Positions 1 to 64,000 of a DNA stretch of 64,000 bases are shown one piece after another (positions within the stretch are counted from its first letter, which is position 1; every line of letters starts with the position of its first letter). The position numbers and the translations under genes were made by a program. Location: positions 3,075 through 67,074 of the forward strand of contig JBBINQ010000008.1 of NCBI GenBank assembly GCA_037443805.1, read 5' to 3'. Source of the DNA: a candidate division WOR-3 bacterium (GTDB lineage: Bacteria; Hydrothermota; Tepidihabitantia; SM23-42; JAOAFX01). The notes under the pieces are model-generated. The model had not been told where the DNA came from and searched no databases. It worked only from the letters and a program-made list of their open reading frames with translations.

Positions 1-2
1 GA

Positions 3-91
3 AAACAAGCAGAAACAGCATTAAAGATTGCTGAAGAATATGGTATGAAGAATACACACATCGGCAATGTTCATCTGCTAACAGACTGATT
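3..91 (+). CDS. 3' end of an unidentified upstream gene (partial, ...IAEEYGMKNTHIGNVHLLTD*)
   Basis: Open frame 3 runs from the window edge to TGA at 89-91; no recognisable domain. Confidence 0.25.
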
Positions 92-153
92 ACTCACATT
101 TTTGAAATATATAATTATTTTAACAAAATATTTTAATATTGTCATTTTACCCC

Positions 154-181
154 TTGACAATTTCCGATTTTTGATTATAAT
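154..181 (+). promoter_or_regulatory. sigma70-like promoter (TTGACA-16 bp-TATAAT) 5 nt upstream of the hsdS ATG; implies leaderless mRNA
   Basis: TTGACA at 154-159, TATAAT at 176-181, ATG at 187. Confidence 0.5.
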
Positions 182-186
182 ATAGT

Positions 187-813
187 ATGATTAAAAAATA
201 TAGTTATATAAAATTGAAAGATATTGCTGAAAAGATCTTTGCTGGTTTGCCTCCTGCTGAGAAGTGGAATACAAAGGATAATCATCCACGCGTGGTTTAT
301 ATCAATCTAAAAGACCTAAAGAATGGCACTATATCAAGTAATAATCTTGATATCATTCCGCTTGGCAATTCAAATGCTCTCCAGCGGTACCAAATTATTA
401 AGGGGGATATATTAATTGCCTGTCGGGGCACACAACCAAAGGTTGCAATGGTTCAAGACGAACTGAGTGGATTTACTGTCGCTTCACAGAATATTATCAC
501 AATCCGACTTGGTGAGAAACTAAATCCTGTCCTCCTTAAATTTTATCTTGAGAGCCCTGTGGGTAGCAGACAATTACGCTCAAGAGCCTTTTTTTCCAAA
601 ACACAATATATCCTAACGGTTGCTGCTCTTTCAGAAATGGAAATACCAGTGCCACCGCGGGAAATCCAAGATCAACTCGTAGGACTGTTGTCTTTTGTTG
701 ACGAACAACATTCTTTGTCAATTAGAGCTGCGGAACTTCGCAGGCGGATTATGGAGAAACTGGCACTTGATTTAATGATCGGCAAAAAAGAAGACAGGGG
801 GTTTCATGAATAA
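187..813 (+). CDS. hsdS: Type I R-M specificity subunit, half-size (single target-recognition domain plus conserved central region)
   Basis: 208 aa; ends with the conserved ...IPVPPREIQDQLVGLL... spacer typical of HsdS; overlaps hsdM start by 8 nt. Confidence 0.75.
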   Translation: MIKKYSYIKLKDIAEKIFAGLPPAEKWNTKDNHPRVVYINLKDLKNGTISSNNLDIIPLGNSNALQRYQIIKGDILIACRGTQPKVAMVQDELSGFTVASQNIITIRLGEKLNPVLLKFYLESPVGSRQLRSRAFFSKTQYILTVAALSEMEIPVPPREIQDQLVGLLSFVDEQHSLSIRAAELRRRIMEKLALDLMIGKKEDRGFHE

Positions 814-2311
814 ATTAACAAAGGAACAATTTTTTAATCATTTATGGAGCGCTGCAGACATTTTAAGAGGCTCCATTGATGCGGCTGATTATAAGAATTA
901 TATTTTTGGATTTCTTTTTCTTAAGCGGCTGTCTGATGTTTTTGAAGAAGAAGGTGAGAAAATAGAGAAAGAAACTGGAGACAAATATCTTGCCTGGCAG
1001 GAGCCCGACGAACACACTTTTTTTGTTCCTGAAACAGCCCGGTGGTCAGAGTTACGCAAGGTTTCTACGAATATCGGCGACCGTCTCAATAAAGCCTGTT
1101 TTGCATTAGAAGAAGCAAATCCAAAACTTGAAGGTGTATTGGCGGGCATTGACTTCAACGATGAACGGAAACTCGGGGATGCCAAAAATCGTGATTCTGT
1201 GTTGTCTCGGCTTGTCAATCACTTTTCACAAGTAAGTATGCGCAATGCTGATTTGGCAGAACCGGATATCCTTGGTCGTGCATACGAATATTTGATAGAA
1301 CGGTTTGCAGACGATGCAGGTAAAAAGGGTGGAGAATTCTACACGCCAAGGCAGGTAGTTAAATTAATCGTAGAATTACTGGAACCAAAAGAAGGTATGA
1401 GAATTTGCGACCCCTGTTCAGGCAGTGGAGGCATGCTGATTGAATGTGCCCATTATATTGAGCGTCACGGTGGCAATCCAAAAAATATTTCACTTTTTGG
1501 GCAAGAGAAAAACCTTGGCACATGGGCAATATGTAAAATGAACATGCTTCTGCATAATATACCGGATGCACGAATAGAAAAAGGGGATACTATTAGAGAC
1601 CCAAAACTAATTCAGGATGGCGAACTTATGCTATTTGACCGGGTAATAGCTAACCCTCCTTTCAGTCTGAAAGATTGGGGTTATGAAACGGCAATGGCGG
1701 ATGGCTTTGGCCGTTTTCGATTCGGCATCCCGCCAAAAACAAAAGGCGACCTGGCATTTGTCCAGCATATGATCGCGACACTTAATAGTAATGGTATGCT
1801 GGGCGTTGTAATGCCTCACGGGGTTTTATTCCGTGGGTCAAGCGAAGCCAAAATCAGGCAGGGAATACTTGAAGAAGATTTATTTGAAGCAATAATAGGG
1901 CTTGCCCCTAATTTATTCTATGGAACTGGTATTCCCGCTGTAATTCTGGTTATCAATAAGGCAAAACCAAAAGAAAGAAAGGGTAAGGTTTTATTTATCT
2001 ACGGTGCTGAATTATATGAGCAAGGCAAAAATCAGAACAAATTGCGGGATGAGGACATTGCACAGATAGTAAAGGCATTCAAGGATTATTGCGATGCAGA
2101 GCGATTTTCAAGGGTTGTGAGCCTGAATGAAATTAAAGAGAATGATTACAACCTAAACATCAGTCGTTATGTGGATACGACAATACCTGAGGAAAAGATT
2201 GATATTAAAGAGGCATTGATTAAATTACGCCAAATAGAACGGGAACGGGATAAAGCAGAAGAGAAGATGAATGAATATCTTAAAGAACTTGGCTATGATA
2301 TCAAAAAATAA
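806..2311 (+). CDS. hsdM: Type I R-M N6-adenine DNA methyltransferase subunit M
   Basis: 501 aa; HsdM N-terminal domain, SAM-binding region and catalytic NPPF (VIANPPFSLKDW). Confidence 0.92.
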   Translation: MNKLTKEQFFNHLWSAADILRGSIDAADYKNYIFGFLFLKRLSDVFEEEGEKIEKETGDKYLAWQEPDEHTFFVPETARWSELRKVSTNIGDRLNKACFALEEANPKLEGVLAGIDFNDERKLGDAKNRDSVLSRLVNHFSQVSMRNADLAEPDILGRAYEYLIERFADDAGKKGGEFYTPRQVVKLIVELLEPKEGMRICDPCSGSGGMLIECAHYIERHGGNPKNISLFGQEKNLGTWAICKMNMLLHNIPDARIEKGDTIRDPKLIQDGELMLFDRVIANPPFSLKDWGYETAMADGFGRFRFGIPPKTKGDLAFVQHMIATLNSNGMLGVVMPHGVLFRGSSEAKIRQGILEEDLFEAIIGLAPNLFYGTGIPAVILVINKAKPKERKGKVLFIYGAELYEQGKNQNKLRDEDIAQIVKAFKDYCDAERFSRVVSLNEIKENDYNLNISRYVDTTIPEEKIDIKEALIKLRQIERERDKAEEKMNEYLKELGYDIKK

Positions 2312-2370
2312 CTTGACAAAATCATTGTCCTCTTGTCATTGCGAGCCGAAGGCGAAGCAATCTCATCAGT

Positions 2371-3744
2371 ATGACTAAAAAAGAATTGCAGATCATCATT
2401 CAGGAAGGCGAAGGCTACAGAATTGAATTCAAAGAAAGTATTTCAAACATAGACAAAGACCTCGTTGCTTTCGCCAATTCATCAGGTGGCAGGATATTTC
2501 TTGGGGTAACTGATGATAAAAAAATAGCAGGCGTGCAAATTACCAACAAACTCAAAACGCAAATTCAAGACATTGCCAATAATTGCCGACCTGAAATACA
2601 GATTATCATGGAACAATTCTATAATATTCTCATTATTGATGTCCGTGAAGGCTCTGATAAACCTTATGAATGCTCTTCGGGATTTTTCAAAAGGATTGGT
2701 CCTATTTCCAAGAAAATGACGCGAGACGAAATAATTGATTCAATAAAATCGGAAGGTAAGATCAGATTTGATGAACTAACTGCACAAAAATTCAGATACC
2801 CCACTGATTTTGATCGCAATAAACTTAAGAGATTTTTAGAATTAGCCGGACTGTCTAAATCATTAAAGGCAGAACCTGTTCTTGTTAATCTCGGCGTAGC
2901 CGAAAAACAAGAAGGAATACTTTATTTCAATAATGCTGGAGTACTGTTTTTCGCCAAAGAACCGCAAAAGTTCATCCCATGGTCAGTGTTCACAGTGGCT
3001 TTATTTAAGGATGAAGATGGTGTAGATGTGATTGACCGAAAAGAGATTGGCGGTTCTCTCTTTGAAATCGTTGACCAAGTCATGGATTTTGTAAAACTCT
3101 ATTCCAAAGTCGCTTATCGGTTTACTGGAAGACCGCAGCGCGAAAACATTTATGAATACCCTTTTGAGGCGATACGAGAAGCAGTAATAAATTCAGTTAT
3201 GCATAAATACTATTTTGAACATGGTCATAACAATATTTTACGCTTTCTGCCCAATAAAATACGAATTGAAAACTATTGGCAAAAACCACATAAATTTAGG
3301 CTTGGTAAAACAGTATTTAGAAGAAATCCATTGGTGGTTGATCTATTCGCACGAATTCACTTCGGCGAAAAGATGGGCACGGGTTTGGATAGGATGAAGA
3401 ATATTTGCAAGAAGGAAAATGCACCCTATCCAAAAATCGAATTTAACGAGAATTATTTTTATGTCACTTTTACGCCGAGCAAGGAATACCTTAAAATGGC
3501 AACGAAAAAAGAAACTAAAAGAAAATTTGATTTAAACAAACTCAATGAACGACAGCGAAAAGCGGTAGACTACGTGCGAAGGTATGGGCACATAGGGAAT
3601 AAAGAATATAGAAAAATTACAGGATTAGGAAAAGTCTATGCGGCAAAAGAACTAAATGAGTTAGTTAAGAAAAGAGTTCTTGTGAAAATCGGGAAGGGAA
3701 GCGCGACGCACTATGTACTCAGTGAACGATTAGTGAACGATTAG
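2371..3744 (+). CDS. AlbA_2 (Schlafen-like) DNA-binding domain / HATPase_c_4 / wHTH protein (RecG-like putative regulator) embedded in the R-M operon
   Basis: N-terminal ...RIEFKES...VAFANSSGGRIFLGV... matches the AlbA_2 fold; this architecture is commonly inserted between hsdM and hsdS. Confidence 0.7.
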   Translation: MTKKELQIIIQEGEGYRIEFKESISNIDKDLVAFANSSGGRIFLGVTDDKKIAGVQITNKLKTQIQDIANNCRPEIQIIMEQFYNILIIDVREGSDKPYECSSGFFKRIGPISKKMTRDEIIDSIKSEGKIRFDELTAQKFRYPTDFDRNKLKRFLELAGLSKSLKAEPVLVNLGVAEKQEGILYFNNAGVLFFAKEPQKFIPWSVFTVALFKDEDGVDVIDRKEIGGSLFEIVDQVMDFVKLYSKVAYRFTGRPQRENIYEYPFEAIREAVINSVMHKYYFEHGHNNILRFLPNKIRIENYWQKPHKFRLGKTVFRRNPLVVDLFARIHFGEKMGTGLDRMKNICKKENAPYPKIEFNENYFYVTFTPSKEYLKMATKKETKRKFDLNKLNERQRKAVDYVRRYGHIGNKEYRKITGLGKVYAAKELNELVKKRVLVKIGKGSATHYVLSERLVND

Positions 3745-3756
3745 TGAGCGATTACT

Positions 3757-5082
3757 ATGCAAGGTATAAAGAATCTCTCCGCCAGCACAAAATTTAAAAA
3801 AACACCCATCGGCGAAATTCCGGTTGACTGGAGCGTGGTTAAACTGGGTGATGTGATTTCTTTATTTCAAAACGGCATTTGGGGTGAAAAGCCATCCGCG
3901 AATGATATGTCTTTTCCAGTGATAAGATCAACAGAAATAACGTATGATTGTAAGATCAATGTCGCAACGGTAGAATACAGAAAAGTTCCTGAAGATAAAG
4001 TAGACAAATATAAATTAAAGGATGGTGATATACTTATAGTATCTTCAAGCGGTTCACCGCACTTAATCGGCAGAGTAGCACAATTCAAACACAATGCTAC
4101 TGATAAGCAAACATATTTATTCTCCAATTTTATGATAAGAATAAGACCTCAAGGTATAAATTCAACATTTTTGTTCTACTACTTAAATTCCTATTCGTAT
4201 TTTTGTTTCTTGAAAAATCTTCAGCAGACATCAACTGGATTAAGGAACTTACCGAGAACAGAGCTAATCAATTTTTATGTTCCCTTACCACCGCTATCTG
4301 AACAAGAAAAAATTGCTGCGGTTCTTACCTCTGTTGACGATACCATAGAAAAAACCCAGCAATTGATTGAACAGACAAAAAAACTGCAGAAGGCATTAAC
4401 CCAAGAACTACTAACCAAAGGCATTCCGGGTTTACACAAAAAATATAAGAAAACGATCTTTGGTGATATACCTGTAGACTGGGAGATTGTAAGATTAGGT
4501 GATGTCTTAATAGTAGTCAAAAATGGCCTTTCTTATAAACAATCACAAAATGCAGGTCGTTATTCAATAACAAGAATAGAAACGATTTCAGAAGGTGTAA
4601 TCAACGCAGATAAGGTTGGATATTTGGATCATTTGACCGATGAAGAAATCAGAAACAATAAATTAACGGCTGGTGATATTTTGTTTAGTAATATTAATAG
4701 TCTTGAACATATTGCCAAGACAGCCATTTATTTATCTTCACATCCGATGTTAATACACGGGATGAATTTATTGCTACTTAGGCCAAATAGAAGCAAAATA
4801 GAGCCATTCTTTCTGCTATTTTATCTTAAATTCAATGAGACGATCAATAGATTTAGACGGTTATCTAAAAAAGCTATTAACCAAGTATCAATTAATCAGA
4901 CTGAAATTAAGAATTTTCTTATTCCACTTCCAAGTCTTAACGAACAGAAATCCATTGTTAATTCTTTGCTCGCAATAGAACATAATCTTGTAGGCTTACT
5001 TAATCAGAAATTACAGATTGAAACCCTAAAACAAAGTCTCATGCAAGTTCTATTGACTGGCAAAGTAAGGTTAAAAAAATAA
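3757..5082 (+). CDS. hsdS: Type I R-M specificity subunit, full length (two TRDs)
   Basis: 441 aa; two conserved spacer motifs (FYVPLPPLSEQEKI...; FLIPLPSLNEQKSI...). Confidence 0.88.
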   Translation: MQGIKNLSASTKFKKTPIGEIPVDWSVVKLGDVISLFQNGIWGEKPSANDMSFPVIRSTEITYDCKINVATVEYRKVPEDKVDKYKLKDGDILIVSSSGSPHLIGRVAQFKHNATDKQTYLFSNFMIRIRPQGINSTFLFYYLNSYSYFCFLKNLQQTSTGLRNLPRTELINFYVPLPPLSEQEKIAAVLTSVDDTIEKTQQLIEQTKKLQKALTQELLTKGIPGLHKKYKKTIFGDIPVDWEIVRLGDVLIVVKNGLSYKQSQNAGRYSITRIETISEGVINADKVGYLDHLTDEEIRNNKLTAGDILFSNINSLEHIAKTAIYLSSHPMLIHGMNLLLLRPNRSKIEPFFLLFYLKFNETINRFRRLSKKAINQVSINQTEIKNFLIPLPSLNEQKSIVNSLLAIEHNLVGLLNQKLQIETLKQSLMQVLLTGKVRLKK

Positions 5083-5113
5083 TGCTTTTTTCTCAAGGTG
5101 GGTGGATAAAAAT

Positions 5114-5140
5114 TTCCTCCCCATTGATGGGGGAGGATTA
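5114..5140. repeat. Palindromic element TTCCTCCCC-ATTGAT-GGGGGAGGATTA (copy 1), followed by two degenerate half-copies at 5163-5183 and 5204-5224
   Basis: Near-identical copy at 46861-46887; stem CCTCCCC/GGGGAGG. Confidence 0.7.
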
Positions 5141-5245
5141 TTAAGGAGGAAATTATATACATACCAATTATCCCTCCCATCAAGGGCGGGAACAAAGAAA
5201 GAAAATATCCTCTCATCAAGGGATGGGAAGTTCAGGGTCATTACT

Positions 5246-8200
5246 ATGCCTTCTGATTGGGATGAGTTGCATTTAGTGGAAGAGCCGGCGATTGAAGTCC
5301 TGAAGGGGCTGGGATATACATTTGTTTCTCCGGAGGAATTGGATAAGGAACGGGAAGGCACCAAGAATGTAATTTTAGTCCCGCGGTTGGAAAAGGCGTT
5401 ACGGAAAATCAATCCCTGGATTTCAGACGAGAATATTAAAAGGGCAGTGCGTGCAATTGGACAGGTGCAGGCAACAAGTCTGATGGAAGCCAATGAACAG
5501 ATTCATACTGCATTAGTCCATACTATTTCTTTGGAGCAAGATATTGGTCAGGGAAAGAAAGGACAGCCAGTTCATTTTATTGATTTTGAAAATATTAAGA
5601 ATAACGAGTTTGTCATAACAAGGCAATTTAAGGTTACCGGACAAAAGGTGAGTATCCAAGCTGATATTGTGGTTTTTGTAAATGGCATTCCATTGGTTGT
5701 TATTGAATGCAAAAGTCCAACAATTAGAAACCCGATTGAAGAAGGAATTATTCAATTATTGCGTTATCAGGAAGCAGAGGAAAAATTTAAAGGTCTTGGC
5801 GCGCCAAAATTGTTTGAATCTTGTCAGATTGTTGCCGTTATTTGTCGGGAATCGGCTCGGTATGGAACATTATGGACGCAACCGAGATTTTGGAGCGAGT
5901 GGAAAACTACATATCCACTATCACTTGATGAAGTTAAGAGTCGCATTGGCAGATTGCCGTTGGCACAAGATGTATTTTTATATGGTATGCTTGCACGTGA
6001 TAATCTATTGGATTTAATCCGATATTTTATTGTTTTTGATATAGAAAAAGGCAAAACCATAAAGAAACTGGCTCGTTATCCGCAGTTTTTGGCAGTGAAC
6101 AATGCGATTGAACGTATTAAAAAGACTCGGATACCAAAGAAAAGGGGCGGTGTGGTGTGGCATACTCAGGGCGCAGGAAAGTCTTTGACCATGCTCTGGT
6201 TAGCAACAAAATTACGGAGAATGCCTGAATTTGAGAATCCAACGCTTGTAATTGTCACAGACCGAAAAGATTTGGATCGGCAGATCAACAAGACCTTCAA
6301 AAATTGTGGGTTTGCCAATCCGTTAAGGGCTAAATCGGGTGAAGATTTAAAAAATCTACTTACTATTGGCGTTGGGCAGACAGTTCTAACGACAATACAA
6401 AAATTTACCGATGCTGCACAGGTAGCAGCACTCATTGAGGCGACAAATATATTCGTGATGACCGACGAAGCGCACAGAACCGAATACGGTATTCTTGCCG
6501 CAAAGATGCGTCGTGCCTTGCCGAATGCATGTTTTCTTGCTTTTACCGGCACACCAATTGACAAGCGAGAGCGTAGTACACTCAGGACATTCGGCGATTA
6601 TATTCACACTTACACAATTGAACAGGCAGTCCAGGATGGGGCAACTGTTCCCATTTACTATGAGAGTAGATTGCCCGAAGTTCAGATTGTCGGTAATACT
6701 ATTGATACGCTTTTTGAACGCTGGTTCAGGGACTATACATCTGAACAGAGGGAAGAGATAAAACGGCGTTATGCCACCGAAGAGGTAATTGGCCAGTCAG
6801 CAAAAAGGATTGAAAGAATCTGTCTGGACATTGTAGAACATTATGAAAAATTCATTATGCCTAATGGATTTAAAGCACAGGTTGTCGCACCGAGTCGGGA
6901 AGCTGCAATTACTTATTATGAAACACTCAATCGCCTTAATGCACCATCAAGCGAGGTTCTAATTTCACCAGCACACAATGACCCGGAGCGTCTGGTCAGC
7001 CATTATAAAACTGAAGCCGAAGAGAAAGAGGTAATTAGAAGATTCATTGAAGAACCAGTTGAGGATTTAGCGATTATTGTTGTCTGCGACAAATTGCTTA
7101 CTGGTTTTGACGCACCGATTGAACAGGTGATGTATCTTGATAAACCATTGAGAGAACATACTCTTTTGCAGGCAATTGCCCGGGTAAATCGCACATATGA
7201 AGGTAAGGACTACGGTTTGATTGTTGACTACTGGGGCGTATCCCGTGAATTGCAAGAGGCATTGAATGTATTTAGACCCGAAGATATTATTGGTATTCAA
7301 AGATATTTTGAAGATGAACTACCCAGATTAGAAACAAGGCATCGTGCGGTAATGCGCTTTTTTGATAATGTCAATAAAGCGGACATTAACGAGTGCATCG
7401 CGGTCCTTGAACCTGAGGATGTCAGAGCTGATTTTGACACTGCATTTCGTCGTTTTTCAAAAAGTATGGATATGATGCTCCCTGACCCAAGGGCATTACG
7501 ATTTATCGCTGATTTAAAATGGCTTGGCCAGGTTCGTAATGCGGCACGCTTGAGATATCGGGATGATACACTTGATTTAGCCGGTTGCGGAGCAAAAGTC
7601 AGGCAACTCATTGAAGAACATCTGACTGTGACCGGCATTACAAAATTGATTGAGCCGGTATCTATCTTCTCCAGCAAATTTGAAGAAGAGTTGGCTAAAC
7701 TCAGCTCACCTGAGGCAAAGGCAAGTGAGATGGAGCATGCGATACGACACGAAATTAATATTCGGTTAGATGAAAATCCCGTATATTACCAATCATTAAA
7801 AGAAAGGCTTGAGCAGATTATTGAACAGCGTAAACAGGAAAGAATAGATGCCATAAAACAACTGGAATTATTAGAAAAATTAGCAGAAGAAATGAAAAAT
7901 CTGCATAAAATTGCAGAGTCAATCGGCATGACCGAGGCGGAGTTCGCTTTTTACAAATTGCTCTCATCAGGGCACGATGACAAAACTAAAAGTGTCAAAG
8001 ACATTCAAGTTTCTGATGTTGAGCCTACTTATGAGGCTATAAACGAATCTCACAAGGAACTTGCGGGATTAATAATAGAGTCGCTTGAAAAACTGATTGT
8101 CATTGATTGGATTCACAAAGAAGATGTTCAGCGCGAGATGCGCAGACAAATTAAGAGACATCTGCGGGCAGCAGGGTATGGACCCGAAGAAATTGAACAT

Positions 8201-8248
8201 CTGACTTTAAAAATGATGGACCTGGCACGGATTAGATTTGCCCAATGA
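5246..8248 (+). CDS. hsdR: Type I R-M restriction subunit R (SF2 helicase/endonuclease)
   Basis: N-terminus MPSDWDELHLVEEPAIEVLKGLGYTF... resembles HsdR N-termini; DEAH-like TDEAHR; helicase motifs. The track ORF from 5102 reads through the palindromic element and is probably an over-extension. Confidence 0.9.
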   Translation: MPSDWDELHLVEEPAIEVLKGLGYTFVSPEELDKEREGTKNVILVPRLEKALRKINPWISDENIKRAVRAIGQVQATSLMEANEQIHTALVHTISLEQDIGQGKKGQPVHFIDFENIKNNEFVITRQFKVTGQKVSIQADIVVFVNGIPLVVIECKSPTIRNPIEEGIIQLLRYQEAEEKFKGLGAPKLFESCQIVAVICRESARYGTLWTQPRFWSEWKTTYPLSLDEVKSRIGRLPLAQDVFLYGMLARDNLLDLIRYFIVFDIEKGKTIKKLARYPQFLAVNNAIERIKKTRIPKKRGGVVWHTQGAGKSLTMLWLATKLRRMPEFENPTLVIVTDRKDLDRQINKTFKNCGFANPLRAKSGEDLKNLLTIGVGQTVLTTIQKFTDAAQVAALIEATNIFVMTDEAHRTEYGILAAKMRRALPNACFLAFTGTPIDKRERSTLRTFGDYIHTYTIEQAVQDGATVPIYYESRLPEVQIVGNTIDTLFERWFRDYTSEQREEIKRRYATEEVIGQSAKRIERICLDIVEHYEKFIMPNGFKAQVVAPSREAAITYYETLNRLNAPSSEVLISPAHNDPERLVSHYKTEAEEKEVIRRFIEEPVEDLAIIVVCDKLLTGFDAPIEQVMYLDKPLREHTLLQAIARVNRTYEGKDYGLIVDYWGVSRELQEALNVFRPEDIIGIQRYFEDELPRLETRHRAVMRFFDNVNKADINECIAVLEPEDVRADFDTAFRRFSKSMDMMLPDPRALRFIADLKWLGQVRNAARLRYRDDTLDLAGCGAKVRQLIEEHLTVTGITKLIEPVSIFSSKFEEELAKLSSPEAKASEMEHAIRHEINIRLDENPVYYQSLKERLEQIIEQRKQERIDAIKQLELLEKLAEEMKNLHKIAESIGMTEAEFAFYKLLSSGHDDKTKSVKDIQVSDVEPTYEAINESHKELAGLIIESLEKLIVIDWIHKEDVQREMRRQIKRHLRAAGYGPEEIEHLTLKMMDLARIRFAQ

Positions 8249-8979
8249 AAATCCATAAAATTAGTTTCGGCAGAAAAATAATAAGGTTTGTAATTAAACG
8301 GACAAAACGCAAAAAAACAATGTCGATTTCAGTCGGGCTTGATGAGGAAGTAAAAGTAAAAATACCTTACAGGCTTGTGGCAAAAAAAGTGTATCCAATA
8401 ATAAAAAAGAAAGCACCATGGATTTTGAAACATTTAAATGATATAAAGGAAATGCATTATCCAGTTATAAAGCATGAATTTGTCAGTGGTGAGTCTTTTT
8501 CTTACTTGGGCAGACATTTCCGTCTAAGGGTGAAAAAACTAAAAGGTACAATAAAGCCTAATGTTGTGACGAATGCTGGGTATCTTGAAACTACGGTTAG
8601 TAGTGCTTTAAGTAAGCGGAAACAAACTGAAACCGTGCGTTTGGCACTCATTGAATGGTACAAAAAACATGCAATTGCGAAACTGGGCGAAAGGGTATCC
8701 ATTTATGCCCGAAAAATGGGACTTACAAAACCAATAGTTTTAGTGCGAGACCAGAAGAAGCGTTGGGCAAGTTGTTCAAAAACTGGTGTTTTACGATTTA
8801 ATTGGCGAATTATAATGGCGCCGATATCAATCATTGATTATATTGTCGTCCATGAACTCAGCCATCTCAAAATCAAAAGCCACTCGGCAGAGTTTTGGAA
8901 GCAAGTGTCTTCAATTATACCAGATTATGAGCGCAGAAGATTATGGCTCAGGAACAATGCGGGGATATTTAGATGGTAA
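8245..8979 (+). CDS. DUF45/YgjP-like (SprT/WLM-type) HExxH zinc metallopeptidase
   Basis: 244 aa; HELSHLKIKSHSAEFW motif; start overlaps hsdR stop (ATGA), a common hsdR-linked accessory gene. Confidence 0.75.
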   Translation: MKIHKISFGRKIIRFVIKRTKRKKTMSISVGLDEEVKVKIPYRLVAKKVYPIIKKKAPWILKHLNDIKEMHYPVIKHEFVSGESFSYLGRHFRLRVKKLKGTIKPNVVTNAGYLETTVSSALSKRKQTETVRLALIEWYKKHAIAKLGERVSIYARKMGLTKPIVLVRDQKKRWASCSKTGVLRFNWRIIMAPISIIDYIVVHELSHLKIKSHSAEFWKQVSSIIPDYERRRLWLRNNAGIFRW

Positions 8980-9638
8980 AAAATGTAAGTAACAGAAATA
9001 TGAAAAAAATATTATTAATTACTGAACAGCCAGAACAATACCCACCGAGTGTCGTTCAACCACATCTGAGAGCAATCGCCCAATGCACGCCTATCAACGC
9101 ATGTTGGGGAAATGTTGTCCACAATCCTATCGGACTTGCCCTGAACTCTAATCCATTTGGCACTAGCACTTTGACATTGCAACGTCTTGATAGAATATTC
9201 AATTGGCTTCTTACCCGCGGGCACACATATTACTGGACACACTGGATCAAATGCCCGCGACAAGGATACCCCAAAAATATATATTTTAATGACGCATGCG
9301 CTAATAATTGGCTCCATCAAGAAATAAGTCAATTTATTCCGGATGTTATCTTCACATTTGGTGAACATGCCACATCATTTGTTTTAAAAAGACTCGCTGG
9401 TTTTAATATTCATAATCATGAATTTACAGATATTCTATGGGAATTCGTTAGATCATGTTTCAAAAATCGAAATAGAAGAGCAATTATGCTGAGAAATGTC
9501 AAACCGTCGATTCAAGTGCATCTTATTCCACTTCCTCATCCAAGTGGTGCTAATAATCTAAGTAGATTGTTTTTTAATAAATCTAACAAATTACGAGTAG
9601 AAATCCGAAATTATCTATTAACCAGAAGAATACTATAA
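8973..9638 (+). CDS. Uracil-DNA-glycosylase-superfamily-like protein with degenerate motif A
   Basis: ...THWIKCPRQG..., ...IFTFGEHATSFV..., ...PLPHPSGAN resemble UDG family-4 motifs (NIVKCRPP, LGxxA, HPSP), but GE(A/G)PG is replaced by ACWGN. Confidence 0.4.
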   Translation: MVKNVSNRNMKKILLITEQPEQYPPSVVQPHLRAIAQCTPINACWGNVVHNPIGLALNSNPFGTSTLTLQRLDRIFNWLLTRGHTYYWTHWIKCPRQGYPKNIYFNDACANNWLHQEISQFIPDVIFTFGEHATSFVLKRLAGFNIHNHEFTDILWEFVRSCFKNRNRRAIMLRNVKPSIQVHLIPLPHPSGANNLSRLFFNKSNKLRVEIRNYLLTRRIL

Positions 9639-9957
9639 CCACAAATTTCCTAAAAATAAACATTGAAAAATCACCAATACCTATAATCTGGCTGGATTCC
9701 TCTATTATTATTATTCATATAGCAAAAAGCAAAGTAGGCGAAAAAATTGATAGAGACTTAAAGAACAAGGTGAACTACTTATACAACGCTATTAGAGTCC
9801 TCACAAGAAAAAGGTAATTACTATATCACCATGAAGGGTAAGAAGAAAAAGTTGAATTAGGTGAAAAATTTAAATATAAATGTAGAAAAATCCCCTGTAA
9901 TTCGCCACCCCAGTCATTTTATCATTTTGACAATTGTAAAAATGACAAAACGAAGAT

Positions 9958-10518
9958 TTAGTAATTATTTTGTTCTAAGGGAACATAAACAAGTTTATCC
10001 GACTTGCGGAATCCCCTTTTCAATAAGATATCTCTTTCCTTCAGCAGGCAACTGCGGTTGTGCTTGATGGCGTCATCAAAATTACCTGTTAGCCAGGCAT
10101 TCATACAAGCCATACTATTATCATAAAATGGATCATCGTAATTTAAAATTTGCAGATCAATTACAACATCCTTTTTTCGTTCATACATAGCACTATTCAA
10201 TTCTCCTTCAAATTCAATTTTTTGGTTAAGAAAATAGAATAATACGCTTCTTTCAAAATTAGTGTTAAAAGCATAGTATGGCCTTTTCAATTTAGGCAAT
10301 AAGATTAAAATTTCCTTTTTTAATTCAGGGACTGAATCGTTATCCACTGCGCATAATATTTTTATTCGGCGATTATTTATTGTGCCAAAAATAAAGGGAA
10401 TAATGTTTATACAACGGCGCGAATCACGATACTGATTAAAAAAATAACCATAAGTTTCAAGGTCAATTATTGTGCCCTTGAAATCCGATGTTATTTCTTC
10501 GGTATATACTTTAACCAT
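9958..10518 (-). CDS. Small protein with DnaQ/Orn-like (DEDD-type) 3'-5' exonuclease motif I (IIDLETYG); candidate partner/effector of the upstream cyclase-STAND gene
   Basis: 186 aa. Motif I DLET near the N-terminus. Possible motif II FNTNFERSVL and motif III NFDDAI with substitutions. ATG overlaps the stop of the 1035-aa gene (ATGGTTAA). Confidence 0.45.
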   Translation of the reverse strand: MVKVYTEEITSDFKGTIIDLETYGYFFNQYRDSRRCINIIPFIFGTINNRRIKILCAVDNDSVPELKKEILILLPKLKRPYYAFNTNFERSVLFYFLNQKIEFEGELNSAMYERKKDVVIDLQILNYDDPFYDNSMACMNAWLTGNFDDAIKHNRSCLLKERDILLKRGFRKSDKLVYVPLEQNNY

Positions 10519-13500
10519 TGGTGTATTTTTTATACAGGGAGAGAAAACTCAGAGGGGATGTTTTCTTTTTTAAGGTCTTTTTATCTGGTATTATTGATAT
10601 CAGGTTCTGTTTTTTCAAAAATTTATATGCCTCTTCTTTTTTGCCTCGCGCGAGCAAGTAGATAAAATATTCATTACAAAATAAATTTTCTTTTCCCTTT
10701 ATAATTTTTTCAACATCTTCTAATTTACCATAGTATAACAGAAGTTTAAGATAACCAGCAGCATACAATTTTGTTGCGTTTGCCACCTCATCATGCAGTC
10801 TGGCAAAATATTGTGCGTTAGCCTTCTGATTTAGTAGTATATGAAGTTCAGTCAGCGCCAATAAAACAATGGATTCCCAGTAAGGAAAACTGATTGTCTG
10901 AAAATTTTTGAGGCTCTTTTTGAGGTAATTTTGGGCGATTTCAAAATTTCCTTTTAACATTTCAATCTGTCCAAGCCTTAAGAGTGCTGTCCCTTCATCA
11001 AATAAATCACCTTCTTTAACGAATTTGAGTGACTGGTGAAAATATTTTTCAGCCTTTAAATATTCCATTTTTTTAAAATAAATCCAGCCAATATTGTAGT
11101 AACTTCCTATTAAAGCCCCAAGATGATTCTTCTGCCGGGCAAGGACTAAAGATTTCCGATACTGTAACAGTGCCTCGTGGTTTTTCCCAATCATATCATA
11201 ATAGATGCCCCATAGTTCAGTTTTTAATAATTTTTCTTTAATATTTAATGGATATTTGTCCAGTGCCCTGAGAACTCTTTCCATCTTTGGATACTGATTA
11301 CTCCAGTCATATAATCCGGCAAGTGCAAATAACACTTCTTTTTTAATCGATTTAATCTTCTTGAGCTTCAATAGAATCTCCTCTGCATCGTAATAGTCTG
11401 ATACTTTTATCAAATACAGGGCATTAATAAAAGAACTTGTGTTTTTTGTCGGCGTATCATCATAACTACCCAAATTTTGTATTATTTTTGCAATTTCACT
11501 CTGAAATCCCTGGCTGTAAAGTTCATCAAATGTGTCAGCCCAGTATGGTAGTGCCCTATAAGAATTTCCTGCTTCAGTGAAATGCCTGGCGATTTCATAA
11601 GGACTCCTGCCTTCTTGCACAAAAATTTCGCCAATCTGTTTTTCATATTTTTTTCTGTGCGTATCAAGTAGTGAATCCAGTATTGCTTCACGAAATAAGG
11701 CATGCCTGAACTGGAATATGCGGTCATTCTTTAGAATTATGCCTTTATCAATGGTTGATTTAAAGTCTATATTTTTATTACTGAAGAATTTTTTAATGGT
11801 CTGGTCAGAGAATTCCATACCAATACAGGAACCGATTTCAAGGAGTTTTTTTGCACTGGAGGATAGATTATTGAACTTTGATAATAGAATGGAGTGTATA
11901 CTAAAAGGTAATGTGTGTGCATCATCACAGATAGAAAACTTTTTTCCTTTATTAATAATAAATTTTTTTTCCTGCAAATCTTTTATTATTTGTTCAAAAT
12001 AGAAAGGATTTCCCTGAGTACGTTCCTGCAGAAAATTGTAGAATTTTTTATCTGGTGGTGCACCCAGTGTTTCTTCAGCGAGATTCTTTAAATGCTCCGA
12101 AGATAAATTTGCACAACCTATTTTTTCTATTTTAAGCTTATCCGCAAATCTTTCACCTTCCTGCCTTGATGAGGCAATAATGATAAATGGTAGCGGCATC
12201 AAATCTTTTAATAACATAAATGATACATCATCTATCCATTGCAGGTCTTCAACAAAGATTATCAAGTTGGACTTTGTTTTGAATAACTTTTTTAATAATT
12301 CCAGCACTTTAATTTGAGGCAATTGTAGTGAACCATTAAGGTAATTCTTAAGTTCAGGAAATTCGCCTTCAGGAAAGTGTTTAAAAATCTCTTTTAATAA
12401 AAAGAGTGGTGAAGAAACAGGTAAGAGTGCTACTTCAATAACATTTTTCTGTTTTATCTTTTTCCTCAACTCATAGAGCAACCGTGATTTTCCAGTTCCC
12501 CCATCACCAATAAAGCATATACTTTTATTGTTTCTTATAAGACTTAAACCGGTCTTGAATTCTTTTGCCCTGCCCACAAATTTAAAACTGAACCGTGCAG
12601 GATTCAATACACCGGCAACTCTCTCCTGTGGAATATAAATTCCAATCTTTTCTTCTTTACCTTTTAATTTTGTAGCACCTACATATGTAAAATTAAATCT
12701 ATGTTTCAATACTTGTTGAATCTCTGCTGAGAGATATATACTATTTTCAGGTGCAAGTGCACATAATCGGGCAGCAATATTGACCGAATCGCCAAGTACT
12801 GCAAATTCTGTAAATTTTTTTGTTTTAATTTCTCCCGCAAATACAATCCCTGAACTGATTCCCATTTTAAATTTATGACCCTTGAATTCAGTTTTTAATC
12901 TATTGAAGATATCAATGCACATCTCTGCTTCTTTTCCTGAAGACTCAGGAAAACCGGCAATGAGCAGTGCCTGGAAACCATCAATGGTGGGAATCCATTT
13001 TAGTAACTTTATTTTGTCTTTCTGTTCACAGAAGAAAGAGCTTAGCAAATAGACCAGAGCAATATTTTGCGGGACTTTAAAAAACACAATATAAAGGGGT
13101 CTATGCGCAGGAGGATAATCCAGTTTCTGTGAGATACTCGGAAAGTCTGGAAGAGCAGTGCCTTTCTGCAGTGAGGCAGAAAGAATATCTATCTTTCCTG
13201 CAGGGGTCTTTTCTTCTAATAAATTCAGGTCATAGAGCACCTGACCATTAATAAGCAAGTCCTGATAATTATCCGATACCTGTAGCCAATCACCTTCAAT
13301 CAGTCCTGATACTGCAACAAATCGGGTCTTAAGGTTATTTTTCTTTAAGATTCTTAGATTTAGAAGTTCTTTACCCAGTATCTTTAATCTTTCTTTTTCA
13401 ATATTTCCTGGAAATATTGCATAAAAAGCATCACCAGCGAGTTTAAAAATCCTTCCCTGACAATTTAGAATTTTATTTTCTGCTTCTTTAAAAAAATTTG

Positions 13501-13618
13501 TAATTATTGCACTTAACTGCTCAGTACCTTTTTTTCCTTTTTTTGCCAGTTGTTCACTCAGTGTAGTAAAACCACCAATATCCTGGATTCCTATCCAGTA
13601 GTTACCTTTAAATTTCAT
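10511..13618 (-). CDS. Multidomain signalling ATPase: tandem class-III nucleotidyl cyclase homology domains + STAND (AAA_16) NTPase + TPR repeats
   Basis: CHD1 has IQDIGGFT/KLAGDAFYAIF. CHD2 has GISSGIVFAGEI...VLGDSVNIAARL. Walker A GDGGTGKS, Walker B IIFVEDLQWIDD. The C-terminal ~450 aa is TPR-like. Confidence 0.85.
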   Translation of the reverse strand: MKFKGNYWIGIQDIGGFTTLSEQLAKKGKKGTEQLSAIITNFFKEAENKILNCQGRIFKLAGDAFYAIFPGNIEKERLKILGKELLNLRILKKNNLKTRFVAVSGLIEGDWLQVSDNYQDLLINGQVLYDLNLLEEKTPAGKIDILSASLQKGTALPDFPSISQKLDYPPAHRPLYIVFFKVPQNIALVYLLSSFFCEQKDKIKLLKWIPTIDGFQALLIAGFPESSGKEAEMCIDIFNRLKTEFKGHKFKMGISSGIVFAGEIKTKKFTEFAVLGDSVNIAARLCALAPENSIYLSAEIQQVLKHRFNFTYVGATKLKGKEEKIGIYIPQERVAGVLNPARFSFKFVGRAKEFKTGLSLIRNNKSICFIGDGGTGKSRLLYELRKKIKQKNVIEVALLPVSSPLFLLKEIFKHFPEGEFPELKNYLNGSLQLPQIKVLELLKKLFKTKSNLIIFVEDLQWIDDVSFMLLKDLMPLPFIIIASSRQEGERFADKLKIEKIGCANLSSEHLKNLAEETLGAPPDKKFYNFLQERTQGNPFYFEQIIKDLQEKKFIINKGKKFSICDDAHTLPFSIHSILLSKFNNLSSSAKKLLEIGSCIGMEFSDQTIKKFFSNKNIDFKSTIDKGIILKNDRIFQFRHALFREAILDSLLDTHRKKYEKQIGEIFVQEGRSPYEIARHFTEAGNSYRALPYWADTFDELYSQGFQSEIAKIIQNLGSYDDTPTKNTSSFINALYLIKVSDYYDAEEILLKLKKIKSIKKEVLFALAGLYDWSNQYPKMERVLRALDKYPLNIKEKLLKTELWGIYYDMIGKNHEALLQYRKSLVLARQKNHLGALIGSYYNIGWIYFKKMEYLKAEKYFHQSLKFVKEGDLFDEGTALLRLGQIEMLKGNFEIAQNYLKKSLKNFQTISFPYWESIVLLALTELHILLNQKANAQYFARLHDEVANATKLYAAGYLKLLLYYGKLEDVEKIIKGKENLFCNEYFIYLLARGKKEEAYKFLKKQNLISIIPDKKTLKKKTSPLSFLSLYKKYTNG

Positions 13619-13652
13619 ATTTAAGGTTTCTGCCCCCCAGGGAAAATTTAAT

Positions 13653-13674
13653 TTGATTATAAGATTATAATCAA
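13653..13674. promoter_or_regulatory. Perfect 10-bp inverted repeat TTGATTATAA-GA-TTATAATCAA carrying two TATAAT boxes; candidate promoter/operator of the cyclase-STAND operon and terminator region of the upstream ACAD
   Basis: Lies ~35 nt upstream (minus strand) of the ATG at 13618; a G-rich RBS (GGGGGG) lies between. Confidence 0.45.
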
Positions 13675-14756
13675 ATGGTCAGAGAGGCAATCAATTCTTC
13701 TGTTTCAATATTTGAACTGCACAATACACGGGAGACCTGCGCATCCCTGAAATATCGCTCAACCGGATAGTCCTTCATATAACCATAGCCACCATAGACC
13801 TGGATGGCATTGGTTGTGATCTCTGCAACAGCCTGGTTACTGAAATACCGTGCAATCGCTGCACCACGAACATAGTCTTTACCACTATCTCTGATACTGG
13901 CTGAATCGTATAGCAATAACCGCATTGCCTCAATCTTTGTTGCCATATCCGCAATGAGCTCGCGCACCATACCAAAATTGATGATTGGTGTGCTAAACTG
14001 AACCCGTTCTTTTGCATATTTTATTGCATTCTCCATTGCTGCCTGGCAAATACCAAGATTAATTGCCGCAAATGCTAAATTTGCAAAGGATGTAATCTCT
14101 TTTAGAATTTCGTTTCCAGCATTAGGTATAAGGTTCTGCTTTGAGATTATACAGTTATCAAATTCCACCTGGGTAATGCCACTGGCATGCATTCCAATGA
14201 TATTATCTTTTTTATGCCTCTTCACATTAGCGTTATTCCCATCAATAACCAAACCATTCAATGTGCCATTGTTTTTTACAAAAGTCATAAATGGCCCATT
14301 GGCTACACCGTTCAATAAAATATGATTTTTGCCGTTAATTACAAAAGAATCAGTATTCTCTGATGCTTTGATTTCATTGGTTCCAACCTCAGCAAATCCA
14401 CCTATGATCTCACCTGTGGCCGCTCTGGGAAGATACAATTTTTTCTGTGCATCATTGCCAAACTTTGCGAGTGGATAAGAGAATAGAACATTATGGGTGG
14501 CAATGACCAGGGCAGTTGAAGGGCAGACTTTACTGACCTCTTCAAGGCAGACAAGTAATGAGATGGTATCAAGGGCACAACCACCAAAGGATTCAGGGAT
14601 TGCTCCTCCGAGAATACCCATTTCTGCAAGTCTTTTAATATTTTCAACCGGGAAGATACCCTGCTTGTCAAATTCATCAACCTTCTCTGCAATGACATCC
14701 TTTGCAAATTTTTTAATTTCATTCTGTAATAATATTATTTCTTTATTGAATTCCAT
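13671..14756 (-). CDS. Acyl-CoA dehydrogenase family protein
   Basis: 361 aa; ACAD N-terminal, middle and C-terminal domain signatures (...YGGYGYMKDYPVERYFRDAQV...). Confidence 0.85.
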   Translation of the reverse strand: MEFNKEIILLQNEIKKFAKDVIAEKVDEFDKQGIFPVENIKRLAEMGILGGAIPESFGGCALDTISLLVCLEEVSKVCPSTALVIATHNVLFSYPLAKFGNDAQKKLYLPRAATGEIIGGFAEVGTNEIKASENTDSFVINGKNHILLNGVANGPFMTFVKNNGTLNGLVIDGNNANVKRHKKDNIIGMHASGITQVEFDNCIISKQNLIPNAGNEILKEITSFANLAFAAINLGICQAAMENAIKYAKERVQFSTPIINFGMVRELIADMATKIEAMRLLLYDSASIRDSGKDYVRGAAIARYFSNQAVAEITTNAIQVYGGYGYMKDYPVERYFRDAQVSRVLCSSNIETEELIASLTI

Positions 14757-15904
14757 TATTCACTCCTTTTGTAGCCGATTTCACGGATTATTTCTAAGGC
14801 AATCTGGCCACGCTGAATCTGATTTGTGCCTTCGTATATCTGGGTAATCTTAGCATCCCGTAACATCTTTTCTACATTATATTCTCTTAAAACTCCATAA
14901 GGACCCATAATCTCAATCGCGGTAAGGGTTGATTTCATTGCGATATCTGAGGGAAATAATTTAGAAAATGATGCGGGCTTTGTAGTATTCTTTATGCCTG
15001 CATCAATTGACCGTGCAGCAGCATAGATCAATGCCCGGGCAGACTCAATTTCAGTTGCCATATCAGCAATCCGGCGTTGAATGTATTGATTGCCGAGCAG
15101 GTCTTTCTCCGCGCAAAATTTGAGCACTGATTCATAAGCACCCTGGGCAACACCGAGCCCTATTGCGCCAACACCCGGACGTGCACGGTCAAAATTCCGC
15201 ATTGTATAGATAAAACCCATACCTTCTTTTCCCATTAAATTCTCTTTCGGCACCTTGCAATCAGAAAAAACAAGTTCGGTCGTAATTGATGTCCTGATAC
15301 CGAGTTTATTTTCGTGCTTGCCAAATTCAAATCCAGGCATACCCTTTTCTACAATAAATGCGGAAATGCCCCTTGCCCCGCGTGATTTGTCAGTTGAGGC
15401 AAGAACAACATACACATCTGCAATACTACCATTAGAGATAAATTGCTTTACCCCATTTAAAATATAGTAGTCACCATCTTTGCGTGCGGTGGTCTGGATA
15501 TTTGCAACATCACTTCCTGCCTGGGCTTCAGTAAGACCAAAGGCGCATAATAGTTCACCACTGGCAATCTTTGGTAAATATTTTTTCTTCTGTTCTTCAG
15601 AGGCGAAATAGATAATCGGTCCTGAACCGAGTGCACCGACCGCATACGCTGTGGCTACGCCTGCACAGACACGGGCTACCTCTTCGCAGGCAATACTCAT
15701 ATCCATTATCCTTGCTCCTGTGCCACCATATTCTTTAGGAATGAAGATGCGCAGTAATCCTTGTTTAGCCATCAGTTCAATAATTTCGCGCGGAAACTCT
15801 GCTGTCTTATCCAGTTCATCACGTGCCGGCAGGATTATCTCTTCTGCTATCTTACGAACCTTTTCCTTTAATGCCTTTTCCTCATCATTTAAAAAATATT
15901 CCAT
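14756..15904 (-). CDS. Acyl-CoA dehydrogenase (short/branched-chain type)
   Basis: ACAD motifs (GSDVANIQTTA..., QIYEGTNQIQR). The start is moved to the second ATG, which follows a GGGAGG RBS at 5-nt spacing; the track ORF starts at 15925. Confidence 0.88.
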   Translation of the reverse strand: MEYFLNDEEKALKEKVRKIAEEIILPARDELDKTAEFPREIIELMAKQGLLRIFIPKEYGGTGARIMDMSIACEEVARVCAGVATAYAVGALGSGPIIYFASEEQKKKYLPKIASGELLCAFGLTEAQAGSDVANIQTTARKDGDYYILNGVKQFISNGSIADVYVVLASTDKSRGARGISAFIVEKGMPGFEFGKHENKLGIRTSITTELVFSDCKVPKENLMGKEGMGFIYTMRNFDRARPGVGAIGLGVAQGAYESVLKFCAEKDLLGNQYIQRRIADMATEIESARALIYAAARSIDAGIKNTTKPASFSKLFPSDIAMKSTLTAIEIMGPYGVLREYNVEKMLRDAKITQIYEGTNQIQRGQIALEIIREIGYKRSE

Positions 15905-16026
15905 ATACCTCCCTTTCTGTTCCATTAATCAAAAAGAAAATATATTTTAATAATTTTTAAATCAAAGTCAAGTAAGGGTTTATTTAGAATCTTGATTTTA
16001 TAAAAAAATGGGATAAAATTATTATT

Positions 16027-16371
16027 ATGAAGATAAAGAATATTAATGAGATAAACCCTGAATTGCCCCAGATGCAGGGCACAAAGGATACCACAATCCA
16101 ATGGCTCATAACAAAAAATGATGGTGCAATGCATTATGCAATGCGGGTATTTACGATTGAACCAGGAGGACAGATACCATTACATTCTCACAGTGATATG
16201 GAGCACGAAATATTTATTATTGAAGGTGAGGCGGTATTAAATACAGGAGAGGCAGAGATTCCCGTAAAAAAAGGAGATGCCCTATTGGTCTTACCCAAAG
16301 ACAAACATGGTTTTACAAATATTTCTACTACACCATTTAAATTTATCTGTGTAATACCCATTCTTAAATAA
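16027..16371 (+). CDS. Cupin-domain protein
   Basis: 114 aa; HSHSDMEHEIFIIEGEA...KGD cupin_2 metal-binding pattern. Confidence 0.75.
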   Translation: MKIKNINEINPELPQMQGTKDTTIQWLITKNDGAMHYAMRVFTIEPGGQIPLHSHSDMEHEIFIIEGEAVLNTGEAEIPVKKGDALLVLPKDKHGFTNISTTPFKFICVIPILK

Positions 16372-16377
16372 TCAGAT

Positions 16378-17517
16378 GTGAGTAAATTTGATATTATTGT
16401 TGTCGGTGCTGGACCTGCGGGTAGCAGTGCAGCACTGAGTGCAGTAAAAGAGGGTGTATCAGTTCTGCTCCTTGAAGAGCATCCAATAATTGGTATCCCC
16501 TTGCAATGTGCTGAAGGTTTATCCCGCAGCACAATAAAGAACTATCTTGAAATCAAACCCGAGTGGACTTCAGTAAATCTTACTGGTTCAGTTGTACGTG
16601 GTCCAACTGGTGAAGAATTCAAGATTGAATATCCGAATGTAGGCTGGGTTTTGAATAGAAAAATCTTTGATGCAGAGATTGCAAAGATGGCAGTAGAGAA
16701 AGGTGCGGTGCTCAAGACAAATTCAAAGGTGATTGGAATAGAAAACAGTAATGTTATTGTAAAAGAAGATAATACAATAAAAAAATATCAATACAAATTT
16801 CTCATCGGTGCAGATGGTATGGGTTCTAAGGTAGGCAATTGGATGGGCATTGATACAAGATTGGGATTAAATGAGATTGAAATTTGTGCTGAATATCTGA
16901 TTGAAAATATAAAAATTTTACCCAATTATACATATCTCATATTTGATGAAAAGATTGCACCAGGTGGTTATGCCTGGATATTTCCCAAATCAGATTCTTC
17001 AGCAAATGTTGGTCTGGGGATCTCTCCGCTGAAAACAAAAAAAAGGGCAAAAGATTATCTTAATGAATGGATAAAGAATGAATTTCCTGAAGGAATAGTC
17101 AAAGAAAAGATTTTTGGTGGTGTGCCAGCAAAGGTTTTGAAAAGATTTTCTGGCAAAAATTTCTTTCTGGTTGGTGATGCAGCAAGATTTACTGATCCAT
17201 TAAGCGGTGCAGGTATTGCCAATGGCATTAAATCCGGGATTATCGCGGGTAGAAATGCAGTTTTAAGACTGAAGCGCAAAAAAGATTTTTTTGAAAAAGA
17301 GATTGAAAAAGAGATTCTTGAAGAGATTAAGTTCCACAAAAAAGTGAGGGATATTTATTTAAAACTTGATGAACAGGATTATAGAAAAATTTTCCAGCTC
17401 GGGAAAAAATTCTTTGCAGATAAAACCATAAATGATATTAATACCCGCGCACTGGTCAGGGAAGTAATTATAAACTTGCCCTATCTTCTGCCTCTTACCC
17501 TGCGTATATTGTTCTGA
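16378..17517 (+). CDS. Geranylgeranyl reductase-family FAD-dependent oxidoreductase
   Basis: GTG start; DIIVVGAGPAGSSAA Rossmann FAD motif; GDAAxxxxPxxGxG C-terminal motif. Confidence 0.8.
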   Translation: MSKFDIIVVGAGPAGSSAALSAVKEGVSVLLLEEHPIIGIPLQCAEGLSRSTIKNYLEIKPEWTSVNLTGSVVRGPTGEEFKIEYPNVGWVLNRKIFDAEIAKMAVEKGAVLKTNSKVIGIENSNVIVKEDNTIKKYQYKFLIGADGMGSKVGNWMGIDTRLGLNEIEICAEYLIENIKILPNYTYLIFDEKIAPGGYAWIFPKSDSSANVGLGISPLKTKKRAKDYLNEWIKNEFPEGIVKEKIFGGVPAKVLKRFSGKNFFLVGDAARFTDPLSGAGIANGIKSGIIAGRNAVLRLKRKKDFFEKEIEKEILEEIKFHKKVRDIYLKLDEQDYRKIFQLGKKFFADKTINDINTRALVREVIINLPYLLPLTLRILF

Positions 17518-17536
17518 TACTAAATCCTCTGTAGCA

Positions 17537-17977
17537 CTATTTCAGGGAAATATTTACCGGATAACTTATCTCACCAATAACTGTTTTGATATATGCCTTT
17601 GCCTTGATGCTATAGGATGCACTCTTTAATCGCAATGCCTCAACAATAGCCTGTCCAATCTTTGTATACTCAAGTGAAATGGTTGTAGTAAAATTTTCAG
17701 ATTTGCCTGCCTGCACTTTCAATCCTTTTCCTGTGGTTCCAGAAAATACATCGGTCTGGTTCGCATAGAATGTATAATCAAGTCTATCAAGGACCGCATC
17801 TATATCATTTGGATTCTGCACCTTCAATGTAAAATCAACCTTTACATCTGAGAATGTGAAGTCATAAGGATTTGCTGAGAGAAAGGTAAACTTGCATTCT
17901 TTTATTGCCAGACGTTCTTTTATGGCAGAGCAAGAAGCAATAAGAATGATTGAGCATATAATTATTATTTTATTCAT
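17537..17977 (-). CDS. LEA14/WHy-domain lipoprotein
   Basis: 146 aa; signal peptide with lipobox (LIASCS); WHy-like beta-sandwich pattern. Confidence 0.6.
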   Translation of the reverse strand: MNKIIIICSIILIASCSAIKERLAIKECKFTFLSANPYDFTFSDVKVDFTLKVQNPNDIDAVLDRLDYTFYANQTDVFSGTTGKGLKVQAGKSENFTTTISLEYTKIGQAIVEALRLKSASYSIKAKAYIKTVIGEISYPVNISLK

Positions 17978-18137
17978 AAAAGATTATATTCAAAACTATT
18001 GATAAATCAAGGATGGTTATAGGGCGTGGTTTATGGTCAGGGCAATAATACACGACCAAAGAATTTTCGGCCAACCCCAAGGATTGTTCCGTGCCCAGCT
18101 GTAGTTGCCCGATTTATCGGGCAGAAATTTTTTAATC

Positions 18138-18171
18138 TAAAAAATAAAAAAGGGGAGCATTGCTCCCCTTT
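18138..18171 (-). terminator. Rho-independent terminator (GGGGAGC-ATT-GCTCCCC, then a U-run on the minus strand)
   Basis: 7-bp GC-rich stem at 18152-18168 flanked by A/T runs; directly downstream of the 18189-18932 gene. Confidence 0.75.
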
Positions 18172-18188
18172 AGTAAAGAACAAAATAT

Positions 18189-18932
18189 TTATGCTGCTGG
18201 TTTTGCAAGCTTGAAGTAGTGTTTTACTTTCCAACCCTCACTCAAGAGAATGAAGTATCCATCATAACCCTCTGGGTCTGGCTCAGCAAAGAATTCATAC
18301 TTTACAAAGATGGTCTGGTCAAACTTTGCCCAGTTCTCTTCGGTTGTGCCTGAACCATCTTCAGCAAAACGGAACTGAGCAGATAGCCTAATATCTGATG
18401 AAGTCGTAATATCAATTGCTGCCTGTTCAGTGATTGTGCTATTATCAAATGTGTATCTGTACCAGGTGGTATTCCAGTTCCATTTAAAATCACCTGTGAC
18501 ATGGGTTGTATCAGGAATTCCAACTACTGCATGGAACCAGATGTCTCTGTTATCCGCAAGCAAGCCAATGTCCATCTGGGTAATGGTGCTATCCTGATAA
18601 AGGGTATCCCAGATATCAGGTGTGAACATAAGATAGATATGGCCTGAATCAATGGTTACACCCTGGCTATCAACCGGGAATTTAATGGTCCAGCGATAGT
18701 ATAAATCTGCCCATTCATCAGGGACATCAAAAGTATCCGGTCCTTCCCACAGTGGTGGTGCATTCAAGAATGAATTGCTGTATGCATCAACATCGGTCAT
18801 AATGCCGAGCATGGTCAAGCCCTGAACAAGATTCTGTGCCTCATACAGTTCGTTCTCATCAGTTTTTTTACCGCATCCAACAAACAATAACGCCAGCAAC
18901 ATAATCCCTGCAACAACGAGTTTTGGCTTCAT
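18189..18932 (-). CDS. Secreted lipoprotein, function unknown
   Basis: 247 aa; signal peptide and lipobox (LLFVGCGKK). Confidence 0.6.
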   Translation of the reverse strand: MKPKLVVAGIMLLALLFVGCGKKTDENELYEAQNLVQGLTMLGIMTDVDAYSNSFLNAPPLWEGPDTFDVPDEWADLYYRWTIKFPVDSQGVTIDSGHIYLMFTPDIWDTLYQDSTITQMDIGLLADNRDIWFHAVVGIPDTTHVTGDFKWNWNTTWYRYTFDNSTITEQAAIDITTSSDIRLSAQFRFAEDGSGTTEENWAKFDQTIFVKYEFFAEPDPEGYDGYFILLSEGWKVKHYFKLAKPAA

Positions 18933-19089
18933 ATTACCTCCTTTTTCTATTATATATTATAATCCAAATTACTCGTCTGTCAATACCTAAATGCAAATTT
19001 TGTGCCAGGAATAGAAAAGAAAAATATATGAAAAATAATGAGTTTAATTGCATTAGATTCCCATTGTATTATAAAAAAGTGCAACTATT

Positions 19090-19129
19090 TAAAAAAAAGA
19101 TAACAGAAGGGGCAAAAATGCCCCTTCTG
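19090..19129 (-). terminator. Rho-independent terminator (11-bp stem CAGAAGGGGCA/TGCCCCTTCTG, loop AAAA, then an 8-U run)
   Basis: Perfect hairpin at 19104-19129 followed on the minus strand by TTTTTTTT; downstream of the T9SS-CTD gene. Confidence 0.85.
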
Positions 19130-19145
19130 TTTCTGTTCTGATGAA

Positions 19146-20948
19146 TTATTTCACCAGAATGAGCTTTACTGATTCCTTATTGTCTGCCAGTCCGAAATAT
19201 ATTCCTGGATTCAATCTCTTGCCATTATTGTCACAGCCATTCCACAGGCCAACACCCCTTTCAAGCGCAAGATTTCGCACCAGCCTTCCGCAGGCATCAT
19301 AGATTTTTACGGAATTAACATATGGTGCAAAATTGATATATGTTGTTTTCTTGAATGGGTTGGGCGATGCATAAGCAGGTCTTGTTTGGGTTCTAACATC
19401 TGGATTGAGTTCTTGTACTGCACCGGGCCAGAGCTCAATGTTCGCCCTTATTAAAATATCCATGCTTGCATTGTCACGATGAGGTGCCCAGGAACCAGTA
19501 TATTCATAACCTCTCATTGAAAATAGAGGGTCTGTATCCATTGAAAAACCAGGTTCACCTGCATATTCAGCTATACCACCGACATAGAATGCACCACTGG
19601 CAATCATAAAATAGTGATTTGAAACATCAATGTTCTTCCAACCTGTATCAGTAACCACTATCAAGGTATCAAAGATTACTGTTCCGGGGTCACCATTTGG
19701 TCCATCATCATCAATTAATTGTATATGAACCGGTGAGTTTCCACTGGTCGTAGAGCCAAAATGGAAATTCAATTGATTGACCTTTATTGGATAGCGCGGA
19801 GGATAGAATTTGTTACCCCAGCCCGAATTTGGACCGTTCCAGGACATCACTTGCTCATAGTTTCCATTATCATACTGAAGCGTTGCTGGATATGTTACTA
19901 CCCTAACCTCAACCACTGCGGAATCGTTTGATGGTGTCATATCACCGCTGAGCAATGATTTTACCTTAAGTGAATATGGTCCATTTACAGTGGGAGTCCA
20001 TGACGGCGTAAAAATTAAAGAGTCTGTGGCACCAGGTGAGATACTTGGCACATTGATTGTATCAGAAAAGACAACCATATTTGAAGGATTCCTAACCTCA
20101 CAATAGACATTGAATCCTGCTTCTGGTTGATTACCAGTATTCTTAATGACTGCCCATAAATTTATGGTATCATTATTATAAACAAAAATTCCACCAGACA
20201 CATCATTCATAACCTTCCAGACAGCAATATCGTGGACTTGATAAGTGGTTGATTCGGGTGGATAGAAGAGTATTGCAAGGTCATTATGAATTGTGTTATT
20301 GCTCGGCACATTATCGTGCTGGTATTGGAGACCAACTGCACCTGATACATTTTCAATACCGACAGTCAAAAAGTTTGTTCCACCACCAGGCGTTCCAGTT
20401 TGAACAAGATACTGGAAGGTAATTGTGCTATCGGGTTTTGAGAGTATGATTTGAAAAGTATTGAGACTGGTTCCAACATTCCAGAAGCGGACACTGTCGT
20501 ACTGGATAATACAGGTATCCTGTGCAGCATTTGTCCAGTACCAGCAAGTGCCCTGAGGTGTAAAATCAATATCGCTCATAAGCGGAGCAAGCACATTGTT
20601 TGGTGTTTGAGCATTGGGTAATGTCTGGAATGGATGCGCTTCAAGTGTCGGGTCACCAAATGCAATGTAGCCATTTGAGCCAACATAAAAAGAGTTTACC
20701 CTATACCAGTAATAAGGAAATTCAAAACCAATGGAGAATGGACCAACAACATTATCATCGGCAAGACCTGTAATCTGAGTTCCAACACCTTTAATATCAA
20801 TCCAGTTGAAGCTCGGACCGCCAGTTGTATCACTATCAATCCATCTGTAACCATAGGCATCAGGACCACCTGCACCAGTAATTGTTGGTTCGGTTATATT
20901 CAGGAATGGCGAACCAGCAACCTGCAGTAATATTAATATATATATCAT
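19146..20948 (-). CDS. Secreted protein with T9SS C-terminal sorting domain
   Basis: 600 aa; N-terminal signal peptide; C-terminus ...NGCDNNGKRLNPGIYFGLADNKESVKLILVK is typical of a Por/T9SS CTD. Confidence 0.7.
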   Translation of the reverse strand: MIYILILLQVAGSPFLNITEPTITGAGGPDAYGYRWIDSDTTGGPSFNWIDIKGVGTQITGLADDNVVGPFSIGFEFPYYWYRVNSFYVGSNGYIAFGDPTLEAHPFQTLPNAQTPNNVLAPLMSDIDFTPQGTCWYWTNAAQDTCIIQYDSVRFWNVGTSLNTFQIILSKPDSTITFQYLVQTGTPGGGTNFLTVGIENVSGAVGLQYQHDNVPSNNTIHNDLAILFYPPESTTYQVHDIAVWKVMNDVSGGIFVYNNDTINLWAVIKNTGNQPEAGFNVYCEVRNPSNMVVFSDTINVPSISPGATDSLIFTPSWTPTVNGPYSLKVKSLLSGDMTPSNDSAVVEVRVVTYPATLQYDNGNYEQVMSWNGPNSGWGNKFYPPRYPIKVNQLNFHFGSTTSGNSPVHIQLIDDDGPNGDPGTVIFDTLIVVTDTGWKNIDVSNHYFMIASGAFYVGGIAEYAGEPGFSMDTDPLFSMRGYEYTGSWAPHRDNASMDILIRANIELWPGAVQELNPDVRTQTRPAYASPNPFKKTTYINFAPYVNSVKIYDACGRLVRNLALERGVGLWNGCDNNGKRLNPGIYFGLADNKESVKLILVK

Positions 20949-20999
20949 AAGACCTCCTTATCATTGATTTTAATCAAAAATTCCTGAAAGTCAATACTC

Positions 21000-22670
21000 T
21001 TATTTTTCAAGAACTGACAATAAATCTTTTACTTCAAAAATCTCAACTGGTTGACTGATATTTTTTAACTTCACTGGCGGTAATTGCTGGGCGGAAATAT
21101 AATTTTTTACTGCCTCGTAAGTCGTTTTACTTATTAGAATCTGTCCTGGTTCAGCAATATCTTCCAGTCTTGAAGCAATATTAACTGCGGTTGAAACCAC
21201 AGTATATTCCATCCTTTTTTCATTGCCAATATTACCTGCAATCACTTCTCCAGTATTTATACCAATACCAATTTCAAATGATGAAACATCCGGGATATTC
21301 AGTTTTTTCTGCCAGTATTCTTTTAATTCCTGGACCCGCTTTTTCATTCCCAGTGCACATTTTACCGCCCTTAATGGACTATCTTCGTGAAAAACCGGAG
21401 CGCCAAATATTGCCATTACACAATCACCAATATACTTATCAAGTGTTCCTTCATACAGAAATACCTCTTCGGTCATACTGCTCAAAAAATCATTGAGGAT
21501 TTCAACCGCAACCACTGTATCAATCCGCTCCGTGAGTGAGGTGTAGCCACGAATATCACAAAAGAGGATTGTGGCAACACAATGTTCACCACCCGGCTTA
21601 ATCGCCTTTTCTTCAGTAATAATCTTTTTAACCACATCAGGAGAAAAGAATCGCTGTAATCTTTCAGTAATCCTTTCCTCTCTTTTTATCTTTTCATAGA
21701 GCTGGGCATTTTCAATGGCAATCGCAGCTTGACTGGCAAAAGAATCAAGAAATCCAATATCATCTTCAGAGAATTTATTAAAACCAACAGGATTATCAAG
21801 ATAGATTACACCTAAAATGGATTTTTCTTTTGAAATGAGTGGAACGCAGACAACAGAGCCTATGGCATAGGTAATGACGCTCTCCTGGGTTTTAAATTTT
21901 TCGTCCTTTGTTGCGTCGTCTGTAGCAACCAAACAGCCGGTCTTAAATGTTTCAAGGGCAATGGTCTGGCTGATACCAGTAGTCTTTTGAAGATCAATCT
22001 CACCTCCCATATTACGTGCCACCCTGACCTTGAGACTTTTTGAAGTCTCATCATAAAGCATAATAAAACCCCTCTTTGCCTGGATTATTCTTAATGCAAG
22101 GTCCATTAAGAGATTCAAAAGAACATTCAGGTCAAAGACAAAGTTTATCACCTTTCCCACTTCACATAGAGTAGCAGCAATTTCTCGTGATTTCTCTGCC
22201 TCCAATAATTTTTTTTGATATTCTTTAATACTCTCCTGGAGTGTGTTAATTGACCTTAATATCTTCTCCTTTTTTTCACCCTTATTAATTAAGATTTTTA
22301 TATTATCAATTGTTTTATCAATATCAAGAATATCTCCGAACCTTCGTGCTATAGTTTTTCGTTCAGGTATCTGGCTCAGTTTTTTTTCATCAACAAATGT
22401 TATTATAATGTTTCCTAACTGAATTTCATCACCGTAATCAAGTCTTTTTTCTGTAATCTTTTCACCGTTTACAAATGTGCCATAACGGCTCTTGTGGTCT
22501 TTGATAATATAATATTCACCTTTTTTAATGACCTCGGCATGTCGCCGTGATACAAAAATGTCATCAAGAACAATGTCATTATCATCAAGTCTACCCAGGG
22601 TAAGAAATTCTTTATCCAGTTTAATAATCTGGGTCTCTTCGTTAGATTTATGAATAAGAAATGTTGCCAC
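21000..22670 (-). CDS. FHA-GAF-adenylate/guanylate cyclase
   Basis: FHA (LGRLDDNDIVLDD..VSRRHAEV), GAF, and class III CHD (ATILFCDIRGYTSL, KYIGDCVMAIFGAP, GIGINTGEVIAGNIG). Confidence 0.88.
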   Translation of the reverse strand: MATFLIHKSNEETQIIKLDKEFLTLGRLDDNDIVLDDIFVSRRHAEVIKKGEYYIIKDHKSRYGTFVNGEKITEKRLDYGDEIQLGNIIITFVDEKKLSQIPERKTIARRFGDILDIDKTIDNIKILINKGEKKEKILRSINTLQESIKEYQKKLLEAEKSREIAATLCEVGKVINFVFDLNVLLNLLMDLALRIIQAKRGFIMLYDETSKSLKVRVARNMGGEIDLQKTTGISQTIALETFKTGCLVATDDATKDEKFKTQESVITYAIGSVVCVPLISKEKSILGVIYLDNPVGFNKFSEDDIGFLDSFASQAAIAIENAQLYEKIKREERITERLQRFFSPDVVKKIITEEKAIKPGGEHCVATILFCDIRGYTSLTERIDTVVAVEILNDFLSSMTEEVFLYEGTLDKYIGDCVMAIFGAPVFHEDSPLRAVKCALGMKKRVQELKEYWQKKLNIPDVSSFEIGIGINTGEVIAGNIGNEKRMEYTVVSTAVNIASRLEDIAEPGQILISKTTYEAVKNYISAQQLPPVKLKNISQPVEIFEVKDLLSVLEK

Positions 22671-23557
22671 TACCTGCAGATAACTACATTGTCAAAACTG
22701 GCATTTATCTGATTTGTCCCTTCTCTTTCAATAAGTAAACCGGCCTTTCCTTCACCAAAAGTGCCATCTGTTTTTTCAATTTTCAATTCCTCATTAAAAT
22801 ATATTTTGAATTGTGTATCACAGACATCTACCCACAAGTCATACCACTGGTTATGTGCCACAAAGACCTGCGCATGGTCAATAATAGTAAGCACACCATT
22901 GACTACTTTGCAAAAGAAGAGCCTTTCCCTTGATGTAGATACAGTATAATAATTAAGGCTATCCTGTAATCTCAATACCACACCCACTTGACTAAATGAA
23001 TCAGGAGGCGTATTAAACTTGAATTCAATGCCAATGGCAAAACTTTGCACAGTTTGATTGTATAAGACAAGACCGCGCTGGGAAAAACAACTATACACAT
23101 TTGGCAGGGATGGTGCACTATTATCGTTCTGGACATTCCAATTACCATAAATCCACTTAAAATCAAATGGCTCAATTGTGCCTACTGTATCATTATCAAA
23201 ATTAAAGATCATTGTTGAAAAATAGAGGTCAACAGTATCAGAAGTTCCAGCCGGCAAACTCTCTGGATAATATTCTGCAGGAAGATAATATGGAGCAAAT
23301 GCCATTATTTTATAGATGCCCGGGTCTATGTCAGAGAATTCATACCATCCTTCAAGGTCAGAGAATGTTGAATCATAGAGTTCATGGTCAAGGGTCAATA
23401 ATTTGACTTTGGCATTCTTAACCTTACCGTAAGGTGAATCAAGTATGCCGTTTAAATAAGCCTTATCCGGATTTTTCGGGTCAAATTCATTGTCCCTTTT
23501 AGGTTTGAGGCAGGCGACCATAAAAATAATGATTATTGAAATAAATATTTTTTTCAT
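22670..23557 (-). CDS. Lipoprotein with carboxypeptidase-regulatory-like domain, function unknown
   Basis: Start set at the MKKIFISI ATG preceded by AGGAGG; lipobox ...MVACLK. Confidence 0.55.
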   Translation of the reverse strand: MKKIFISIIIIFMVACLKPKRDNEFDPKNPDKAYLNGILDSPYGKVKNAKVKLLTLDHELYDSTFSDLEGWYEFSDIDPGIYKIMAFAPYYLPAEYYPESLPAGTSDTVDLYFSTMIFNFDNDTVGTIEPFDFKWIYGNWNVQNDNSAPSLPNVYSCFSQRGLVLYNQTVQSFAIGIEFKFNTPPDSFSQVGVVLRLQDSLNYYTVSTSRERLFFCKVVNGVLTIIDHAQVFVAHNQWYDLWVDVCDTQFKIYFNEELKIEKTDGTFGEGKAGLLIEREGTNQINASFDNVVICR

Positions 23558-23588
23558 TTTGCCTCCTATGTTAATCATTTATTAAGTT

Positions 23589-24446
23589 CTATTTAATCGC
23601 AAAATTGTATCCAATCTGAAAATAATCTTTATTCAGACTGCAATAAAACCCTTTATCAAATATATTCATTGATGATTTTGTAACGGGCTTTGCTGTTAGC
23701 ACATCGTAGATATTATAAACATATAACACAAAATAGGAACCCCAGGAGATTGCCGCAATGTTATACCATAACCGGTATTCTTTGTAAGCCTGGTCCATTT
23801 CATCCTCATTGCCTGGTTCAATATCAAGATATTTCTTATGTTTTACCTCTTGAATAGAACTTGATATCACTGCTGTAGGCAAAAGAATTGCCGTTGCAAT
23901 CATCAATTTTTTCCCTTTTGAACTTTCGCCTTTATACATCTGGCCCCAGCCCGGTAAACAGCAACTGCGTAATAAGGCACCAGTAGTACTCACCTGAGCA
24001 GGCTGGACAACAGGTTTTGTTGGCTTTGCAGGTGGTTGGACTGTTGGTGGTTTGGGTGTGACCAATACCATCTCTGCTTTTGCTTCTTCAAATACCTTGA
24101 TAATCTTCGGTGAAACAGTAGCAGGGTCAAGTTCTAATTTCGGGTCGAGCATTAGTGCCTTTTTAAACTGTTCTTTTGCCCTTTCCTTATCACCAAATGC
24201 AACATAACTGAATGCCAGATATTTATATGCTTCAACCTGTTCAGTCTGGTTGAGTTGTTTTAAGTATTGCAGGGCATCTTCCAGTTGTTTTATTGCATTT
24301 TCGTATTCACCATTGTTATAATATAATTTTGCCTTTTCCAGCATCTTTAAGAGTGAATCTCCACTGACCTGCTGGCTAAAACTGAAACCAACAAAGACTG
24401 CACATAAAATTATAGAGAATTTTTTTAACATATATACTCCTTTCAC
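23589..24446 (-). CDS. TPR-repeat protein (secreted/membrane-anchored)
   Basis: 285 aa; signal peptide; TPR-like helices; proline-rich linker; C-terminal hydrophobic segment. Confidence 0.6.
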   Translation of the reverse strand: MKGVYMLKKFSIILCAVFVGFSFSQQVSGDSLLKMLEKAKLYYNNGEYENAIKQLEDALQYLKQLNQTEQVEAYKYLAFSYVAFGDKERAKEQFKKALMLDPKLELDPATVSPKIIKVFEEAKAEMVLVTPKPPTVQPPAKPTKPVVQPAQVSTTGALLRSCCLPGWGQMYKGESSKGKKLMIATAILLPTAVISSSIQEVKHKKYLDIEPGNEDEMDQAYKEYRLWYNIAAISWGSYFVLYVYNIYDVLTAKPVTKSSMNIFDKGFYCSLNKDYFQIGYNFAIK

Positions 24447-26386
24447 TTTGGTTTAAGTTCAATATTTTTCTTTAAGGTCCGATTTACTGATATTTCTATT
24501 GTCTCTTCGTATGGCTGGTAAGACGGGTTTATTAATTTTAATATATGTCTGCCCGCAGATAATCTAATGGGTTCGGCAATGGGTGTTGTTTCATAGAATT
24601 TCCCATCAATATATACATCTGCCCAGGGTTTGACTGTAATCTTTAAAAAGCCCTCAAGTGGTTCAAGTTTTACATTCAAATCCACGGTCTGGTCCGGGGT
24701 AAATTTTATTCTTTTTTGCCAGATTTTAAAATTGGGATTTTCAAGGCGCACTGTATGTATTCCTGCACTCAACTGAAGTGGCCTTGCAATGGGTGTTGTT
24801 TCAATATATACATTATCAATATAGATCTTTGCCCAGGGTTTAACCTTAACCTTCAGATAACTTGTTCCTTCAACTGGTGGTATGGGTTTTTGAACGGGTG
24901 GTTTAACTATGATATTCGTATCTTTCTTTGCGATTTCTGCAGTCAAACTAATATTGAGGTTGATTGTATCATTACCCTTAATTTCAAATCTCTGCAAAGA
25001 GGGTTTATACCCGGATTTTTTAAATTCAACCTGATATTCTCCTATTTTTAGACTCTCCAGTATTGCTGGAGTCTTTTTTCCTAAACTGTCATTATTAAGA
25101 AAGACCTCTGCCCCATCTGGTGTTGTATTCAATATTGCATATCCAGTCAGTGGTATCTGTGGCGCAACCTGGGATCTTTGTCTTGGTAAAAACTTTGAAA
25201 GGGCAAATAAGATTATTACAATCGCAATTATACCAGCCACTATTGCGATGGGGCTGAAGGCTTTTTTTTCTACGGATTTCTTCTCTTCTTTAGGAACGAC
25301 TTTTTTCTTTGCAATCGGAGTTTTCTCTTTCTTTTTCTTTAATTCATCAAGATAAATCTTTGCCTTTGAATCATCTGGGTCTAAAATAAGAACTTTTTCA
25401 AATTCACCTATTGCGTCATCAATCTTTTCATAACCGAGGTTCATAAAATAGATTGCCCGTTCATAATGCCGTTCTTTCCTTTTCTGCAAAAGGTTCTGAA
25501 AATTCTGGGCAGGTGTAGCAATGAAATCACCAATCTCTTTTCGTTGAATCTCAATCCGATTTCTGCGTAGATAACTGCTGATTTCTGAAACAACATCATT
25601 GCATTGCTGGTATCTTTTATCCGGGTCTTTCTCTAACATTCGTTCAATAATGCTACTTATTTCTTTTGAAACGAGCGGGTTTGCTTCAAACGGCTTTGGT
25701 GGTGTAATGGTGAGGATTTCATGGATTACTGAAGAGTAATTATCGCCCCGAAATGGTTTTATGCCGGTAATCATCTCATAGATAACCACACCGAGCGAGA
25801 ATATATCAGAACGGATATCTACTTTTTTGCCAGCTGCCTGCTCAGGCGACATATATGCAGGTGTGCCGACGATTGAACCAGTCACAGTTATTGATGTCAA
25901 ATCCTGAGCCTGGGCAAGTCCAAAATCTGCAATCTTTACAGTTCCATCATAACCGATTAGAATGTTTGCAGGCTTCACATCGCGGTGAACAATACCCTTT
26001 TGATGAGCATAATCAAGCCCTTTGCTGATTTCAATTGCAATAGATAGGGCGACCTCCTGGGGAACAAATTTTATCTGGTTCAATATCTCTTTCAAACTCT
26101 TGCCATCCACATATTCCATTGCAATAAAATAGACCTCTTCATCCCGACCAAAATCAATAATATTAACAATATTTTCGTGCTGGAGGTTTGCTGCTGCCTT
26201 TGCCTCCCGTTCAAAGCGGACAATAAAATCTTTATCCTGCGCAAGGTGTCCGTGCAATATCTTTATTGCGACAATCCGGTCAAGGGAGATCTGAACCGCC
26301 TTATAAATTGCTGCCATGCCACCAGTTGCAATAAGCTCTTTTATTTCAAAATTTCTGATTTTGCGATTTATCATAAGATATTTCAA
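24443..26386 (-). CDS. Ser/Thr protein kinase (PknB-like) with transmembrane helix and C-terminal PEGA repeats
   Basis: HRDVKPANILI, DFGLA, GTPAYMSPE kinase motifs; three repeated ~70-aa PEGA-like beta-rich modules. Confidence 0.88.
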   Translation of the reverse strand: MKYLMINRKIRNFEIKELIATGGMAAIYKAVQISLDRIVAIKILHGHLAQDKDFIVRFEREAKAAANLQHENIVNIIDFGRDEEVYFIAMEYVDGKSLKEILNQIKFVPQEVALSIAIEISKGLDYAHQKGIVHRDVKPANILIGYDGTVKIADFGLAQAQDLTSITVTGSIVGTPAYMSPEQAAGKKVDIRSDIFSLGVVIYEMITGIKPFRGDNYSSVIHEILTITPPKPFEANPLVSKEISSIIERMLEKDPDKRYQQCNDVVSEISSYLRRNRIEIQRKEIGDFIATPAQNFQNLLQKRKERHYERAIYFMNLGYEKIDDAIGEFEKVLILDPDDSKAKIYLDELKKKKEKTPIAKKKVVPKEEKKSVEKKAFSPIAIVAGIIAIVIILFALSKFLPRQRSQVAPQIPLTGYAILNTTPDGAEVFLNNDSLGKKTPAILESLKIGEYQVEFKKSGYKPSLQRFEIKGNDTINLNISLTAEIAKKDTNIIVKPPVQKPIPPVEGTSYLKVKVKPWAKIYIDNVYIETTPIARPLQLSAGIHTVRLENPNFKIWQKRIKFTPDQTVDLNVKLEPLEGFLKITVKPWADVYIDGKFYETTPIAEPIRLSAGRHILKLINPSYQPYEETIEISVNRTLKKNIELKPK

Positions 26387-26533
26387 TATTATATTAAATT
26401 ATATTGAATAGTCAAGTAAATGTTATGACTAAACTTTTTAAATTTAGATTCTGTCAAAAAATAAAATTATAATTCCTAGAATTTTCCTTTACTTTTTAAT
26501 TTTTCTTGATAAAATTTATAAAGCAGGAGGTAA

Positions 26534-27535
26534 TTGATGGAGATGGCACAGGATGAGATAAAAGAGATAAATGAACAAATAAATAAAGAAAGTATCATTG
26601 TGCAGAAATTGACGAGTGAGATAAACCGAGCGATTGTGGGTCAGCACTATTTGCTCAATCGGTTATTGGTTGGGTTGCTTGCCAATGGTCATATCCTTAT
26701 TGAGGGTGTGCCAGGTCTTGCAAAGACCTATGCCGTGCGCACCCTATCAAAGGCAATAAAGGCAAAATTCCAGCGTATCCAATTTACACCTGACCTATTG
26801 CCAGCAGATATTATAGGTACACTTGTGTATAATCAACGCACTGGAGAGTTCACAGTTAGTAAAGGACCAATCTTTGCCAATCTGATCCTTGCTGATGAGA
26901 TAAACCGCACACCGCCCAAGGTGCAGAGTGCACTTCTGGAAGCAATGCAGGAACGCCAGGTGACAATAGGTGAGCAAACATTCAAATTAGAAGAGCCATT
27001 CTTAGTTCTTGCTACGCAGAACCCTATAGAACAGGAAGGGACCTATCCCCTGCCCGAGGCACAGGTTGACCGATTCCTGCTAAAGGTAAAGATTACTTAT
27101 CCTACCAAAGAAGAAGAAAAAGAGATTATGGAAAGGATTGCAGTTCAGGGAGAACCAGAGATCAAGCCAGTGGTGGATTTAGAATCAATCCTCAATGCCC
27201 GTGAACTATGCAAAAAGATATATATTGATAAAAAGATCAAAGACTATATTGTTGACCTTGTCTTTGCGACAAGAGAGCCAGAAAAATATAATCTTGGCGA
27301 AATAAAGGGACTTATTCGTTATGGTGCATCCCCGCGCGCATCAATCTATCTTGCTACAACTGCCCGTGCACTCGCTTTTCTGAAAAGACGGGGTTTTGTA
27401 ATTCCTGAAGACATTAAGGAACTTGCTCCTGATGTCCTGCGCCATCGCATTATTCTGACCTATGAGGCAGAGGCAGAGGAGATAACAACCGATGATGTGA
27501 TTCAAAAGATACTCAATGGCATTGAAGTGCCATAA
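26534..27535 (+). CDS. moxR: MoxR-family AAA+ ATPase
   Basis: Walker A GVPGLAKT, Walker B LLADEINR, AAA_3 pattern. Confidence 0.9.
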   Translation: MMEMAQDEIKEINEQINKESIIVQKLTSEINRAIVGQHYLLNRLLVGLLANGHILIEGVPGLAKTYAVRTLSKAIKAKFQRIQFTPDLLPADIIGTLVYNQRTGEFTVSKGPIFANLILADEINRTPPKVQSALLEAMQERQVTIGEQTFKLEEPFLVLATQNPIEQEGTYPLPEAQVDRFLLKVKITYPTKEEEKEIMERIAVQGEPEIKPVVDLESILNARELCKKIYIDKKIKDYIVDLVFATREPEKYNLGEIKGLIRYGASPRASIYLATTARALAFLKRRGFVIPEDIKELAPDVLRHRIILTYEAEAEEITTDDVIQKILNGIEVP

Positions 27536-27541
27536 ACTTCA

Positions 27542-28435
27542 ATGATTTCACCAGAATTTATAAAAAAGATTCGGGCAATTGAGATCCGGACAAAAAAGAT
27601 TGTAAATACGACATTTGCCGGCGAATATAAATCAACATTTAAAGGCACAGGAATAGAGTTTGTAGATGTGCGGGAATATCTACCAGGCGATGATATTCGT
27701 TCCATTGATTGGAAGGTTTCCGCACGCATGGCAAGACCTTATGTCAAAAAATTTGTGGAAGAGCGCGAACTCACAGTAATTATCTGTGTTGATGCATCTG
27801 GTTCCTGCCATTTTGGAACAAGAAATTTGCCCAAAATAGAACTTGCGGCTGAGGTTGCTGCAACCTTAGCATTCTCCGCCGTGCGTAACAATGACAAAGT
27901 AGGATTACTCTTTTTTACTGACAAAATAGAAAAATATATTCCACCAAAAAAGGGAAGATTCCATGCGCTCCGTCTTATTCGGGATATCCTCTATTTCCAG
28001 CCCGAACATAAAGCAACAGACCCGATTCAGGCACTGGAATTTTTAATGCATATCCTCAAACATCGGGCAATTATATTTTTTATCAGCGATTTTATTGGTG
28101 AAGGATTTGCGCCTGATAAACTGCGTATTCCACTGGGAGTTGCTGCGCGCAAACATGACCTGGTGATAATCAAAATTAGTGACCCGGGTGAAAACAGGAT
28201 TCCGGTAATAGGGCTTGTGCAATTAGAAGACCTGGAGAGTGGCGAAACTATAATGATTGATACAAGAAATCGCAGCCTTATGAACAATTATGCACAGTTC
28301 ATAAACGAGAAAAAGGTGGCGATAGAAAAACTTTTTAATTCCCTGGGCATTGATAGTATCAGACTTTCCACTACTGAAGATTTTGTTCCTCATCTCCATA
28401 AATTCTTTGAACAGAGGGCAAGGCGCTACCGATGA
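27542..28435 (+). CDS. DUF58 (vWA-like) protein, MoxR partner
   Basis: 297 aa; conserved DUF58 position after moxR. Confidence 0.8.
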   Translation: MISPEFIKKIRAIEIRTKKIVNTTFAGEYKSTFKGTGIEFVDVREYLPGDDIRSIDWKVSARMARPYVKKFVEERELTVIICVDASGSCHFGTRNLPKIELAAEVAATLAFSAVRNNDKVGLLFFTDKIEKYIPPKKGRFHALRLIRDILYFQPEHKATDPIQALEFLMHILKHRAIIFFISDFIGEGFAPDKLRIPLGVAARKHDLVIIKISDPGENRIPVIGLVQLEDLESGETIMIDTRNRSLMNNYAQFINEKKVAIEKLFNSLGIDSIRLSTTEDFVPHLHKFFEQRARRYR

Positions 28436-29316
28436 TTAATATCATTTTTATTATTATTTTATCTCAGATTGAGGCAAAGGCAAACCTCTCCCGTGAATAT
28501 CTCAATAAAAAGTTCACTATCGGTGACCCATTTGAAATTTTAGTGGAGATAAAGGCACCTGCCGGGCAAAAAACCACTGGACCTTTTATTGATTCACTTG
28601 AACCATTTGTCATCATTGACCAGAAACATAAAATCATCCAGGAAAAAGGACAAGCTAAGGATATTTATTTACTCAGAGTGGCTGCCTTTTCTGCGGGTGA
28701 TTTAAAATTTCCTCCAATCAAATTTTTTGTTAAAGACAGCACGCGCTTAGATACCATAAAGACCAATGAAGTGTCAATAAAAATCATTTCGGTTCTTCCG
28801 GAAAAGATGGAAGAGATAAATGATATCAAAGAGGCAGTTGAATTTCCTAATCCCTTGCCACTGCTCCTCGTTTTAATCCTTGCTGGCTCAGGGATGCTCA
28901 GTTTTATTGGTATTAAATTATACAAAAAATACAAAAGAATCAAGGCAGAGAAAAAACCATCAATACCCTGCTGGGAACAGGCAATGAACGCAATTAGCAA
29001 TCTCTTGGAACAGGACCTGGTCGCAAAGGGTCTTTTGAAAAAATTCTATTATACACTGAGCGAAATTTTAAAACGGTATCTTGAATTCAGATTTGGTTTT
29101 CCTGCAATTGAGCAGACCACGACCGAAATTATACAGAGTATGAAAAGGGAAAAAATTCCTCTGCGTGATGAATTTGCCGATTTCTTTTCAAGGGTTGACC
29201 AGGTAAAATATACAAAATATATTCCACCTCAAAATGAAATTGAGACCATCGTCCATCAGGCAAAGGATTTGATAACCCGAACAATTCCAGAACAAAATGT
29301 AACGGAGCAAAGATGA
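28432..29316 (+). CDS. Membrane protein of the Bat operon (hypothetical)
   Basis: 294 aa, one internal TM; positional equivalent of the unnamed gene between DUF58 and batA. Confidence 0.55.
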   Translation: MINIIFIIILSQIEAKANLSREYLNKKFTIGDPFEILVEIKAPAGQKTTGPFIDSLEPFVIIDQKHKIIQEKGQAKDIYLLRVAAFSAGDLKFPPIKFFVKDSTRLDTIKTNEVSIKIISVLPEKMEEINDIKEAVEFPNPLPLLLVLILAGSGMLSFIGIKLYKKYKRIKAEKKPSIPCWEQAMNAISNLLEQDLVAKGLLKKFYYTLSEILKRYLEFRFGFPAIEQTTTEIIQSMKREKIPLRDEFADFFSRVDQVKYTKYIPPQNEIETIVHQAKDLITRTIPEQNVTEQR

Positions 29317-30290
29317 GATTTGCACATCTATTATTTTTACTACTATTTATCCCGCTGGCTGGTCTTATCTACTGGGAATTTAGAAAGCGCACCAGTACTA
29401 TAAAATTTCCTGATATTACATTTTTTAAATCTAATGAGCATCAGGGCAGGATACTTGATACAATTATGAAGGTTCTAACCTTTGCCGGATTATTTTTTAT
29501 CATTCTCAGCCTTGCCCGACCCCAGAAAGGTAGGGTCTATGAAGAAACAGAATCCCACGGTGTTGATATTATGCTATGCCTTGATATTTCAGGCACAATG
29601 CAGGCTGAGGATTTTCATCCTAAAAACCGTTTGTTTGTAGCAAAGGAAACGGCAAAGGAATTTATTTCCAAAAGAAAAGGGGATAGAATCGGTATGGTCA
29701 TATTTTCTGCCCTGCCCTTAACTCAGTGCCCCCTGACATCTGACCATAAAATACTCAATGACATAATTGACCGGATTGAATATGGTATTCTACCTGATGG
29801 AACTGCAATTGGTATGGGACTGGCAACTGCAATATCAAGGCTCAAGGATTCAAAGGCAAAAGAAAAGGTAGTGATCCTTTTGACTGATGGACTCAACAAT
29901 GCAGGCGAAATTGAACCGATTACTGCGGCAAAACTTGCCCAGACTTATGGAATAAAGGTCTATTGTATTGGTGTTGGTTCCAAGGGTCCAGTACCGATCC
30001 CGGTAAACCATCCAATCTATGGCAGGATATATGTTCGCGAAGAAATAGATTTGGATATGGAGGTCCTGGAGCAGATATCAGCACTCACCCAGGCAAAATC
30101 ATTCCTTGCGACCGATGCGAATGCACTCCGCACCATATATGATGAAATTGACAAAATGGAGCCAACCGAATTCAAGGTGCACAGACACACGGTCTATTCA
30201 GAAAAGGCAGAAATCTTTATGGTGCCGGGCTTATTTCTTATCTTGCTAAATCTGATATTGTCTTTCACCTTTTTAAGAAAATTACCATGA
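29313..30290 (+). CDS. batA: BatA-type vWA-domain membrane protein
   Basis: N-terminal TMs and vWA MIDAS (DISGTM...TDG). Confidence 0.8.
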   Translation: MRFAHLLFLLLFIPLAGLIYWEFRKRTSTIKFPDITFFKSNEHQGRILDTIMKVLTFAGLFFIILSLARPQKGRVYEETESHGVDIMLCLDISGTMQAEDFHPKNRLFVAKETAKEFISKRKGDRIGMVIFSALPLTQCPLTSDHKILNDIIDRIEYGILPDGTAIGMGLATAISRLKDSKAKEKVVILLTDGLNNAGEIEPITAAKLAQTYGIKVYCIGVGSKGPVPIPVNHPIYGRIYVREEIDLDMEVLEQISALTQAKSFLATDANALRTIYDEIDKMEPTEFKVHRHTVYSEKAEIFMVPGLFLILLNLILSFTFLRKLP

Positions 30291-31291
30291 TTAAATGGGC
30301 TGAACCATCATACCTTTATCTTCTTTTCATTGTTCCTGTTGCTATGGTGGGAATTATAATTTTAGGATATTTGAAAAAAAGGGCACTGCGAAAATTCTCT
30401 GATGCAGGGCTAATCCCCGTACTCATTGAATCATTTAGCCAGAGGTTCTATCTGTTGAAATTCCTGCTCTATATGCTGGGATTGGTATTTTTGATTATCA
30501 GCCTTGCCCGTCCACGCTGGGGTGAAAAGATGCAGATTTATAAAGGAAAAGGGATTGATATAGTAATTGCCCTTGATGCATCAAAAAGTATGTATGCCCA
30601 GGATATCCAGCCCAGCAGATTGGAAAGGGCAAAGCAGGACATTGCCTATCTGCTTGATAATTTAGGAACACATCAGGTCGGTTTAACCGCCTTTGCTGGA
30701 GATTGTTATGTGATGTGCCCATTGACAACTGATGTGGATGCGGTTAAACTCTTCCTTGATATTATTGACCCGACAATGATGCCAAAGCCAGGAACTAATA
30801 TTGGGAGAGCACTTGTGGTTTCCAATGGCCTGTTCAATCCAAAAGAAGAAACGCACAAGGCATTGATTCTTTTTACTGATGGTGAAAATCTTGAAGGTGA
30901 CCCAATGGCACAGATTGACTATGCAGCAGAGCATGGTATAAAAATTTTCACGGTCGGCATTGGTAGTGCTGAAGGTGCACCTGTGCCTGAAACCAATCTT
31001 TCTACGGCAAGTGTATCATATAAAAAAGATAAAGGTGGTAATATTGTGATAACCCGATTAGCCGAGCGGCTTTTACTCGCTATTGCCCGACTTACAAATG
31101 GTAGATACTTTCGCACTGATGGTCTTTATATCAATCGGCTCATTGATGAACTGAACAAAATAGAAAAAAAGGAGATTGGTGGTGAGGAATATTTACAACT
31201 TGAGGAACGCTATCAGTATTTTTTAATCGTTGCGTTTGTCTGCCTGTTTTTGAGTATCTTTTTGAGTGACCGGAGAGGAAAATGGCTATAA
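30287..31291 (+). CDS. batB: BatB-type vWA-domain membrane protein
   Basis: vWA MIDAS (DASKSM...TDGEN), C-terminal TM. Confidence 0.8.
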   Translation: MIKWAEPSYLYLLFIVPVAMVGIIILGYLKKRALRKFSDAGLIPVLIESFSQRFYLLKFLLYMLGLVFLIISLARPRWGEKMQIYKGKGIDIVIALDASKSMYAQDIQPSRLERAKQDIAYLLDNLGTHQVGLTAFAGDCYVMCPLTTDVDAVKLFLDIIDPTMMPKPGTNIGRALVVSNGLFNPKEETHKALILFTDGENLEGDPMAQIDYAAEHGIKIFTVGIGSAEGAPVPETNLSTASVSYKKDKGGNIVITRLAERLLLAIARLTNGRYFRTDGLYINRLIDELNKIEKKEIGGEEYLQLEERYQYFLIVAFVCLFLSIFLSDRRGKWL

Positions 31292-31926
31292 AAAAATATT
31301 TGTTTATCTTTTTTATTTTTCTAAATCCCCTTATTATTTCACTCACCTTTGCTGATGTGGGTTCAAATATGCGTAAAGGAAATAGTTTGATGCGCCAGGG
31401 CAAATATGAAGAGGCACTCAAAAAATATGAATCTGCCTTAATTGAGGAACCAGACAATATAAAGATCCATTATAATATGGGCAGGGCACTATACAAAATG
31501 AACAAATATCAAGAAGCAATATCAGAATTTGAACTGGGACTTTTGACAAAAGACAAAAAATTCCAGGGACAGACATTCTATAATATTGGTAATTGCCAGT
31601 TCAAACAGGGACAATTAGAATCAGCAATCAATTCGTATAAATCTGCACTCCTTTTAAATCCAAAAGATATGCAGGCAAAGCAGAATCTTGAATTCTGTCT
31701 GAAATTAAAAGAAGAACTGAAGAATCGTCCGCAATCAGACTCCACAAAACAACAGCAGAAAAAAGAAGAGCCCCAACAACAACCTCAGCCACAGCCCCAG
31801 ATGCAGAAAGGCCAGGTAAGTAAAGAAGATGCAGAAAGATTACTTGAGGCATTGAAGAACAAAGAAAAAGAGACCCGTAAAGAAAGACCTAAACCCGGTG
31901 TTGAAAGGGTTGAAAAGGACTGGTAA
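31282..31926 (+). CDS. batC: BatC-type TPR protein with Q/P-rich tail
   Basis: TPR repeats then QQQKKEEPQQQPQPQPQMQ low-complexity region. Confidence 0.7.
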   Translation: MAIKKYLFIFFIFLNPLIISLTFADVGSNMRKGNSLMRQGKYEEALKKYESALIEEPDNIKIHYNMGRALYKMNKYQEAISEFELGLLTKDKKFQGQTFYNIGNCQFKQGQLESAINSYKSALLLNPKDMQAKQNLEFCLKLKEELKNRPQSDSTKQQQKKEEPQQQPQPQPQMQKGQVSKEDAERLLEALKNKEKETRKERPKPGVERVEKDW

Positions 31927-33691
31927 TATGTTAAGAAGATTGGTTCTTTTTTTAACCATATTTACCTTGCCTTTATTCTCTGCAGAACTCAATTTTTCTG
32001 CTACAGTGGACCGCACTACTGTGGGCATTGGCGAGACATTCACCTTGAATGTCACGGTGAGCGGTGAAAATATTGGCAATGTTCCCACTCCTGAACTACC
32101 GGATATGAATAATTTCAATATCCTTGGTCGTTCCAGTTCCCAATCAACAAACATCAGTTTTATTAATGGCAAGATGTCGCAACAGATCACAATCAATTTC
32201 ATTTACACGGTCAGCCCCAAAAAAACAGGAAAATTCACAATCGGTGCCTGTAAGATAAATTATCAGGGTAAGACCTATGAAACACAACCTATTGAGATTG
32301 AAGTGATAAAGGGCACAACCCAGGCACCGTCTTCCCCTGCACCTTCTCAACCAGGAACAACGCCACCGGAGCCAGGTGGTGATAATATATTCATTCTTGC
32401 TGTTCCCAATAGAACCGAGGTATTGTGCGGAGAGCAGATAAATATAAGTTTTTATCTGTATACAAGATACTCATTAGGAGACCTGAACCTTGAAAAATTA
32501 CCGAGTTTTAGTGGTTTCTGGGCAGAACCGACCGATGATATAAAACAGCTCCGTTTTCAGACAAAAGTATACAATGGTAAATCATATAATGTAGCATTGA
32601 TTAAAACCTATGCGGCCTTTCCGATTACCAGCGGAAAACTTACAATTGACCCATTGGTTTTAAATGCTGAGGTAATTCAACCGCCTCGTGACTTTTTTGA
32701 TTTTTTTGGTACGAGTCGTATCGTAAAAATTGAATCAAAACCAATCAGTATCAATGTACTACCACTGCCCCAGGAAAATAAGCCTGAGCATTTCTGTGGC
32801 GGAGTGGGGAAGTTCAATATCAGTGCTGCTTTGGACCGTGATTCAGCAGTGGGTGGCACACCAGTAAATCTCATAGTAAAGATATCTGGCTCAGGTAATA
32901 TCCGCCTTATAGAAAAACCAAAAGTTTCCAGTATCCCAAATCTAAGGATCCTTGAACCAGAGGTAAAAGATAATATCCAGAGGTCAGGCAATCTTATAAA
33001 AGGGACAAAAGAATTCAGATATCCGGTAATTGCCCAGGTGGATGGAGAGCATATTTTACCCGAAATAAAGGTTGCTTATTTTGACCCACAAAAAAAAGTA
33101 TATGAGACCATTACTACCCAGAGATTGAAATTTGTCGCAATGGGCACCACGACTGCCTCCACCACAACTGAGTCAGGTGGATTAAAAATTCTCGGCAGTG
33201 ATATTCAATACATTAAACCCGATGCACGAAAATTTAGCACCCAGTCCTGGTCTGTATCAGGATGGATAAATATATTTTATATTCTTTCATTTTTGATCGT
33301 TGGATTGGCACTACTTTATCAAAGATACCAGGCAAGACTTTTGATTGACCGAGCATATGCAAGGAGAATAAGAGCAGGCCATCTTTTTCAAAAACGAATA
33401 AAACAGATAGAAACATTGCTCAAAGCACAGGACAAAAAAAATTTTTATACAAGTCTCGGTACAGCAGTTATGAACTATATTGGAGACCGTTATAATTTAC
33501 CAGTCGGAACTCTGACCAAAGAGCAACTAAAACAGGAACTTGTAAATAAAGGGTTAGCCAGAGAATTGCTGGATGAATTGCTCAAAATTGTTGAATGTTG
33601 TGAAAATGCAGGCTATGCGCCAGTGATTTCAGAGCTTTATGAACCAGAAGAAATTTTAAAAAAGGCAAAAGAATTAATCCACCGGTTATGA
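31898..33691 (+). CDS. batD: BatD-type protein
   Basis: 597 aa; signal peptide, large extracytoplasmic region, single TM near the C-terminus; position in operon. Confidence 0.7.
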   Translation: MLKGLKRTGNMLRRLVLFLTIFTLPLFSAELNFSATVDRTTVGIGETFTLNVTVSGENIGNVPTPELPDMNNFNILGRSSSQSTNISFINGKMSQQITINFIYTVSPKKTGKFTIGACKINYQGKTYETQPIEIEVIKGTTQAPSSPAPSQPGTTPPEPGGDNIFILAVPNRTEVLCGEQINISFYLYTRYSLGDLNLEKLPSFSGFWAEPTDDIKQLRFQTKVYNGKSYNVALIKTYAAFPITSGKLTIDPLVLNAEVIQPPRDFFDFFGTSRIVKIESKPISINVLPLPQENKPEHFCGGVGKFNISAALDRDSAVGGTPVNLIVKISGSGNIRLIEKPKVSSIPNLRILEPEVKDNIQRSGNLIKGTKEFRYPVIAQVDGEHILPEIKVAYFDPQKKVYETITTQRLKFVAMGTTTASTTTESGGLKILGSDIQYIKPDARKFSTQSWSVSGWINIFYILSFLIVGLALLYQRYQARLLIDRAYARRIRAGHLFQKRIKQIETLLKAQDKKNFYTSLGTAVMNYIGDRYNLPVGTLTKEQLKQELVNKGLARELLDELLKIVECCENAGYAPVISELYEPEEILKKAKELIHRL

Positions 33692-34404
33692 GTATATTAT
33701 TCATTATTTTATTAAGTACAAACAATCCTGTTGAATTATACAATCAGGGCAATGAGTATTACAAAAACAGGGATTATCAAATGGCAATCTCCTGCTATGA
33801 AGAGGCATTGAAATTATGTCCGAACAGTGATATCTACTACAACCTTGGCAATGCATACTTTAAGATGAACAGACTGGGCAAGGCGATGGTTCAGTATCAG
33901 CGTGCGCGCATACTTGCCCCACGAGACCGTGATATAATTTATAACATAAATTTTTTACGAAGGTATCGGGTTGACAAAACGACCGAACTGGAAAATCCAA
34001 TTGTTAGTCTGCTTGCAAAGATATTCCACTATTTTTCAATCACCGAGTCATACCTTCTAACAGGTATCTTCTTTTTTCTCAGTGCAATTCTCATTGCCTT
34101 AGAGATTATCTATAGAACAAAATATTTAAAATTTATTCTGATTTTGTCGGTGTTCTGTTTTCTGTTTTTTATCATCACCTTTATGGTCTGGAATGGAGAA
34201 AAAAATATGCGTTACTGTGTAGTAATAAATCAAGAGGTAAAGGCATATAGTGGACCAGGAGAAGAATACAAAGAGATATTTATTATTCACGATGGAGCAG
34301 AGGCGAAGATCCGCGAAGCGCGAGGAGGATATTATCTCATCCAATTGCCCGGAGGTCTGGGCGCCTGGATTGATACAGCAAATGTTGAGGAAATCTTTAA
34401 ATAG
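33688..34404 (+). CDS. batE: BatE-like TPR + SH3b-like membrane protein
   Basis: TPR N-terminus, TM segments, C-terminal SH3b-like region. Confidence 0.6.
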   Translation: MSILFIILLSTNNPVELYNQGNEYYKNRDYQMAISCYEEALKLCPNSDIYYNLGNAYFKMNRLGKAMVQYQRARILAPRDRDIIYNINFLRRYRVDKTTELENPIVSLLAKIFHYFSITESYLLTGIFFFLSAILIALEIIYRTKYLKFILILSVFCFLFFIITFMVWNGEKNMRYCVVINQEVKAYSGPGEEYKEIFIIHDGAEAKIREARGGYYLIQLPGGLGAWIDTANVEEIFK

Positions 34405-34409
34405 CCAAA

Positions 34410-35540
34410 TTGATGAAGCTCATTGTTAAACGGCGCCATTTCAATCATCCCTGGATATTTTCTAATGAAATTATAAAAAAAGAGAATATCACACCCGGAA
34501 GCATTGTCCTGGTTGAAGAACAGAGAAAGATTATTGGTACTGGTTTTTATAATCCGCACTCACTTATTGCCATTAGACTATTCTCTTATACAGAAGAGAA
34601 ATTTGACCGCGATTTTTTGCTAAAAAAATTAAAGTCTGCCTATATAAAGCGCAGCGGAATGGGCAATAGTTTCCGTTTAGTAGCAAGTGAATGTGATAGT
34701 CTTCCTGGGTTGATAATTGATAAATATAATGAATATTTTGTGATACAGATCAATTGTTTGGGAATGGAACAATATAAAGATGTGATAAAAGAAATTCTTA
34801 TTGATGAATTCAAGGCTCAAGGCGTATATGAAAAATCTGATGAAGGGCTCAGAAAACGGGAAGGGTTAGATGTAGCAAATGGTATTATCTTTGGTAGTAT
34901 ACCAGACCTAGTAGAGATTGAGCAGGATGAATTGAAATTTTTGGTTGATATTAAAAATGGTCAAAAGACTGGCTTCTTTTTTGACCAGCGGGAAAACAGA
35001 AGGATGGTAAAGGAATTGGCAAAAGGAGAAATTCTTGATTGTTTTTGCTATACTGGTGGTTTTTCAATCTATGCTGGTGATAAAGGCAATGTGCTTGGCA
35101 TTGATAGTTCTGAGGGAGCAATTGCACTGGCAAAGAAGAATGCAGAGATTAATAATCTCAAATGCAATTTTGACTGTGCCGAGGTCTTTAAGACCCTGCG
35201 CGATTTTGCAAAGGCAGGAAGGAGATTTGATACAATAATCCTTGACCCACCTTCTTTTACCAAATCAAAAAAAGAAAAGCGTGATGCCCTGCGTGGATAC
35301 AAAGAGATTAATCTCAGTGCAATGAAAATTTTGAATCCTGATGGCTTGCTTTTTACTGGTTCCTGTTCCTATCATATTTCACGACAGGAGTTTTTAGAGA
35401 TGCTCCAGACATCAGCGCAGGATGTGCACAAACAATTTCAAATCATTAAAGAGGGGATGCAGTCAAAGGACCATCCGGTCCTGTTAAATTTTCCTGAAAG
35501 TAACTATCTGAAATCATTTTGCCTGCGTGTACTTGACTGA
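34410..35540 (+). CDS. rlmI: Class I SAM-dependent 23S rRNA m5C methyltransferase (RlmI-like, PUA + MTase)
   Basis: 376 aa; PUA-like N-terminus; SAM motif FCYTGGFS; DPPSF catalytic motif. Confidence 0.8.
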   Translation: MMKLIVKRRHFNHPWIFSNEIIKKENITPGSIVLVEEQRKIIGTGFYNPHSLIAIRLFSYTEEKFDRDFLLKKLKSAYIKRSGMGNSFRLVASECDSLPGLIIDKYNEYFVIQINCLGMEQYKDVIKEILIDEFKAQGVYEKSDEGLRKREGLDVANGIIFGSIPDLVEIEQDELKFLVDIKNGQKTGFFFDQRENRRMVKELAKGEILDCFCYTGGFSIYAGDKGNVLGIDSSEGAIALAKKNAEINNLKCNFDCAEVFKTLRDFAKAGRRFDTIILDPPSFTKSKKEKRDALRGYKEINLSAMKILNPDGLLFTGSCSYHISRQEFLEMLQTSAQDVHKQFQIIKEGMQSKDHPVLLNFPESNYLKSFCLRVLD

Positions 35541-35633
35541 ATATATTTAGATAGTATTGCCTCCACTTCAACCATTGACAAGTAATATTTTCTATGTAAA
35601 ATAATATATAGAAAAATTTTAGGGGGTATAATA

Positions 35634-37316
35634 ATGAAGAAGACCAAGACTATCAGAAATTTTGTATACAAGCCAGTGACTGCACCTCGTGGTAGCACTC
35701 TTAAATGCAAATCCTGGCAACAGGAAGGTGCATTTCGTATGCTACAAAATAATTTAGATCCGGATGTCGCAGAAAAACCTGAAGAACTTGTTGTCTATGG
35801 AGGTAGTGGTAAGGCAGCAAGAAACTGGGAATGTTATAATGCAATAATAGAATCTTTAAAAAAATTAGAAAATGATGAAACCTTACTGGTCCAATCTGGA
35901 AAACCAGTGGGTATATTTAAAACATTTGAATATGCACCGCGTGTTTTAATTGCCAATTCATTACTTGTGCCAGCATGGGCAAACTGGGATTATTTCAGAA
36001 AACTTGAGATGCTCGGTTTGATAATGTATGGACAGATGACTGCTGGAAGCTGGATCTATATCGGAACCCAGGGAATAATCCAGGGAACCTATGAGACCTT
36101 TTCTGCCTGCGCCCAGAAATACTTTAAAGGAACATTAAGAGGTAAATGGGTGCTCACTGGCGGTATGGGTGGAATGAGCGGTGCCCAGCCCCTTGCAGTA
36201 ACAATGAATGAAGGTGTGATACTGGATATTGAGGTTGACCCAAAACGTGTCCAGAGACGGGTGAACCAGGGATTCTGCGATATAATGGTCTATGATCTTG
36301 ATGAAGCATTAAAACTTGTCTTTGAGGCGGTTGATAAAAAGATTCCGCGTTCAATTGGACTTGTGGGCAATACTGCTGATATTGAACCCGAACTTGTAAA
36401 AAGAAATATTATTCCGGACATCTTAACTGACCAGACCTCTGCCCATGATGAATTGAATGGCTATGTGCCCGGTGGAATGAGTTTTGATGATGCACTCTCT
36501 TTGCGCTCACGAAACCCTGAAGAATATAAAAAACGCGCACTTGATTCTATTGCAAAACAGATGCAGGCAATGCTGGAGATGCAGAGAAATGGTGCAATCG
36601 CATTTGATTATGGTAACAATATTCGTGGACAGGCAAAGCGTGCTGGCGTGGAAGACCCATTTAAAATACCAGGATTTGTGCCTGAATATATCAGACCGCT
36701 CTTCTGCATGGGCAAAGGTCCTTTTCGCTGGGCAGCACTGTCCGGTGAAAAAAAGGATATTTATCTGTTGGATAAAGAGGTCCTTGAGATGTTTGGTGAT
36801 AATCCATCAATAAGACGCTGGATTGAACTTGCCCAGAAAAAGATTCCTTTTCAGGGATTGCCCGCAAGGATTATGTGGCTTGGCTATGGAGAAAGGGATA
36901 AATTTGGTCTCAAGATAAACCATCTGGTCAGACAGGGAAAACTAAAAGCACCCATAGTAATTGGCAGGGACCACCTTGACTGTGGTTCTGTAGCATCACC
37001 TTATCGTGAGACCGAAGGAATGCGGGATGGCTCAGATGCAATTGCTGACTGGCCAATTTTGAATGCGCTATTAAATACCGCATCCGGTGCCTCCTGGGTT
37101 TCAGTCCATCATGGTGGTGGTGTAGGAATCGGCTATTCAATCCATGCGGGTCAGGTCCTGGTCTGTGATGGCACAGCAATGATGGACAAAAGGATTGAAA
37201 GGGTTCTCACGAATGACCCTGGTATCGGTGTAGTAAGACATTATGATGCAGGCTATAAAGAGGCAATTGAATTTGCTAAAGAACATAAATTCAAGATTCC
37301 GATAGAAAAGGGTTAA
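35634..37316 (+). CDS. hutU: Urocanate hydratase
   Basis: 560 aa; strong urocanase similarity throughout (NAD-binding [11 protein letters not shown]). Confidence 0.92.
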
Positions 37317-37319
37317 CCG

Positions 37320-38861
37320 ATGAAAAAAAATTTGAAAAAATTTAGCTATTTAACCCTTTATCAATTATTCAAATTCACTCTTTATTCGGTGATGACCACT
37401 TTTTTCTTTCTGTCGTGTGGTCCACCAGAACAAAAATCCATTACTATTGTCTATGATGCACCACCTGCCACATTGGACCCGCACCTGAAAAGAGAAGTTG
37501 TTAACCAGACCATTATGAGTAATATTTATGAGGCGCTCGTTTGCTTTAATGCAAATATGGAATTACAACCGTTATTAGCTAAATACTGGGAAAATGTAGA
37601 TAGTATAACCTGGCGTTTTGAACTCCATTCCGGCGTGACCTTTCATAATAAAAAAGAACTTACTGCACAGGATGTGCTCTATTCTTTATACCGTATCTGG
37701 CACAATCCCCAGTCCGAATACCGGGCATTTACCTGGTATATGGATACAATTTATGCTGAGAATAGAAATATCATCTTTAAATTGAAAATTCCTTATCCAT
37801 TCTTTCTTTATGACATTGCAGGAATATTTATTATTCCTGATGGGTTTGACCCACAAAAAGAGATGCCGGTTGGAACCGGTCCTTATAAATGTATAAAAAA
37901 ATCTCCTGACGAGATTAAACTTGAATCTTATGAACATTACTGGGCTGGTCCACCACCAATAAAGAGTGCACGCTTTGTATTTATTCCTGACTACAAAGAC
38001 CGTATTAAAATGTTAAAAGATGGTAAGGCAGATATTATCAATTTCATCCCATTGAGTGCCCTGTCTGAGCTGGAAACGATTGGACAGGTGCTTGCTACAC
38101 CTGGCAATTCTACAAGATACTTAGAATTCAATCATGCAAAATATCCATTTAATCAAAAGGATTTTCGCAAGGCAATAAATCTGGCGATTGACCGGGAATA
38201 TATTGCTCGTGTAATATACAAGGGTTATGCAGTACCTGCTAATCAATACTTACCACCGGGTGTCTTCGGTTTTGATAGTAAATTACCGCAAATTCCTTAT
38301 GAACCAGAACAGGCAAAAAAAATTTTAAAGAAGTTCTCTGATCTACCAATCATAGAAATAGAGTGCACAAGTGCACGTGCTTTTATTGCTGAGGCGATTG
38401 CTCAGGGTCTGGGAAAAATTGGCTTGAAAGTAATGGTGAAAGTCCTTGAGGTTGATGAATACTGGAATAAGGTAGAACATCAAAAGAGTGATTGTTATTT
38501 GATTGCCAGCGTGCCAGGTTCCTACGAAGGCATTGGTATGTTGCGCAGCAGTTTCCATACCTATAATCCAGATAAAGGACTGGGAATGATGAATAATGTC
38601 AATTATTCAAATATAGAGTTAGATAGTATAATTGAGGAACTATTTTATATGAAAGAACAAAATGCGGTCTTACAGGCAATTAATCGCATCCAGAAAATAT
38701 TACTTAATGACCTGCCAAAGATTCCTGTTGTCTGGGAAAAGGAAATATATGGCATTTCCAAAAGGATAATCTATAAACCCAGGCTTGACGAAAGGATTAT
38801 TATCAAAGAAATAAAATTTATAGATACAAAAAATAATGTATTGACCGAGGGTAAACAATGA
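37320..38861 (+). CDS. ABC transporter substrate-binding lipoprotein (family 5, peptide/nickel type)
   Basis: 513 aa; lipobox FLSCG; SBP_bac_5 pattern. Confidence 0.8.
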   Translation: MKKNLKKFSYLTLYQLFKFTLYSVMTTFFFLSCGPPEQKSITIVYDAPPATLDPHLKREVVNQTIMSNIYEALVCFNANMELQPLLAKYWENVDSITWRFELHSGVTFHNKKELTAQDVLYSLYRIWHNPQSEYRAFTWYMDTIYAENRNIIFKLKIPYPFFLYDIAGIFIIPDGFDPQKEMPVGTGPYKCIKKSPDEIKLESYEHYWAGPPPIKSARFVFIPDYKDRIKMLKDGKADIINFIPLSALSELETIGQVLATPGNSTRYLEFNHAKYPFNQKDFRKAINLAIDREYIARVIYKGYAVPANQYLPPGVFGFDSKLPQIPYEPEQAKKILKKFSDLPIIEIECTSARAFIAEAIAQGLGKIGLKVMVKVLEVDEYWNKVEHQKSDCYLIASVPGSYEGIGMLRSSFHTYNPDKGLGMMNNVNYSNIELDSIIEELFYMKEQNAVLQAINRIQKILLNDLPKIPVVWEKEIYGISKRIIYKPRLDERIIIKEIKFIDTKNNVLTEGKQ

Positions 38862-40330
38862 AGATGTCCATCAGGACAAAGATGGTTTTATTTATATTAT
38901 TAACCGTTGTTATAATTTTTCTGGTGATTGGTATATACCATTCAATTTTTCGTATGCACGAATTGAAAAACAGGATTGCCCGAGATGCTGGTCTATTTGT
39001 GCAATTGGTCAATAAAGAGGTAGGCAGGTCATTTGAGTTATATTTTGATAATACCTTTTATAAATTCCGTGCAACTGTTCTTGAACATGCTCGCAATAAT
39101 AATGACCTGACCAATATCCAGGTTGTAAATATGGAAGGTAGTATACTCTATGATATGAATAAAACAGAGAAGGCTTCCTTTCCTGGAGCAAGAACAGAGA
39201 TTTGCCAGGATAGATTTATTTTAGCGAACTTAAAAACAACAGAAATAATAAAGAAAATTGATAAAGATATTAAAATTATTGCACCCTATTTTGATGATTA
39301 TGGTATTCACAGATTTTCAATTGTCTATTTTTTCAGTTTTGAACAGCTGCAGAAACAGGTGAAGACCATTATTGGCGAAAATATTTTCATTTCTTTAGTA
39401 ATTTTGGTGATAAGCTTAATGGGTGCAATATTTGTTTCTGTTCGTATCACTGCCCACATAAAGACACTCCTTACTGCAGCAAAGAAGTTTAGTGAAGGTA
39501 ATTTTGGAGAAAGGATAATTATTAAGACCAATGATGAATTTGAAGAACTGGCAAATACATTCAATACAATGGCTGGAGAAATTAAAAATAACATAAAAGA
39601 TTTAAATGAACTTATTCAGGAATTGGTGCGGAGGGATGAACAGAAAACAATCTTTGTTGCCAACCTGTCCCATGAGTTGCGGACCCCCCTGACCGCTTCG
39701 CTCGGTTATATTGACTATCTACAAAAACAGAAACTCGGTGCACTTAATAAAGAGCAATTACATAGTATTGAGGTGATCAAAAGAAATTTAGAGCGGTTAA
39801 ATAATGAAATCCGCTCATTGCTACAGATCTCAAAATATATCTTAGAAGGGGTAAAATTAGAACCTCAGAAATTTTCTTTTGAAGAAATTATCAATGCAAT
39901 GCTCAACAATTTTCAGCCCCATATTGAAGAAAAGGGTCTTGTCGTAAAACAGGAATCGCAGGTAAAAGACATCATTGCAGATAGAGATAAGTTATCAACA
40001 GTACTGGAAAATTTGCTTGCCAATGCCATAAAATTCGCTGACCCAAAGACCGAAATACATATTACTACACAGAATTATGCTGAGGACTCAAAAACTTATT
40101 TTCTTTTCCGTATCACGAATCAGGGAGTAGGGATTCCAGAAGAGAAAATTCAATATATTTTTGAACCATTTTATCAAATTGATTCCAGCACATCAAGAAA
40201 GTATGGAGGTGTTGGTCTTGGTCTTGCCATAGCAAAGCAAATTATTGAAGCACATTCTGGAACAATAGGTGTGAAAAGCAATAATGGTATGGTAACTTTT
40301 GAATTTATTATCCCTCAACAAGGAGGGTAG
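38858..40330 (+). CDS. Sensor histidine kinase (TM-HAMP-HisKA-HATPase)
   Basis: H-box LSHELRTPL; N/G1/G2 boxes (NLLANAIKF, GGVGLGLAI). Confidence 0.9.
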   Translation: MKMSIRTKMVLFILLTVVIIFLVIGIYHSIFRMHELKNRIARDAGLFVQLVNKEVGRSFELYFDNTFYKFRATVLEHARNNNDLTNIQVVNMEGSILYDMNKTEKASFPGARTEICQDRFILANLKTTEIIKKIDKDIKIIAPYFDDYGIHRFSIVYFFSFEQLQKQVKTIIGENIFISLVILVISLMGAIFVSVRITAHIKTLLTAAKKFSEGNFGERIIIKTNDEFEELANTFNTMAGEIKNNIKDLNELIQELVRRDEQKTIFVANLSHELRTPLTASLGYIDYLQKQKLGALNKEQLHSIEVIKRNLERLNNEIRSLLQISKYILEGVKLEPQKFSFEEIINAMLNNFQPHIEEKGLVVKQESQVKDIIADRDKLSTVLENLLANAIKFADPKTEIHITTQNYAEDSKTYFLFRITNQGVGIPEEKIQYIFEPFYQIDSSTSRKYGGVGLGLAIAKQIIEAHSGTIGVKSNNGMVTFEFIIPQQGG

Positions 40331-40331
40331 A

Positions 40332-40718
40332 ATGAAGAAAAATATTTTAGTTGTTGACGACGAAGAAGACATCCTTGATTTTGTGGGCAGAGTCTTAAAG
40401 GATGCCAATTTCAGTGTCTTTACGGCTAAAGATGCTAAACAGGGGCTGACAATCCTGCAGAATGAAAAGATTGACCTCATTTTGCTGGATATTATGTTAC
40501 CCGAGATTGATGGCTGGGAGATGATGAGAATGATGCGTTCAGATGAAAATTTGAAAAATATTCCTGTGGCAATGTTAACCGCACGCGTGGACGCCTATGA
40601 CAAAATTATCGGTTTGAAAGAAGGGGCAATAGATTACATCTGTAAACCATTTACTGCTGAGCAACTTTTAAATCGCATCAGTAATATCTTTAAATATATA
40701 AAAGAAAATAATCTATGA
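40332..40718 (+). CDS. Response regulator receiver domain protein (stand-alone REC)
   Basis: Start at MKKNILVVDDEE after AAGGAGGG; receiver Asp in LILLDIMLP. Confidence 0.85.
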   Translation: MKKNILVVDDEEDILDFVGRVLKDANFSVFTAKDAKQGLTILQNEKIDLILLDIMLPEIDGWEMMRMMRSDENLKNIPVAMLTARVDAYDKIIGLKEGAIDYICKPFTAEQLLNRISNIFKYIKENNL

Positions 40719-41998
40719 ATAACGATTTTAACAAAATCCAATCAGAATGGTATAAATACCGTGCCTGTCTTTTTGACCGTGCCACTGGTCTACCTACAGT
40801 TAATGCCATTATTGATGATATCCGTAAAGAACTTGAAAAAGAAAAGATATTGGGGATTCTTTTCCTGGCAATCGGCGACCAGCAACAAATTGAGCCTGTT
40901 TTTGGCTGGGAGCAGTATGATGAAATTGTAAAATATTTTACCATCACTGTGCTCAGTGAAATTGGTAAATTGATACCACGCCAATCTTTAATTGGAATAT
41001 CATCAATCAGCGGTGATGGTTTCTTTATTTTTATGAACCGCGACAGTAATGGTGCTCAAATAAATAAAGAATACTTTTTAGACCTTATTGAGAAATTCAA
41101 AATAAAAATTGAGCAATTTAAGAAAAAAGATTTACGACACGATGTAATGAATCGGGTGGATTTTCATGCAGGTTACCAGATCCTGCATATTGACCCTCTG
41201 GTGCGGCCTGAAAGATTAATATATCAGGCACTGGAAGAAGTAAAATATGCTGCATATTTCAAAGAGAAGATGGATGAGCGGAAAAGATATGAGGAGCTGC
41301 GTCAGATTATCTATAAAAAGCAGATTACCACGGTCTATCAGCCCATTTATAATCTGCTTGATGATACATTGTATGGATATGAAGCATTGAGTCGTGGTCC
41401 TGCGGGCTCCTATTTTGAGAGCCCGGATATGATATTTTTGTATGCATCAAAGGGTGAACTACTGATGTCTGCAGAAGAGACCTGTCTATACCAGGCAGTG
41501 CGCAATGCCCGGTGTTTAAATAATGGTAACCTTCTCTTTATTAATATCACCCCAACTTTAATTCCCAGTCTAATCAATGACAACTTTAAAACATTTTTAC
41601 AGGAAGCTGGATTAAACAATCAGCACATAGTCCTGGAACTTACTGAAAAATTTGCTATTCCTGACCATGGATTATATCAAAGAATACTGGTCAACACCAA
41701 GGGCAAGGGTTATAAGATTGCCCTGGACGATGTGGGCATTGGTTATTCTACCTTAGAACGAATAAGTGAGATTACCCCTGATTATTTGAAATTTGATAGG
41801 AGTTTGGTGCGCGATATCAACAAAAACCTTGTGCGACAGGAACTGGCAAAATCCTTTGTAGAATTTGCAAAGAAGATAAATGCCATTATCATTGCCGAAG
41901 GCATTGAAAATAAAGAAGAACTGGATTTTATTAAAAGTATCGGCATCAATTATGGACAGGGATTCTTATTAGGCTGCCCAAAATCATATTTTGATTAA
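40715..41998 (+). CDS. EAL-domain c-di-GMP phosphodiesterase with N-terminal degenerate GGDEF-like region
   Basis: EAL motifs (YQPIYNL, YGYEALSRGP, DDVGIGYS, EGIE). Confidence 0.8.
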   Translation: MNNDFNKIQSEWYKYRACLFDRATGLPTVNAIIDDIRKELEKEKILGILFLAIGDQQQIEPVFGWEQYDEIVKYFTITVLSEIGKLIPRQSLIGISSISGDGFFIFMNRDSNGAQINKEYFLDLIEKFKIKIEQFKKKDLRHDVMNRVDFHAGYQILHIDPLVRPERLIYQALEEVKYAAYFKEKMDERKRYEELRQIIYKKQITTVYQPIYNLLDDTLYGYEALSRGPAGSYFESPDMIFLYASKGELLMSAEETCLYQAVRNARCLNNGNLLFINITPTLIPSLINDNFKTFLQEAGLNNQHIVLELTEKFAIPDHGLYQRILVNTKGKGYKIALDDVGIGYSTLERISEITPDYLKFDRSLVRDINKNLVRQELAKSFVEFAKKINAIIIAEGIENKEELDFIKSIGINYGQGFLLGCPKSYFD

Positions 41999-42064
41999 AG
42001 TCATTTCAGGGGAATATTTTTCTGCTAAATTGGTATTTAAACATAGATAAAGAAGGAGGAAAAA

Positions 42065-45000
42065 ATGAAATTTTTCATACCAATTAGCCTTGGTCTTTTG
42101 ATGTCGGGAATCTTAATTAATATTGCAGACTCCCGGCAGAACACAGATATATATCTCAATATTCCATTCGCCGATATGAAAGGTGAACTGGGCAGATGTG
42201 ATGTTGAGATTATGGAGCCGGATAATAATGTAATAGGTAGTATTTCTCGGTATATTTTTATCAATAATGATAATTACTCACTGAAATTGAATATTAAATT
42301 GAAAAAAGAGGTTGGTGATTACGACCTTTTACGCGTGCGTGTCCGTTTTAAAAAATATGAAAAAATCTATTCCCTTTTCCAGTTACAGGATAAGATGATT
42401 GTCAAAATTTTAGGTCAGGATAAATTTATCTCCGGGACACCAATCAATTATCGGATCATTGCAAAAAATCAACGCACTGATGAACCACTCTCTAATGCCA
42501 GGGTAAAGGTTATCTTATTGGCTAAAGACAACGAAAAGATAGTTTATGAAGGGGTTACAGACAATGCTGGCTCCTGTCAGACCAATTTTACCATTCCCGA
42601 GAACATTACCAGTGCCGAACTAAAGTTTATAATAGATTCTGAACTGGGCAAGGATGAGTATACTACAAGCATAAAGATTACAAGTGGAAATTTGACCTAT
42701 CTGGTCACAGACAAACCAATATACCAGCCAGGTCAGACAATTCATATAAGGACCCTGTCTTTACAAAAACCATCTTTGAAGCCCGTAAAGAATAATGATG
42801 TAATTTTTGAGGTTGAAGATGCAAAAGGCAACAAGGTCTTTAAAAAAATTATCAAAACCGATGAATTTGGTGTTGCCTATACGCCATTTTTGCTCGCAGA
42901 TGAAGTCAATTTTGGTAACTGGACAATCCGCGCCATACTGGATAATGAAAAATCAGAAAAGACCGTAAAGATAGAAAAATATGTCCTGCCCAAATTCAAG
43001 ATTGGCTTAAAGACTAATAAAGAGTTTTATCTACCAGGCGAGGTAATAGAAGGTGACTTAGATATCCAGTACTTTTTTGGTAAACCTGTTGCTGATGCAA
43101 AGGTAAAAATCGCAGTCTATAAATTTGATATTGGATTTAATCAGGAGGCTGTGCTTGAGAGTAAGACTGACAAAGATGGAAATTGTCATTTTACATATAA
43201 ATTACCAGACTATTTTGTTGGTGAACCATTAGAAAAGGGCGATGCATTTGTCCGACTTGATATTGAAGTGATAGATAAGGCAAATCACAGCGAAAAGATT
43301 TCCGCAACAAAAAAGGTAGTGCAGGATTTGATAAATATTGCAATTGTGCCAGAAGGGGGTGCGCTCAGACCGAATCTTGAAAATAGAATCTATGTAGTAG
43401 CAAATTATCCAGATGGTTCTCCCTGCCTGGCACAGGTGGAGATGGAGATTGATGGTGTCAGGCTTTCAGGCAAAACAGATGATTATGGTGTTGCAGAGTT
43501 TTTGTATACACCTAAAAAAGAACAGACAGAAATCCTGGTTAGAGCGACCGATAATAAAGGAGAGAGAGCAGAGGTAAAAAAAGATTTCAGTTTAAATTTA
43601 GACCAGGAACAGCTCATTATGCGTATGAAAAGGGGAATCTATAAAGTCGGAGACATCATTGACCTTGAATTTCTTACTACAAAAAATACGGGCAGGGTGT
43701 ATCTTGATATGATAAAAGATAACCAGACCGTGCTGACAAAATCTATTGATATAAAGAATGGCAGAGGGTCATACCAACTCCGTCTCAGTTCTGAACTTAC
43801 CGGCTCAATCTGGTTACATGCCTACATCGTTACCCAGGGTTCAGATATTATAAGGGATACAAGATTCTGTTATGTTCATGGTGCAGATGATTTAAAAATA
43901 GATGTCCAAACTGATAAGAAAGAATATTTACCCGGTGATGATGGTGAAATCGTATTTAAAATCACAGACAGAAAAGGCAAACCAAAGATTGCCGCCCTGT
44001 GCCTGGCAATAGTGGATGAGGCAGTATTTGCCGTAAGTGAGTTACAGCCAGGATTGGAAAAGGTCTACTTTACTCTGGAAAAAGAGATAATGACCCCGCG
44101 TTATGAAATCCATGGATTTGAACCAGCAAATATTGTAAAGAATCCTGTGATTGATGAACGGGCAGAGAATGTAATGTTCTCCACACTCCAGCCCAAAGAG
44201 CCATTTCCTGTGCATTACACAACACCAATAGAAATCGGCGAAAAGATTATCCAGGCATTCTATCCAATGCTTGCTAATCTACGCAATAAACTTTATACTG
44301 CAATAAATAAATATTATGACCGTTATAAAGAATATCCAAAGACCACGAATGCCCTTGAATTATTTATCAAAGAAGGATTAATAAAAGAGACTGACCTGCT
44401 CGACCCCTGGGCAAGAAAATACCGTGTTACCTGTGAAGATGAATACTTCAGTGATTTCGCCCTTGCTTCTGCTGGTCCAGACGGTATCTTTGATAATGAA
44501 GATGATTTAAGTGAATGGAGAGGATGGGGCGGAATGGGAAGGTTTGATGAAATGATGGTTGAAGAAAGGACGATTATGCCAATGGCTGCTCCTGCAAAAT
44601 CAGGTATTGGCAGGGACCAGGATAGAGAAATGCGCCTTGAAGGTCCTGAAGAACCAAGGGTGCGCGAATACTTTCCTGAGACATTTATTTTTGAACCCGC
44701 ACTAATAACCGATGCAAATGGCAGGGCAAAGATTTCTGTGACGATGCCTGATGCAATCACAACCTGGAGAATGACGATGTTTGCCTCTGCCCAGAATGGT
44801 GAACTCGGTTCTGGCTTATCTTCCATAAGAGTATTCCAGGATTTCTTTGTTGATATAGATTTACCAGTTGCCCTGACCCAGGGCGATGAAATATCAATTC
44901 CTGTTGCCTTGTATAATTATCTGCCCAGGCAACAGAAAATAAAGATTGTTTTAGAACACGGCGATTGGTTTGAGATTATGGATAAGGATGAAATAACAAA

Positions 45001-46756
45001 AACGCTAAATAAAGACGAAGTCTCTGTAGTATACTTTCCGATAAGGGTAAAGGAACTCGGCTACCATCCTATTACTGTGAAGGCATATGGTGAGGTAAAA
45101 TCAGATGCAATAAAGAGGAAGATTGCAGTATTGCCTGATGGCAAAAGATTTGAGACAATTATTTCGGACCGACTTGAAGGTAATGTAGTAAAGAAAGTAA
45201 GTTTTCCTGATAATGCAATTCCTGGTGCAAATTCGCTCATTCTTAAACTATATCCAGGTATCTATTCCCAGGTTGTTGAAGGACTGGACAAGATGTTAGG
45301 AATGCCTTTTGGCTGTTTTGAGCAGACCTCTTCAGTAACCTATCCCAATATTCTAATTCTCAATTATCTTCGTCAGACCGAGCAGATTAAACCTGAAACT
45401 GAGATGAAGGCAGAAGAGTATATCAGTATCGGTTATCAGCGACTCCTCTCATTTGAAGTCTCAGGTGGTGGGTTTTCCTGGTTTGGCGATGCACCGGCAA
45501 ATAAGGTTCTCACTGCCTATGGCTTAATGGAATTCAATGATATGGCAAAGGTATACAATATTGATGAGAGGCTAATAGAGCGGACTGCCCAATGGCTAAA
45601 AAATCAGCAGGAAAAGGATGGTTCCTGGGCACCGGATAAACAATATCTGCATGAAGAATCATGGGGTAGAATTCAGCACAGCGAGATTATGCCCACTGCA
45701 TATATTGTCTGGGCACTGGCAGAGATTGGACATAAAGATGGTGCAGCACAAAAGGGACTTGACTATTTGAAAAAGAATTGGACAAAGGTAAATGACCCAT
45801 ATATTCTCGCACTCATTGCCAATGCCTTTGTGGCAATGGAACCAAAAGCAGAAAACACAATTGAAGTTCTGCGTAAACTCGTGGATATGGCAAAAGAGGA
45901 CAATGGTGCTATTTACTGGGAATCAAATATACCATCAATAACCTTCAGCCGTGGAAAGGGTGCAGACATTGAGGCGAGCGGTCTCGCAACCTATGCCCTG
46001 GTAAAATCTGGCAAATTCTCTGATGCTACAACCAAGGCTCTCACATATTTGATACGCTCAAAGGATACATCAGGAATGTGGTACACGACCCAGGGAACAA
46101 TCATTGCATTGCGTGCCCTGGTTGCAGCACTGGGTGGAACTGCCGAAGATATTAATGCAACGGTAGTAGTAATCCATAATGGCAAAAAGGTAAATGAAAT
46201 AAAAATTGATAAGAATAATGCGGATGTGATGCAACAGATTGAACTTGATGAAAATCTAAAAAATGACAATACCGTAGAGATTCAACTCAAAGGCGAAGGA
46301 AATTTCCTTTATGAAATTACAAGCAGTTATTACATACCCTGGAAAGATTTACCAAAACCACCAATGCCGTTATTTGCTATTGATTTAAAATACGACCGCA
46401 AAACCCTTTCAATGAATGACCTTGTGAATGTAGATGTATCTATCAAACTGCTTAAGAGCGGAACTGCACAGATGGTGATGATTGACCTCGGTATTCCACC
46501 GGGATTTGAAGTGCAGACACCGACTCTTGATGAATATGTGAGCAAGAAGATTATCCAGAAATACAGTCTTACTCCGCGCCAGATAATTGTATATATTGAA
46601 TCAATCTCATTAAACAAACCGATTGAAATTACCTATAGTCTCAAGGCAAAGTATCCAGTGCGGGCAAAGGTTATGTCCTCACGCGTTTATGAATACTACA
46701 ATACTGACAAAGAAGCAATTGCAGAACCATTTGAGATTAAGGTGACAAAGGAATAA
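42065..46756 (+). CDS. Alpha-2-macroglobulin family protein
   Basis: 1563 aa; signal peptide; MG domains; thioester-type CxEQ (FGCFEQTSS); A2M receptor-binding-like C-terminus. Confidence 0.85.
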   Translation: MKFFIPISLGLLMSGILINIADSRQNTDIYLNIPFADMKGELGRCDVEIMEPDNNVIGSISRYIFINNDNYSLKLNIKLKKEVGDYDLLRVRVRFKKYEKIYSLFQLQDKMIVKILGQDKFISGTPINYRIIAKNQRTDEPLSNARVKVILLAKDNEKIVYEGVTDNAGSCQTNFTIPENITSAELKFIIDSELGKDEYTTSIKITSGNLTYLVTDKPIYQPGQTIHIRTLSLQKPSLKPVKNNDVIFEVEDAKGNKVFKKIIKTDEFGVAYTPFLLADEVNFGNWTIRAILDNEKSEKTVKIEKYVLPKFKIGLKTNKEFYLPGEVIEGDLDIQYFFGKPVADAKVKIAVYKFDIGFNQEAVLESKTDKDGNCHFTYKLPDYFVGEPLEKGDAFVRLDIEVIDKANHSEKISATKKVVQDLINIAIVPEGGALRPNLENRIYVVANYPDGSPCLAQVEMEIDGVRLSGKTDDYGVAEFLYTPKKEQTEILVRATDNKGERAEVKKDFSLNLDQEQLIMRMKRGIYKVGDIIDLEFLTTKNTGRVYLDMIKDNQTVLTKSIDIKNGRGSYQLRLSSELTGSIWLHAYIVTQGSDIIRDTRFCYVHGADDLKIDVQTDKKEYLPGDDGEIVFKITDRKGKPKIAALCLAIVDEAVFAVSELQPGLEKVYFTLEKEIMTPRYEIHGFEPANIVKNPVIDERAENVMFSTLQPKEPFPVHYTTPIEIGEKIIQAFYPMLANLRNKLYTAINKYYDRYKEYPKTTNALELFIKEGLIKETDLLDPWARKYRVTCEDEYFSDFALASAGPDGIFDNEDDLSEWRGWGGMGRFDEMMVEERTIMPMAAPAKSGIGRDQDREMRLEGPEEPRVREYFPETFIFEPALITDANGRAKISVTMPDAITTWRMTMFASAQNGELGSGLSSIRVFQDFFVDIDLPVALTQGDEISIPVALYNYLPRQQKIKIVLEHGDWFEIMDKDEITKTLNKDEVSVVYFPIRVKELGYHPITVKAYGEVKSDAIKRKIAVLPDGKRFETIISDRLEGNVVKKVSFPDNAIPGANSLILKLYPGIYSQVVEGLDKMLGMPFGCFEQTSSVTYPNILILNYLRQTEQIKPETEMKAEEYISIGYQRLLSFEVSGGGFSWFGDAPANKVLTAYGLMEFNDMAKVYNIDERLIERTAQWLKNQQEKDGSWAPDKQYLHEESWGRIQHSEIMPTAYIVWALAEIGHKDGAAQKGLDYLKKNWTKVNDPYILALIANAFVAMEPKAENTIEVLRKLVDMAKEDNGAIYWESNIPSITFSRGKGADIEASGLATYALVKSGKFSDATTKALTYLIRSKDTSGMWYTTQGTIIALRALVAALGGTAEDINATVVVIHNGKKVNEIKIDKNNADVMQQIELDENLKNDNTVEIQLKGEGNFLYEITSSYYIPWKDLPKPPMPLFAIDLKYDRKTLSMNDLVNVDVSIKLLKSGTAQMVMIDLGIPPGFEVQTPTLDEYVSKKIIQKYSLTPRQIIVYIESISLNKPIEITYSLKAKYPVRAKVMSSRVYEYYNTDKEAIAEPFEIKVTKE

Positions 46757-46795
46757 TAAGAAAATTCATTCTGTTAATTTTCTTTCTTTATACGG

Positions 46796-46843
46796 CTGGA
46801 GTAAGGAGTATGTAGTATGTAGTTTGTATCCAGTATCATTTCC
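46796..46843. repeat. Heptad minisatellite copy A (AGTAAGG AGTATGT AGTATGT AGTTTGT ATCCAGT ATC...)
   Basis: 7-nt period; the same ordered degeneration as copies B and C. Confidence 0.7.
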
Positions 46844-46860
46844 TGAGTCCTCCCCACTTT

Positions 46861-46887
46861 TTCCTCCCCCTTAATGGGGGAGGATTA
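46861..46887. repeat. Palindromic element TTCCTCCCCC-TTAAT-GGGGGAGGATTA (copy 2)
   Basis: 8-bp stem; near-identical to 5114-5140. Confidence 0.7.
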
Positions 46888-46987
46888 AGGTGGGGGTGTT
46901 GCACATTGTGTCTACTAAAGTTTCTATTCCATTTTCACATATGTTAGGAATAGAGGCTTTAGCCTCGTTAAATCCTTCATAAGCATA

Positions 46988-47067
46988 TTCCAGTGCATGG
47001 CACTAACTTCCAGACGAAGTCTCACTTCCAGTGCTTCGCACTCCTTTCCAGTTCCGCAGGAACTCAC
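46988..47067. repeat. Array of four tandem ~20-nt units, each TTCCAG followed by a short hairpin with a different stem sequence
   Basis: Units begin at 46988, 47008, 47026 and 47046; stems AGTGC/GCACT, AGAC/GTCT, AGTGC/GCACT, AGTTCC/GGAACT with 3-nt loops. Confidence 0.6.
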
Positions 47068-47069
47068 AT

Positions 47070-47100
47070 CTTTATCCAGTATCGAGTATCAAGCATCATT
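47070..47100. repeat. Heptad minisatellite tail copy A2 (ATCCAGT ATCGAGT ATCAAGC ATCATTC) abutting the promoter
   Basis: Same ATCMAGT heptads as the 3' part of copies B and C. Confidence 0.6.
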
Positions 47101-47104
47101 CCCT

Positions 47105-47132
47105 ATTGACAAAGTTCAATATATATATAGAA
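47105..47132 (+). promoter_or_regulatory. sigma70-like promoter (TTGACA-16-TAGAAT) for the 47154 ORF
   Basis: TTGACA 47105-47110; AGGAGG RBS before ATG 47154. Confidence 0.45.
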
Positions 47133-47153
47133 TATTATATATAGGAGGTTGCT

Positions 47154-47354
47154 ATGGCGAATGAGAAGACCAATGAATCATTGTTTGCAAATATGGATGA
47201 AGCAGCACAGAAGGCAAAAGAAGAATTTGACCAGATGCCTGAGGATGTGAAAAAAACTTTTGCTGTCTGGATGAGAAAATGGTATCTTAAAGCAGGTTAT
47301 CGCAGATTAGGAAGGATTGCGGTTTCCTATGCAAAATCTTTGCAAAAAACATAG
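47154..47354 (+). CDS. Hypothetical small protein
   Basis: 66 aa; strong RBS AGGAGG; no recognisable domain. Confidence 0.45.
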   Translation: MANEKTNESLFANMDEAAQKAKEEFDQMPEDVKKTFAVWMRKWYLKAGYRRLGRIAVSYAKSLQKT

Positions 47355-47387
47355 TTAAATCATTGCGCGAGATAAACAGGGGGCAGA

Positions 47388-47939
47388 ATGATATTTGATG
47401 ATATGGAAGATACTGAAAAAGGACCATTTTGTAAGCCTTTTGGACAGTTATTCTATGATAATCTTGAAAAGATGCCCTCATTTCAAATTGTTGAAGCCTA
47501 CCTTGCCTGCCTCTTAGATGCACAGGACAAAATTCAGAAAGCAATCAATATTCTTGAAGGTGCCTTAAAAAAAGGGACTGAGAGGTTAAAACAGATAGAT
47601 AATCCAGCAGAACTCCAGTTCTTTTTTGGCAAGATTACTGGAGCGCGGGGTGAAATTGAAAAGGAGATTGAGCGACTCTCCCATCATCGCAGGGAACTTG
47701 AACATTTAATCTCAGAATATTCTGAAAAAGGATTGTTCAATGTGCCATTAAAAGATTTTATGATTACCTTTGATGCTGAGTATCCAATAAAGGTTGAAAA
47801 GAAACACATTGATAGTGATGAGTGTTATATCACTGAAATAAAGGCTCCAGACCTGGTGGGTTGTGCTGGTTTTGAACATTTAAATAGAGTAATGACCGGT
47901 TATATCTTAAAAAAGCTCCTTGCAAAAAAGGAAGGATGA
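47388..47939 (+). CDS. Hypothetical protein
   Basis: 183 aa; coding-like composition; no recognisable domain. Confidence 0.5.
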   Translation: MIFDDMEDTEKGPFCKPFGQLFYDNLEKMPSFQIVEAYLACLLDAQDKIQKAINILEGALKKGTERLKQIDNPAELQFFFGKITGARGEIEKEIERLSHHRRELEHLISEYSEKGLFNVPLKDFMITFDAEYPIKVEKKHIDSDECYITEIKAPDLVGCAGFEHLNRVMTGYILKKLLAKKEG

Positions 47940-47940
47940 G

Positions 47941-48060
47941 AGGAATAGGAGGAAGGAGTAGGGAGTAGGTAGTAGGGAGTAGGTAGTATGTAGTAAGTAG
48001 TAGGTAGTAAGTAGTATGTAGTTTGTATCAAGAATCAAGTATCGAGTATCCGGCATCCAG
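47941..48060. repeat. Heptad minisatellite copy B (AGTAGGT AGTAGGG AGTAGGT AGTATGT AGTAAGT ... AGTTTGT ATCAAGA ATCAAGT ATCGAGT ATCCGGC ATCCAGT)
   Basis: About 17 consecutive 7-nt units; + strand C-free for ~90-115 nt. Confidence 0.8.
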
Positions 48061-48061
48061 T

Positions 48062-48101
48062 TTACATAATTCCACTTACGATTACATAATTCCACTTACG
48101 A
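48062..48101. repeat. Perfect tandem duplication of 20-bp unit TTACATAATTCCACTTACGA; second copy ends in palindrome CCACTT-ACG-AAGTGG
   Basis: 48062-48081 is identical to 48082-48101. Confidence 0.85.
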
Positions 48102-48142
48102 AGTGGGAAAGAAGGTATTCTATTCTTATTGCTATGGTATAT

Positions 48143-48170
48143 TGACATTGGGGGAAATCTGAATATAATT
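48143..48170 (+). promoter_or_regulatory. sigma70-like promoter (TTGACA-16-TATAAT) for secG
   Basis: TTGACA 48143-48148, TATAAT 48165-48170; AAGGAG RBS at 48189. Confidence 0.55.
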
Positions 48171-48199
48171 GGTTCAGAAATTAATTTAAGGAGATATAA

Positions 48200-48544
48200 A
48201 TGTACGGAATAATCTTTGCTTTACATGTGCTTATTTGCGTTCTATTGATTATTGTAGTCCTGCTCCAGCAGACCAGAGGTGCGGGTATGTCCAGTGTCTT
48301 TGGTGGTGGTGGAGGTAGTGATTCATTATTTGGTGGTAAGGGCGCTACGCCTTTCTTTATAAAACTCACTTCAGGACTGGCGATCGGTTTCTTCCTTACC
48401 TCTTTGTTTCTGGTCCTCCTATCCCGAAGACCAATGCCAAAGAGCGCTGTGGAAAGAGGACTTGAAACAGAAGTGCCTGCACCGATTAGCCCTGTGCCTG
48501 AAGGGCAGGCGCCAGTAATTCCTGAAGAACCAGGGAGTAAATAA
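48200..48544 (+). CDS. secG: Preprotein translocase subunit SecG
   Basis: Two TM helices flanking a Gly-rich loop (FGGGGGSDSLFGGKG). Confidence 0.8.
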   Translation: MYGIIFALHVLICVLLIIVVLLQQTRGAGMSSVFGGGGGSDSLFGGKGATPFFIKLTSGLAIGFFLTSLFLVLLSRRPMPKSAVERGLETEVPAPISPVPEGQAPVIPEEPGSK

Positions 48545-48858
48545 TGTTTGCGGTAATTAGAACCAATAATCACCAATATGTAGTATCAAAGGGTGAAAAG
48601 ATAATTGTTCCAGCAATTCTCGGCGAATCAGGAAAGGAAGTTGAATTTAACAAGGTTTTGATGATAAAGGATGAAAATAATGTGCTGGTGGGAAAACCTT
48701 TTATTGAAGGTGCTTCAGTTAAAGGTGTGATAAAAAAGACTGGTAAGATGCCCAAGGTGATCGTCTTTAAATTTATTCGGCGTGAGAATTATCGTCGTAA
48801 AAAAGGGCATCGCCAGTCATTTACAGAAGTGGAAATCACTGAGATTACCAAAAAATGA
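48544..48858 (+). CDS. rplU: 50S ribosomal protein L21
   Basis: MFAVIRTNNHQYVVSKGEKI... canonical L21. Confidence 0.93.
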   Translation: MFAVIRTNNHQYVVSKGEKIIVPAILGESGKEVEFNKVLMIKDENNVLVGKPFIEGASVKGVIKKTGKMPKVIVFKFIRRENYRRKKGHRQSFTEVEITEITKK

Positions 48859-48879
48859 GATATAAAAACAGGAGGTAGC

Positions 48880-49140
48880 ATGGCACACAAAAAAGGAACT
48901 GGTTCAGCAAAGAATGGACGGGATTCAGAAGGCAAAAGGCTCGGTGTGAAAAGGTTTGACGGACAGGTTGTCAATACAGGCACAATAATTATCAGACAGC
49001 GTGGCACACGTATCCATCCTGGTATGAATACTGGTATGGGTAAGGATTATACAATTTATGCCCTTGCCCGTGGTCAGGTGAAGTTTGGCTGGACAAAGGG
49101 TGGTAAAAGGACTGTTTCTGTAATCCCTTCAAATAATTGA
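48880..49140 (+). CDS. rpmA: 50S ribosomal protein L27
   Basis: [29 protein letters not shown]... canonical L27. Confidence 0.95.
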
Positions 49141-49195
49141 GGTTATTTACTACATCTTTTTTCCATATTTATATTCTTCTCCCCTATCCCTTATA

Positions 49196-49223
49196 TTGAC
49201 TTTTTCTAAACTTTATTTATAAT
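49196..49223 (+). promoter_or_regulatory. sigma70-like promoter (TTGACT-16-TATAAT) 5 nt upstream of the metG ATG (leaderless)
   Basis: TTGACT 49196-49201, TATAAT 49218-49223, ATG 49229. Confidence 0.5.
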
Positions 49224-49228
49224 TGTTT

Positions 49229-51199
49229 ATGAAGATACTTGTAACGAGTGCATTGCCTTATGCCAATGGCGATATTCACTTAGGACATCTTGCTGGTGCA
49301 TATCTGCCAGCAGATATCTATGTGCGTTATCAGCGGCTCAAAGGCAGGGATGTAATACATATCTGTGGCACAGATGAACATGGTGTGCCCATAACTGTTC
49401 TTGCAGACCAGCAGAAAAAGACGCCGCAGGAAATTGTAGATTATTATTATGAATCTATAAAAAAATCGTTTATTGATTTTGGTATAAGCTTTGATAATTT
49501 TTCCCGCACAACAAGACCATTGCACTATCGTCTTGCCCAGGATTTCTTTCTGCAGATATATAATAAAGGTCTTATATATGTAAAAGAGACCGAACAATTT
49601 TATTGTCCCAAATGTGCAAGGTTTTTACCTGACCGTTATGTGGTTGGTAAATGTCCGCGCTGTGGTATTGATGGTGCAAAAGGTGACCAGTGTGAATCCT
49701 GTGGTAGATGGCTTGAACCGTTCCAGTTGATTGAACCAAGATGTTTGGTCTGTGGTGAAAAACCAGTAAGGCAGAAGACCAAACACTGGTATTTTAAACT
49801 TTCCCAGTTTCAAAAGCAACTCAGTGAGTGGATTGAGACAAAGAAAAACTGGCGCGAGACAGTTCTCACCTTTGTAAAAGGATGGCTCAAAGAAGGGCTT
49901 GAAGACCGCCCCATAACCAGGGATATGGCATGGGGTGTGCCTGTGCCCCTTGATGAAGCAAAGGGAAAGGTATTGTATGTATGGTTTGATGCACCGATCG
50001 GCTATATCTCATCAACTATGGAATGGGCAATAAATAAAGGTGAACCTGACCTGTGGAAGGAATACTGGCTAAATCCAGACACAAAGTTAGTCCATTTTAT
50101 TGGCAAAGACAATATTGTATTTCACGCCCTTATCTGGCCAGCAATGCTGACGGCTTATGGTAATTATGTCCTGCCCGCTGAGATTCCCGCAAATCAGTTT
50201 TTGAACTTAGAAGGTGAAAAACTTTCTACTTCCCGTGGCTATGCGATATGGCTTCCTGAATATCTCAAAGAATTTCCTGCTGATTCTTTGAGGTATGCCC
50301 TTACGCGCAATCTTCCGGAGACAAGAGACTCAGATTTTACCTGGCGTGATTTTCAAGCCTGGCATAATAATGAACTGGCAGATATCCTTGGCAATTATAT
50401 CAATCGCACATTAACCTTTATTGAAAAGTATTATAATTCAAATGTTCCATCTGCCTCTGCATTTACGGAAAATGAAAATAGAATTCTTGATATACTACAC
50501 AATGCGCCTAAGATAATCGGTGAAAAGATTGAAAATTTTGAATTTAAAAGCGCACTCCAGGAAGTGATGAAGATTGCCCAGGAAGGAAATAAATATTTTG
50601 ATAAAGAAGCACCCTGGATTGCAAGAAAGACCAGTCCTTTGATCTGCGAACGGACAATGTATATCTGTATGAAGATGGTAACTGCACTTGCAGTATTAAT
50701 GGAACCATTCTTACCTTTTACTGCCCAGAAATTGAAAAAGATGATAAATTTTCAGGAACAAACCTGGGACAATATTGGCACGCCCATTGTTCCGCAAACC
50801 ATAAATAAGGCTGAAATTCTTTTCAAAAAATTTGAGGATGAGGTTATTGAAGTCCAGATTGCAAAGTTAAAACAGAAAGAGATAAGTATTGAGGATTTTA
50901 ATAAAATTGAATTACGCACAGCAAAGATTCTTTCAGCACAGATGGTTCAAGGAAGCAATCATCTGGTGGTCTGTGAGATTGAAGTAGGCGAGATAAAGAA
51001 ACAGATTGTAGCAGGCATTGGTAAACAATACAGACCAGAAGAACTTGTAGGAAAGACAATCATTATTGTAAATAATTTAAAACCCGTTTCGTTAAAGGGC
51101 GTATTGTCCCAGGGAATGCTTTTGGCAGCACAGGATAAGAATGGGCTTGTGCTTTTAACCACTGATAAACCCATCTCATCAGGTGCAGTTGTGAAGTGA
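49229..51199 (+). CDS. metG: Methionyl-tRNA synthetase
   Basis: HLGH (LGHLAG), KMSKS-type LSTSRG, zinc knuckles CPxC...CxxC, C-terminal tRNA-binding domain. The track start is TTG at 49223; ATG at 49229 preferred. Confidence 0.93.
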   Translation: MKILVTSALPYANGDIHLGHLAGAYLPADIYVRYQRLKGRDVIHICGTDEHGVPITVLADQQKKTPQEIVDYYYESIKKSFIDFGISFDNFSRTTRPLHYRLAQDFFLQIYNKGLIYVKETEQFYCPKCARFLPDRYVVGKCPRCGIDGAKGDQCESCGRWLEPFQLIEPRCLVCGEKPVRQKTKHWYFKLSQFQKQLSEWIETKKNWRETVLTFVKGWLKEGLEDRPITRDMAWGVPVPLDEAKGKVLYVWFDAPIGYISSTMEWAINKGEPDLWKEYWLNPDTKLVHFIGKDNIVFHALIWPAMLTAYGNYVLPAEIPANQFLNLEGEKLSTSRGYAIWLPEYLKEFPADSLRYALTRNLPETRDSDFTWRDFQAWHNNELADILGNYINRTLTFIEKYYNSNVPSASAFTENENRILDILHNAPKIIGEKIENFEFKSALQEVMKIAQEGNKYFDKEAPWIARKTSPLICERTMYICMKMVTALAVLMEPFLPFTAQKLKKMINFQEQTWDNIGTPIVPQTINKAEILFKKFEDEVIEVQIAKLKQKEISIEDFNKIELRTAKILSAQMVQGSNHLVVCEIEVGEIKKQIVAGIGKQYRPEELVGKTIIIVNNLKPVSLKGVLSQGMLLAAQDKNGLVLLTTDKPISSGAVVK

Positions 51200-51951
51200 T
51201 TGATACCCATTGCCATCTAATTGACCCCCAGTTTAATAAGGACTTAGAAGAAGTAATCAAGCGTGCCTGGTCTGCAGGAATAAAATATATTATCAATGTT
51301 GGTTATGACAGAGAGACCAGTATCCGGGCATTGAGAATGAATGAAAAATATGACTGGATTCTACCCGCAGTTGGAATCCATCCTAATGAGAGTGCAGATG
51401 AGTCAGTTGCACAGATGGCAGAGATTGATGCACTATGCGATAATAAAAAAGTCGTTGCGATTGGTGAAACCGGCTTGGATTTTTATCGCCATTATTACCC
51501 CAAAGAAGCACAGCAAGCACTCTTTGAAAAGCATATCAATATTGCCCGTAAATACAATCTGCCATTAATCATCCATACAAGGATGTCCATTGATGAGGCA
51601 ATAAAAATTTTAGTTAAAGAAAATTATCACAAAGGACTATTCCACTGCTTTAGTGGAACCATTGAACAGGCAAAAAAGGTTATGGATCTTGGATACTATT
51701 TGGGATTCGGTGGAGTCTTAACATTTTCCAAGAATATGCGTGAGGTCTTTCAATATGTGCCACTTGATTTTATAGTGTTTGAAACAGATGCACCATTCCT
51801 TGCACCAGCCAACCACCGTGGACATAGAAATGAACCTGTTTTTATTTTTGAAACCCTGAATGTAGCAGCATCAATAAAAAGCTTGAGTGCGGATGAAGTT
51901 GAGACAATTACAGATAAGAATGCCCGTAAACTTTTTAGTTTGAAAGAATAA
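51196..51951 (+). CDS. tatD: TatD-family metal-dependent hydrolase
   Basis: GTG start; IDTHCHL, GETGLDF, HCFSG motifs. Confidence 0.88.
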   Translation: MIDTHCHLIDPQFNKDLEEVIKRAWSAGIKYIINVGYDRETSIRALRMNEKYDWILPAVGIHPNESADESVAQMAEIDALCDNKKVVAIGETGLDFYRHYYPKEAQQALFEKHINIARKYNLPLIIHTRMSIDEAIKILVKENYHKGLFHCFSGTIEQAKKVMDLGYYLGFGGVLTFSKNMREVFQYVPLDFIVFETDAPFLAPANHRGHRNEPVFIFETLNVAASIKSLSADEVETITDKNARKLFSLKE

Positions 51952-51966
51952 ATATTTAACACAAGA

Positions 51967-52737
51967 ATGCCCGGAAAAAAGTTAGGACAGCATTTTTTGA
52001 ACAATATCTCTATAGTAAAAAAAATTATTAAATTTGCCCACATAGAAAATGAACCGGTCCTTGAGATTGGTGCAGGAAAAGGAATATTGACACGGGAGAT
52101 TGCAAAAAAAGCAAAGATTGTCTATGCCATAGAGATTGACCCTCAATATGCAGATATACTTGCAAAAAAGAATATTCCCAATACCGTAATAATAAATACA
52201 GATTTTCTATCACTTGACTTGAATGATTATAAAGATTGTATTATTGTGGGCAATATTCCGTATTATATAACGACCAGAATTATTGAAAAATTGGTCCAGG
52301 AACGGAATAAATTCTTACATGCGGTCCTGACAGTCCAGAAAGAATATGGAGAGCGGCTTCTAACAAAGCCCGGCACTACAAAATACAGTTCAATCACCTG
52401 CTATGTTAACTATTATTTCAATGTCGCAAAAGGTTTTAATATTTCACCAGGATATTTTACACCACCACCAAAGGTGAGTTCAATGGTGATTGGATTATAC
52501 CACAGAGAACCACTGTTTTTGTTAAATAATGAACAGAAATTTTTTGAATTTATTAACGGCATATTTCGCTACCGTCGCAAGACCCTGAAGAACGCCCTGA
52601 TTAATTATCTTGGTTCTTTACCTGCTCTTACTGATAAAGAAATTCTCAGAAAAAGGCCTGAACAATTAGGATTAAACGAATTTTTCCAATTATATGAAAA
52701 TATAAAAGAAGATATTCTGCTGAATAAACAAGAATGA
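51967..52737 (+). CDS. rsmA: 16S rRNA (adenine1518/1519-N6)-dimethyltransferase
   Basis: LGQHFL, EIGAGKG, GNIPY motifs. Confidence 0.9.
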   Translation: MPGKKLGQHFLNNISIVKKIIKFAHIENEPVLEIGAGKGILTREIAKKAKIVYAIEIDPQYADILAKKNIPNTVIINTDFLSLDLNDYKDCIIVGNIPYYITTRIIEKLVQERNKFLHAVLTVQKEYGERLLTKPGTTKYSSITCYVNYYFNVAKGFNISPGYFTPPPKVSSMVIGLYHREPLFLLNNEQKFFEFINGIFRYRRKTLKNALINYLGSLPALTDKEILRKRPEQLGLNEFFQLYENIKEDILLNKQE

Positions 52738-53780
52738 AGACAAAGGTTTATATCAAAGAAGGCACAAATCTGAAAGATTCAATCAGTGAACTATTTGAAG
52801 CATTCGGATTAAATGATTTAAAATATAAACGGGTATTTGTGAAACCGAATATGTTGCGCATTGCCCATCCTGAAGAGTGTGTCATTACTGACCCGCAATT
52901 GATTAAATGGACAGTGGACTATCTATTAAAAAATTCAGCCAATGTAATGGTCGGTGACAATCCTATTCCGCAGCCACTCAATGAGATTGAAGTTGCCCGT
53001 CAATGCGGATTTTTTCAGGCGAGTCAAGGATGTTTTAAAAATATTGGCCGCTATGTGCAGAAAATAAGATTAAAACATAAGAGCGTAAAAGAGGTCTATA
53101 TTTCAAGGGATATACTGGACGCAGATATTGTGATATCCTTACCAAAATTCAAGACCCATGAATTGACCATACTGAGCATTGCAATAAAGAATCACTTTGG
53201 TCTTATTCCCGGCGGGATGAAACCCCATTTACATGCGCAATGCACTTCACTTGATGATTTTTGCAAATTATTATTAGAACTGTATAATCTAAAAAGACCA
53301 GCGTTGATTATTGTTGATGCCCTGAATATTCGTGATGCAAATCATCGGTTATTCAAACTGAACAAGGTCATTGCCAGTAATGACCCCTGGGCAGTAGAGT
53401 ATGTGTGTTCACTTATGGCGAATTTAAATCCTGAATATCATCCTTTATTGAAGATTGGTTTGAAACAAGAATTATTTGACCCAAATAACATTGAAATCAT
53501 CGGCACATTAGAGCCGCTCAAAGATTTTTCCCTGCCACCTGGATTGTTTTTGAGAAATATATTCTCGGGTATTGGTAGTCGCATATTTGCAAAAGTTCAG
53601 GACCTCAGGGTAACATATATTGACCATCTGCTCTGTAATAGATGCCGTGCCTGTGAAAATGTCTGCCCGACCCGTGCAATCAGTAATTTTAATATTAATA
53701 CCAGAAGTTGTATAAAATGCTATTGTTGTTTTGAAGTCTGCCCTGCCGGTGCAATAAAGAAAAGGCTGAGGATTATATAA
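52734..53780 (+). CDS. DUF362-domain protein with C-terminal 2x[4Fe-4S] ferredoxin motifs
   Basis: CNRCRACENVCP and CIKCYCCFEVCP clusters. Confidence 0.75.
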   Translation: MKTKVYIKEGTNLKDSISELFEAFGLNDLKYKRVFVKPNMLRIAHPEECVITDPQLIKWTVDYLLKNSANVMVGDNPIPQPLNEIEVARQCGFFQASQGCFKNIGRYVQKIRLKHKSVKEVYISRDILDADIVISLPKFKTHELTILSIAIKNHFGLIPGGMKPHLHAQCTSLDDFCKLLLELYNLKRPALIIVDALNIRDANHRLFKLNKVIASNDPWAVEYVCSLMANLNPEYHPLLKIGLKQELFDPNNIEIIGTLEPLKDFSLPPGLFLRNIFSGIGSRIFAKVQDLRVTYIDHLLCNRCRACENVCPTRAISNFNINTRSCIKCYCCFEVCPAGAIKKRLRII

Positions 53781-53783
53781 CAC

Positions 53784-54665
53784 TCAATATTGGAATATTT
53801 TCATCTCATTGTCTTTAATATAGCACCAGGACATTGCCTGCGTATTATTCACACATAGTATTCTTCCTTTTCTGTCTATACCAATTATGCCAGCACGACA
53901 CTTATTCCTGGTCGCATAATCAATCGCCAGTTTGCCTGCTACAGAAGCAGAATATTTTGTTAGAAGTGAAACAGTGTGATAGGCAAGGAATGTTTTCATA
54001 ATCATTTCACCGTGTCCAGTAGTAGATACGCCACCATAACGATTTGCATATGTCCCTGCACCGATGATCGGTGTATCACCGACCCTGCCTGGCAGGTGCA
54101 ATGATATTCCGCCGGTTGAGGTGCCTGCAGTTATCTTACCATCTTTATCCATCGCCACAACGCCAACTGTTTCATACAATTCTTTTAATATTTGCAATTT
54201 AGGAAAATAATCGCCTTTTAATTTCTTTTTTGCAATGAGCCACATCTTCTCTTTTTCTTTTGTTTTGGGATTATGGTATTTGATGCCATTAAGACGGGCA
54301 AAACGGAGTGCACCTTCTCCGCATAATAATAGATGGTCGGTCTTTTCCATTATCAGACGCGCAATCTGAATTGGATAACGCACATTTTTGATTGCAGCCA
54401 CTGCTCCGAACCTGCCATCAGCAGTCATTATTGATGCATCCATCTCAACTTCACCAGTTAGACTCAATGTTGAACCAGTTCCGGCATTGAAAATTGTAGT
54501 ATCCTCTAAGACCATTATCGCCTTTTCCACAGCATCAAGGCTTGAACCACCCTGTTTCAAAATTTCATAACCCACATTTACTGCCTCTTTTAAACCCTGG
54601 GCACGACGGTATGGAAAGTTAATGCCGCCTGCCCCGCCATTGGCAATGATTACAAGATTTTTCAT
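53784..54665 (-). CDS. iaaA: Isoaspartyl peptidase / L-asparaginase (Ntn hydrolase, plant-type)
   Basis: GVVAMDKDGKITAGTSTGG with the autoproteolytic Thr; GAGxYA motif. Confidence 0.85.
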   Translation of the reverse strand: MKNLVIIANGGAGGINFPYRRAQGLKEAVNVGYEILKQGGSSLDAVEKAIMVLEDTTIFNAGTGSTLSLTGEVEMDASIMTADGRFGAVAAIKNVRYPIQIARLIMEKTDHLLLCGEGALRFARLNGIKYHNPKTKEKEKMWLIAKKKLKGDYFPKLQILKELYETVGVVAMDKDGKITAGTSTGGISLHLPGRVGDTPIIGAGTYANRYGGVSTTGHGEMIMKTFLAYHTVSLLTKYSASVAGKLAIDYATRNKCRAGIIGIDRKGRILCVNNTQAMSWCYIKDNEMKIFQY

Positions 54666-56722
54666 TTCTGCCTCGCTATCTTTCCTATTACGCTGAAACT
54701 TTTATCTTTTACAAGAATAAAATATATTCCTGCACCTACATCTTTGTGATTATTGTCTTTCCCATCCCAGAATATTTTTTTATTAACAATTGAAGAGGGC
54801 TCAAATTTCCTGATGAGCCGACCCGCAATAGAATAGATATAGACGGTCGGCATCACATTATCAGGAAGGTCAAGAACAATCTCACAGTCTTTCTGGAATG
54901 GATTCGGTACTGAATAGGGAATGGCAAAATTTGTTACATTGACCTTTACAAATTCTGACAGGTCGCTCTGATTTCCATAAAAATCTTCGGCATAAAGCGC
55001 ATAATAATATTCTCCTTTTAATTTATTGAATATATATAGTGTAGTATCACAATAATTATTACGAACATATCTATTAGAGATGAGTTCATATAATTTTATA
55101 TCATCAATATAAACACCGCCATTATTAACACTTCCATTAGAACGGTAATAAATTTTTAATGGCTCATTCCCTTCAGGCAGAATAAGGCGACAATGCTGCC
55201 AGGTTCCAGACCTACCATAATATACATATTTTTTTGCACCATATTCAATAATCAGGGAGTCAGCCATATCTTCAGTATTATAAAACAGATAAAAATCGAG
55301 CAGGGCTAAATTGTCTATCTTCAAATTCGTTCTCGTGATCAATGAATTATTGAGATTATTACTATTCCCTGAGAAGAAAGAGCCTGCACCATTATGGCTG
55401 ATATTTTTAACCAGTGAAAATCCATTGAAGAGCCATAAACTTGAATCCTCACACGGGTCATCAAATAGTAATAGAGTATCGGTCAATTCAATCACATTAT
55501 AGACAACCGGGCTAAGGTCAAATGAGCGGTTCCAGAATAGTGTGAAGTCATTATCTTTTCCCATACCACTCACTGAAACTATGGGACAGGTAGGTCTTAT
55601 ATCGTCCTGTCCATAGAACCAGTTAAGAAAATTTGCCCAACCCGATTCATTGTAGTCTAATAGCAGATAAATGTTTATTAAATTTTTAAATTCAATATAA
55701 CGGTCAGGAAAAAATGTCGTTATTCCGGTGAGCCGTGAAAGTTCAGCACCCCATGATGCAGTGGCAATGATGGTCTGGTTGTAAATATTATACAGATCCT
55801 GGTACTCTTTTTTTGTATTATAATCCTTTAGCAAACGCAGAAAATCACCAAGGTCAATGTAATCATCCTCAGTTTCTGGATTCGGGTCAGTAAGGGATAT
55901 AGTCTGGACCTGAGCCCTTAAATCTTTTATGCCTGAATCAGGAGGATTCTGCATAATTTTTTCAAGATTCTTCAGCGCATTTTTCAAATCAATTAGATTC
56001 TCAAGATTTATTGCTGAGATTGCTGATTCAATGGTTGTCGTATAATAATCTCTGCATCTATTAACAATCTCTTTTACCAGTTCATTCTCATTTATATCAG
56101 GGTCTTGTTTGAAGATATAAAAAATGGATTCATAGGGAAATCCACTCAATGGCCAGACAGTCTGTGGTCCAAGGCAGAATTTTGCATAGTCTTTTATCTC
56201 ATAGGCAATCTCAATCTGCTGCATATTGCAGGCATCAAAACCAATGATGTTTAGATGCTTTTTTGTGGCATCATAAAAAGTCTTTAATGCCCGATTCAGG
56301 TCTCCATTGGCAATGCTCATCTCTGTACCGGCAGACCAATCACTTCCAAAAGTGCGATGTGGTGCTAATGTCCAGCCTGTGCCATGGTCCCAGAGAATAA
56401 GTAGATATTTTTTGGCAGGAAAATACATTACACTCCACTGGAGAAAATCACTGAGTGTTTGCCAGTCACACATATCAATCGTGCCTAAATTGGCTAAATT
56501 ATAAAGTGTATCCTTTGCTACATAAAAGCGGTTTGCTCCAATATAAGGTTTATCAACCTGAGCAATGATGGCGAGTTCATCATTTGAGCCAATGGCTTTC
56601 ATTTCAATAAGGTCTGAGTCAGCCAGTGCACTGAGAGAGTTGTCTGCCGCCATATATACCATCACGGTCCATTCACGGCAGAAAAGGGTTAAAGGAATGA
56701 ACAGGAGAATAAGAAAACGCAC
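54662..56722 (-). CDS. Clostripain-like (peptidase C11) cysteine protease with T9SS C-terminal sorting domain
   Basis: Signal peptide; LLILWDHGTGW (catalytic His) and IGFDACNM (catalytic Cys); C-terminus ...GAGIYFILVKDKSFSVIGKIARQK. Confidence 0.75.
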   Translation of the reverse strand: MRFLILLFIPLTLFCREWTVMVYMAADNSLSALADSDLIEMKAIGSNDELAIIAQVDKPYIGANRFYVAKDTLYNLANLGTIDMCDWQTLSDFLQWSVMYFPAKKYLLILWDHGTGWTLAPHRTFGSDWSAGTEMSIANGDLNRALKTFYDATKKHLNIIGFDACNMQQIEIAYEIKDYAKFCLGPQTVWPLSGFPYESIFYIFKQDPDINENELVKEIVNRCRDYYTTTIESAISAINLENLIDLKNALKNLEKIMQNPPDSGIKDLRAQVQTISLTDPNPETEDDYIDLGDFLRLLKDYNTKKEYQDLYNIYNQTIIATASWGAELSRLTGITTFFPDRYIEFKNLINIYLLLDYNESGWANFLNWFYGQDDIRPTCPIVSVSGMGKDNDFTLFWNRSFDLSPVVYNVIELTDTLLLFDDPCEDSSLWLFNGFSLVKNISHNGAGSFFSGNSNNLNNSLITRTNLKIDNLALLDFYLFYNTEDMADSLIIEYGAKKYVYYGRSGTWQHCRLILPEGNEPLKIYYRSNGSVNNGGVYIDDIKLYELISNRYVRNNYCDTTLYIFNKLKGEYYYALYAEDFYGNQSDLSEFVKVNVTNFAIPYSVPNPFQKDCEIVLDLPDNVMPTVYIYSIAGRLIRKFEPSSIVNKKIFWDGKDNNHKDVGAGIYFILVKDKSFSVIGKIARQK

Positions 56723-57006
56723 AGCAAATTCTATTGAATTTTTGGACTATGTCAATATAACCATTCTGCTAATCGTAATTCGTTATACGGTTGCGAAAAG
56801 CGTTTCGTGAATCGTCAAGAGTCTATGGTTATATACACAAATAACCATACCCTTAACCGAAACGGGCATCGTTACCATAGCCTCTTACCCATTTCCCTTA
56901 ACCATAAACCATACCGGCATCCACGCCCTATATAATTAAAATACCTAAAAGTCCAAAACTTGTCCTGATGGATATCAGGATACCTAAATGCCAAAAGGGA
57001 AACGAT

Positions 57007-57047
57007 CTCCCTCAGTCCCCCTTTACCAAAGGGGGAGTGAGGGGGAT
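57007..57047. repeat. Long near-perfect inverted repeat CTCCCTCAGTCCCCCTTT-ACC-AAAGGGGGAGTGAGGGGGA (related to the CCTCCCC/GGGGAGG element)
   Basis: ~18-bp arms, one mismatch and one bulge; 15 bp upstream of the lysA promoter -35. Confidence 0.7.
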
Positions 57048-57061
57048 TTTAAAAATATTAC

Positions 57062-57089
57062 TTGACTTTTTTTGAAAAATATATATAAT
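57062..57089 (+). promoter_or_regulatory. sigma70-like promoter (TTGACT-16-TATAAT) for the lysA leader
   Basis: TTGACT 57062-57067, TATAAT 57084-57089. Confidence 0.6.
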
Positions 57090-57095
57090 GAGCAC

Positions 57096-57164
57096 ATGCT
57101 AAAATATTTTAAGAGATACTGGATGAAGAAGCATGTCCTAAGGATGGGCTTTTCGTTCCCATGA
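57096..57164 (+). CDS. Candidate leaderless 22-codon leader peptide (MLKYFKRYWMKKHVLRMGFSFP) of a transcription attenuator
   Basis: ATG 6 nt after the -10; four Lys codons including tandem AAG AAG. Codons 16-19 contain GGATGGGCTT, a near copy of the terminator's right arm. The stop lies 20 nt before the terminator stem. Confidence 0.3.
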   Translation: MLKYFKRYWMKKHVLRMGFSFP

Positions 57165-57184
57165 TAGAGCGTTTTATGGACGAT

Positions 57185-57212
57185 AAGCCCACCAGCAGGT
57201 GGGCTTTTTTAT
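57185..57212 (+). terminator. Intrinsic terminator / attenuator hairpin (AAGCCCACC-AGCA-GGTGGGCTT, then TTTTTT) within the lysA 5' leader
   Basis: 9-bp stem plus T-run, 33 nt upstream of lysA ATG 57245 and its GAGGAGG RBS. Confidence 0.75.
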
Positions 57213-57244
57213 TGCCATTTTTTTGATAGATGAGAGGAGGTATT

Positions 57245-58465
57245 ATGCAGGATAGCCTAAAAACATTGCGCAGGTATCTTAATAAAGAAACGGTTGAAAC
57301 ACCTTGCTATGTGTATGACCGAATAAGGATAATAAAAAATATTGAAATCTTGAAGCAGCATTTTTTGAAAATTGCCAAACTCTTTTTTGCAGTAAAGGCG
57401 AACACCAATATCGCTATATTAAAATTGATAAAAAGCCAGGGTATTGGTGCTGAGGTAGTCTCACCCGGTGAAATTTTTGTCTGCCTTAAAGCGGGTTTCA
57501 ATCCAGATGAAATTCTTTATAATAATGTCGCACGCAAGATAGAAGAAATTCTATATGCACTTGATAATGGTGTAATTTATTTTAATTTTGAAAGCATTGA
57601 CCAGGCAATCCTCCTGGAAAAAGCAGCAAAGATGCGCGCCAGAAAAATAAATATCTTTGCCCGTATAAACCCTGGCATCTTTTCCAAAACCCATCCGCAT
57701 CTTTCTACTGGCTCTAAATTCAGCAAATTCGGGATGACAATACAAGAGATAAAACAGAGTCTTTCATTAATAAAAAGATTCAGATATGCGAAATTGGTCG
57801 GCATCCACTGCCATATTGGTTCTCAAATACTATCTCCAGAACCATTTGTCAAGGCGAGCAAAAAGGTTGGGCAAACAATAAAATTACTTAGAAGGAATGG
57901 CTTTGATATTAACTATGTAAATTTCGGTGGTGGGTTTGGTGTTCCTTATCTGCCCCAGGAAAGACCTCTTGATTTTAAACCCATTATTGACTGTTATGGC
58001 TCAATAAAGGATAAGTATGAGGTAGAAATAATGCTGGAGCCAGGAAGATTCTTTGTCGCAAATGCCGGCTATATTCTTAGCCGTTTGATTGATAAAAAAA
58101 CAAGGAATCATATACCAGTATATATGATTGATGCAGGTATGACCGAGAATCCCAGGCCTGCGCTCTATGATGCGTATCACCATATTGAGCCATTATGTAT
58201 TAACTCAAACAAACGGATAAAAGTGCGCGTTACAGGTCCGCTCTGCGAAAATGCAGATGAGTTTGGATACTATTCTCTGCCCAATCTGAAACTTGGCGAG
58301 TATGTTCTAATTCATAATTCTGGCGCCTATACAAGGACTATGGCATCAACCTATAATGGAAGACCTTTGCCCGCAGAATATCTGATTGATAATGGTATAA
58401 AATTAATAAAAAGAAAACAACCTTTAAAAGGATTGATTGAAGATGAACAATATCAGAGTTTTTAA
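57245..58465 (+). CDS. lysA: Diaminopimelate decarboxylase (PLP-dependent, Orn/DAP/Arg decarboxylase family)
   Basis: FAVKANTN PLP-lysine motif, GGGFGVPY, EPGR; followed by lysC and ddh. Confidence 0.85.
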   Translation: MQDSLKTLRRYLNKETVETPCYVYDRIRIIKNIEILKQHFLKIAKLFFAVKANTNIAILKLIKSQGIGAEVVSPGEIFVCLKAGFNPDEILYNNVARKIEEILYALDNGVIYFNFESIDQAILLEKAAKMRARKINIFARINPGIFSKTHPHLSTGSKFSKFGMTIQEIKQSLSLIKRFRYAKLVGIHCHIGSQILSPEPFVKASKKVGQTIKLLRRNGFDINYVNFGGGFGVPYLPQERPLDFKPIIDCYGSIKDKYEVEIMLEPGRFFVANAGYILSRLIDKKTRNHIPVYMIDAGMTENPRPALYDAYHHIEPLCINSNKRIKVRVTGPLCENADEFGYYSLPNLKLGEYVLIHNSGAYTRTMASTYNGRPLPAEYLIDNGIKLIKRKQPLKGLIEDEQYQSF

Positions 58466-59699
58466 AGTTGGTGGCTCAGTCCTTTCTGAACCAGAAGATT
58501 TTTTAAAGATTGCACAGTGTATCTTGCAATTTCAGGATTCAAAGGTCTGTCTGGTTACTTCAGCAATAAAAGGGCAGACCGACGAATTAATTAAGACCTA
58601 TACAAAGGCAATCCCCCAGCCTGATTTTTACAATTTTGAAAAATTTGTAGGTATGGGCGAGCTTCAATCTGCTTTAATTTTTGAATCCGCATTCAAATAT
58701 TTAGGAAAGGATGCAAAGGCAATATTACCGGATAGACCAGAATGGCCTATCCACATCTCATTGAAATCCAAAGCCCGTCTCAGCCAGTATAAAATAAATG
58801 AAAAAAGGGACTTCTCAGTTCTTTCAAAATCAAAAATAATTACCCGGAAATTTATTCTTCCTTTGCTCAGAAAAAATACGATTCTCATTATACCCGGATT
58901 CATTGCCCGTGATGAAAAAGGGAATACATTAACCCTGGGCAGGGGTGGAAGTGATATTTCTGCGCTATTAATGGCAGAATTGTTAAAGTCATCAGAATTA
59001 ATTTTGATAAAGGATGTAGGAGGTATCCTGAGTATGGACCCGAAAATTGTAACAGATACAAAAATGATAAAAAGACTCACCTGGGCAGAACTTGGCGCAC
59101 TTGCTGCGTCCGGTGCTCAGGTATTGAATCCGATATCATTAAAACATCGGAAGAATTTGCCAAAACTGCGGGTGATCTCCAATAATGGGACGACCACCAA
59201 AAGGGATGGAACTGAAATCTTATTTGATAAAACAATCTCCATCACTGCTTCTAATAAAAATTATGGTGTGCTCACCTTTATTGGTGAAAAAATTCCTGAG
59301 ACACCAGGAATTCTGAGTCAGATTGCCTCAATCCTTGCCCAGAAAAAGATTGCAATAAATTCAATCACGATTTCGGACAATCTTCTCGCAATATATGTTT
59401 TACAAAAGAAGGCTGAAATCGCTTATAAATTATTAGCACCATTAATTTCTAAATCAAAGAACCTGAAGGCATTAAATTTGAAAAAGGATATTGCGAAGAT
59501 TGTTATCCGCAGTTTGCATTTTATCAATGAACCAGGAGCAATAAAAAATATTGTTGCACCTATTGCCCGCGAAAAGATAAATATCTGGGAGGTTCTGACC
59601 GTGCATACTGATATTATGATCTTTGTTGAATCCCAGGATTGTGCACGGGCATATAAGATAATCAACGGATTATTCAAAAAGGAGAAGAATGGAAAATAG
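58437..59699 (+). CDS. lysC: Aspartate kinase with C-terminal ACT domains
   Basis: VFKVGGSVL, VTSAIKGQTDEL, LTLGRGGSDISAL, AELGALAASGAQVLNP. Confidence 0.85.
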   Translation: MKMNNIRVFKVGGSVLSEPEDFLKIAQCILQFQDSKVCLVTSAIKGQTDELIKTYTKAIPQPDFYNFEKFVGMGELQSALIFESAFKYLGKDAKAILPDRPEWPIHISLKSKARLSQYKINEKRDFSVLSKSKIITRKFILPLLRKNTILIIPGFIARDEKGNTLTLGRGGSDISALLMAELLKSSELILIKDVGGILSMDPKIVTDTKMIKRLTWAELGALAASGAQVLNPISLKHRKNLPKLRVISNNGTTTKRDGTEILFDKTISITASNKNYGVLTFIGEKIPETPGILSQIASILAQKKIAINSITISDNLLAIYVLQKKAEIAYKLLAPLISKSKNLKALNLKKDIAKIVIRSLHFINEPGAIKNIVAPIAREKINIWEVLTVHTDIMIFVESQDCARAYKIINGLFKKEKNGK

Positions 59700-60720
59700 T
59701 AAAATAAAAGTTGCAATTGTTGGTTATGGAAATCTTGGTCGGGGCGTAAAAGAAGCGATCAATAAAAATAGCGATATGGAACTTACAGAGATTATAACGC
59801 GCAGACCCGATTCAATAAAAAAATCAGTTAAAAATATTCCTGTTTTTAGTATGGATAAATTTGAAGTCCTTGCTGATGTAGCCATCCTCTGCGGTGGTTC
59901 AAAAGAAGATATTTTCGGAACCGAGAATAATACACTTGAAAAGATTAGAATAAATAATCCATATACACATGGTCAGGGGCTCTATTTTGCCCAATTTTTT
60001 AACACGGTGGATAGTTTTGATACACACAAAAGGATTCCTGATTATTATCGCCAGATAGGTCGGATAGCGAAATTGAACCGGCATACATCAATCATCTCTG
60101 CAGGCTGGGACCCCGGCACTTTTTCTCTGGAAAGGGTTATGGCTGATGCATTTATGCCTGAAGGCAGAAATTATACATTCTGGGGACCAGGAATAAGTCA
60201 GGGACATTCTGATGCAGTGCGCCAGGTGCCTGGAGTTCTGGATGCAAGGTCATATACCATACCAATAAAGAGTGCCTTAAAAAAGGTCAGGCAGGGCAAG
60301 AATCCTGTCTTAAGACCAGGCCAGATGCACAAGCGTGTCGTCTATGTGGTTGCCCACGACGATGCAGACAAAAATGAGATTGCTGATAAAATAAAAAAGA
60401 TGCCCAACTATTTTGCTGACTATGATACAAAAGTAATCTTTGTTTCTCAGGATAAATTGAACAAACAGCATAAAGGCTTTCCCCATTGTGGTTCAGTAAT
60501 ATTCTCTGGGAACACAGGAAATCATAATAAGGCATTCATTGAATACAATTGTTTATGGGATAGCAACCCTGAAGCAACGGCGAACATCCTTGTTGCCTGT
60601 GCCCGTGCCTGCTACCGATTAAATAAGGAAAAGAAATATGGCGCCCTAACAATGCTGGAAATCCCACCGTTATACTATTCAATCCACAATAAAGAAGAAC
60701 TGCTTGAGAACTATATGTAG
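59689..60720 (+). CDS. ddh: meso-Diaminopimelate D-dehydrogenase
   Basis: VAIVGYGNLGRGV, SAGWDPGTFSL, FWGPGISQGHSDA closely resemble Corynebacterium Ddh. Confidence 0.88.
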   Translation: MENSKIKVAIVGYGNLGRGVKEAINKNSDMELTEIITRRPDSIKKSVKNIPVFSMDKFEVLADVAILCGGSKEDIFGTENNTLEKIRINNPYTHGQGLYFAQFFNTVDSFDTHKRIPDYYRQIGRIAKLNRHTSIISAGWDPGTFSLERVMADAFMPEGRNYTFWGPGISQGHSDAVRQVPGVLDARSYTIPIKSALKKVRQGKNPVLRPGQMHKRVVYVVAHDDADKNEIADKIKKMPNYFADYDTKVIFVSQDKLNKQHKGFPHCGSVIFSGNTGNHNKAFIEYNCLWDSNPEATANILVACARACYRLNKEKKYGALTMLEIPPLYYSIHNKEELLENYM

Positions 60721-60977
60721 TAGGCAGTGGTTAGTAGGTAGTATGTAGTAGGTAGTAAGTAGGGAATAATGAAACCAAACAGATGCAGTATCGCTTCGCT
60801 TGCAGTATCATCTATGATTGGAAGGGTAATAATGGGTTATCAAGGGGAATCAGGGGATGGGAGGATATGTGGATGTGAAGTTGAGTGTTTGCGTGGATAT
60901 GAAGATGGGATGATAGTAAGGAGTAAGTAGTAGGTAGTTTGTATCAAGTATCCAGTATCAAGTATCCAGCGTCCAGT
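60718..60977. repeat. Heptad minisatellite copy C (AGTAGGC AGTGGTT AGTAGGT AGTATGT AGTAGGT AGTAAGT ... purine/T-rich spacer ... AGTAAGG AGTAAGT AGTAGGT AGTTTGT ATCAAGT ATCCAGT ATCAAGT ATCCAGC GTCCAGT)
   Basis: Starts within the ddh stop codon; strongly C-poor + strand; ends 25 bp before the -35 at 61003. Confidence 0.8.
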
Positions 60978-61002
60978 TGAAAATGGTCTGTTTTTTAATA
61001 TA

Positions 61003-61030
61003 TTGACAAACAGGTGATTATAAATATAAT
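61003..61030 (+). promoter_or_regulatory. sigma70-like promoter (TTGACA-16-TATAAT) 5 nt upstream of ATG 61036 (leaderless)
   Basis: TTGACA 61003-61008, TATAAT 61025-61030. Confidence 0.5.
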
Positions 61031-61035
61031 TTACT

Positions 61036-61737
61036 ATGGACCAGGTGATATCAAAAATCTATAATGAAGCACTGCAAGCCTATGAAAAAGGAAATGTAAG
61101 GGAAGCAGTTGAAGGATTAAAAAAGGTTATTGCCGCCTATCCAGATTATCCTGATGTCCATAATGCCCTGGGCCTTGCCTATTCACTTGCGGGAAATTAT
61201 AAGTCTGCAATTGAAAGTTTTAAAAAAGCAATAGAACTCAATCCCAATTACATTGAGGCATATGTAAATATTGCAATCATCTATAATGAACAGTGTCAAT
61301 TTGATGAAGCCATAAAATCTTTTGAAAAAGCAGCCGCACTTGAGACCAAAGAAAAAGGATTTTCACCCCAGTTAAAGACAAAACTTGCCAATACCTATAT
61401 GCAACTTGGTGATACTTACTATGAATTGCAGGAATATAAAAAGGCACGGGATGAGTATCAGCGGGCAATGGAAGTGAGCCCGACATTCCTTGATATAAAA
61501 TTGAAACTGGCAAAAACCTATACCCAGTTAAATGACTATAAATCTGCAGAAAAATTGCTCAATGATATATTGGCTCGTAATAAAAAATATCTTGAGGCAA
61601 AAGTTCTTCTTGGTCTATGTTATTACCAGGAGCGCAAGCACGATAATGCAAGGAAAGAATGGGAAGAGGTTTTAAAGATTGACCCTACAAATATAAAGGC
61701 AAAGGCATATTTGAATATGCTGAAGGAGAAGAAATAA
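61036..61737 (+). CDS. TPR-repeat protein
   Basis: 233 aa; ~6 TPR motifs (AxxxLGxAYxxxGxYxxAIxxFxKAxELxP). Confidence 0.75.
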   Translation: MDQVISKIYNEALQAYEKGNVREAVEGLKKVIAAYPDYPDVHNALGLAYSLAGNYKSAIESFKKAIELNPNYIEAYVNIAIIYNEQCQFDEAIKSFEKAAALETKEKGFSPQLKTKLANTYMQLGDTYYELQEYKKARDEYQRAMEVSPTFLDIKLKLAKTYTQLNDYKSAEKLLNDILARNKKYLEAKVLLGLCYYQERKHDNARKEWEEVLKIDPTNIKAKAYLNMLKEKK

Positions 61738-62105
61738 TGATTAAAAAGCTAAAAAAGGCAGAATTGAAAGAGTTTGAAAAGAGATTACTACAGGAACGGG
61801 AAAAAATCATAAAAGGCATCAATTATGACAGTGGCCAGATCTCTACAACACAGACTGAAGCCTCAGGTGACCTCTCGGCTTATTCCAACCATATGGCAGA
61901 CCAGGGCACTGAGACTGAAAAAAGAGAATTATCATCAATAAATCTATCCCGCCAAAAAGAGCTCCTGTTCAGTATTGACCATGCATTGAGAAAGATCCAT
62001 CAGGGTCGTTATGGAATCTGTGAGAAGTGTGGAAAATTAATTGAGAAAAAACGTTTGAAGATTTTACCTTATGCCAGATTCTGCATTAAATGCACCGGCA
62101 AATAA
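61737..62105 (+). CDS. DksA/TraR-family C4-type zinc-finger protein
   Basis: C-terminal CEKCGKLIEKKRLKILPYARFCIKC four-Cys finger. Confidence 0.75.
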   Translation: MIKKLKKAELKEFEKRLLQEREKIIKGINYDSGQISTTQTEASGDLSAYSNHMADQGTETEKRELSSINLSRQKELLFSIDHALRKIHQGRYGICEKCGKLIEKKRLKILPYARFCIKCTGK

Positions 62106-62568
62106 AAATATCAAGGTTTTTTTAATACCTGTTTTTATTGCATTTTTATTAGACCAGATAACTAAATTATTAATTGTCCATTTTCTAAGCCCATTTGACC
62201 CACCCTATGAATTTATCGGTTCAATTCTCAGATTCAGGGTTGCATATAATCCATACGGCGTTTTCAGTATTTCATTCGGTCCTTCTTATTTATATTATAT
62301 ACTCCACTTTGTTGGTATTATTTTATTTACTTTTATCGGCATTTCGCAAAAAACAAAATTGAGAGTAGTTCTTTTTGGCTTAATTGTAGGTGGTGCTTTG
62401 GGTAATGTTTTTGACCGTATAAGATTAAAATATGTAATTGACTTTATTGATATGGGCATCGGTAATCTCAGATGGTTTACTTATAATCTTGCTGATGCGT
62501 TTGTTACGGTCAGCGCAGTTATTTTAATCATTAATGAACTTTTTAAAAAACCAGAGAAAAATCTATAG
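62071..62568 (+). CDS. lspA: Lipoprotein signal peptidase II
   Basis: 4 TM; VIDFIDMG...NLADAF conserved LspA C-region. The 5' end overlaps the dksA-like gene by 35 nt, so the start is uncertain. Confidence 0.75.
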   Translation: MPDSALNAPANKNIKVFLIPVFIAFLLDQITKLLIVHFLSPFDPPYEFIGSILRFRVAYNPYGVFSISFGPSYLYYILHFVGIILFTFIGISQKTKLRVVLFGLIVGGALGNVFDRIRLKYVIDFIDMGIGNLRWFTYNLADAFVTVSAVILIINELFKKPEKNL

Positions 62569-62572
62569 TCGT

Positions 62573-64000
62573 TTATAATCTTGACCGATAACGGTCCTTT
62601 AATTCTGCCTTTTTACCTTTGTTCCAGCCCGAGACCTTACTAAAATAACCGGTTACCCTGGTAATATGGTCAATCTTTGTGCTGTTGCAGTATGGACAGG
62701 TATTTGATAGACCGCGCGAAGTGCGGAAACAGGAATTACAAGTGGTGAATTCAGGTGAGAAGGCAATCTGGGCATTCCGTGAATGGCTGAATGTCTTGAC
62801 CACAAAGTTTGCAATGCTCTCTTTTGGAGGTTGAGATTCGCCCAGCCAGACATGGGTCAGGGCACCTGCCTCAATCATATCATGGAACTTTCCTTCAACC
62901 CTTACTCTATCAATCGGGTCAATAGGAATACCCACATTCAAATAAGTAGAATTTGTATAATAAACTGAATTGGTTTTTACATCACCCTTTACTACAGAGA
63001 TTGCCTCACCCGGACAATGCTCAAGGTCAAGTCGTGCCATACGATGTGCGGCAGATTCTGCCGGAGTCTGTTCCATCACAAACCGTATGTTATATTGTTT
63101 TGATAGTTCTTTTACTTTCAAATACATATAAGATAAGACTTTCAACCCAAATTTTAAACTCGTCTCATCTTCATGCATCTGTTTTCCAGTATGGAATTGA
63201 ACAAGCTCATTGAGTCCTAATAATCCAATGAGATAGGTTGCACGATGTAATCTGAGATACGGCTCTCCATCCTGTTCCATTGTTAAGAGGGCGAGCGGAC
63301 CTTCATCCCTCAGATCAATCAGTTTTTCAATAAACTTCTTTTTCTGAAGATGTGCCTGCACTGCATAATTCAGTAACTGGTCAATCTTTTTAAATAATAA
63401 TTCATCATTCCCTTTGGCAAAATATGCTGCGCGCGGTAGATTGAGCGTAACATTTTGTAGTGCAGTATAACGCATTTTCCAGGGGGTGCGGGCATCATCA
63501 ATATCACTCTGCTCAAGTTTAAATGATAATCTACAGCATTCTGAAATCTTTGCGGTTTCCCCGCGGTCAAAAACATAATAGGTATTCCCTCTTTTTGAAG
63601 AGACTTCGGCAATATGATTAAGAAAGTCCTGCCAGCCTTCTGTTCTGTAGAACTCTTCAGTGATATGAACTAAAGGCTTTGGGAAAAAGAATGGACGGCC
63701 GGTTCCATCACCATCAAGATAGATATCAAATAATGCCCAGGCAAATTTCTGGGCTTCATTAAGATAATCAATATATTTCTTACCCGTATAATTTCCACCG
63801 GGTCCAATCGCATCAACATCTCGGAAGTGTTTGGGAATTTCCCAGTAGATATTCAAATCTGAAAATATTGCCTGACCGCCCCGTGCTACTGATTGCTGTG
63901 AATATTCAAACACCATCATCTGGGCAACCTGGTGGATCTCTTTATCCGACATTCCGGTTAAAAAAGGAGCGAAGAAAATATTTACTGCATCCCAGCCGAT
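62573..64000 (-). CDS. nrdD: Anaerobic ribonucleoside-triphosphate reductase (class III RNR), C-terminal portion; gene continues beyond the window
   Basis: C-terminal Zn ribbon CPYCNSTKIDHITRVTGYFSKVSGWNKGK and glycyl-radical-region pattern; ~460 aa here versus ~600-700 aa expected. Confidence 0.8.
   Translation of the reverse strand: MGWDAVNIFFAPFLTGMSDKEIHQVAQMMVFEYSQQSVARGGQAIFSDLNIYWEIPKHFRDVDAIGPGGNYTGKKYIDYLNEAQKFAWALFDIYLDGDGTGRPFFFPKPLVHITEEFYRTEGWQDFLNHIAEVSSKRGNTYYVFDRGETAKISECCRLSFKLEQSDIDDARTPWKMRYTALQNVTLNLPRAAYFAKGNDELLFKKIDQLLNYAVQAHLQKKKFIEKLIDLRDEGPLALLTMEQDGEPYLRLHRATYLIGLLGLNELVQFHTGKQMHEDETSLKFGLKVLSYMYLKVKELSKQYNIRFVMEQTPAESAAHRMARLDLEHCPGEAISVVKGDVKTNSVYYTNSTYLNVGIPIDPIDRVRVEGKFHDMIEAGALTHVWLGESQPPKESIANFVVKTFSHSRNAQIAFSPEFTTCNSCFRTSRGLSNTCPYCNSTKIDHITRVTGYFSKVSGWNKGKKAELKDRYRSRL

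Follow-up and report, generated by a model that had tools for sequence, protein, structure and literature searches.

Organization of the Type I Restriction-Modification Operon

Within the analyzed stretch of 64,000 nucleotides from a candidate division WOR-3 bacterium (hereafter the window), a complete set of type I restriction-modification (R-M) genes encoding HsdM, HsdS and HsdR was recognized by means of Pfam profiles on one strand, with gaps of at most 60 nt. The genes are arranged in the order hsdS'-hsdM-Schlafen-hsdS-hsdR-DUF45-UDG-like, and all of them, as well as the motifs described below, are located on the + strand. The operon comprises hsdM encoding the type I N6-adenine methyltransferase (806-2311; N6_Mtase, E 7e-107; HsdM_N, E 1e-34), an hsdS gene encoding a full-length specificity subunit with two target-recognition domains (3757-5082; Methylase_S in two stretches, E 1e-37) and hsdR encoding the restriction subunit (5102-8248; HSDR_N, SWI2_SNF2, T1R_D3-like and T1RH-like_C). 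Between hsdM and hsdS, a gene for a protein composed of Schlafen AlbA_2 and HATPase_c_4 domains was observed (2371-3744; SLFN_AlbA_2, E 9e-19; HATPase_c_4, E 3e-9), which also matched the PADLOC model named pAgo (PDLC02394) with E 7e-17. The first operon gene visible in the window encodes a half-size HsdS featuring one target-recognition domain (187-813; Methylase_S, E 4e-12).

Downstream of hsdR, two further genes complete the operon. The first encodes a YgjP-like/DUF45 zinc metallopeptidase of 244 amino acids (8245-8979), and its ATG overlaps the TGA of hsdR on the same strand in the form ATGA, as described in an earlier note on this DNA. The second, representing the last cistron, encodes a 221-aa protein of the uracil-DNA glycosylase (UDG) superfamily (8973-9638; Pfam PF03167), which belongs to a clade characterized by the motifs TEQP, YWTH and HPS. 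The start of this UDG-like gene overlaps the DUF45 stop (ATGGTAA), and the gene is translationally coupled to DUF45. Its conserved start is the ATG at 8973 rather than the internal ATG at 9000 (start of P0001), because the orthologue from the close relative L002 carries AAG at the latter position. No tRNA or Rfam matches were obtained within the window, and promoter and terminator scans around the genes yielded signals no better than those of shuffled controls. Where further genes are inserted in type I R-M systems, they frequently serve in defence.

The DUF45 Peptidase Is a Widely Conserved Partner of HsdR

The DUF45 protein matched PF01863 over profile positions 1-206 of 207 with E 8e-56, and its zinc site HELSH, corresponding to the HExxH motif, is located at residues 203-207 (8851-8865). 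Its assignment as a DUF45/YgjP HExxH peptidase in the earlier note was thus correct. Furthermore, the C-terminal part of the protein matched the minigluzincin proabylysin (4jiu, E 8e-5). Screening against PADLOC returned no match for this protein, and within PHROGs one match of unknown function was found (phrog_35874, E 3.2e-5). The AF2 model computed from the single sequence reached a pLDDT of 34.

In order to describe the linkage to hsdR, eight plasmid contexts of DUF45 genes, sampled evenly down the hit list, were inspected. DUF45 follows hsdR directly on its 3' side in five of these, which agrees with the previous description of the gene as an hsdR companion. Cyanobacterial, enterobacterial, alphaproteobacterial and haloarchaeal plasmids show this linkage: the genes of Synechocystis pSYSX, of Klebsiella, Acetobacter and Providencia plasmids and of Haloquadratum PL100 share both the position directly after hsdR and the overlap of stop and start codons with the operon studied here. 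In contrast, a UDG-like gene comes next only in the window and in L002. In Klebsiella, DUF45 is followed by a gene for a hypothetical protein and then by one for a DUF262 protein, and the next gene is unrelated elsewhere, too. Accordingly, the idea that the gene after DUF45 represents a hidden UDG in other taxa was rejected. A survey of the literature on DUF45, COG1451 and YgjP together with hsdR provided nothing explanatory. DUF45 is a separate, widely conserved partner of HsdR and a zinc peptidase of the minigluzincin type, and is probably directed at the restriction complex instead of working with the glycosylase.

The Last Cistron Encodes a Member of an Unnamed UDG-Superfamily Clade

The 221-aa protein matched PF03167 with E 3.4e-9 and 37.4 bits (curated gathering cut-off 24.3 bits), covering profile positions 34-138 of 141. 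Searching PDB with the family profile identified the family-4 UDG structures 1ui0 and 4zbx at about 1e-8. The AF2 model of the protein (pLDDT 73, pTM 0.74) was compared to PDB by means of Foldseek, and 49 of the 50 best matches listed belong to the UDG superfamily, the exception being a weak match at rank 49. The top PDB matches are enzymes of family 4, UdgX, SMUG and TDG, headed by 4zby (E 3.9e-4, TM 0.47-0.52); the moderate TM value is due to two loops modeled at low confidence. Results of the profile and structure comparisons therefore place the protein within the UDG fold and closest to family 4 and its relatives, as had been proposed from the sequence by eye, and the previously suggested pairings of KCPRQG with KCRPP, of FGEHA with LGxxA and of HPSGAN with HPS were all recovered in the HMM alignments. 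The NCBIfam family-4 models TIGR00758 and NF040953 scored 17.4 and 15.5 bits compared to cut-offs of 125.3 and 250, respectively, and no match was found in PADLOC or PHROGs.

The gene is under purifying selection, as deduced from a dN/dS of 0.37 relative to its 77%-identical orthologue in L002, where the same DUF45-UDG overlap is present. Based on these data, the protein is a member of a small clade within the UDG superfamily, unnamed so far, whose closest relatives are the iron-sulfur enzymes of family 4 and UdgX.

Active-Site Motifs and Cysteine Residues

The clade shares the order of conserved blocks with the family-4 enzymes of Thermus thermophilus (1ui0), Sulfolobus tokodaii (4zby) and Thermotoga maritima (1l9g), which represent its best profile and fold matches: a Cys pair, strand beta1 with motif 1, x-x-T-x-x-x-K-C, a second Cys on the helix that comes next, FG and H-P. 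Motif 1 of the window protein is LLITEQPE (residues 14-21, 9012-9035). In the family alignment, it corresponds to the [ILV]TEQP block after strand beta1, and it is colinear with VGEGPG of the Thermus and Thermotoga family-4 UDGs (1ui0, 1vk2). The clade thus keeps the Glu and Pro of motif 1, whereas both Gly residues of GE(A/G)PG are lost in TEQP(E). The earlier note had regarded ACWGN as the replacement of the catalytic GE(A/G)PG, but these residues are part of the cysteine module C38-x5-C44-W-G (9084-9113, family alignment), and this assignment was discarded since most relatives carry the C-x5-C-W-G module ahead of motif 1, at the place where family 4 features its C-x2-C Fe-S ligands. In the window protein, unlike in most relatives and in family 4, the C38/C44 pair follows motif 1.

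Motif 3 (YYWTHWIKCPRQG, residues 86-98, 9228-9266) aligns without gaps through YWTH..KC to YITN..KC of 1ui0, FITN of 4zbx and YICN of 1l9g. Lys93 and Cys94 are conserved, in agreement with family 4. In contrast, the motif-3 Asn, which is N80 in Thermus UDGa and N91 in UdgX, is replaced by His90, and this His is invariant across about 90 relatives. The residue concerned is important for substrate recognition, as N80 of Thermus UDGa forms bidentate hydrogen bonds to uracil (N3/O4) (PMC5387724) and the N91A exchange kills the activity of UdgX (PMC10776899). Moreover, the stacking Phe of motif 1 (Phe54 in family 4) has no conserved counterpart in the clade. Motif 3 is followed by DACANNWLHQEI (9291-9326), which contains the invariant residues Cys109 and Glu117 in the family and family-4 alignments; in family 4, the fourth Fe-S cysteine occupies the aligned position of Cys109. 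Motif 2, PLPHPSGAN (9528-9554), aligns to HPS/HPA of family 4 and features an H-P pair that is invariant in the family. H189-P190-S191 is present, His189 being the counterpart of His155, which stabilises the leaving group in Thermus UDGa (PMC5387724). T/S-E-Q, Y-W-T-H, K-C and H-P vary hardly or not at all among the approximately 90 relatives.

Regarding the iron-sulfur cluster, the two central Fe-S cysteines of family 4 correspond to C94 and C109 in the alignment, and C38 and C44 probably represent two further ligands, as suggested by homology; their region was modeled with a pLDDT below 50. C38, C44, C94 and C109 together could hold a [4Fe-4S] cluster.

The previous proposal of an altered active site therefore holds in that the site departs from the uracil-specific one at His90 and in the missing stacking Phe, but not in its claim of a degenerate catalytic motif, as TEQP is present. 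As judged from the alignment, the predicted base pocket differs from the uracil pocket, and since His replaces Asn and the stacking Phe is not conserved, the flipped-out target may be another, probably modified, base. Because the Glu-x-Pro of TEQP, the Lys of motif 3, the His of motif 2 and the four cysteines are kept, the most likely activity of the protein is that of a monofunctional DNA glycosylase, and an active enzyme with an altered pocket can be assumed with fair confidence from these residues.

Comparison with UdgX

UdgX of Mycobacterium smegmatis (6ail, 6ioa) is among the top fold matches of the model and has E-Q-P in common with the clade, the leading Gly of its GEQP motif being Thr in the window protein. 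These similarities would also agree with a UDG-fold protein that does not excise but binds a specific base in DNA or, as UdgX does, traps it covalently, with DUF45 possibly clearing the adduct or a stalled HsdR. DUF45 proteins linked to hsdR carry the NCBI name 'SprT family zinc-dependent metalloprotease', and a weak WLM match was obtained (E 0.015), which fits such a role. However, the crosslinking His109 of UdgX is borne by an extended R-loop in motif 3 (PMC10776899) that the UDG-like protein does not have: 14 residues lie between C94 and C109 (PRQGYPKNIYFNDA), with no insertion relative to Thermus UDGa, hence the spacing of an ordinary family-4 enzyme, and with no His. Further differences to UdgX are the exchange of the motif-3 Asn91 to His and the residues D56, D59 and R107, which are not evident in the protein. 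In addition, DUF45 accompanies hsdR in many taxa without a UDG-like gene, and a DUF45 neighbor was absent from all family members other than those of the window and L002. Crosslinking of the UdgX type, resolved by DUF45 as protease, is therefore unlikely, and a crosslinking or otherwise non-excising function is considered highly improbable compared to the active glycosylase described above.

Distribution and Genomic Neighborhoods of the Clade

The clade is rare and unnamed, comprising about 100 sequences from uncultivated archaea and candidate-phylum bacteria. Searches retrieved only three matches from 5.8 billion clusters and 38 from 1.84 billion representatives. Members are scattered across Bathyarchaeota, Thermoplasmata, Woesearchaeota, Heimdallarchaeota, Thermoproteales, Cloacimonadota and Desantisbacteria, and this rarity and scatter are in keeping with an accessory gene. 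A viral origin was also considered and rejected, as IMG/VR contigs contained no relative of the UDG-like protein.

In order to evaluate the genomic context, 30 loci flanked by 3 kb or more were inspected. By raw count, R-M genes were present at eight of these, distributed over five or more branches of the tree. In L061, representing a distant member, the gene starts 13 nt after an hsdR of 31% identity, and no DUF45 gene is present there; this locus is a second, independent case of adjacency to hsdR. Other members adjoin genes for Eco57I-like, N6_N4 and type I methyltransferases, and integrases, AbiEii, BrxL, PIN and Fic are also encoded near family members. Most neighbors, however, are unrelated housekeeping genes, and no partner gene common to all family members was found. 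The only recurrent neighbor encodes a protein of about 280 amino acids with a PD-(D/E)xK-like core, as recognized by eye, and weak EVE matches; it had no match in PDB.

Several members occupy stable syntenic housekeeping positions, among them L003 and L008 with conserved synteny. Ribonucleotide reductase and NUDIX genes are neighbors in three samples, and dnaX is located nearby in two related contigs. These contexts correspond to what would be expected if the clade were a housekeeping or accessory repair glycosylase of anaerobic archaea and bacteria whose place in the R-M operon is incidental cargo, with uracil after all, hypoxanthine, xanthine, 5-hydroxymethyluracil or another deaminated or oxidised base as candidate lesion. 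The nearest enzymes in sequence and fold, family 4 and UdgX, are repair enzymes, and the catalytic Glu, Lys and His as well as the cysteines are retained. Moreover, the nearly invariant pocket motifs suggest one conserved substrate for the clade, and this uniformity is no less compatible with an enzyme repairing a lesion than with an effector in an arms race. On the other hand, the family is much too uncommon and too patchily distributed to provide the main UDG of a lineage, the uracil-reading Asn is replaced in every member and the protein remained far below the cut-off of the curated family-4 model (17 bits compared to 125). The conserved translational coupling to hsdR-DUF45, the independent hsdR adjacency in L061 and the R-M neighbors on several branches likewise speak against incidental cargo. 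A repair role is accordingly regarded as a serious rival, albeit one with clearly less than even chances.

The methyltransferase genes adjoining family members (type I HsdM, Eco57I-like and N6_N4) would also be compatible with an R-M-linked self-repair enzyme following the logic of Vsr with Dcm, i.e., one that corrects damage at or due to methylated bases and thereby protects the host genome. However, the methyltransferases in question belong to N6-adenine or N4-cytosine classes of differing specificity, and the deamination products of these methylations are already handled by ordinary enzymes. Furthermore, most family members have no methyltransferase nearby, and the direct partner in both L061 and the window is the restriction subunit and not the methylase. 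Self-repair of this type is therefore highly improbable.

Relation to Brig Glycosylases and Proposed Function

To our knowledge, all antiviral UDG-fold examples so far originate from screens in Proteobacteria-compatible settings. The antiviral role of UDG-fold DNA glycosylases has been recognized recently, with Brig1 in 2024 and Brig2 and Brig3 in 2025-26. Brig1, Brig2 and Brig3 share the UDG-superfamily fold with the clade, and the best structural match of Brig1 is also 4ZBY. They are likewise small single-domain proteins encoded in defence or R-M neighborhoods, and excision of a modified phage base, as proposed for the clade, corresponds to their mode of action. The Brig1 family is characterized by excision of alpha-glucosyl-5hmC and by protection against T-even phages. 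In contrast, Brig1 features a GLNPG-type motif 1 and is devoid of the cysteine motifs of the clade, and N50-P51-S52, E55 and D127, the active-site residues of Brig3, have no obvious counterpart in the protein as judged by eye. The taxonomic ranges differ as well, since Brig proteins occur in Actinobacteria and Proteobacteria and the clade in uncultivated archaea and candidate phyla. Membership in Brig1 was rejected, as comparison of the family profile to the Brig1 sequence taken from the supplement of the Brig1 paper by means of hhalign resulted in a probability of 0.4% (E 0.16). The Brig1-like defence function envisaged in the earlier note thus draws on genomic context and not on relationship to Brig1 or PADLOC matches; adjacency to R-M genes recurs on several branches, but other members are located in housekeeping neighborhoods.

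It is therefore plausible but unproven that the UDG-like protein represents a candidate enzyme attacking modified phage DNA. More specifically, an active non-uracil glycosylase that the R-M system has taken on as an accessory arm is tentatively proposed, at a likelihood somewhat below even. Such an arm of the R-M locus would excise a base carried by incoming DNA that escapes type I restriction or is not seen by it. The resulting abasic sites would then block replication or be cut by host AP endonucleases, as with Brig1-3. A more far-reaching proposal, which appears rather doubtful, is that the clade constitutes a fourth, iron-sulfur-bearing class of Brig-type antiviral enzymes that spread horizontally among uncultivated archaea and candidate-phylum bacteria and repeatedly became attached to type I, IIG and II R-M systems. 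Its pocket with His in place of Asn would then read a viral modification that is new as a glycosylase target, and the protein would serve here as second arm of the type I enzyme against modified DNA.

The clade is distinct in sequence, appears to keep the family-4 iron-sulfur architecture, carries one clade-wide substitution at the residue that sets specificity and has become linked to restriction subunits twice, in separate lineages. Whether its members act in defence or in repair, the motif assignment behind the original suggestion is corrected. In the case of repair, the protein would establish a further UDG family, marked by an uncommon residue at the specificity position. In the case of defence, immunity based on glycosylases would reach into archaea and candidate phyla, and a base modification in the viruses infecting these organisms would be indicated.

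Organization of the type I restriction-modification operon

Positions 187–9638 of the window are occupied by a single co-directional string of genes that overlap or are separated by gaps of at most 60 nt. This operon encompasses hsdM (806–2311, +), full-length hsdS (3757–5082, +), hsdR (5102–8248, +), a YgjP-like/DUF45 gene (8245–8979, +) and a 221-codon ORF (8973–9638, +) encoding a protein similar to uracil-DNA glycosylases (UDG-like gene). As the earlier note had described, the DUF45 gene overlaps the hsdR stop; the shared sequence is ATGA, and the DUF45 stop overlaps the UDG-like start within ATGGTAA. Upstream of hsdM, an extra half-size hsdS (187–813, +) encodes a single target-recognition domain. 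Moreover, a Schlafen AlbA_2/HATPase_c_4 gene (2371–3744, +), matching the PADLOC model named pAgo (PDLC02394, E 7e-17), is embedded between hsdM and hsdS; in the Thermoproteales locus L010, a 28%-identical homologue and the UDG-like gene are approximately 6 kb apart.

Downstream of the operon, two convergent minus-strand genes were found, namely a 186-aa ORF (9958–10518, −), whose start overlaps the stop of the second gene, and the gene for a 1035-aa cyclase-AAA-TPR protein (10511–13618, −) featuring Guanylate_cyc, AAA_16 and TPR domains and weak matches to the Pycsar cyclase PycC. The 186-aa ORF had no match in Pfam, NCBIfam, PHROGs, PADLOC or PDB; DEDD-exonuclease-like motifs (IIDLET, AFNTNFE) were recognized by eye. 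This pair (9958–13618) may represent a two-gene cyclase-plus-effector defence module, convergent with the restriction-modification (R-M) operon. Ordinary metabolic genes follow from approximately 13.7 kb of the window onward.

Association of DUF45 with hsdR

The 244-aa DUF45 protein is a full-length member of PF01863 (E 8e-56) with the motif HELSH at residues 203–207, and the catalytic portion at its C-terminus is similar to proabylysin, a minigluzincin (4jiu, E 8e-5). Screening of 72,556 plasmids yielded 559 records with DUF45 matches, of which eight annotated contexts were read at even steps down the ranking. In five of these (Synechocystis pSYSX, a Klebsiella IncFIB plasmid, Haloquadratum PL100, an Acetobacter and a Providencia plasmid), a DUF45 homologue comes directly after hsdR, the codons of the two genes overlapping or almost touching, and the three weakest of the eight hits (Cetobacterium, Methylocella, Priestia) represent unlinked paralogues. 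The linkage is thus genuine and extends across bacteria and archaea, in agreement with the previous description of DUF45 as an hsdR companion; literature searches on this link returned no explanatory paper.

The gene following hsdR-DUF45 in other taxa is not UDG-like, and among 66 other loci harboring a UDG-like relative only L002, the contig of a close relative, carries DUF45. We conclude from these results that DUF45 is to be grouped with HsdR, the UDG-like gene having been appended as the last cistron. On the Klebsiella plasmid NZ_AP022184.1 (locus L070, 6977–10222), hsdR-DUF45 is followed by genes for a hypothetical and a DUF262-domain protein, and on the Providencia plasmid (locus L073, 3917–5900) the gene overlapping the DUF45 stop encodes a hypothetical protein of 399 aa. 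Such differing cargo suggests that this slot is a recurrent insertion site for accessory genes.

The added cistron is conserved in L002, which originates from a public sequencing run. Its 77%-identical orthologue P0002 follows the end of hsdR and a 94%-identical DUF45, and the stop/start overlap is kept as ATGGTGA. The database copy P0001 (212 aa) starts at an internal ATG (9000) that is AAG in L002; since L002 also keeps the upstream ATG overlapping the DUF45 stop, ATG 8973 is the conserved start, and the annotated start of P0001 is probably nine codons too short. Comparison of window positions 8245–9638 with L002 (142–1532) revealed purifying selection on the UDG-like gene (dN/dS 0.37, dS 0.35) and faster divergence than for the neighbouring DUF45 (dN/dS 0.20, dS 0.15). 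With 77% amino acid identity, as against 94% (DUF45) and 97% (end of hsdR), the last cistron diverged much more than its neighbours, suggesting that its constraint is weaker or its history a different one.

Fold and active site of the UDG-like protein

The proposed assignment of the 221-aa protein to the UDG superfamily was corroborated by a Pfam UDG score of 37.4 bits (cut-off 24.3) and by a profile of 28 relatives, which retrieved the structures 1ui0 and 4zbx of family 4 (Fe-S uracil-DNA glycosylases) at approximately 1e-8 and UdgX entries more weakly. Furthermore, an AlphaFold2 model computed from the 28-relative alignment (pLDDT 73, pTM 0.74; low confidence at residues 23–36 and 45–63) was compared to the PDB using Foldseek. 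The best 50 matches all belong to the UDG superfamily except for one weak match at rank 49, in the order family 4 (4zby, E 3.9e-4), UdgX, then SMUG and TDG. The protein scored far below the cut-off of curated family-4 models (17 versus 125 bits), and neither PADLOC nor PHROGs provided a match.

Based on the family alignment and a census of approximately 90 sequences, conserved blocks were defined: a cysteine pair (C-x5-C-(W/Y)-G or C-x2-C), motif 1 at the end of strand beta1 ([ILV]-[TS]-E-Q-(P)), the invariant motif 3 (Y-W-T-H-x-x-K-(C/H)), an invariant Cys followed by W-L-x-x-E-I, an F-G block, and motif 2 (H-P-(S)). In HMM alignments, the block order is colinear with the Thermus and Thermotoga family-4 UDGs: C..C aligns with C-x2-C, viTEQp with VGEGPG, YWTHfiKC without gaps with YITNIVKC, the Cys after motif 3 with its family-4 counterpart, and HPS with HP(A/S). 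On the basis of this colinearity, motif 1 of the window protein is assigned to LLITEQPE (residues 14–21). ACWGN, previously taken to replace the catalytic GE(A/G)PG, instead forms the tail of the cysteine module C38-x5-C44-W-G.

As judged from the alignments, the real departure from family 4 is the start of motif 3, where His takes the place of Asn. Counted along the printed 1ui0 alignment, the Asn of YITN is position 80 of Thermus UDGa; N80 is hydrogen-bonded to both N3 and O4 of uracil (PMC5387724), and its UdgX counterpart N91 is essential (PMC10776899). Every clade member carries His at this position. No conserved counterpart exists for the motif-1 stacking Phe (F54 in Thermus, F65 in UdgX), as the residues following TEQP vary. 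The motif-1 Glu, the Lys three residues past the His (reference enzymes: K83/K94), the two central cysteines (C94 and C109) and the motif-2 His are kept; the latter corresponds to H155 of the Thermus enzyme, its main catalytic residue (PMC5387724). We infer a predicted active glycosylase with a pocket not tuned to uracil. Altered specificity as put forward in the earlier note is still supported by the corrected anatomy, on account of the motif-3 His rather than ACWGN.

Most relatives share with family 4 a cysteine pair placed N-terminal to motif 1; in a monophyletic minority, to which the window protein belongs, the pair comes after it (window 9084–9113; family alignments A1 and A3). The module thus looks like a putative metal-ligand segment relocated within one fold. 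Both arrangements carry the signature I-x-x-C-x5-C-W-G-...-N-P.

Distribution, genomic context and proposed role of the clade

The clade is rare: a word-seeded search yielded three matches among 5.8 billion clusters, an exhaustive phmmer search 38 among 1.84 billion representatives, and a profile search 28. Source databases name its members 'hypothetical protein' or, automatically, 'uracil-DNA glycosylase'. Species-representative carriers, all MAGs, belong to Bathyarchaeota, Thermoplasmata, Woesearchaeota, Heimdallarchaeota, Thermoproteales, Cloacimonadota (two) and Desantisbacteria. Clade members were also detected in 57 metagenome loci, and none among the viral contigs searched.

A partner gene common to the whole family was not found, and most neighbours are unrelated housekeeping genes. 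Among the 30 loci flanked by 3 kb or more, 8 contain R-M genes, and in a neighbour-joining tree these loci fall on no fewer than five distinct branches. Under a rough, assumed rate of a few tenths of a percent R-M genes, this number is several-fold over expectation. In L061 (18–3779), the UDG-like gene follows, after 13 nt and without DUF45, a 1034-aa hsdR 31% identical to that of the window, representing a second, independent hsdR-to-UDG-like junction. The L061 member is distant, with HTS instead of HPS as motif 2. Furthermore, hsdM and hsdS are located 3–5 kb upstream in L025, a 1039-aa Eco57I-like methyltransferase is the divergent neighbour in L054, L056 and L057, and N6_N4 methyltransferases are present in L052, L031 and, immediately downstream, L066. 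Integrases, Fic, PIN, GIY-YIG, AAA_14-DUF4143, AbiEii and BrxL are encoded nearby in some loci. A protein of approximately 280 aa recurs beside the UDG-like gene, usually convergently (L025 5694–6371; L032 539–1387; L041 1396–2319; L054 8955–9788; L056 1767–2600; L057 8956–9921; also L038). Its shared core, (P)D-C ... E-F-E ... H ... C-D-L-I-V-C-W, resembles that of PD-(D/E)xK nucleases; a weak N-terminal EVE-domain match was seen in two copies (E 0.004, 0.009), and no match was obtained in the PDB.

Regarding the suggested parallel to the antiviral glycosylase Brig1, Brig1 also has a UDG fold with 4ZBY as best structural match, the family-4 structure topping the Foldseek list of the window protein. 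However, its motif 1 is of the GLNPG type, it lacks the cysteine motifs of the clade, and comparison with the family profile gave a probability of 0.4%; membership in the Brig1 family was therefore rejected. For Brig3, residues N50-P51-S52, E55 and D127 and the ASCH-like deglucosylase BapA as partner are described, and the window DUF45 is unlike BapA. The clade is thus Brig-like in its working at most, and lies outside Brig1, the sole Brig family compared by sequence.

A role in DNA repair is a strong, somewhat less probable rival explanation, since some members reside in housekeeping contexts (in three samples P0047 adjoins ribonucleotide reductase and NUDIX genes; a conserved block close to dnaX holds P0062 and P0063) and the pocket is uniform across the clade. 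An accessory and probably defensive role of the UDG-like gene is tentatively favoured by its position in the R-M operon, the conservation of this position, the independent second junction with hsdR and the patchiness of the distribution.

Follow-up and report, generated by a model that had tools for sequence, protein, structure and literature searches.

A core cyclase-STAND-TPR gene and an overlapping exonuclease-fold gene in a WOR-3 bacterium: probably chance neighbours rather than an antiphage system

Antiviral STAND (Avs) proteins start with an enzymatic domain, followed by a STAND NTPase in the centre and TPR-like repeats at the C-terminus; we know of no cyclase head described among their effectors. 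The order cyclase, AAA_16-type NTPase, helical/TPR region is common to the M. tuberculosis proteins of the Rv0386/Rv1358/Rv2488c type and to the TOMM kinase/cyclase fusions (TIGR03903). The mycobacterial cyclase-ATPase-TPR proteins end in a LuxR HTH. Single-chain pseudo-heterodimeric class III cyclases are represented by human soluble AC (4clf), the C1/C2 pair of AC9 (6r3q) and the tandem AC-like protein of P. aeruginosa (6yii). The last of these, the closest bacterial tandem-cyclase structure, has been termed a clade A Pycsar cyclase (PycC; PMC11224242), so tandem cyclase homology domains (CHDs) do occur in defence.

Here we describe a locus that shares features with all of these systems. The window, i.e., the whole analysed stretch of 64,000 nucleotides from a candidate division WOR-3 bacterium, carries on its minus strand a large gene (10511..13618) for a 1035-aa protein with tandem class III cyclase domains, a STAND AAA_16 NTPase and a TPR/helical C-terminus, and a small gene (9958..10518) for a 186-aa protein of an unnamed family with a DEDD-type 3'-5' exonuclease fold. 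The ORF call and direct reading bear out both ORFs of the earlier note and the overlap between them: the small-gene ATG is located within the large ORF, 8 nt from its end, the shared segment ATGGTTAA (10511..10518, minus strand) holds the start codon of one gene and the stop codon of the other, and the junction reads ...ACCAATGGTTAA. The motifs quoted in that note (IQDIGGFT, AGDAF, GDSVNIAARL, GDGGTGKS, IIFVEDLQWIDD and IIDLETYG) were all found in the translations. Two acyl-CoA dehydrogenase genes, recognised by Pfam, are located directly upstream of the large gene on the same strand (13671..15925, minus). A between-strain comparison indicates purifying selection on both genes of the pair, with dN/dS = 0.17 for the large gene against the sister strain.

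The cyclase head consists of two unlike halves. CHD1 (approximately residues 1–150; 13169..13618, minus strand) is C1-like: it keeps both metal-binding Asp residues (D13 in QDIGGFT, D63 in AGDA) and has no Asn/Arg pair. CHD2 (approximately residues 170–335; 12614..13111, minus strand) is C2-like: both metal Asp residues are missing, and K207, N280 and R284 are kept (GDSVNIAARL). D13 and D63 on one side and K207, N280 and R284 on the other are invariant in 14 orthologues. Motif comparison suggests that D13 and D63 act as the metal-binding pair and N280 and R284 as the transition-state Asn and Arg; the second base-specifying position, mapped by motif comparison with AC2, is presumably Ala273 rather than Asp. 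In Pfam, Guanylate_cyc scores 46.5 bits (cut-off 21.9) over residues 236–325 only, within CHD2, and CHD1 is not detected by sequence.

The predicted model of the cyclase region (pLDDT 85.5, pTM 0.84) contains two CHD folds in a head-to-tail dimer forming the active site, and it superposes on the single-chain pseudo-heterodimers over 316 residues for soluble AC (4clf), 302 for AC9 (6r3q) and 297 for 6yii. This superposition and the division of the invariant residues between CHD1 and CHD2 support the earlier suggestion of tandem, complementary cyclase domains. The N-terminus would then be a pseudo-heterodimeric class III cyclase in a single chain, its two halves sharing one composite active site: CHD1 would contribute the two metal-binding Asp residues, and CHD2 the Lys that selects purine together with the Asn and Arg of the transition state. 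It differs from 4clf, 6r3q and 6yii in that the cyclase pair, of putative activity, carries a fused STAND NTPase and TPR region, and in that there is neither a membrane domain nor an adjacent cNMP-binding effector.

The STAND module (approximately residues 346–560; 11939..12583, minus strand) has the Walker A motif GDGGTGKS and the Walker B motif IIFVEDLQWID, and Pfam AAA_16 matches residues 346–476 with 38.7 bits (cut-off 32.6). Across the 14 orthologues G376, K377, S378, D458, W461 and D463 are invariant, and GxGKS and hhhhED are fully conserved. In the C-terminal helical/TPR region (approximately residues 560–1035; 10514..11938, minus strand), Pfam places TPR_12, TPR_1 and TPR_2 at residues 839–907, with TPR_12 at 37 bits (cut-off 30.1), and gives a weak TPR_MalT match over residues 797–950. 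With AAA_16 and TPR_12 both above their cut-offs, the STAND-TPR layout proposed earlier is supported. Binding of a ligand or partner by the TPR region may lead to nucleotide-dependent oligomerisation, which would switch cAMP synthesis; on this model the protein would be a clean bacterial case of a single-chain C1/C2-like cyclase under a STAND-TPR switch.

Full-length orthologues of the large protein (14 sequences, about 1035 aa, 40–65% identity) all come from WOR-3-type MAGs, and hundreds of relatives of 1000–1400 aa carry the identical Pfam set. The NCBIfam TOMM_kin_cyc model aligns with residues 432–865 (E 3e-30), below the model cut-off. Unlike the TOMM kinase/cyclase fusions, the protein has no kinase domain, nor does it have the C-terminal LuxR HTH; unlike both the TOMM and the mycobacterial proteins, its orthologous group is confined to WOR-3-like MAGs.

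The conserved neighbours of the large-gene orthologues are acyl-CoA dehydrogenase, radical SAM, Tol-Pal or TspO genes, and none of the orthologue contexts examined was a variable defence island. The order of two acyl-CoA dehydrogenase genes followed by the cyclase gene is conserved in three clades and recurs in loci L021, L022, L104, L105 and L112, where ACAD1 is 92% identical. The large gene is a conserved, chromosomally stable core gene encoding a signalling protein, here in an uncultivated phylum. This sets it apart from Avs, whose logic it shares: the gene is a syntenic core gene beside acyl-CoA dehydrogenases, not part of an island, and a PADLOC scan of the protein gave no match to Avs models, only partial matches to PycC and TPR. 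With Pycsar it has in common a class III-type cyclase, weak partial PycC HMM matches to the cyclase domain (PADLOC, E 2.6e-5) and the structural neighbour 6YII classed as PycC (PMC11224242). It differs from Pycsar in its fusion to STAND-TPR, in the invariant Lys at the purine-selecting position and in its core-genome context. No cyclic-nucleotide-binding effector (PycTM/PycTIR) was found beside the window cyclase; its sole operon partner is the exonuclease-fold protein, in which no Pfam or PADLOC domain was found.

The model of the small protein has an RNase H-like exonuclease fold of the DEDD/DnaQ-like superfamily, and structural comparison places it closest to PolB exonuclease domains and MrfB. 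In Exo I (D-x-E), D19 and E21 show no variation among 28 close relatives, and their conservation across 52 diverse relatives is at least 90%. Exo II (N-x2-3-F/Y-D) reads N85-x2-F88-E89, a conservative substitution: close relatives have Glu at this position, and several distant ones have Asp. In Exo III, H153 is conserved and invariant, and positions +4 and +5 are C157 (invariant) and L158, not the acid of the canonical H-x3/4-D; the nearest conserved acids after H153 are E161, eight positions on, and then D163. The motif III His is not replaced by Asn, as the earlier note had read it. With the Exo III acid off its canonical spacing, catalysis by the small protein may differ or be absent.

Neither the single sequence nor its 28 relatives found anything in the Pfam, NCBIfam, PADLOC and PHROGs profile libraries, and the window protein with 27 close relatives gave zero Pfam matches at E up to 10, RNase_H_2 (PF13482) included; the latter is matched partially by distant WYL-fused relatives only (P0310, E 7e-6). 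Pfam also reveals no nucleotide-sensing domain in the protein or its relatives. SETMAR and MTH0777, which appeared in PDB sequence-profile searches with two family alignments, are chance matches only. Compared with the MrfB/YprB-like DEDDh enzymes (RNase_H_2, PF13482) and the PolB proofreading domains, the small protein has mostly Glu in Exo II, an invariant Cys four positions past the His and an acid only at E161; compared with MrfB, it is a minimal version of 180 aa that lacks the TPR tail. We regard it as defining an unnamed, putative DEDD-type 3'-5' exonuclease family distantly linked to YprB/MrfB-like RNase_H_2, with the proposed signature D-x-E, then N-x2-F-E/D, D-P and H-N-x2-C-L-x2-E.

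This family, for which neither Pfam nor NCBIfam has a model, occurs across Dehalococcoidia and DPANN archaea, as seen in pattern-based scans that reach fairly close relatives only. In about 30 Dehalococcoidia/Chloroflexota loci the small gene stands between recR and recO, in the recurrent order dnaX-ybaB-recR-[gene]-recO-lysS-serS (RecO downstream in 27 loci, RecR upstream in 23), which is a housekeeping repair context. We found no report in the literature of a recR-recO-linked exonuclease in Dehalococcoidia. Six further homologues have TA modules, RtcB or ABC transporters as neighbours. Some members are fused to Zn_ribbon_Top1 (three proteins), VRR_NUC or Pol beta palm/thumb domains, and these fusions point to DNA. 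The synteny in one phylum and the rare fusions suggest a DNA-repair role, in which the protein might trim DNA 3' ends in replication or recombinational repair. Tentatively, and with not quite even confidence, we read the small ORF as an undescribed compact DEDD-like family that is a fixed part of dnaX-ybaB-recR-X-recO in Dehalococcoidia and that horizontal transfer has carried into DPANN, Bathyarchaeia and several phyla of anaerobic bacteria. If true, the family could be the partner that the RecFOR pathway is missing, or could proofread on its own. Its fixed position between recR and recO provides a testable hypothesis on how DNA is repaired or replicated in these organisms, which are difficult to work with. 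That a STAND-regulated cyclase in WOR-3 has recruited it as a partner through translational coupling is a less likely addition.

The pairing itself is restricted to one species. Among 80 species-level genomes that carry the small gene, the cyclase is nearby in one, the window's own species; in the other 79, tblastn found no cyclase within 6 kb. When the large protein was compared by tblastn with 103 loci, the only matches among those found through the small gene were L024 and L023, both from the window's species. Conversely, no intact small gene stands beside five clades of cyclase orthologues with 45–65% identity (65%, 62%, 57% and 45% among them). Either partner is kept without the other in all other lineages sampled, and the co-conservation that the earlier note had made a test of its proposal was not found.

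Traces of the junction are nevertheless present beyond L024 and L023, which have the same junction. Loci L022, L105 and L111 hold a decayed copy; a 16-codon remnant of the small gene (IKVYIEKIKSDVKGT) immediately follows the large-gene stop in the 62% clade, and a 22-nt relic of the large-gene 3' end precedes a 76% small-gene homologue located elsewhere. A weaker relic of this kind upstream of the P0003 homologue (L011), with only about 12 of 20 positions counted by eye, was rejected. Judged from these sequence remains, the junction is old within one WOR-3 subclade, repeatedly broken and dispensable. The insertion of the small gene behind the cyclase gene, at its 3' end, would date to an ancestor of this subclade, and neither gene would need the linkage. 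Because no intergenic space remains, the two genes are probably co-transcribed here. An overlap of 8 nt is just the arrangement expected of translational coupling, and relics in three lineages show that the junction persisted; some lineage-specific, putative interplay of the two genes is therefore possible.

The pair is convergent with a 9.8-kb island on the plus strand (82..9913) that, according to Pfam, encodes a half-size hsdS, hsdM, an SLFN/AlbA_2-HATPase protein, hsdS, hsdR, a YgjP-like metallopeptidase and a UDG-like protein. The type I R-M set is complete (N6_Mtase and HsdM_N; Methylase_S twice; HSDR_N, SWI2_SNF2 and T1RH-like_C). The earlier note had placed the pair in a defence island, and the convergent R-M cluster is indeed there, but the island is missing from a 95%-identical strain (L024) that has the pair: its sequence aligns to window positions 16519..9914 and then jumps to 81..3, the island being replaced by about 90 bp. 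No tRNA was found at the island borders in positions 1–20000. The island ends share only 9–10-nt words, and thus no clear att site or target duplication can be claimed. The island is strain-specific and probably arrived later than the small gene, at the same variable spot where the convergent genes meet.

Other lineages do not have the two genes side by side, and the R-M island is confined to the strain; we therefore consider it quite probable that two unrelated genes came to abut in one WOR-3 lineage, a chance neighbourhood and not a new antiphage system. In the opposite reading, which we regard as very improbable, the pair is a lineage-specific signalling or defence module: the STAND-TPR part detects an invader and responds by cyclic nucleotide synthesis or NTP depletion, and the co-translated exonuclease is effector or modulator. 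The overlap, the junction retained in two strains under purifying selection, its relics in other lineages, the weak PADLOC matches to PycC and the Pycsar label of 6YII (PMC11224242) speak for such a module. Against it, each partner is kept alone in every other lineage sampled, the contexts of both orthologue sets are housekeeping ones, the large gene sits in conserved metabolic synteny rather than in variable islands, and the R-M neighbour is a later insertion absent from the 95% strain; moreover, no Avs model matches, the PycC matches are weak and partial, the small protein has no nucleotide-sensing domain and its relatives are missing from viral contigs. The antiphage system proposed earlier does not stand, which saves the effort of cloning and plaque assays.

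Other readings concern the small protein. That it is a nanoRNase or dinucleotidase of the Orn/NrnC/diDNase-like type, or a turnover enzyme clearing the cyclase products, seems hardly more probable than the defence module, given that the closest folds are PolB domains and MrfB, that the fusion partners bind or process DNA and that recR/recO is the conserved context. DEDD enzymes cleave 3'-terminal phosphodiesters, not 3',5'-cyclic mononucleotides, which also counts against turnover. A horizontally mobile single-gene cassette, selfish or accessory to defence or anti-defence, with the position behind the cyclase gene as an insertion hotspot, is a less remote alternative, though still an unlikely one. 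The 50–60% identity of the small protein between bacteria and DPANN or other archaea fits it, as do the frequent toxin-antitoxin neighbours, the R-M island received at the same site, the copy that took 22 nt of the large-gene end to a new context and the textbook promoter that the small gene has of its own elsewhere. Stable recR-recO synteny across Dehalococcoidia, borders free of transposase, integrase, repeats or tRNA, and the lack of relatives in a scan of viral contigs argue against it. Mobility of this kind is compatible with an exonuclease and repair function of the small protein.

Two promoter-related elements were also considered. A consensus scan, which does not imply function, places the promoter-like hexamers TTGAAA-17-AATAAT (10590..10618, minus strand) inside the large gene near its 3' end, some 70 nt ahead of the small-gene ATG. 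The operator-like palindrome described earlier, with 10-bp arms at 13653–13674, is perfect and in fact longer, with 12-bp arms and a 2-nt spacer (ATTTGATTATAA-tc-TTATAATCAAAT; 13651..13676); it lies 33 nt upstream of the large-gene ATG, where it overlaps the TGA with which the preceding acyl-CoA dehydrogenase gene ends. Its claimed overlap with a promoter was not confirmed by the consensus scan, which found no sigma-70-like hexamers there. The palindrome is unique in the window, with no second copy or half-site regulon, and it is missing from the orthologous intergenic regions of L021 and L022; a role as operator is thus unsupported. Inverted repeats with 12-bp arms number two in the window against 0.025 expected from dinucleotide shuffles. 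As an RNA hairpin the palindrome is marginally more stable than shuffles (z = −1.7), and it is kept in the 95% sister strain.

The large gene (10511..13618, minus strand) and the small gene (9958..10518, minus strand) are open reading frames for proteins of 1035 and 186 aa, respectively, and the sequence shared by the stop of the former and the start of the latter reads ATGGTTAA. All motifs quoted in the earlier note were found in the translations of both ORFs, and its sequence observation is confirmed; two of its structural inferences are probably right as well, all structural claims here being based on predicted models. According to Pfam, two acyl-CoA dehydrogenase genes lie upstream of the large gene on the same minus strand, and to the left of the pair, on the plus strand, lie a half-size hsdS, hsdM, an SLFN/AlbA_2-HATPase gene, a full hsdS, hsdR, a YgjP-like metallopeptidase gene and a UDG-like gene.

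The domain layout expected for the large protein was borne out by Pfam, with matches to Guanylate_cyc at residues 236-325 only, to AAA_16 at 346-476, and to TPR_12/TPR_1/TPR_2 at 839-907. The homology search returned an identical protein and 14 further relatives at 40-65% identity, 13 of about 1035-1055 aa and one shorter entry of 815 aa, with candidate division WOR-3 named for one of the 14; beyond this group there is a sharp fall to hundreds of cyclase/AAA_16/TPR proteins of 1000-1500 aa at 20-29% identity. The orthologue alignment agrees with the proposal that the two cyclase homology domains are complementary: the metal-binding Asp residues D13 (QDIGGFT) and D63 (KLAGDA) are invariant in CHD1 and absent from CHD2, and CHD2 has the invariant K207, N280 and R284 (GD.VN.AARL), the Asn/Arg being absent from the second half of CHD1. 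In the NTPase, GKS of Walker A and D458 of Walker B are invariant too. K207 stands at what we take, by motif comparison with mammalian AC2, to be the adenine-selecting Lys position, and on this basis cAMP is the predicted product. In PADLOC, the PycC models match CHD2 weakly (E 2.6e-5) and the Avs models gave zero matches to the large protein; its structural neighbour 6YII is called a clade A Pycsar cyclase in PMC11224242. Overall, the architecture of the large protein, a cyclase-STAND-TPR arrangement whose head is C1/C2-like, is a known one.

A tblastn search with the large protein against 103 loci matched four, of which L021 and L022 had been fetched via the large gene and L024 and L023 belong to the window's own species, L024 being 95% identical in DNA. 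When the orthologues are grouped by identity to the window protein, the large gene has a convergent radical-SAM gene directly after it in the 65% clade, a B12/radical-SAM gene after it in the 62% clade and Pal/YbgF/TolQ/TolR/TonB genes after it in the 57% clade, and it is monocistronic in the 45% clade, between TspO and a peptidase gene; an intact small gene was found at none of the large-gene loci of these four clades. The 65% and 62% clades and a further locus (L112) retain the two upstream acyl-CoA dehydrogenase genes, and the large gene is therefore a syntenic core gene. Among the loci examined, the window's own species alone carries the intact pair.

The R-M neighborhood is younger than the pair. 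L024 aligns to window 16519..9914 at 95% identity, then has about 90 unrelated bases in place of the R-M block (L024 6606-6695), and then resumes at window 81..3, where the convergent radical-SAM gene has its 3' end. L024, a sister strain in which the cyclase-exonuclease pair is present, lacks the 9.8-kb block at window ~82-9913 (hsdS', hsdM, SLFN/AlbA_2, hsdS, hsdR, YgjP-like, UDG-like). The defence-island context is therefore a later, strain-level insertion or replacement between convergent genes, at a hotspot of variation that lies between the cyclase/exonuclease pair and the radical-SAM gene. The island borders were searched for a tRNA, an integrase, clear direct repeats and a duplicated border, and none was found. 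The SLFN/AlbA_2 + HATPase_c_4 protein encoded between hsdM and hsdS (2371-3744, plus strand) may have an accessory role in the island, in defence or in regulation. The strain-specific block also holds the YgjP-like metallopeptidase gene followed by the UDG-superfamily gene (8245-9638, plus strand), the former overlapping the end of hsdR. In PADLOC, the SLFN/AlbA_2 protein was matched by a pAgo-associated model (E 7e-17) and also by SIR2-type Aga models.

The earlier note had proposed that the two genes could be a new cyclase-STAND and exonuclease defence module. This is not supported, because the two genes are not conserved together, each of them stands in housekeeping contexts elsewhere, and the R-M neighborhood is strain-specific.

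The junction itself points to an older association. In the 62% clade, the large-gene stop is directly followed by GAA ATA AAA GTT TAT ATT GAG AAA ATA AAA TCA GAT GTT AAA GGC ACA, which encodes IKVYIEKIKSDVKGT; 15 of the 16 residues are those of the N-terminus of the small-family protein P0004, and the similarity ends there. These 16 codons (L022 10102-10150, also L105 and L111) are what is left of a decayed small gene, minus the start codon, and they stand at precisely the junction seen in the window. The remnant is near-identical in DNA to the 5' end of the P0004 gene, which lies in an unrelated context (L116). Conversely, the 76% small-gene homologue P0002 (L118) lies downstream of a pyridine-nucleotide-disulphide oxidoreductase (Pyr_redox_2) gene and is preceded by TATAAAAAATATGCCAATGG (about 20 nt, L118 1160-1183), a match to the final codons of the large gene (YKKYANG) and a relic of a time when that copy abutted a cyclase gene. 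Taken together, the remnant and the relic show that the cyclase-small-gene junction was ancestral to a WOR-3 subclade and was later broken, with the loss of either partner, which argues against an obligatory partnership. In a 75% homologue (L011 571-631, also L013), a textbook TTGACA-17-TATAAT promoter stands some 20 nt ahead of the ATG, so the small gene is an independent transcription unit there. In the window, a promoter-like site lies inside the large gene at 10590-10618. Comparison of the window strain with L024 shows purifying selection on both genes, dN/dS being 0.07 (small gene) and 0.17 (large gene). For the species in which the pair is intact, a lineage-specific functional coupling of the two proteins would be conceivable, and we consider it very improbable.

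The RNase_T/DnaQ-like profile match sought for the small protein was not obtained: neither the single sequence nor any of the 28 aligned relatives matched a family in the four profile libraries (Pfam, NCBIfam, PADLOC and PHROGs). Its 502 homologues, of about 180 aa and 50-76% identical, are all annotated 'hypothetical protein', and the family is compact, since only 205 clusters matched when 1.84 billion representatives were searched exhaustively with its profile. The best structural matches of the small protein are to PolB exonuclease domains and MrfB; the figures are 12.2 for both Pol epsilon and Pol II, 12.1 for MrfB (8un9), 11.6 for diDNase and 11.2 for the Pol III epsilon subunit. In 52 diverse members, D19, E21, G45, D129, P130, H153, N154, C157, L158 and E161 are conserved and position 89 (N-x2-F-E) holds either Glu or Asp; Exo I and Exo II are therefore present. 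The Asn-for-His substitution proposed for motif III does not hold, as the His (H153) is conserved in the family. The last acid is off the canonical spacing: MrfB has an Asp there (H258-x3-D262; PMC11194089), whereas the small protein has an invariant Cys at +4 from the His and its next acid is E161. Fusions of the domain are rare (P0244, P0247, P0248, P0256, P0260, P0310, P0334 and P0341) and involve an N-terminal topoisomerase-type Zn ribbon (n=3), a C-terminal WYL domain (three proteins), VRR-NUC (one) and the Pol beta palm and thumb (one); Pfam RNase_H_2 (PF13482) matches only the WYL-fused distant members, over the last helix. Within the DEDD exonuclease superfamily, the family is probably a new branch and has no name.

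A scan at one genome per species found the small gene in 111 species, and 80 loci were fetched; it should be noted that these scans work with peptide patterns, which reach only fairly close relatives. Neighbor clustering, with identities confirmed by Pfam, placed RecO downstream in 27 of the 80 loci (immediately adjacent in 20), RecR upstream in 23, and YbaB and DnaX in 19 each, with LysS and SerS downstream. The recurring order dnaX-ybaB-recR-[small gene]-recO-lysS-serS is found among L031-L101 at about 30 Chloroflexota/Dehalococcoidia MAG loci (e.g., L055 2938-3480, L072 6001-6525), and a few proteobacterial-labelled MAGs have the same synteny. The gene is solitary in Thermodesulfobacteriota, a Woesearchaeote and close relatives, next to PIN/RHH, CopG, BrnT or HicAB modules, RtcB or ABC transporters and never beside a cyclase; no recurrent partner was found among the 80 loci in DPANN, Bathyarchaeia, Methanophagales, Thermodesulfobacteriota, Cloacimonadota or WOR-3. 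On the basis of the fold, the DNA-related fusions and the recR/recO synteny, our best guess at its function is a DNA 3'-5' exonuclease acting in replication or recombinational repair, and the gene embedded between recR and recO may serve Dehalococcoidia as a core factor of repair or replication. The patchy distribution and the 50-60% identity between bacterial and archaeal members suggest horizontal spread; no relatives were found in IMG/VR contigs.

The palindrome in front of the large gene exists and exceeds its reported length: it has 12-bp arms, spans 13651-13676 and overlaps the TGA stop codon with which the upstream dehydrogenase gene ends. The window has two inverted repeats with arms of 12 bp vs. 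0.025 expected, and four perfect ones with arms of at least 10 bp in 64 kb vs. 0.6 in shuffles, the other three lying at 13399-13419, 18149-18171 and 19104-19129, one of them inside the cyclase gene. The palindrome sequence has a single copy in the window; the 95% sister strain retains it, and the corresponding intergenic regions of the orthologous loci L021 and L022 lack it. Promoter-like hexamers overlapping it were not found, and the suggested operator overlapping a promoter has no support. Folded as RNA, it gives an A/U-rich hairpin of 11 bp within a longer, weak structure (−18.3 kcal/mol, z −1.7). It may act as an operator or as an attenuator or terminator of the dehydrogenase transcript, or have no role at all. 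In the dehydrogenase-cyclase intergenic region of the 65% locus L021 (6975-6990), the A/T palindrome is replaced by a hairpin with a GNRA-type loop, GGTGC-GAAA-GCACC, and a different hairpin at the same position suggests that the presence of a hairpin there may matter more than its sequence.

Follow-up and report, generated by a model that had tools for sequence, protein, structure and literature searches.

The closest known objects to the tracts described here are the STRRs of cyanobacteria and the TAACTGA repeats. The STRRs (short tandemly repeated repetitive sequences) were reportedly described by Mazel and colleagues in 1990 as heptanucleotide arrays. Like the tracts found here in an uncultivated bacterium of candidate division WOR-3, they are tandem 7-nt intergenic units of unknown function with several heptamers concatenated per tract, and their many dispersed arrays are highly variable between close strains. 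Cyanobacterial loci (e.g. L025, L026, L033, L105) contain GTAGTAD arrays inside compound heptamer tracts, and (GTAGTAD)n was found at more than 120 places in other phyla (Bacteroidota, Cyanobacteria, Patescibacteria and others), mostly within compound heptad arrays. The WOR-3 tracts differ in phylum, in their heptamers and in being present at only three loci in 64 kb; furthermore the dispersed unit is in this case the ordered composite itself, consisting of a left (L) array, a fixed junction (J) and a right (R) array. Elhai and colleagues reportedly described in 2008 that heptamer arrays of cyanobacteria can harbour small dispersed repeats.

TAACTGA heptamers form direct repeats in Beggiatoaceae, Cyanobacteria and Bacteroidetes (MacGregor 2015, PMC4679880). 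As in the WOR-3 tracts, they are intergenic, contain stop codons in all three forward frames, and some of them overlap the upstream stop codon (PMC4679880). The long arrays of Bacteroidetes have other heptamers mixed in and are missing from close relatives whose neighbouring genes are the same; in the heptamer arrays of Cyanobacteria and Bacteroidetes indels come in steps of 7 nt, contigs terminate within repeats and an involvement in rearrangements is suspected (PMC4679880). The WOR-3 tracts behave in the same way, and we therefore count these published observations for the explanation preferred below. The sets of 'Maribeggiatoa' mostly have 2-6 copies and sit immediately before start codons, a position that points to translational control (PMC4679880), whereas the WOR-3 tracts lie right after stop codons and upstream of promoters, have another motif and are composites of two arrays. 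As quoted in PMC4679880, Mrazek, Guo & Shah (2007) found 7 nt to be the most abundant unit length among long simple sequence repeats (SSRs) with 5-11-nt units and attributed heptanucleotide SSRs to polymerase slippage; since 7 cannot be divided by 3, coding DNA excludes them. That survey, as relayed there, gives statistics on single-motif SSRs, in contrast to a two-array composite which is duplicated between loci.

Two further systems are comparable in part. The ATCTTTC repeat of Haemophilus influenzae hmw1A/hmw2A is a 7-bp promoter-region repeat whose unit number varies between isolates; it is perfect, has a transcription start on either side and is part of the 5' UTR made from the active promoter, and its length tunes the adhesin gene (PMC8262952, PMC12721329). 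The WOR-3 tract is instead heterogeneous, upstream of the -35 element and in front of housekeeping genes. Mosaic repeats such as the BIMEs/REPs of E. coli, the REPINs of Pseudomonas (PMC3116915) and the nested small repeats of cyanobacteria mentioned above share with the WOR-3 tracts the short, variously ordered modules, the intergenic position at operon boundaries and the variability between strains, and locus A likewise intersperses mini-hairpins with heptad units. However, the WOR-3 core modules are non-palindromic tandem heptads, and neither a RAYT-type gene nor evidence of transposition was found in the 64 kb.

In the window, i.e. the whole 64-kb stretch of DNA that was analysed, the composite tract is present at three intergenic loci, A (46796-47104), B (47940-48061) and C (60718-60977). 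The order is the same at all of them and always on the + strand: (AGTADGT)n as L array is followed by a single AGTTTGT junction and then by (ATCNAGT)n as R array. TRF detected period-7 arrays at 46807-46828, 47957-48022 (9.4 copies), 48025-48050, 60717-60762, 60914-60938 and 60941-60966. The junction 17-mer AGTTTGTATCMAGTATC recurs on the + strand at 46821, 48020 and 60936 with 0-1 mismatch (shuffle expectation 0.32 with 3 mismatches permitted), and 20 of the 22 matches of a left-array 16-mer fall inside the three loci (0.25 expected in the window). Positions 48006-48062 of B and 60922-60978 of C are 89.5% identical over 57 nt, those at 46800-46837 of A and 60915-60952 of C 92% over 38 nt. The three tracts are homologous copies, far beyond chance, and the single family with shared ordered architecture proposed in the earlier note is borne out by the TRF arrays, the junction 17-mer and the homology between copies. 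Its C-free stretch at copy B was also recovered as a run of 105 nt on the + strand (47924-48028), the longest of the window before one of 64 nt, and is due to the heptads being C-free themselves. A period-7 autocorrelation of at least 0.78 is reached in the window only at 47944-48039.

Each heptad has one variable position, which is position 5 in L (G/A/T) and position 4 in R (C/A/G), the others being nearly invariant. This could indicate constraint, but few mutational events followed by amplification through slippage would suffice as well. The units at the edges of the arrays are more degenerate than those at the centres, which fits arrays homogenised by slippage. Other modules are often attached to the composite, namely a 55-nt G-rich block and mini-hairpins. 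[quoted passage not shown]

Locus A precedes a gene for a 66-aa protein and is split. Its first part (46796-46844, +), read from the sequence and containing the 38 nt that match the second copy of locus C, comprises the L units AGTAAGG AGTATGT AGTATGT (46800-46820), the junction (46821-46827), one R unit ATCCAGT (46828-46834) and the end motif ATCATTTCCT. A structured, non-heptadic filler (46845-47073, +) divides the copy and holds a nested hairpin CCCCAC/CCTCCCCC...GGGGGAGG/GTGGGG (46852-46895), a stem (46918-46962) and four mini-hairpins (46992-47064); the RNA fold of the whole gap has a z of -6.0. The second part (47074-47104, +) consists of the R units ATCCAGT ATCGAGT ATCAAGC, orthologous to positions 51-75 of L131, a contig of the related strain, and its end motif ATCATTCCCT directly abuts the -35 element of the promoter-like site of the 66-aa/183-aa gene pair (47106-47133, +, 11/12), which is not part of the repeat. 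The motif ATCATTYCCT recurs at the right end of the locus A copies. In the related strain copy A is compact, with no structured filler between L-J-R and promoter (L131), while 230 nt split it here; the filler segment 46933-46979 is 91% identical to L132.

Copy B (47940-48061, +) immediately follows the 183-aa gene, which ends in TGA, and is composed of a degenerate purine-rich 5' edge (47940-47956), nine L units (47957-48019), the junction (48020-48026) and five R units (48027-48061). Its RNA is predicted to be unstructured (z = +0.17). A lineage-specific filler follows (48062-48134, +), in which 20 nt are duplicated exactly in tandem (48062-48101) and which also has a small CCACTTACGAAGTGG hairpin, and then the promoter-like site of secG (48142-48169, +, 12/12), which is secG's own and not the repeat's.

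At locus C the stop codon TAG of the DAPDH gene (60718-60720) overlaps the first heptad of copy C1, an L array of six units (60718-60762, +) whose two 5' units are degenerate (AGTAGGC AGTGGTT). The filler between C1 and C2 (60763-60854, +) has an A/C-rich stretch, remnants resembling R units (GCAGTATC...GCAGTATCATC) and a stretch with runs of G. It is followed by the G-rich, C-poor companion module (60855-60909, +) and by copy C2 (60915-60977, +) with the L units AGTAAGG AGTAAGT AGTAGGT (60915-60935), the junction (60936-60942) and five R units (60943-60977). This locus is also predicted to be unstructured as RNA (z = +0.74). The promoter-like site of TPR/dksA/lspA (61003-61030, +, 12/12) belongs to the downstream operon and not to the repeat.

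A lineage of 92-94% nucleotide identity (L124, L131, L132) carries tracts at the same three loci. As these are independent assemblies of the related strain from sample SRR24079483, the assembly artefact considered in the earlier note is contradicted. No tract was found in L125 (87%), in L126-L130 (75-77%) or in the A2M relatives L133/L134 (86%), and about 125 kb of other WOR-3 sequence contains no further heptad array. The comparison of repeat-unit number between strains, suggested earlier, revealed differences: the L124 array orthologous to C1 has one unit more (a 7-nt indel), the 5' part of copy B is 22 nt shorter in L131, and in L124 the A/C-rich stretch of the C1-C2 filler has 36 additional nt. 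A coding tract is ruled out by indel lengths that cannot be divided by 3.

Module order changes as well. The G-rich block and L-J-R, 7 nt apart, are found at locus C here and at locus A in the relative, where the counterpart of the block (L132 14753-14807) is 96.4% identical and copy A (L131 27-70) matches C2 in 43 of 44 nt. These paralogous copies (43/44 and 53/55 nt) are thus more alike across strains than orthologous coding DNA (92-94%), which needs ongoing gene conversion or recent movement, or reflects selection on sequence. Synteny breaks at two of the three loci: the adjacency of A2M and the 66-aa gene is confined to this lineage, and in conspecific strains (96-98%) homology stops exactly at the -35 element of secG, i.e. 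begins only at 48135-48138 past the filler of copy B, with Cas6/Cas10 or a methyltransferase located there instead. The short-read contigs of the relative end within the tracts.

A same-orientation promoter after each copy, as noted before, is confirmed by the three promoter-like sites, the last heptad ending about 5 (A), 80 (B) and 25 nt (C) before the respective -35. The proposed functional tie to these promoters was not supported. A tract is found beside only three of the ten near-consensus promoters (TTGACA/TATAAT) in the window, and all tracts are situated before the -35 element, none in the spacer or the 5' UTR. The promoter of the 66-aa/183-aa pair, which are conserved WOR-3 genes, is kept in the tract-free L126 and L129, that of secG in L001-L003, L126 and L129, and the TPR promoter region in L125 (51 nt at 96%), which has no GTAGTAD array there. 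In tract-free relatives the -35 follows the upstream stop codon after only 15-25 nt, so that the tracts represent additional DNA; between the 183-aa gene and secG the gap measures 260 nt here and 77-131 nt in relatives. Judged from these alignments, the proximity of tract and promoter is apparently incidental and the promoters appear independent of the tracts. The genes downstream of B and C, secG-rplU-rpmA and TPR-dksA-lspA, are housekeeping genes.

We consider it probable that the tracts are a lineage-specific compound heptanucleotide minisatellite family which occupies permissive gaps and evolves through slippage and ectopic recombination. The family is newly described, yet belongs to a known kind of bacterial simple-sequence repeat. 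The tracts lie in gaps that extend from the stop codon of a + strand gene to the putative promoter of the next, which is conserved independently of them. Unit number would be altered via replication slippage or unequal recombination, and ectopic recombination or gene conversion, with the heptad arrays as homology, may have copied the composite among gaps and may keep its copies similar. A tract would persist where the gap tolerates extra DNA and not for a sequence-specific job; an effect on expression, if any, would be exerted via spacing or read-through and not via the promoter core. The 'genome-specific mobile or recombination scar' of the earlier note fits this lineage-specificity and the recombination and synteny breakpoints, and the slipped-strand element of its second option agrees with the differing unit numbers. 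Besides the similarity of paralogous copies, the single variable position per heptad and the constant orientation and start of all copies, it counts against this reading that the same loci keep their tracts across 6-8% nucleotide divergence and that the 22- and 36-nt differences are not exact multiples of 7.

Alternatively, the tracts could be functional multi-site arrays, whose heptads, as DNA or as unstructured C-poor read-through RNA, are cooperatively bound by a protein with a footprint of about 7 nt, e.g. of the OB-fold Csp/S1 type, and act at operon boundaries as insulator, mRNA-stability or translation element. The single variable position per heptad, the paralogue identity above that of orthologous flanks and the SD-like AAGGAGT unit conserved at the 5' edge of most copies would agree with that, as would the orientation relative to transcription and the start right at the upstream stop codon, which are constant for all copies in both strains. 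Binding of one heptamer each by Csp-type proteins was discussed for TAACTGA repeats (PMC4679880), and at a promoter of Nostoc the effects of regulators changed once heptamer repeats had been deleted (bioRxiv 10.1101/2022.06.06.494920). We nevertheless regard such arrays as unlikely, since close relatives that share these genes and promoters manage without tracts, neither unit number nor module order is conserved, and tracts occupy only three gaps in the 64 kb while seven other strong promoters lack them. Single-copy heptads show no enrichment and no strand skew, and no candidate binding protein was identified. Among 120 loci from other phyla the orientation of the upstream gene agrees with that of the TAG-rich strand in 61 versus 27 cases, but this bias is modest and partly an ORF-calling artefact, left vs right gives p ~0.06 (chi-square), and heptads with a stop codon are not preferred in heptad arrays (62/90 versus 61.2 expected). 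Iterons in the strict sense, also proposed before, do not fit contiguous 7-mers with no replication gene nearby, and no Rfam family is matched by the tracts.

Quite unlikely in our opinion is a small non-autonomous mobile element, in which L-J-R with or without the G-rich block would be moved in trans by an enzyme encoded elsewhere into gaps between a stop codon and the promoter that follows, comparable to REPINs or the small dispersed repeats of cyanobacteria. The same ordered composite at three or more loci, the 44-nt copy (98%) and 55-nt block (96%) at differing loci in two strains, the recurrent ATCATTYCCT and the contigs of the relative stopping inside tracts, as multi-copy sequence would, are compatible with this. 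However, L-J-R has neither terminal inverted repeats nor a hairpin, the copies show no clear target-site duplication and ragged ends of degenerate units, transposase, RAYT and integrase are absent from the 64 kb, and the junction 24-mer does not occur in 185,579 species genomes, JGI metagenomes and viral contigs.

Contingency tracts, in which slippage would tune the adjacent promoter as in hmw1A, are very improbable: the unit-number variation between close strains does fit slippage, strong promoters lie 5-80 nt downstream and H. influenzae is known to use 7-bp SSRs for tuning expression (PMC8262952). Arguments against promoter modulation are the position before the -35 instead of in the -35/-10 spacer or the 5' UTR, mixed units with lower slippage rates than perfect SSRs, downstream genes that are housekeeping or a conserved WOR-3 pair and not surface or restriction genes, and conserved promoters that are predicted to work in tract-free relatives. 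For the preferred minisatellite reading a preference for heptads is also seen elsewhere, as non-seed arrays number 91, 46 and 22 for periods 7, 14 and 21 versus 26 for period 8.

The tracts described in the earlier note are present in the sequence as first reported, as judged by direct reading, TRF and motif matches against chance. Loci A (46796-47104), B (47940-48061) and C (60718-60977) consist of heptads arranged head-to-tail with a period of 7 nt and up to 9.4 copies, as seen both by TRF and by a register parse. The period-7 arrays called by TRF are located at 46807-46828, 47957-48022 (9.4 copies), 48025-48050, 60717-60762, 60914-60938 and 60941-60966, and a strong 7-nt autocorrelation is confined to the tracts, with none elsewhere in the 64 kb. 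A 16-mer of the left array has 22 matches in the window (0.25 expected), 20 of which fall within the three loci. The junction AGTTTGTATCMAGTATC is found in the window at three sites with at most one mismatch, all on the + strand, while the chance expectation is 0.32 even if three mismatches are allowed. The long C-free + strand claimed for copy B was also recovered; it covers 105 nt (47924-48028) and is the longest such run of the window, because the heptads themselves contain no C.

Copies B and C are 89.5% identical over a stretch of 57 nt which crosses the left array, the junction and the right array, and copies A and C have 38 nt in common at 92%. From these alignments the three copies are judged to be homologous rather than independently converged, in agreement with the proposal of one family with an ordered architecture. 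The basic unit is therefore (AGTADGT)n, one AGTTTGT junction and (ATCNAGT)n (L-J-R), so that several different heptamers (L units, junction, R units) are joined within one tract. Copy A is a single L-J-R interrupted by a 230-nt structured filler, and copy B is a single L-J-R whose 5' edge is degenerate and purine-rich. Copy C begins within the stop codon of the DAPDH gene with an L array (C1), which is followed by filler and a second, complete L-J-R (C2). All three loci lie inside 14 kb of the 64 kb, a clustering with p ~0.13 by our own calculation.

The fillers and edges of the copies carry further small elements. Four consecutive mini-hairpins of the form TTCC-AG...CT with 3-nt loops and stems which are all different (AGTGC-atg-GCACT, AGAC-gaa-GTCT, AGTGC-ttc-GCACT, AGTTCC-gca-GGAACT) occupy 46992-47064 (+) in the filler of copy A, and a similar one, CGTCC-gaa-GGACG, adjoins copy A of a related strain (L131 8-26). 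The same filler contains at 46860-46887 a hairpin CCTCCCC(C)-TTRAT-GGGGGAGG which is found again, with 93% identity over 28 nt, at 5113-5140 between the hsdS and hsdR genes of a type I restriction system. This hairpin represents another small dispersed repeat, which may be a terminator. Directly 3' of copy B, 20 nt are exactly duplicated in tandem (48062-48101, +; TTACATAATTCCACTTACGA x2), and the hairpin CCACTTACGAAGTGG comes next. The sequence GGGTTATCAAGGGGAATCAGGGGATGGG, located in the filler that separates C1 from C2 (60834-60861, +), fits the canonical G-quadruplex motif, defined by four runs of at least three G and loops of at most 7 nt.

At all three loci the tracts are intergenic, between ORFs, and start 0-40 nt past the stop codon of a co-directional upstream gene; this placement is common to the three sites as strongly as promoter adjacency. 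A consensus-like promoter follows each copy (12/12 at 48142, 12/12 at 61003 and 11/12 at 47106). Promoter-like sites downstream of all three copies, as previously claimed, were thus recovered, but their tie to the repeat did not hold, since promoters are kept without tracts and only 3 of the 10 near-consensus promoters in the window have a tract. The secG promoter is kept in three assemblies with identical SecG (96-98% nt identity), in which all homology is gone upstream of window position 48135-48138. The TPR promoter is base-for-base identical in an 87% relative, which has no GTAGTAD array there. In relatives at 75-77% the promoters of the 66-aa gene and of secG are located 15-25 nt past the upstream stop codon with no tract, and the gap between the 183-aa gene and secG measures 77-131 nt compared to 260 nt in the window. 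Judged by this conservation the promoters are to be assigned to the downstream genes, and the promoter as a component of the repeat was rejected because promoters are conserved in relatives without tracts. Simple UP elements, against which the earlier note had argued, do not apply either: these are A/T-rich, located at about -40 to -60 and conserved with the promoter, whereas a distance of 5-80 nt separates the tract ends from the -35 (80 nt for B, 25 nt for C), and the tracts are not conserved with the promoters. The best-supported reading is that the association between tract and promoter is incidental, and heptad tracts should not be annotated as promoter elements.

A lineage of 92-94% nt identity (Logan sample SRR24079483; L124, L131 and L132, with contigs identical in two samples) carries tracts at all three loci. 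These were assembled independently, and the tracts are therefore not assembly artefacts, as had been considered. The comparison of unit number between close strains, which had also been suggested, revealed that C1 is one heptad longer in this relative (a 7-nt indel). The A/C-rich filler of locus C is 36 nt longer and the 5' part of copy B is 22 nt shorter; both values are not exact multiples of 7, and the length polymorphism between close strains is at least partly in unit steps. Coding by the tracts, including the reverse-strand ORF 47907-48095 and the ORF 60769-60930, is ruled out by frame-breaking changes, because indels of 7, 22 and 36 nt occur between strains.

Copy A of the 92-94% relative is compact (AAGG, AGTAAGT, AGTAGGT, AGTTTGT, ATCGAGT, ATCCAGT, ATCATTCCCT), abuts the -35 and is without the 230-nt filler. 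A 55-nt G-rich block and a 44-nt L-J-R, which lie 7 nt apart at locus C of the window (60855-60960), are found at locus A of this relative with identities of 96.4% and 97.7%, respectively, which is higher than the identity of the orthologous flanks. Its short-read contigs end inside tracts, one of 951 nt having tracts at both ends, and such tracts are a cause of broken short-read assemblies. About 125 kb of other WOR-3 sequence contained no further heptad arrays, no copy of the junction 24-mer was present in 185,579 species genomes, in the JGI metagenomes or in viral contigs, and the G-rich module gave in metagenome contigs a single chance match to unrelated GC-rich coding DNA. Four proteins of the window, looked up by exact sequence, gave no match. 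The same three gaps are comparable across lineages at 98%, 96%, 93%, 87% and 76% identity. This unusually clean series shows the tracts as DNA added after a stop codon and before a promoter that is independent of them; they change by unit steps and module shuffling and coincide with synteny breakpoints.

The neighbourhood is that of an ordinary chromosome, comprising the alpha-2-macroglobulin gene (A2M), the conserved WOR-3 66-aa/183-aa pair, secG-rplU-rpmA-metG-tatD-ksgA, lysA-ask-DAPDH, TPR-dksA-lspA and nrdD; the closest named relatives of the flanking proteins are from candidate division WOR-3. Two of the three tract loci coincide with synteny breakpoints. A2M is next to the 66-aa gene in this lineage only; elsewhere it is followed by a tricorn-like peptidase, and the 66-aa gene is preceded by a divergent asd. 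At the secG-upstream site, conspecific strains contain defence genes in place of the window sequence. The idea that the ORF pair between A and B forms a mobile cassette with direct repeats at its ends was rejected, because the 183-aa protein, with 84 homologues at 57-97% identity, is part of the conserved WOR-3 core, and because 66aa-183aa-secG-rplU-rpmA represents the ancestral gene order.

Neither of the two ORFs (47154-47939, +) belongs to a Pfam family, and in the WOR-3 relatives examined the pair is found in the same order directly before secG-rplU-rpmA. In the conspecific strains (96-98%) the window homology breaks exactly at the secG -35, and the sequences upstream of that promoter (L001 1-2817, L002 1-2245) encode type III CRISPR Cas10, Cas6 or an N6/N4 DNA methyltransferase. 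Defence genes appear to have an insertion hotspot at this site.

With at least three head-to-tail 7-nt units, an intergenic location and mixed heptamers, the tracts belong to a known class, which includes heptanucleotide long SSRs, cyanobacterial STRRs and TAACTGA repeats. Cyanobacterial STRRs are heptanucleotide arrays known since 1990. To our knowledge neither a function nor a mechanism of spread has been agreed on for heptanucleotide arrays. Heptanucleotide long SSRs are a described class according to the summary of Mrazek et al. 2007 in PMC4679880, and arrays in Bacteroidetes and Beggiatoaceae are known since 2015 (TAACTGA repeats; PMC4679880). Such arrays were reported to be missing from close relatives with the same neighbours, to show indels in 7-nt steps, to terminate contigs and to be suspected of a link to rearrangements (PMC4679880). 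The WOR-3 tracts have the same properties and add this uncultivated phylum to the hosts of heptanucleotide arrays.

We regard the tracts, with some confidence, as a lineage-specific compound heptanucleotide minisatellite family which probably evolves by slippage and ectopic recombination, with promoters nearby only incidentally and with no function demonstrated. Slippage would account for growth and shrinkage of the tracts, while ectopic recombination would copy and reshuffle them among permissive gaps between stop codon and promoter.

A functional array bound by a protein in 7-nt steps is an unlikely alternative. The variation within units is found mainly at position 5 of the L units (G/A/T) and position 4 of the R units (C/A/G), and its concentration at one position per unit may hint at constraint; however, a few mutations amplified by slippage are all that is needed. 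The iterons proposed in the earlier note are not supported. Iterons are spaced direct repeats of ~17-22 bp, bound by Rep or a regulator and located by an origin or rep gene, whereas the tracts are contiguous 7-mers, and no rep gene, plasmid or phage setting was found in the window.

It is improbable that the tracts are a dedicated small mobile element. The sequence ATCATTYCCT recurs at locus A, which would suit such an element, but the copy ends are degenerate units. The hallmark of MITEs, REPs, REPINs and SDRs, terminal inverted repeats or a hairpin, is missing from copies B and C, which fold like shuffled sequences, and the 64-kb window contains no transposase, integrase or RAYT-like gene. 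That the L-J-R and the G-rich block are active, either as a new small recombinogenic or mobile module or as a concertedly evolving binding array with 7-nt steps, is likewise doubtful. The module would target the gap between stop codon and promoter and seed rearrangements, including the conspecific defence-island insertions at the same site, while the array would evolve in concert for a protein which reads 7-nt steps. If either were true, the recurrence of (GTAGTAD)n across phyla would reflect a shared mechanism and not independent slippage. Contingency tracts are very improbable in spite of the additional heptad in C1 of the close strain, given that the tracts end upstream of the -35 and not in the -35/-10 spacer, the 5' UTR or an ORF, and that promoters are intact without them in relatives. 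Regulatory effects of heptamer repeats were claimed for Nostoc (bioRxiv 10.1101/2022.06.06.494920) and demonstrated for hmw1A of H. influenzae with its perfect ATCTTTC repeat (PMC8262952), but this repeat is inside the transcribed promoter region, in contrast to the WOR-3 tracts.

As RNA, copies B and C have no excess of folding energy over shuffled sequences (z = +0.17 for B and +0.74 for C), and structured RNA is found only in the non-heptadic filler of copy A (z = -6.0). Rfam gave no match at gathering score, with far-sub-threshold chance matches only in E-value mode. On these results, pairing of the L array with the R array was rejected, and so was a structured RNA. A dispersed signal similar to Chi or uptake sequences was also dismissed, as single heptads outside the tracts are not enriched with strand skew. 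The L arrays contain 1-6 stop codons in each forward frame and almost none in reverse. A selection for stops in three frames as a general rule for heptad arrays is unsupported, stop-containing heptads being found in 62/90 arrays compared to 61.2 in shuffles.

Arrays of (GTAGTAD)n with at least 3.5 units are found at 120 or more places in species-representative genomes. As read from record titles, the matches listed are mainly from Bacteroidota, Patescibacteria and Cyanobacteria, and further ones from Elusimicrobia, Omnitrophota, Cloacimonadota, Firmicutes and others. Among the matches listed the arrays are usually within compound multi-heptamer tracts or followed by their own reverse complement. 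Among the non-seed arrays at these loci (the seed motif being left out of the counts) periods of 7, 14 and 21 prevail, with 91, 46 and 22 cases compared to 26 for period 8. The taxonomic breadth of this heptad offers a lead on why 7 nt is a favoured period. In 61 versus 27 cases (120 listed loci of other phyla) the upstream gene runs in the same direction as the TAG-rich strand, a bias which is in part an ORF-calling artefact, is borderline against the right-hand side (p ~0.06, hand-computed chi-square) and is suggestive only. An orientation by replication strand (GC skew) was not significant (66/115, p = 0.14).

At many loci from Bacteroidota, Patescibacteria and others (L010, L022, L024, L032, L093, L103, L104, L111 and L119) a GTAGTAD array and a short spacer are followed by the reverse complement of this array in degenerate form, CTACTAC/CTACTTAC, which would give long heptad-built hairpins between genes. 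In several Firmicutes a (GTAGTAA)n array directly follows a TTGACA...TATAAT-like promoter and is thus located at the very 5' end of the leader. This was seen on the - strand in L031 (3644-3703), L118 (5285-5351), L091 (673-718) and L014 (125-149), as well as in L088 (323-347); the species are Clostridium boliviensis, Ca. Galacturonibacter, Paenibacillus plantarum and members of Oscillospiraceae and Lachnospiraceae. In at least three of them (L031, L088, L118) the downstream product starts with M(K/S)DLS(F/Y)TQEF... or MLQNLSIPQEF.... In these leaders the GTAGTAA heptad seems to have a separate and recurrent use in 5' UTRs.

Three further observations concern the neighbouring genes. Upstream of lysA-ask-DAPDH (57062-57229, +) a leader of ~130 nt follows an 11/12 promoter and ends in a clean terminator hairpin, AAGCCCACCAGCAGGTGGGCTTTTTT; within this leader, several codons of a short ORF, MLKYFKRYWMKKHVLRMGFSFP, are for Lys. 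Rfam returned only far-sub-threshold matches to Trp/Phe leaders and no lysine riboswitch; the leader may be a lysine-responsive attenuator. The type I restriction-modification system (hsdM, hsdS, hsdR; 806-8248, +) has a gene with a Schlafen/AlbA_2 domain between hsdM and hsdS, followed by a YgjP-like metallopeptidase. In GCA_037444665.1 (L003 1170-3154) metG, a single gene of 656-658 aa in the window and in other strains, is called as two ORFs of 220 and 441 aa, due to either a frameshift or an assembly error.
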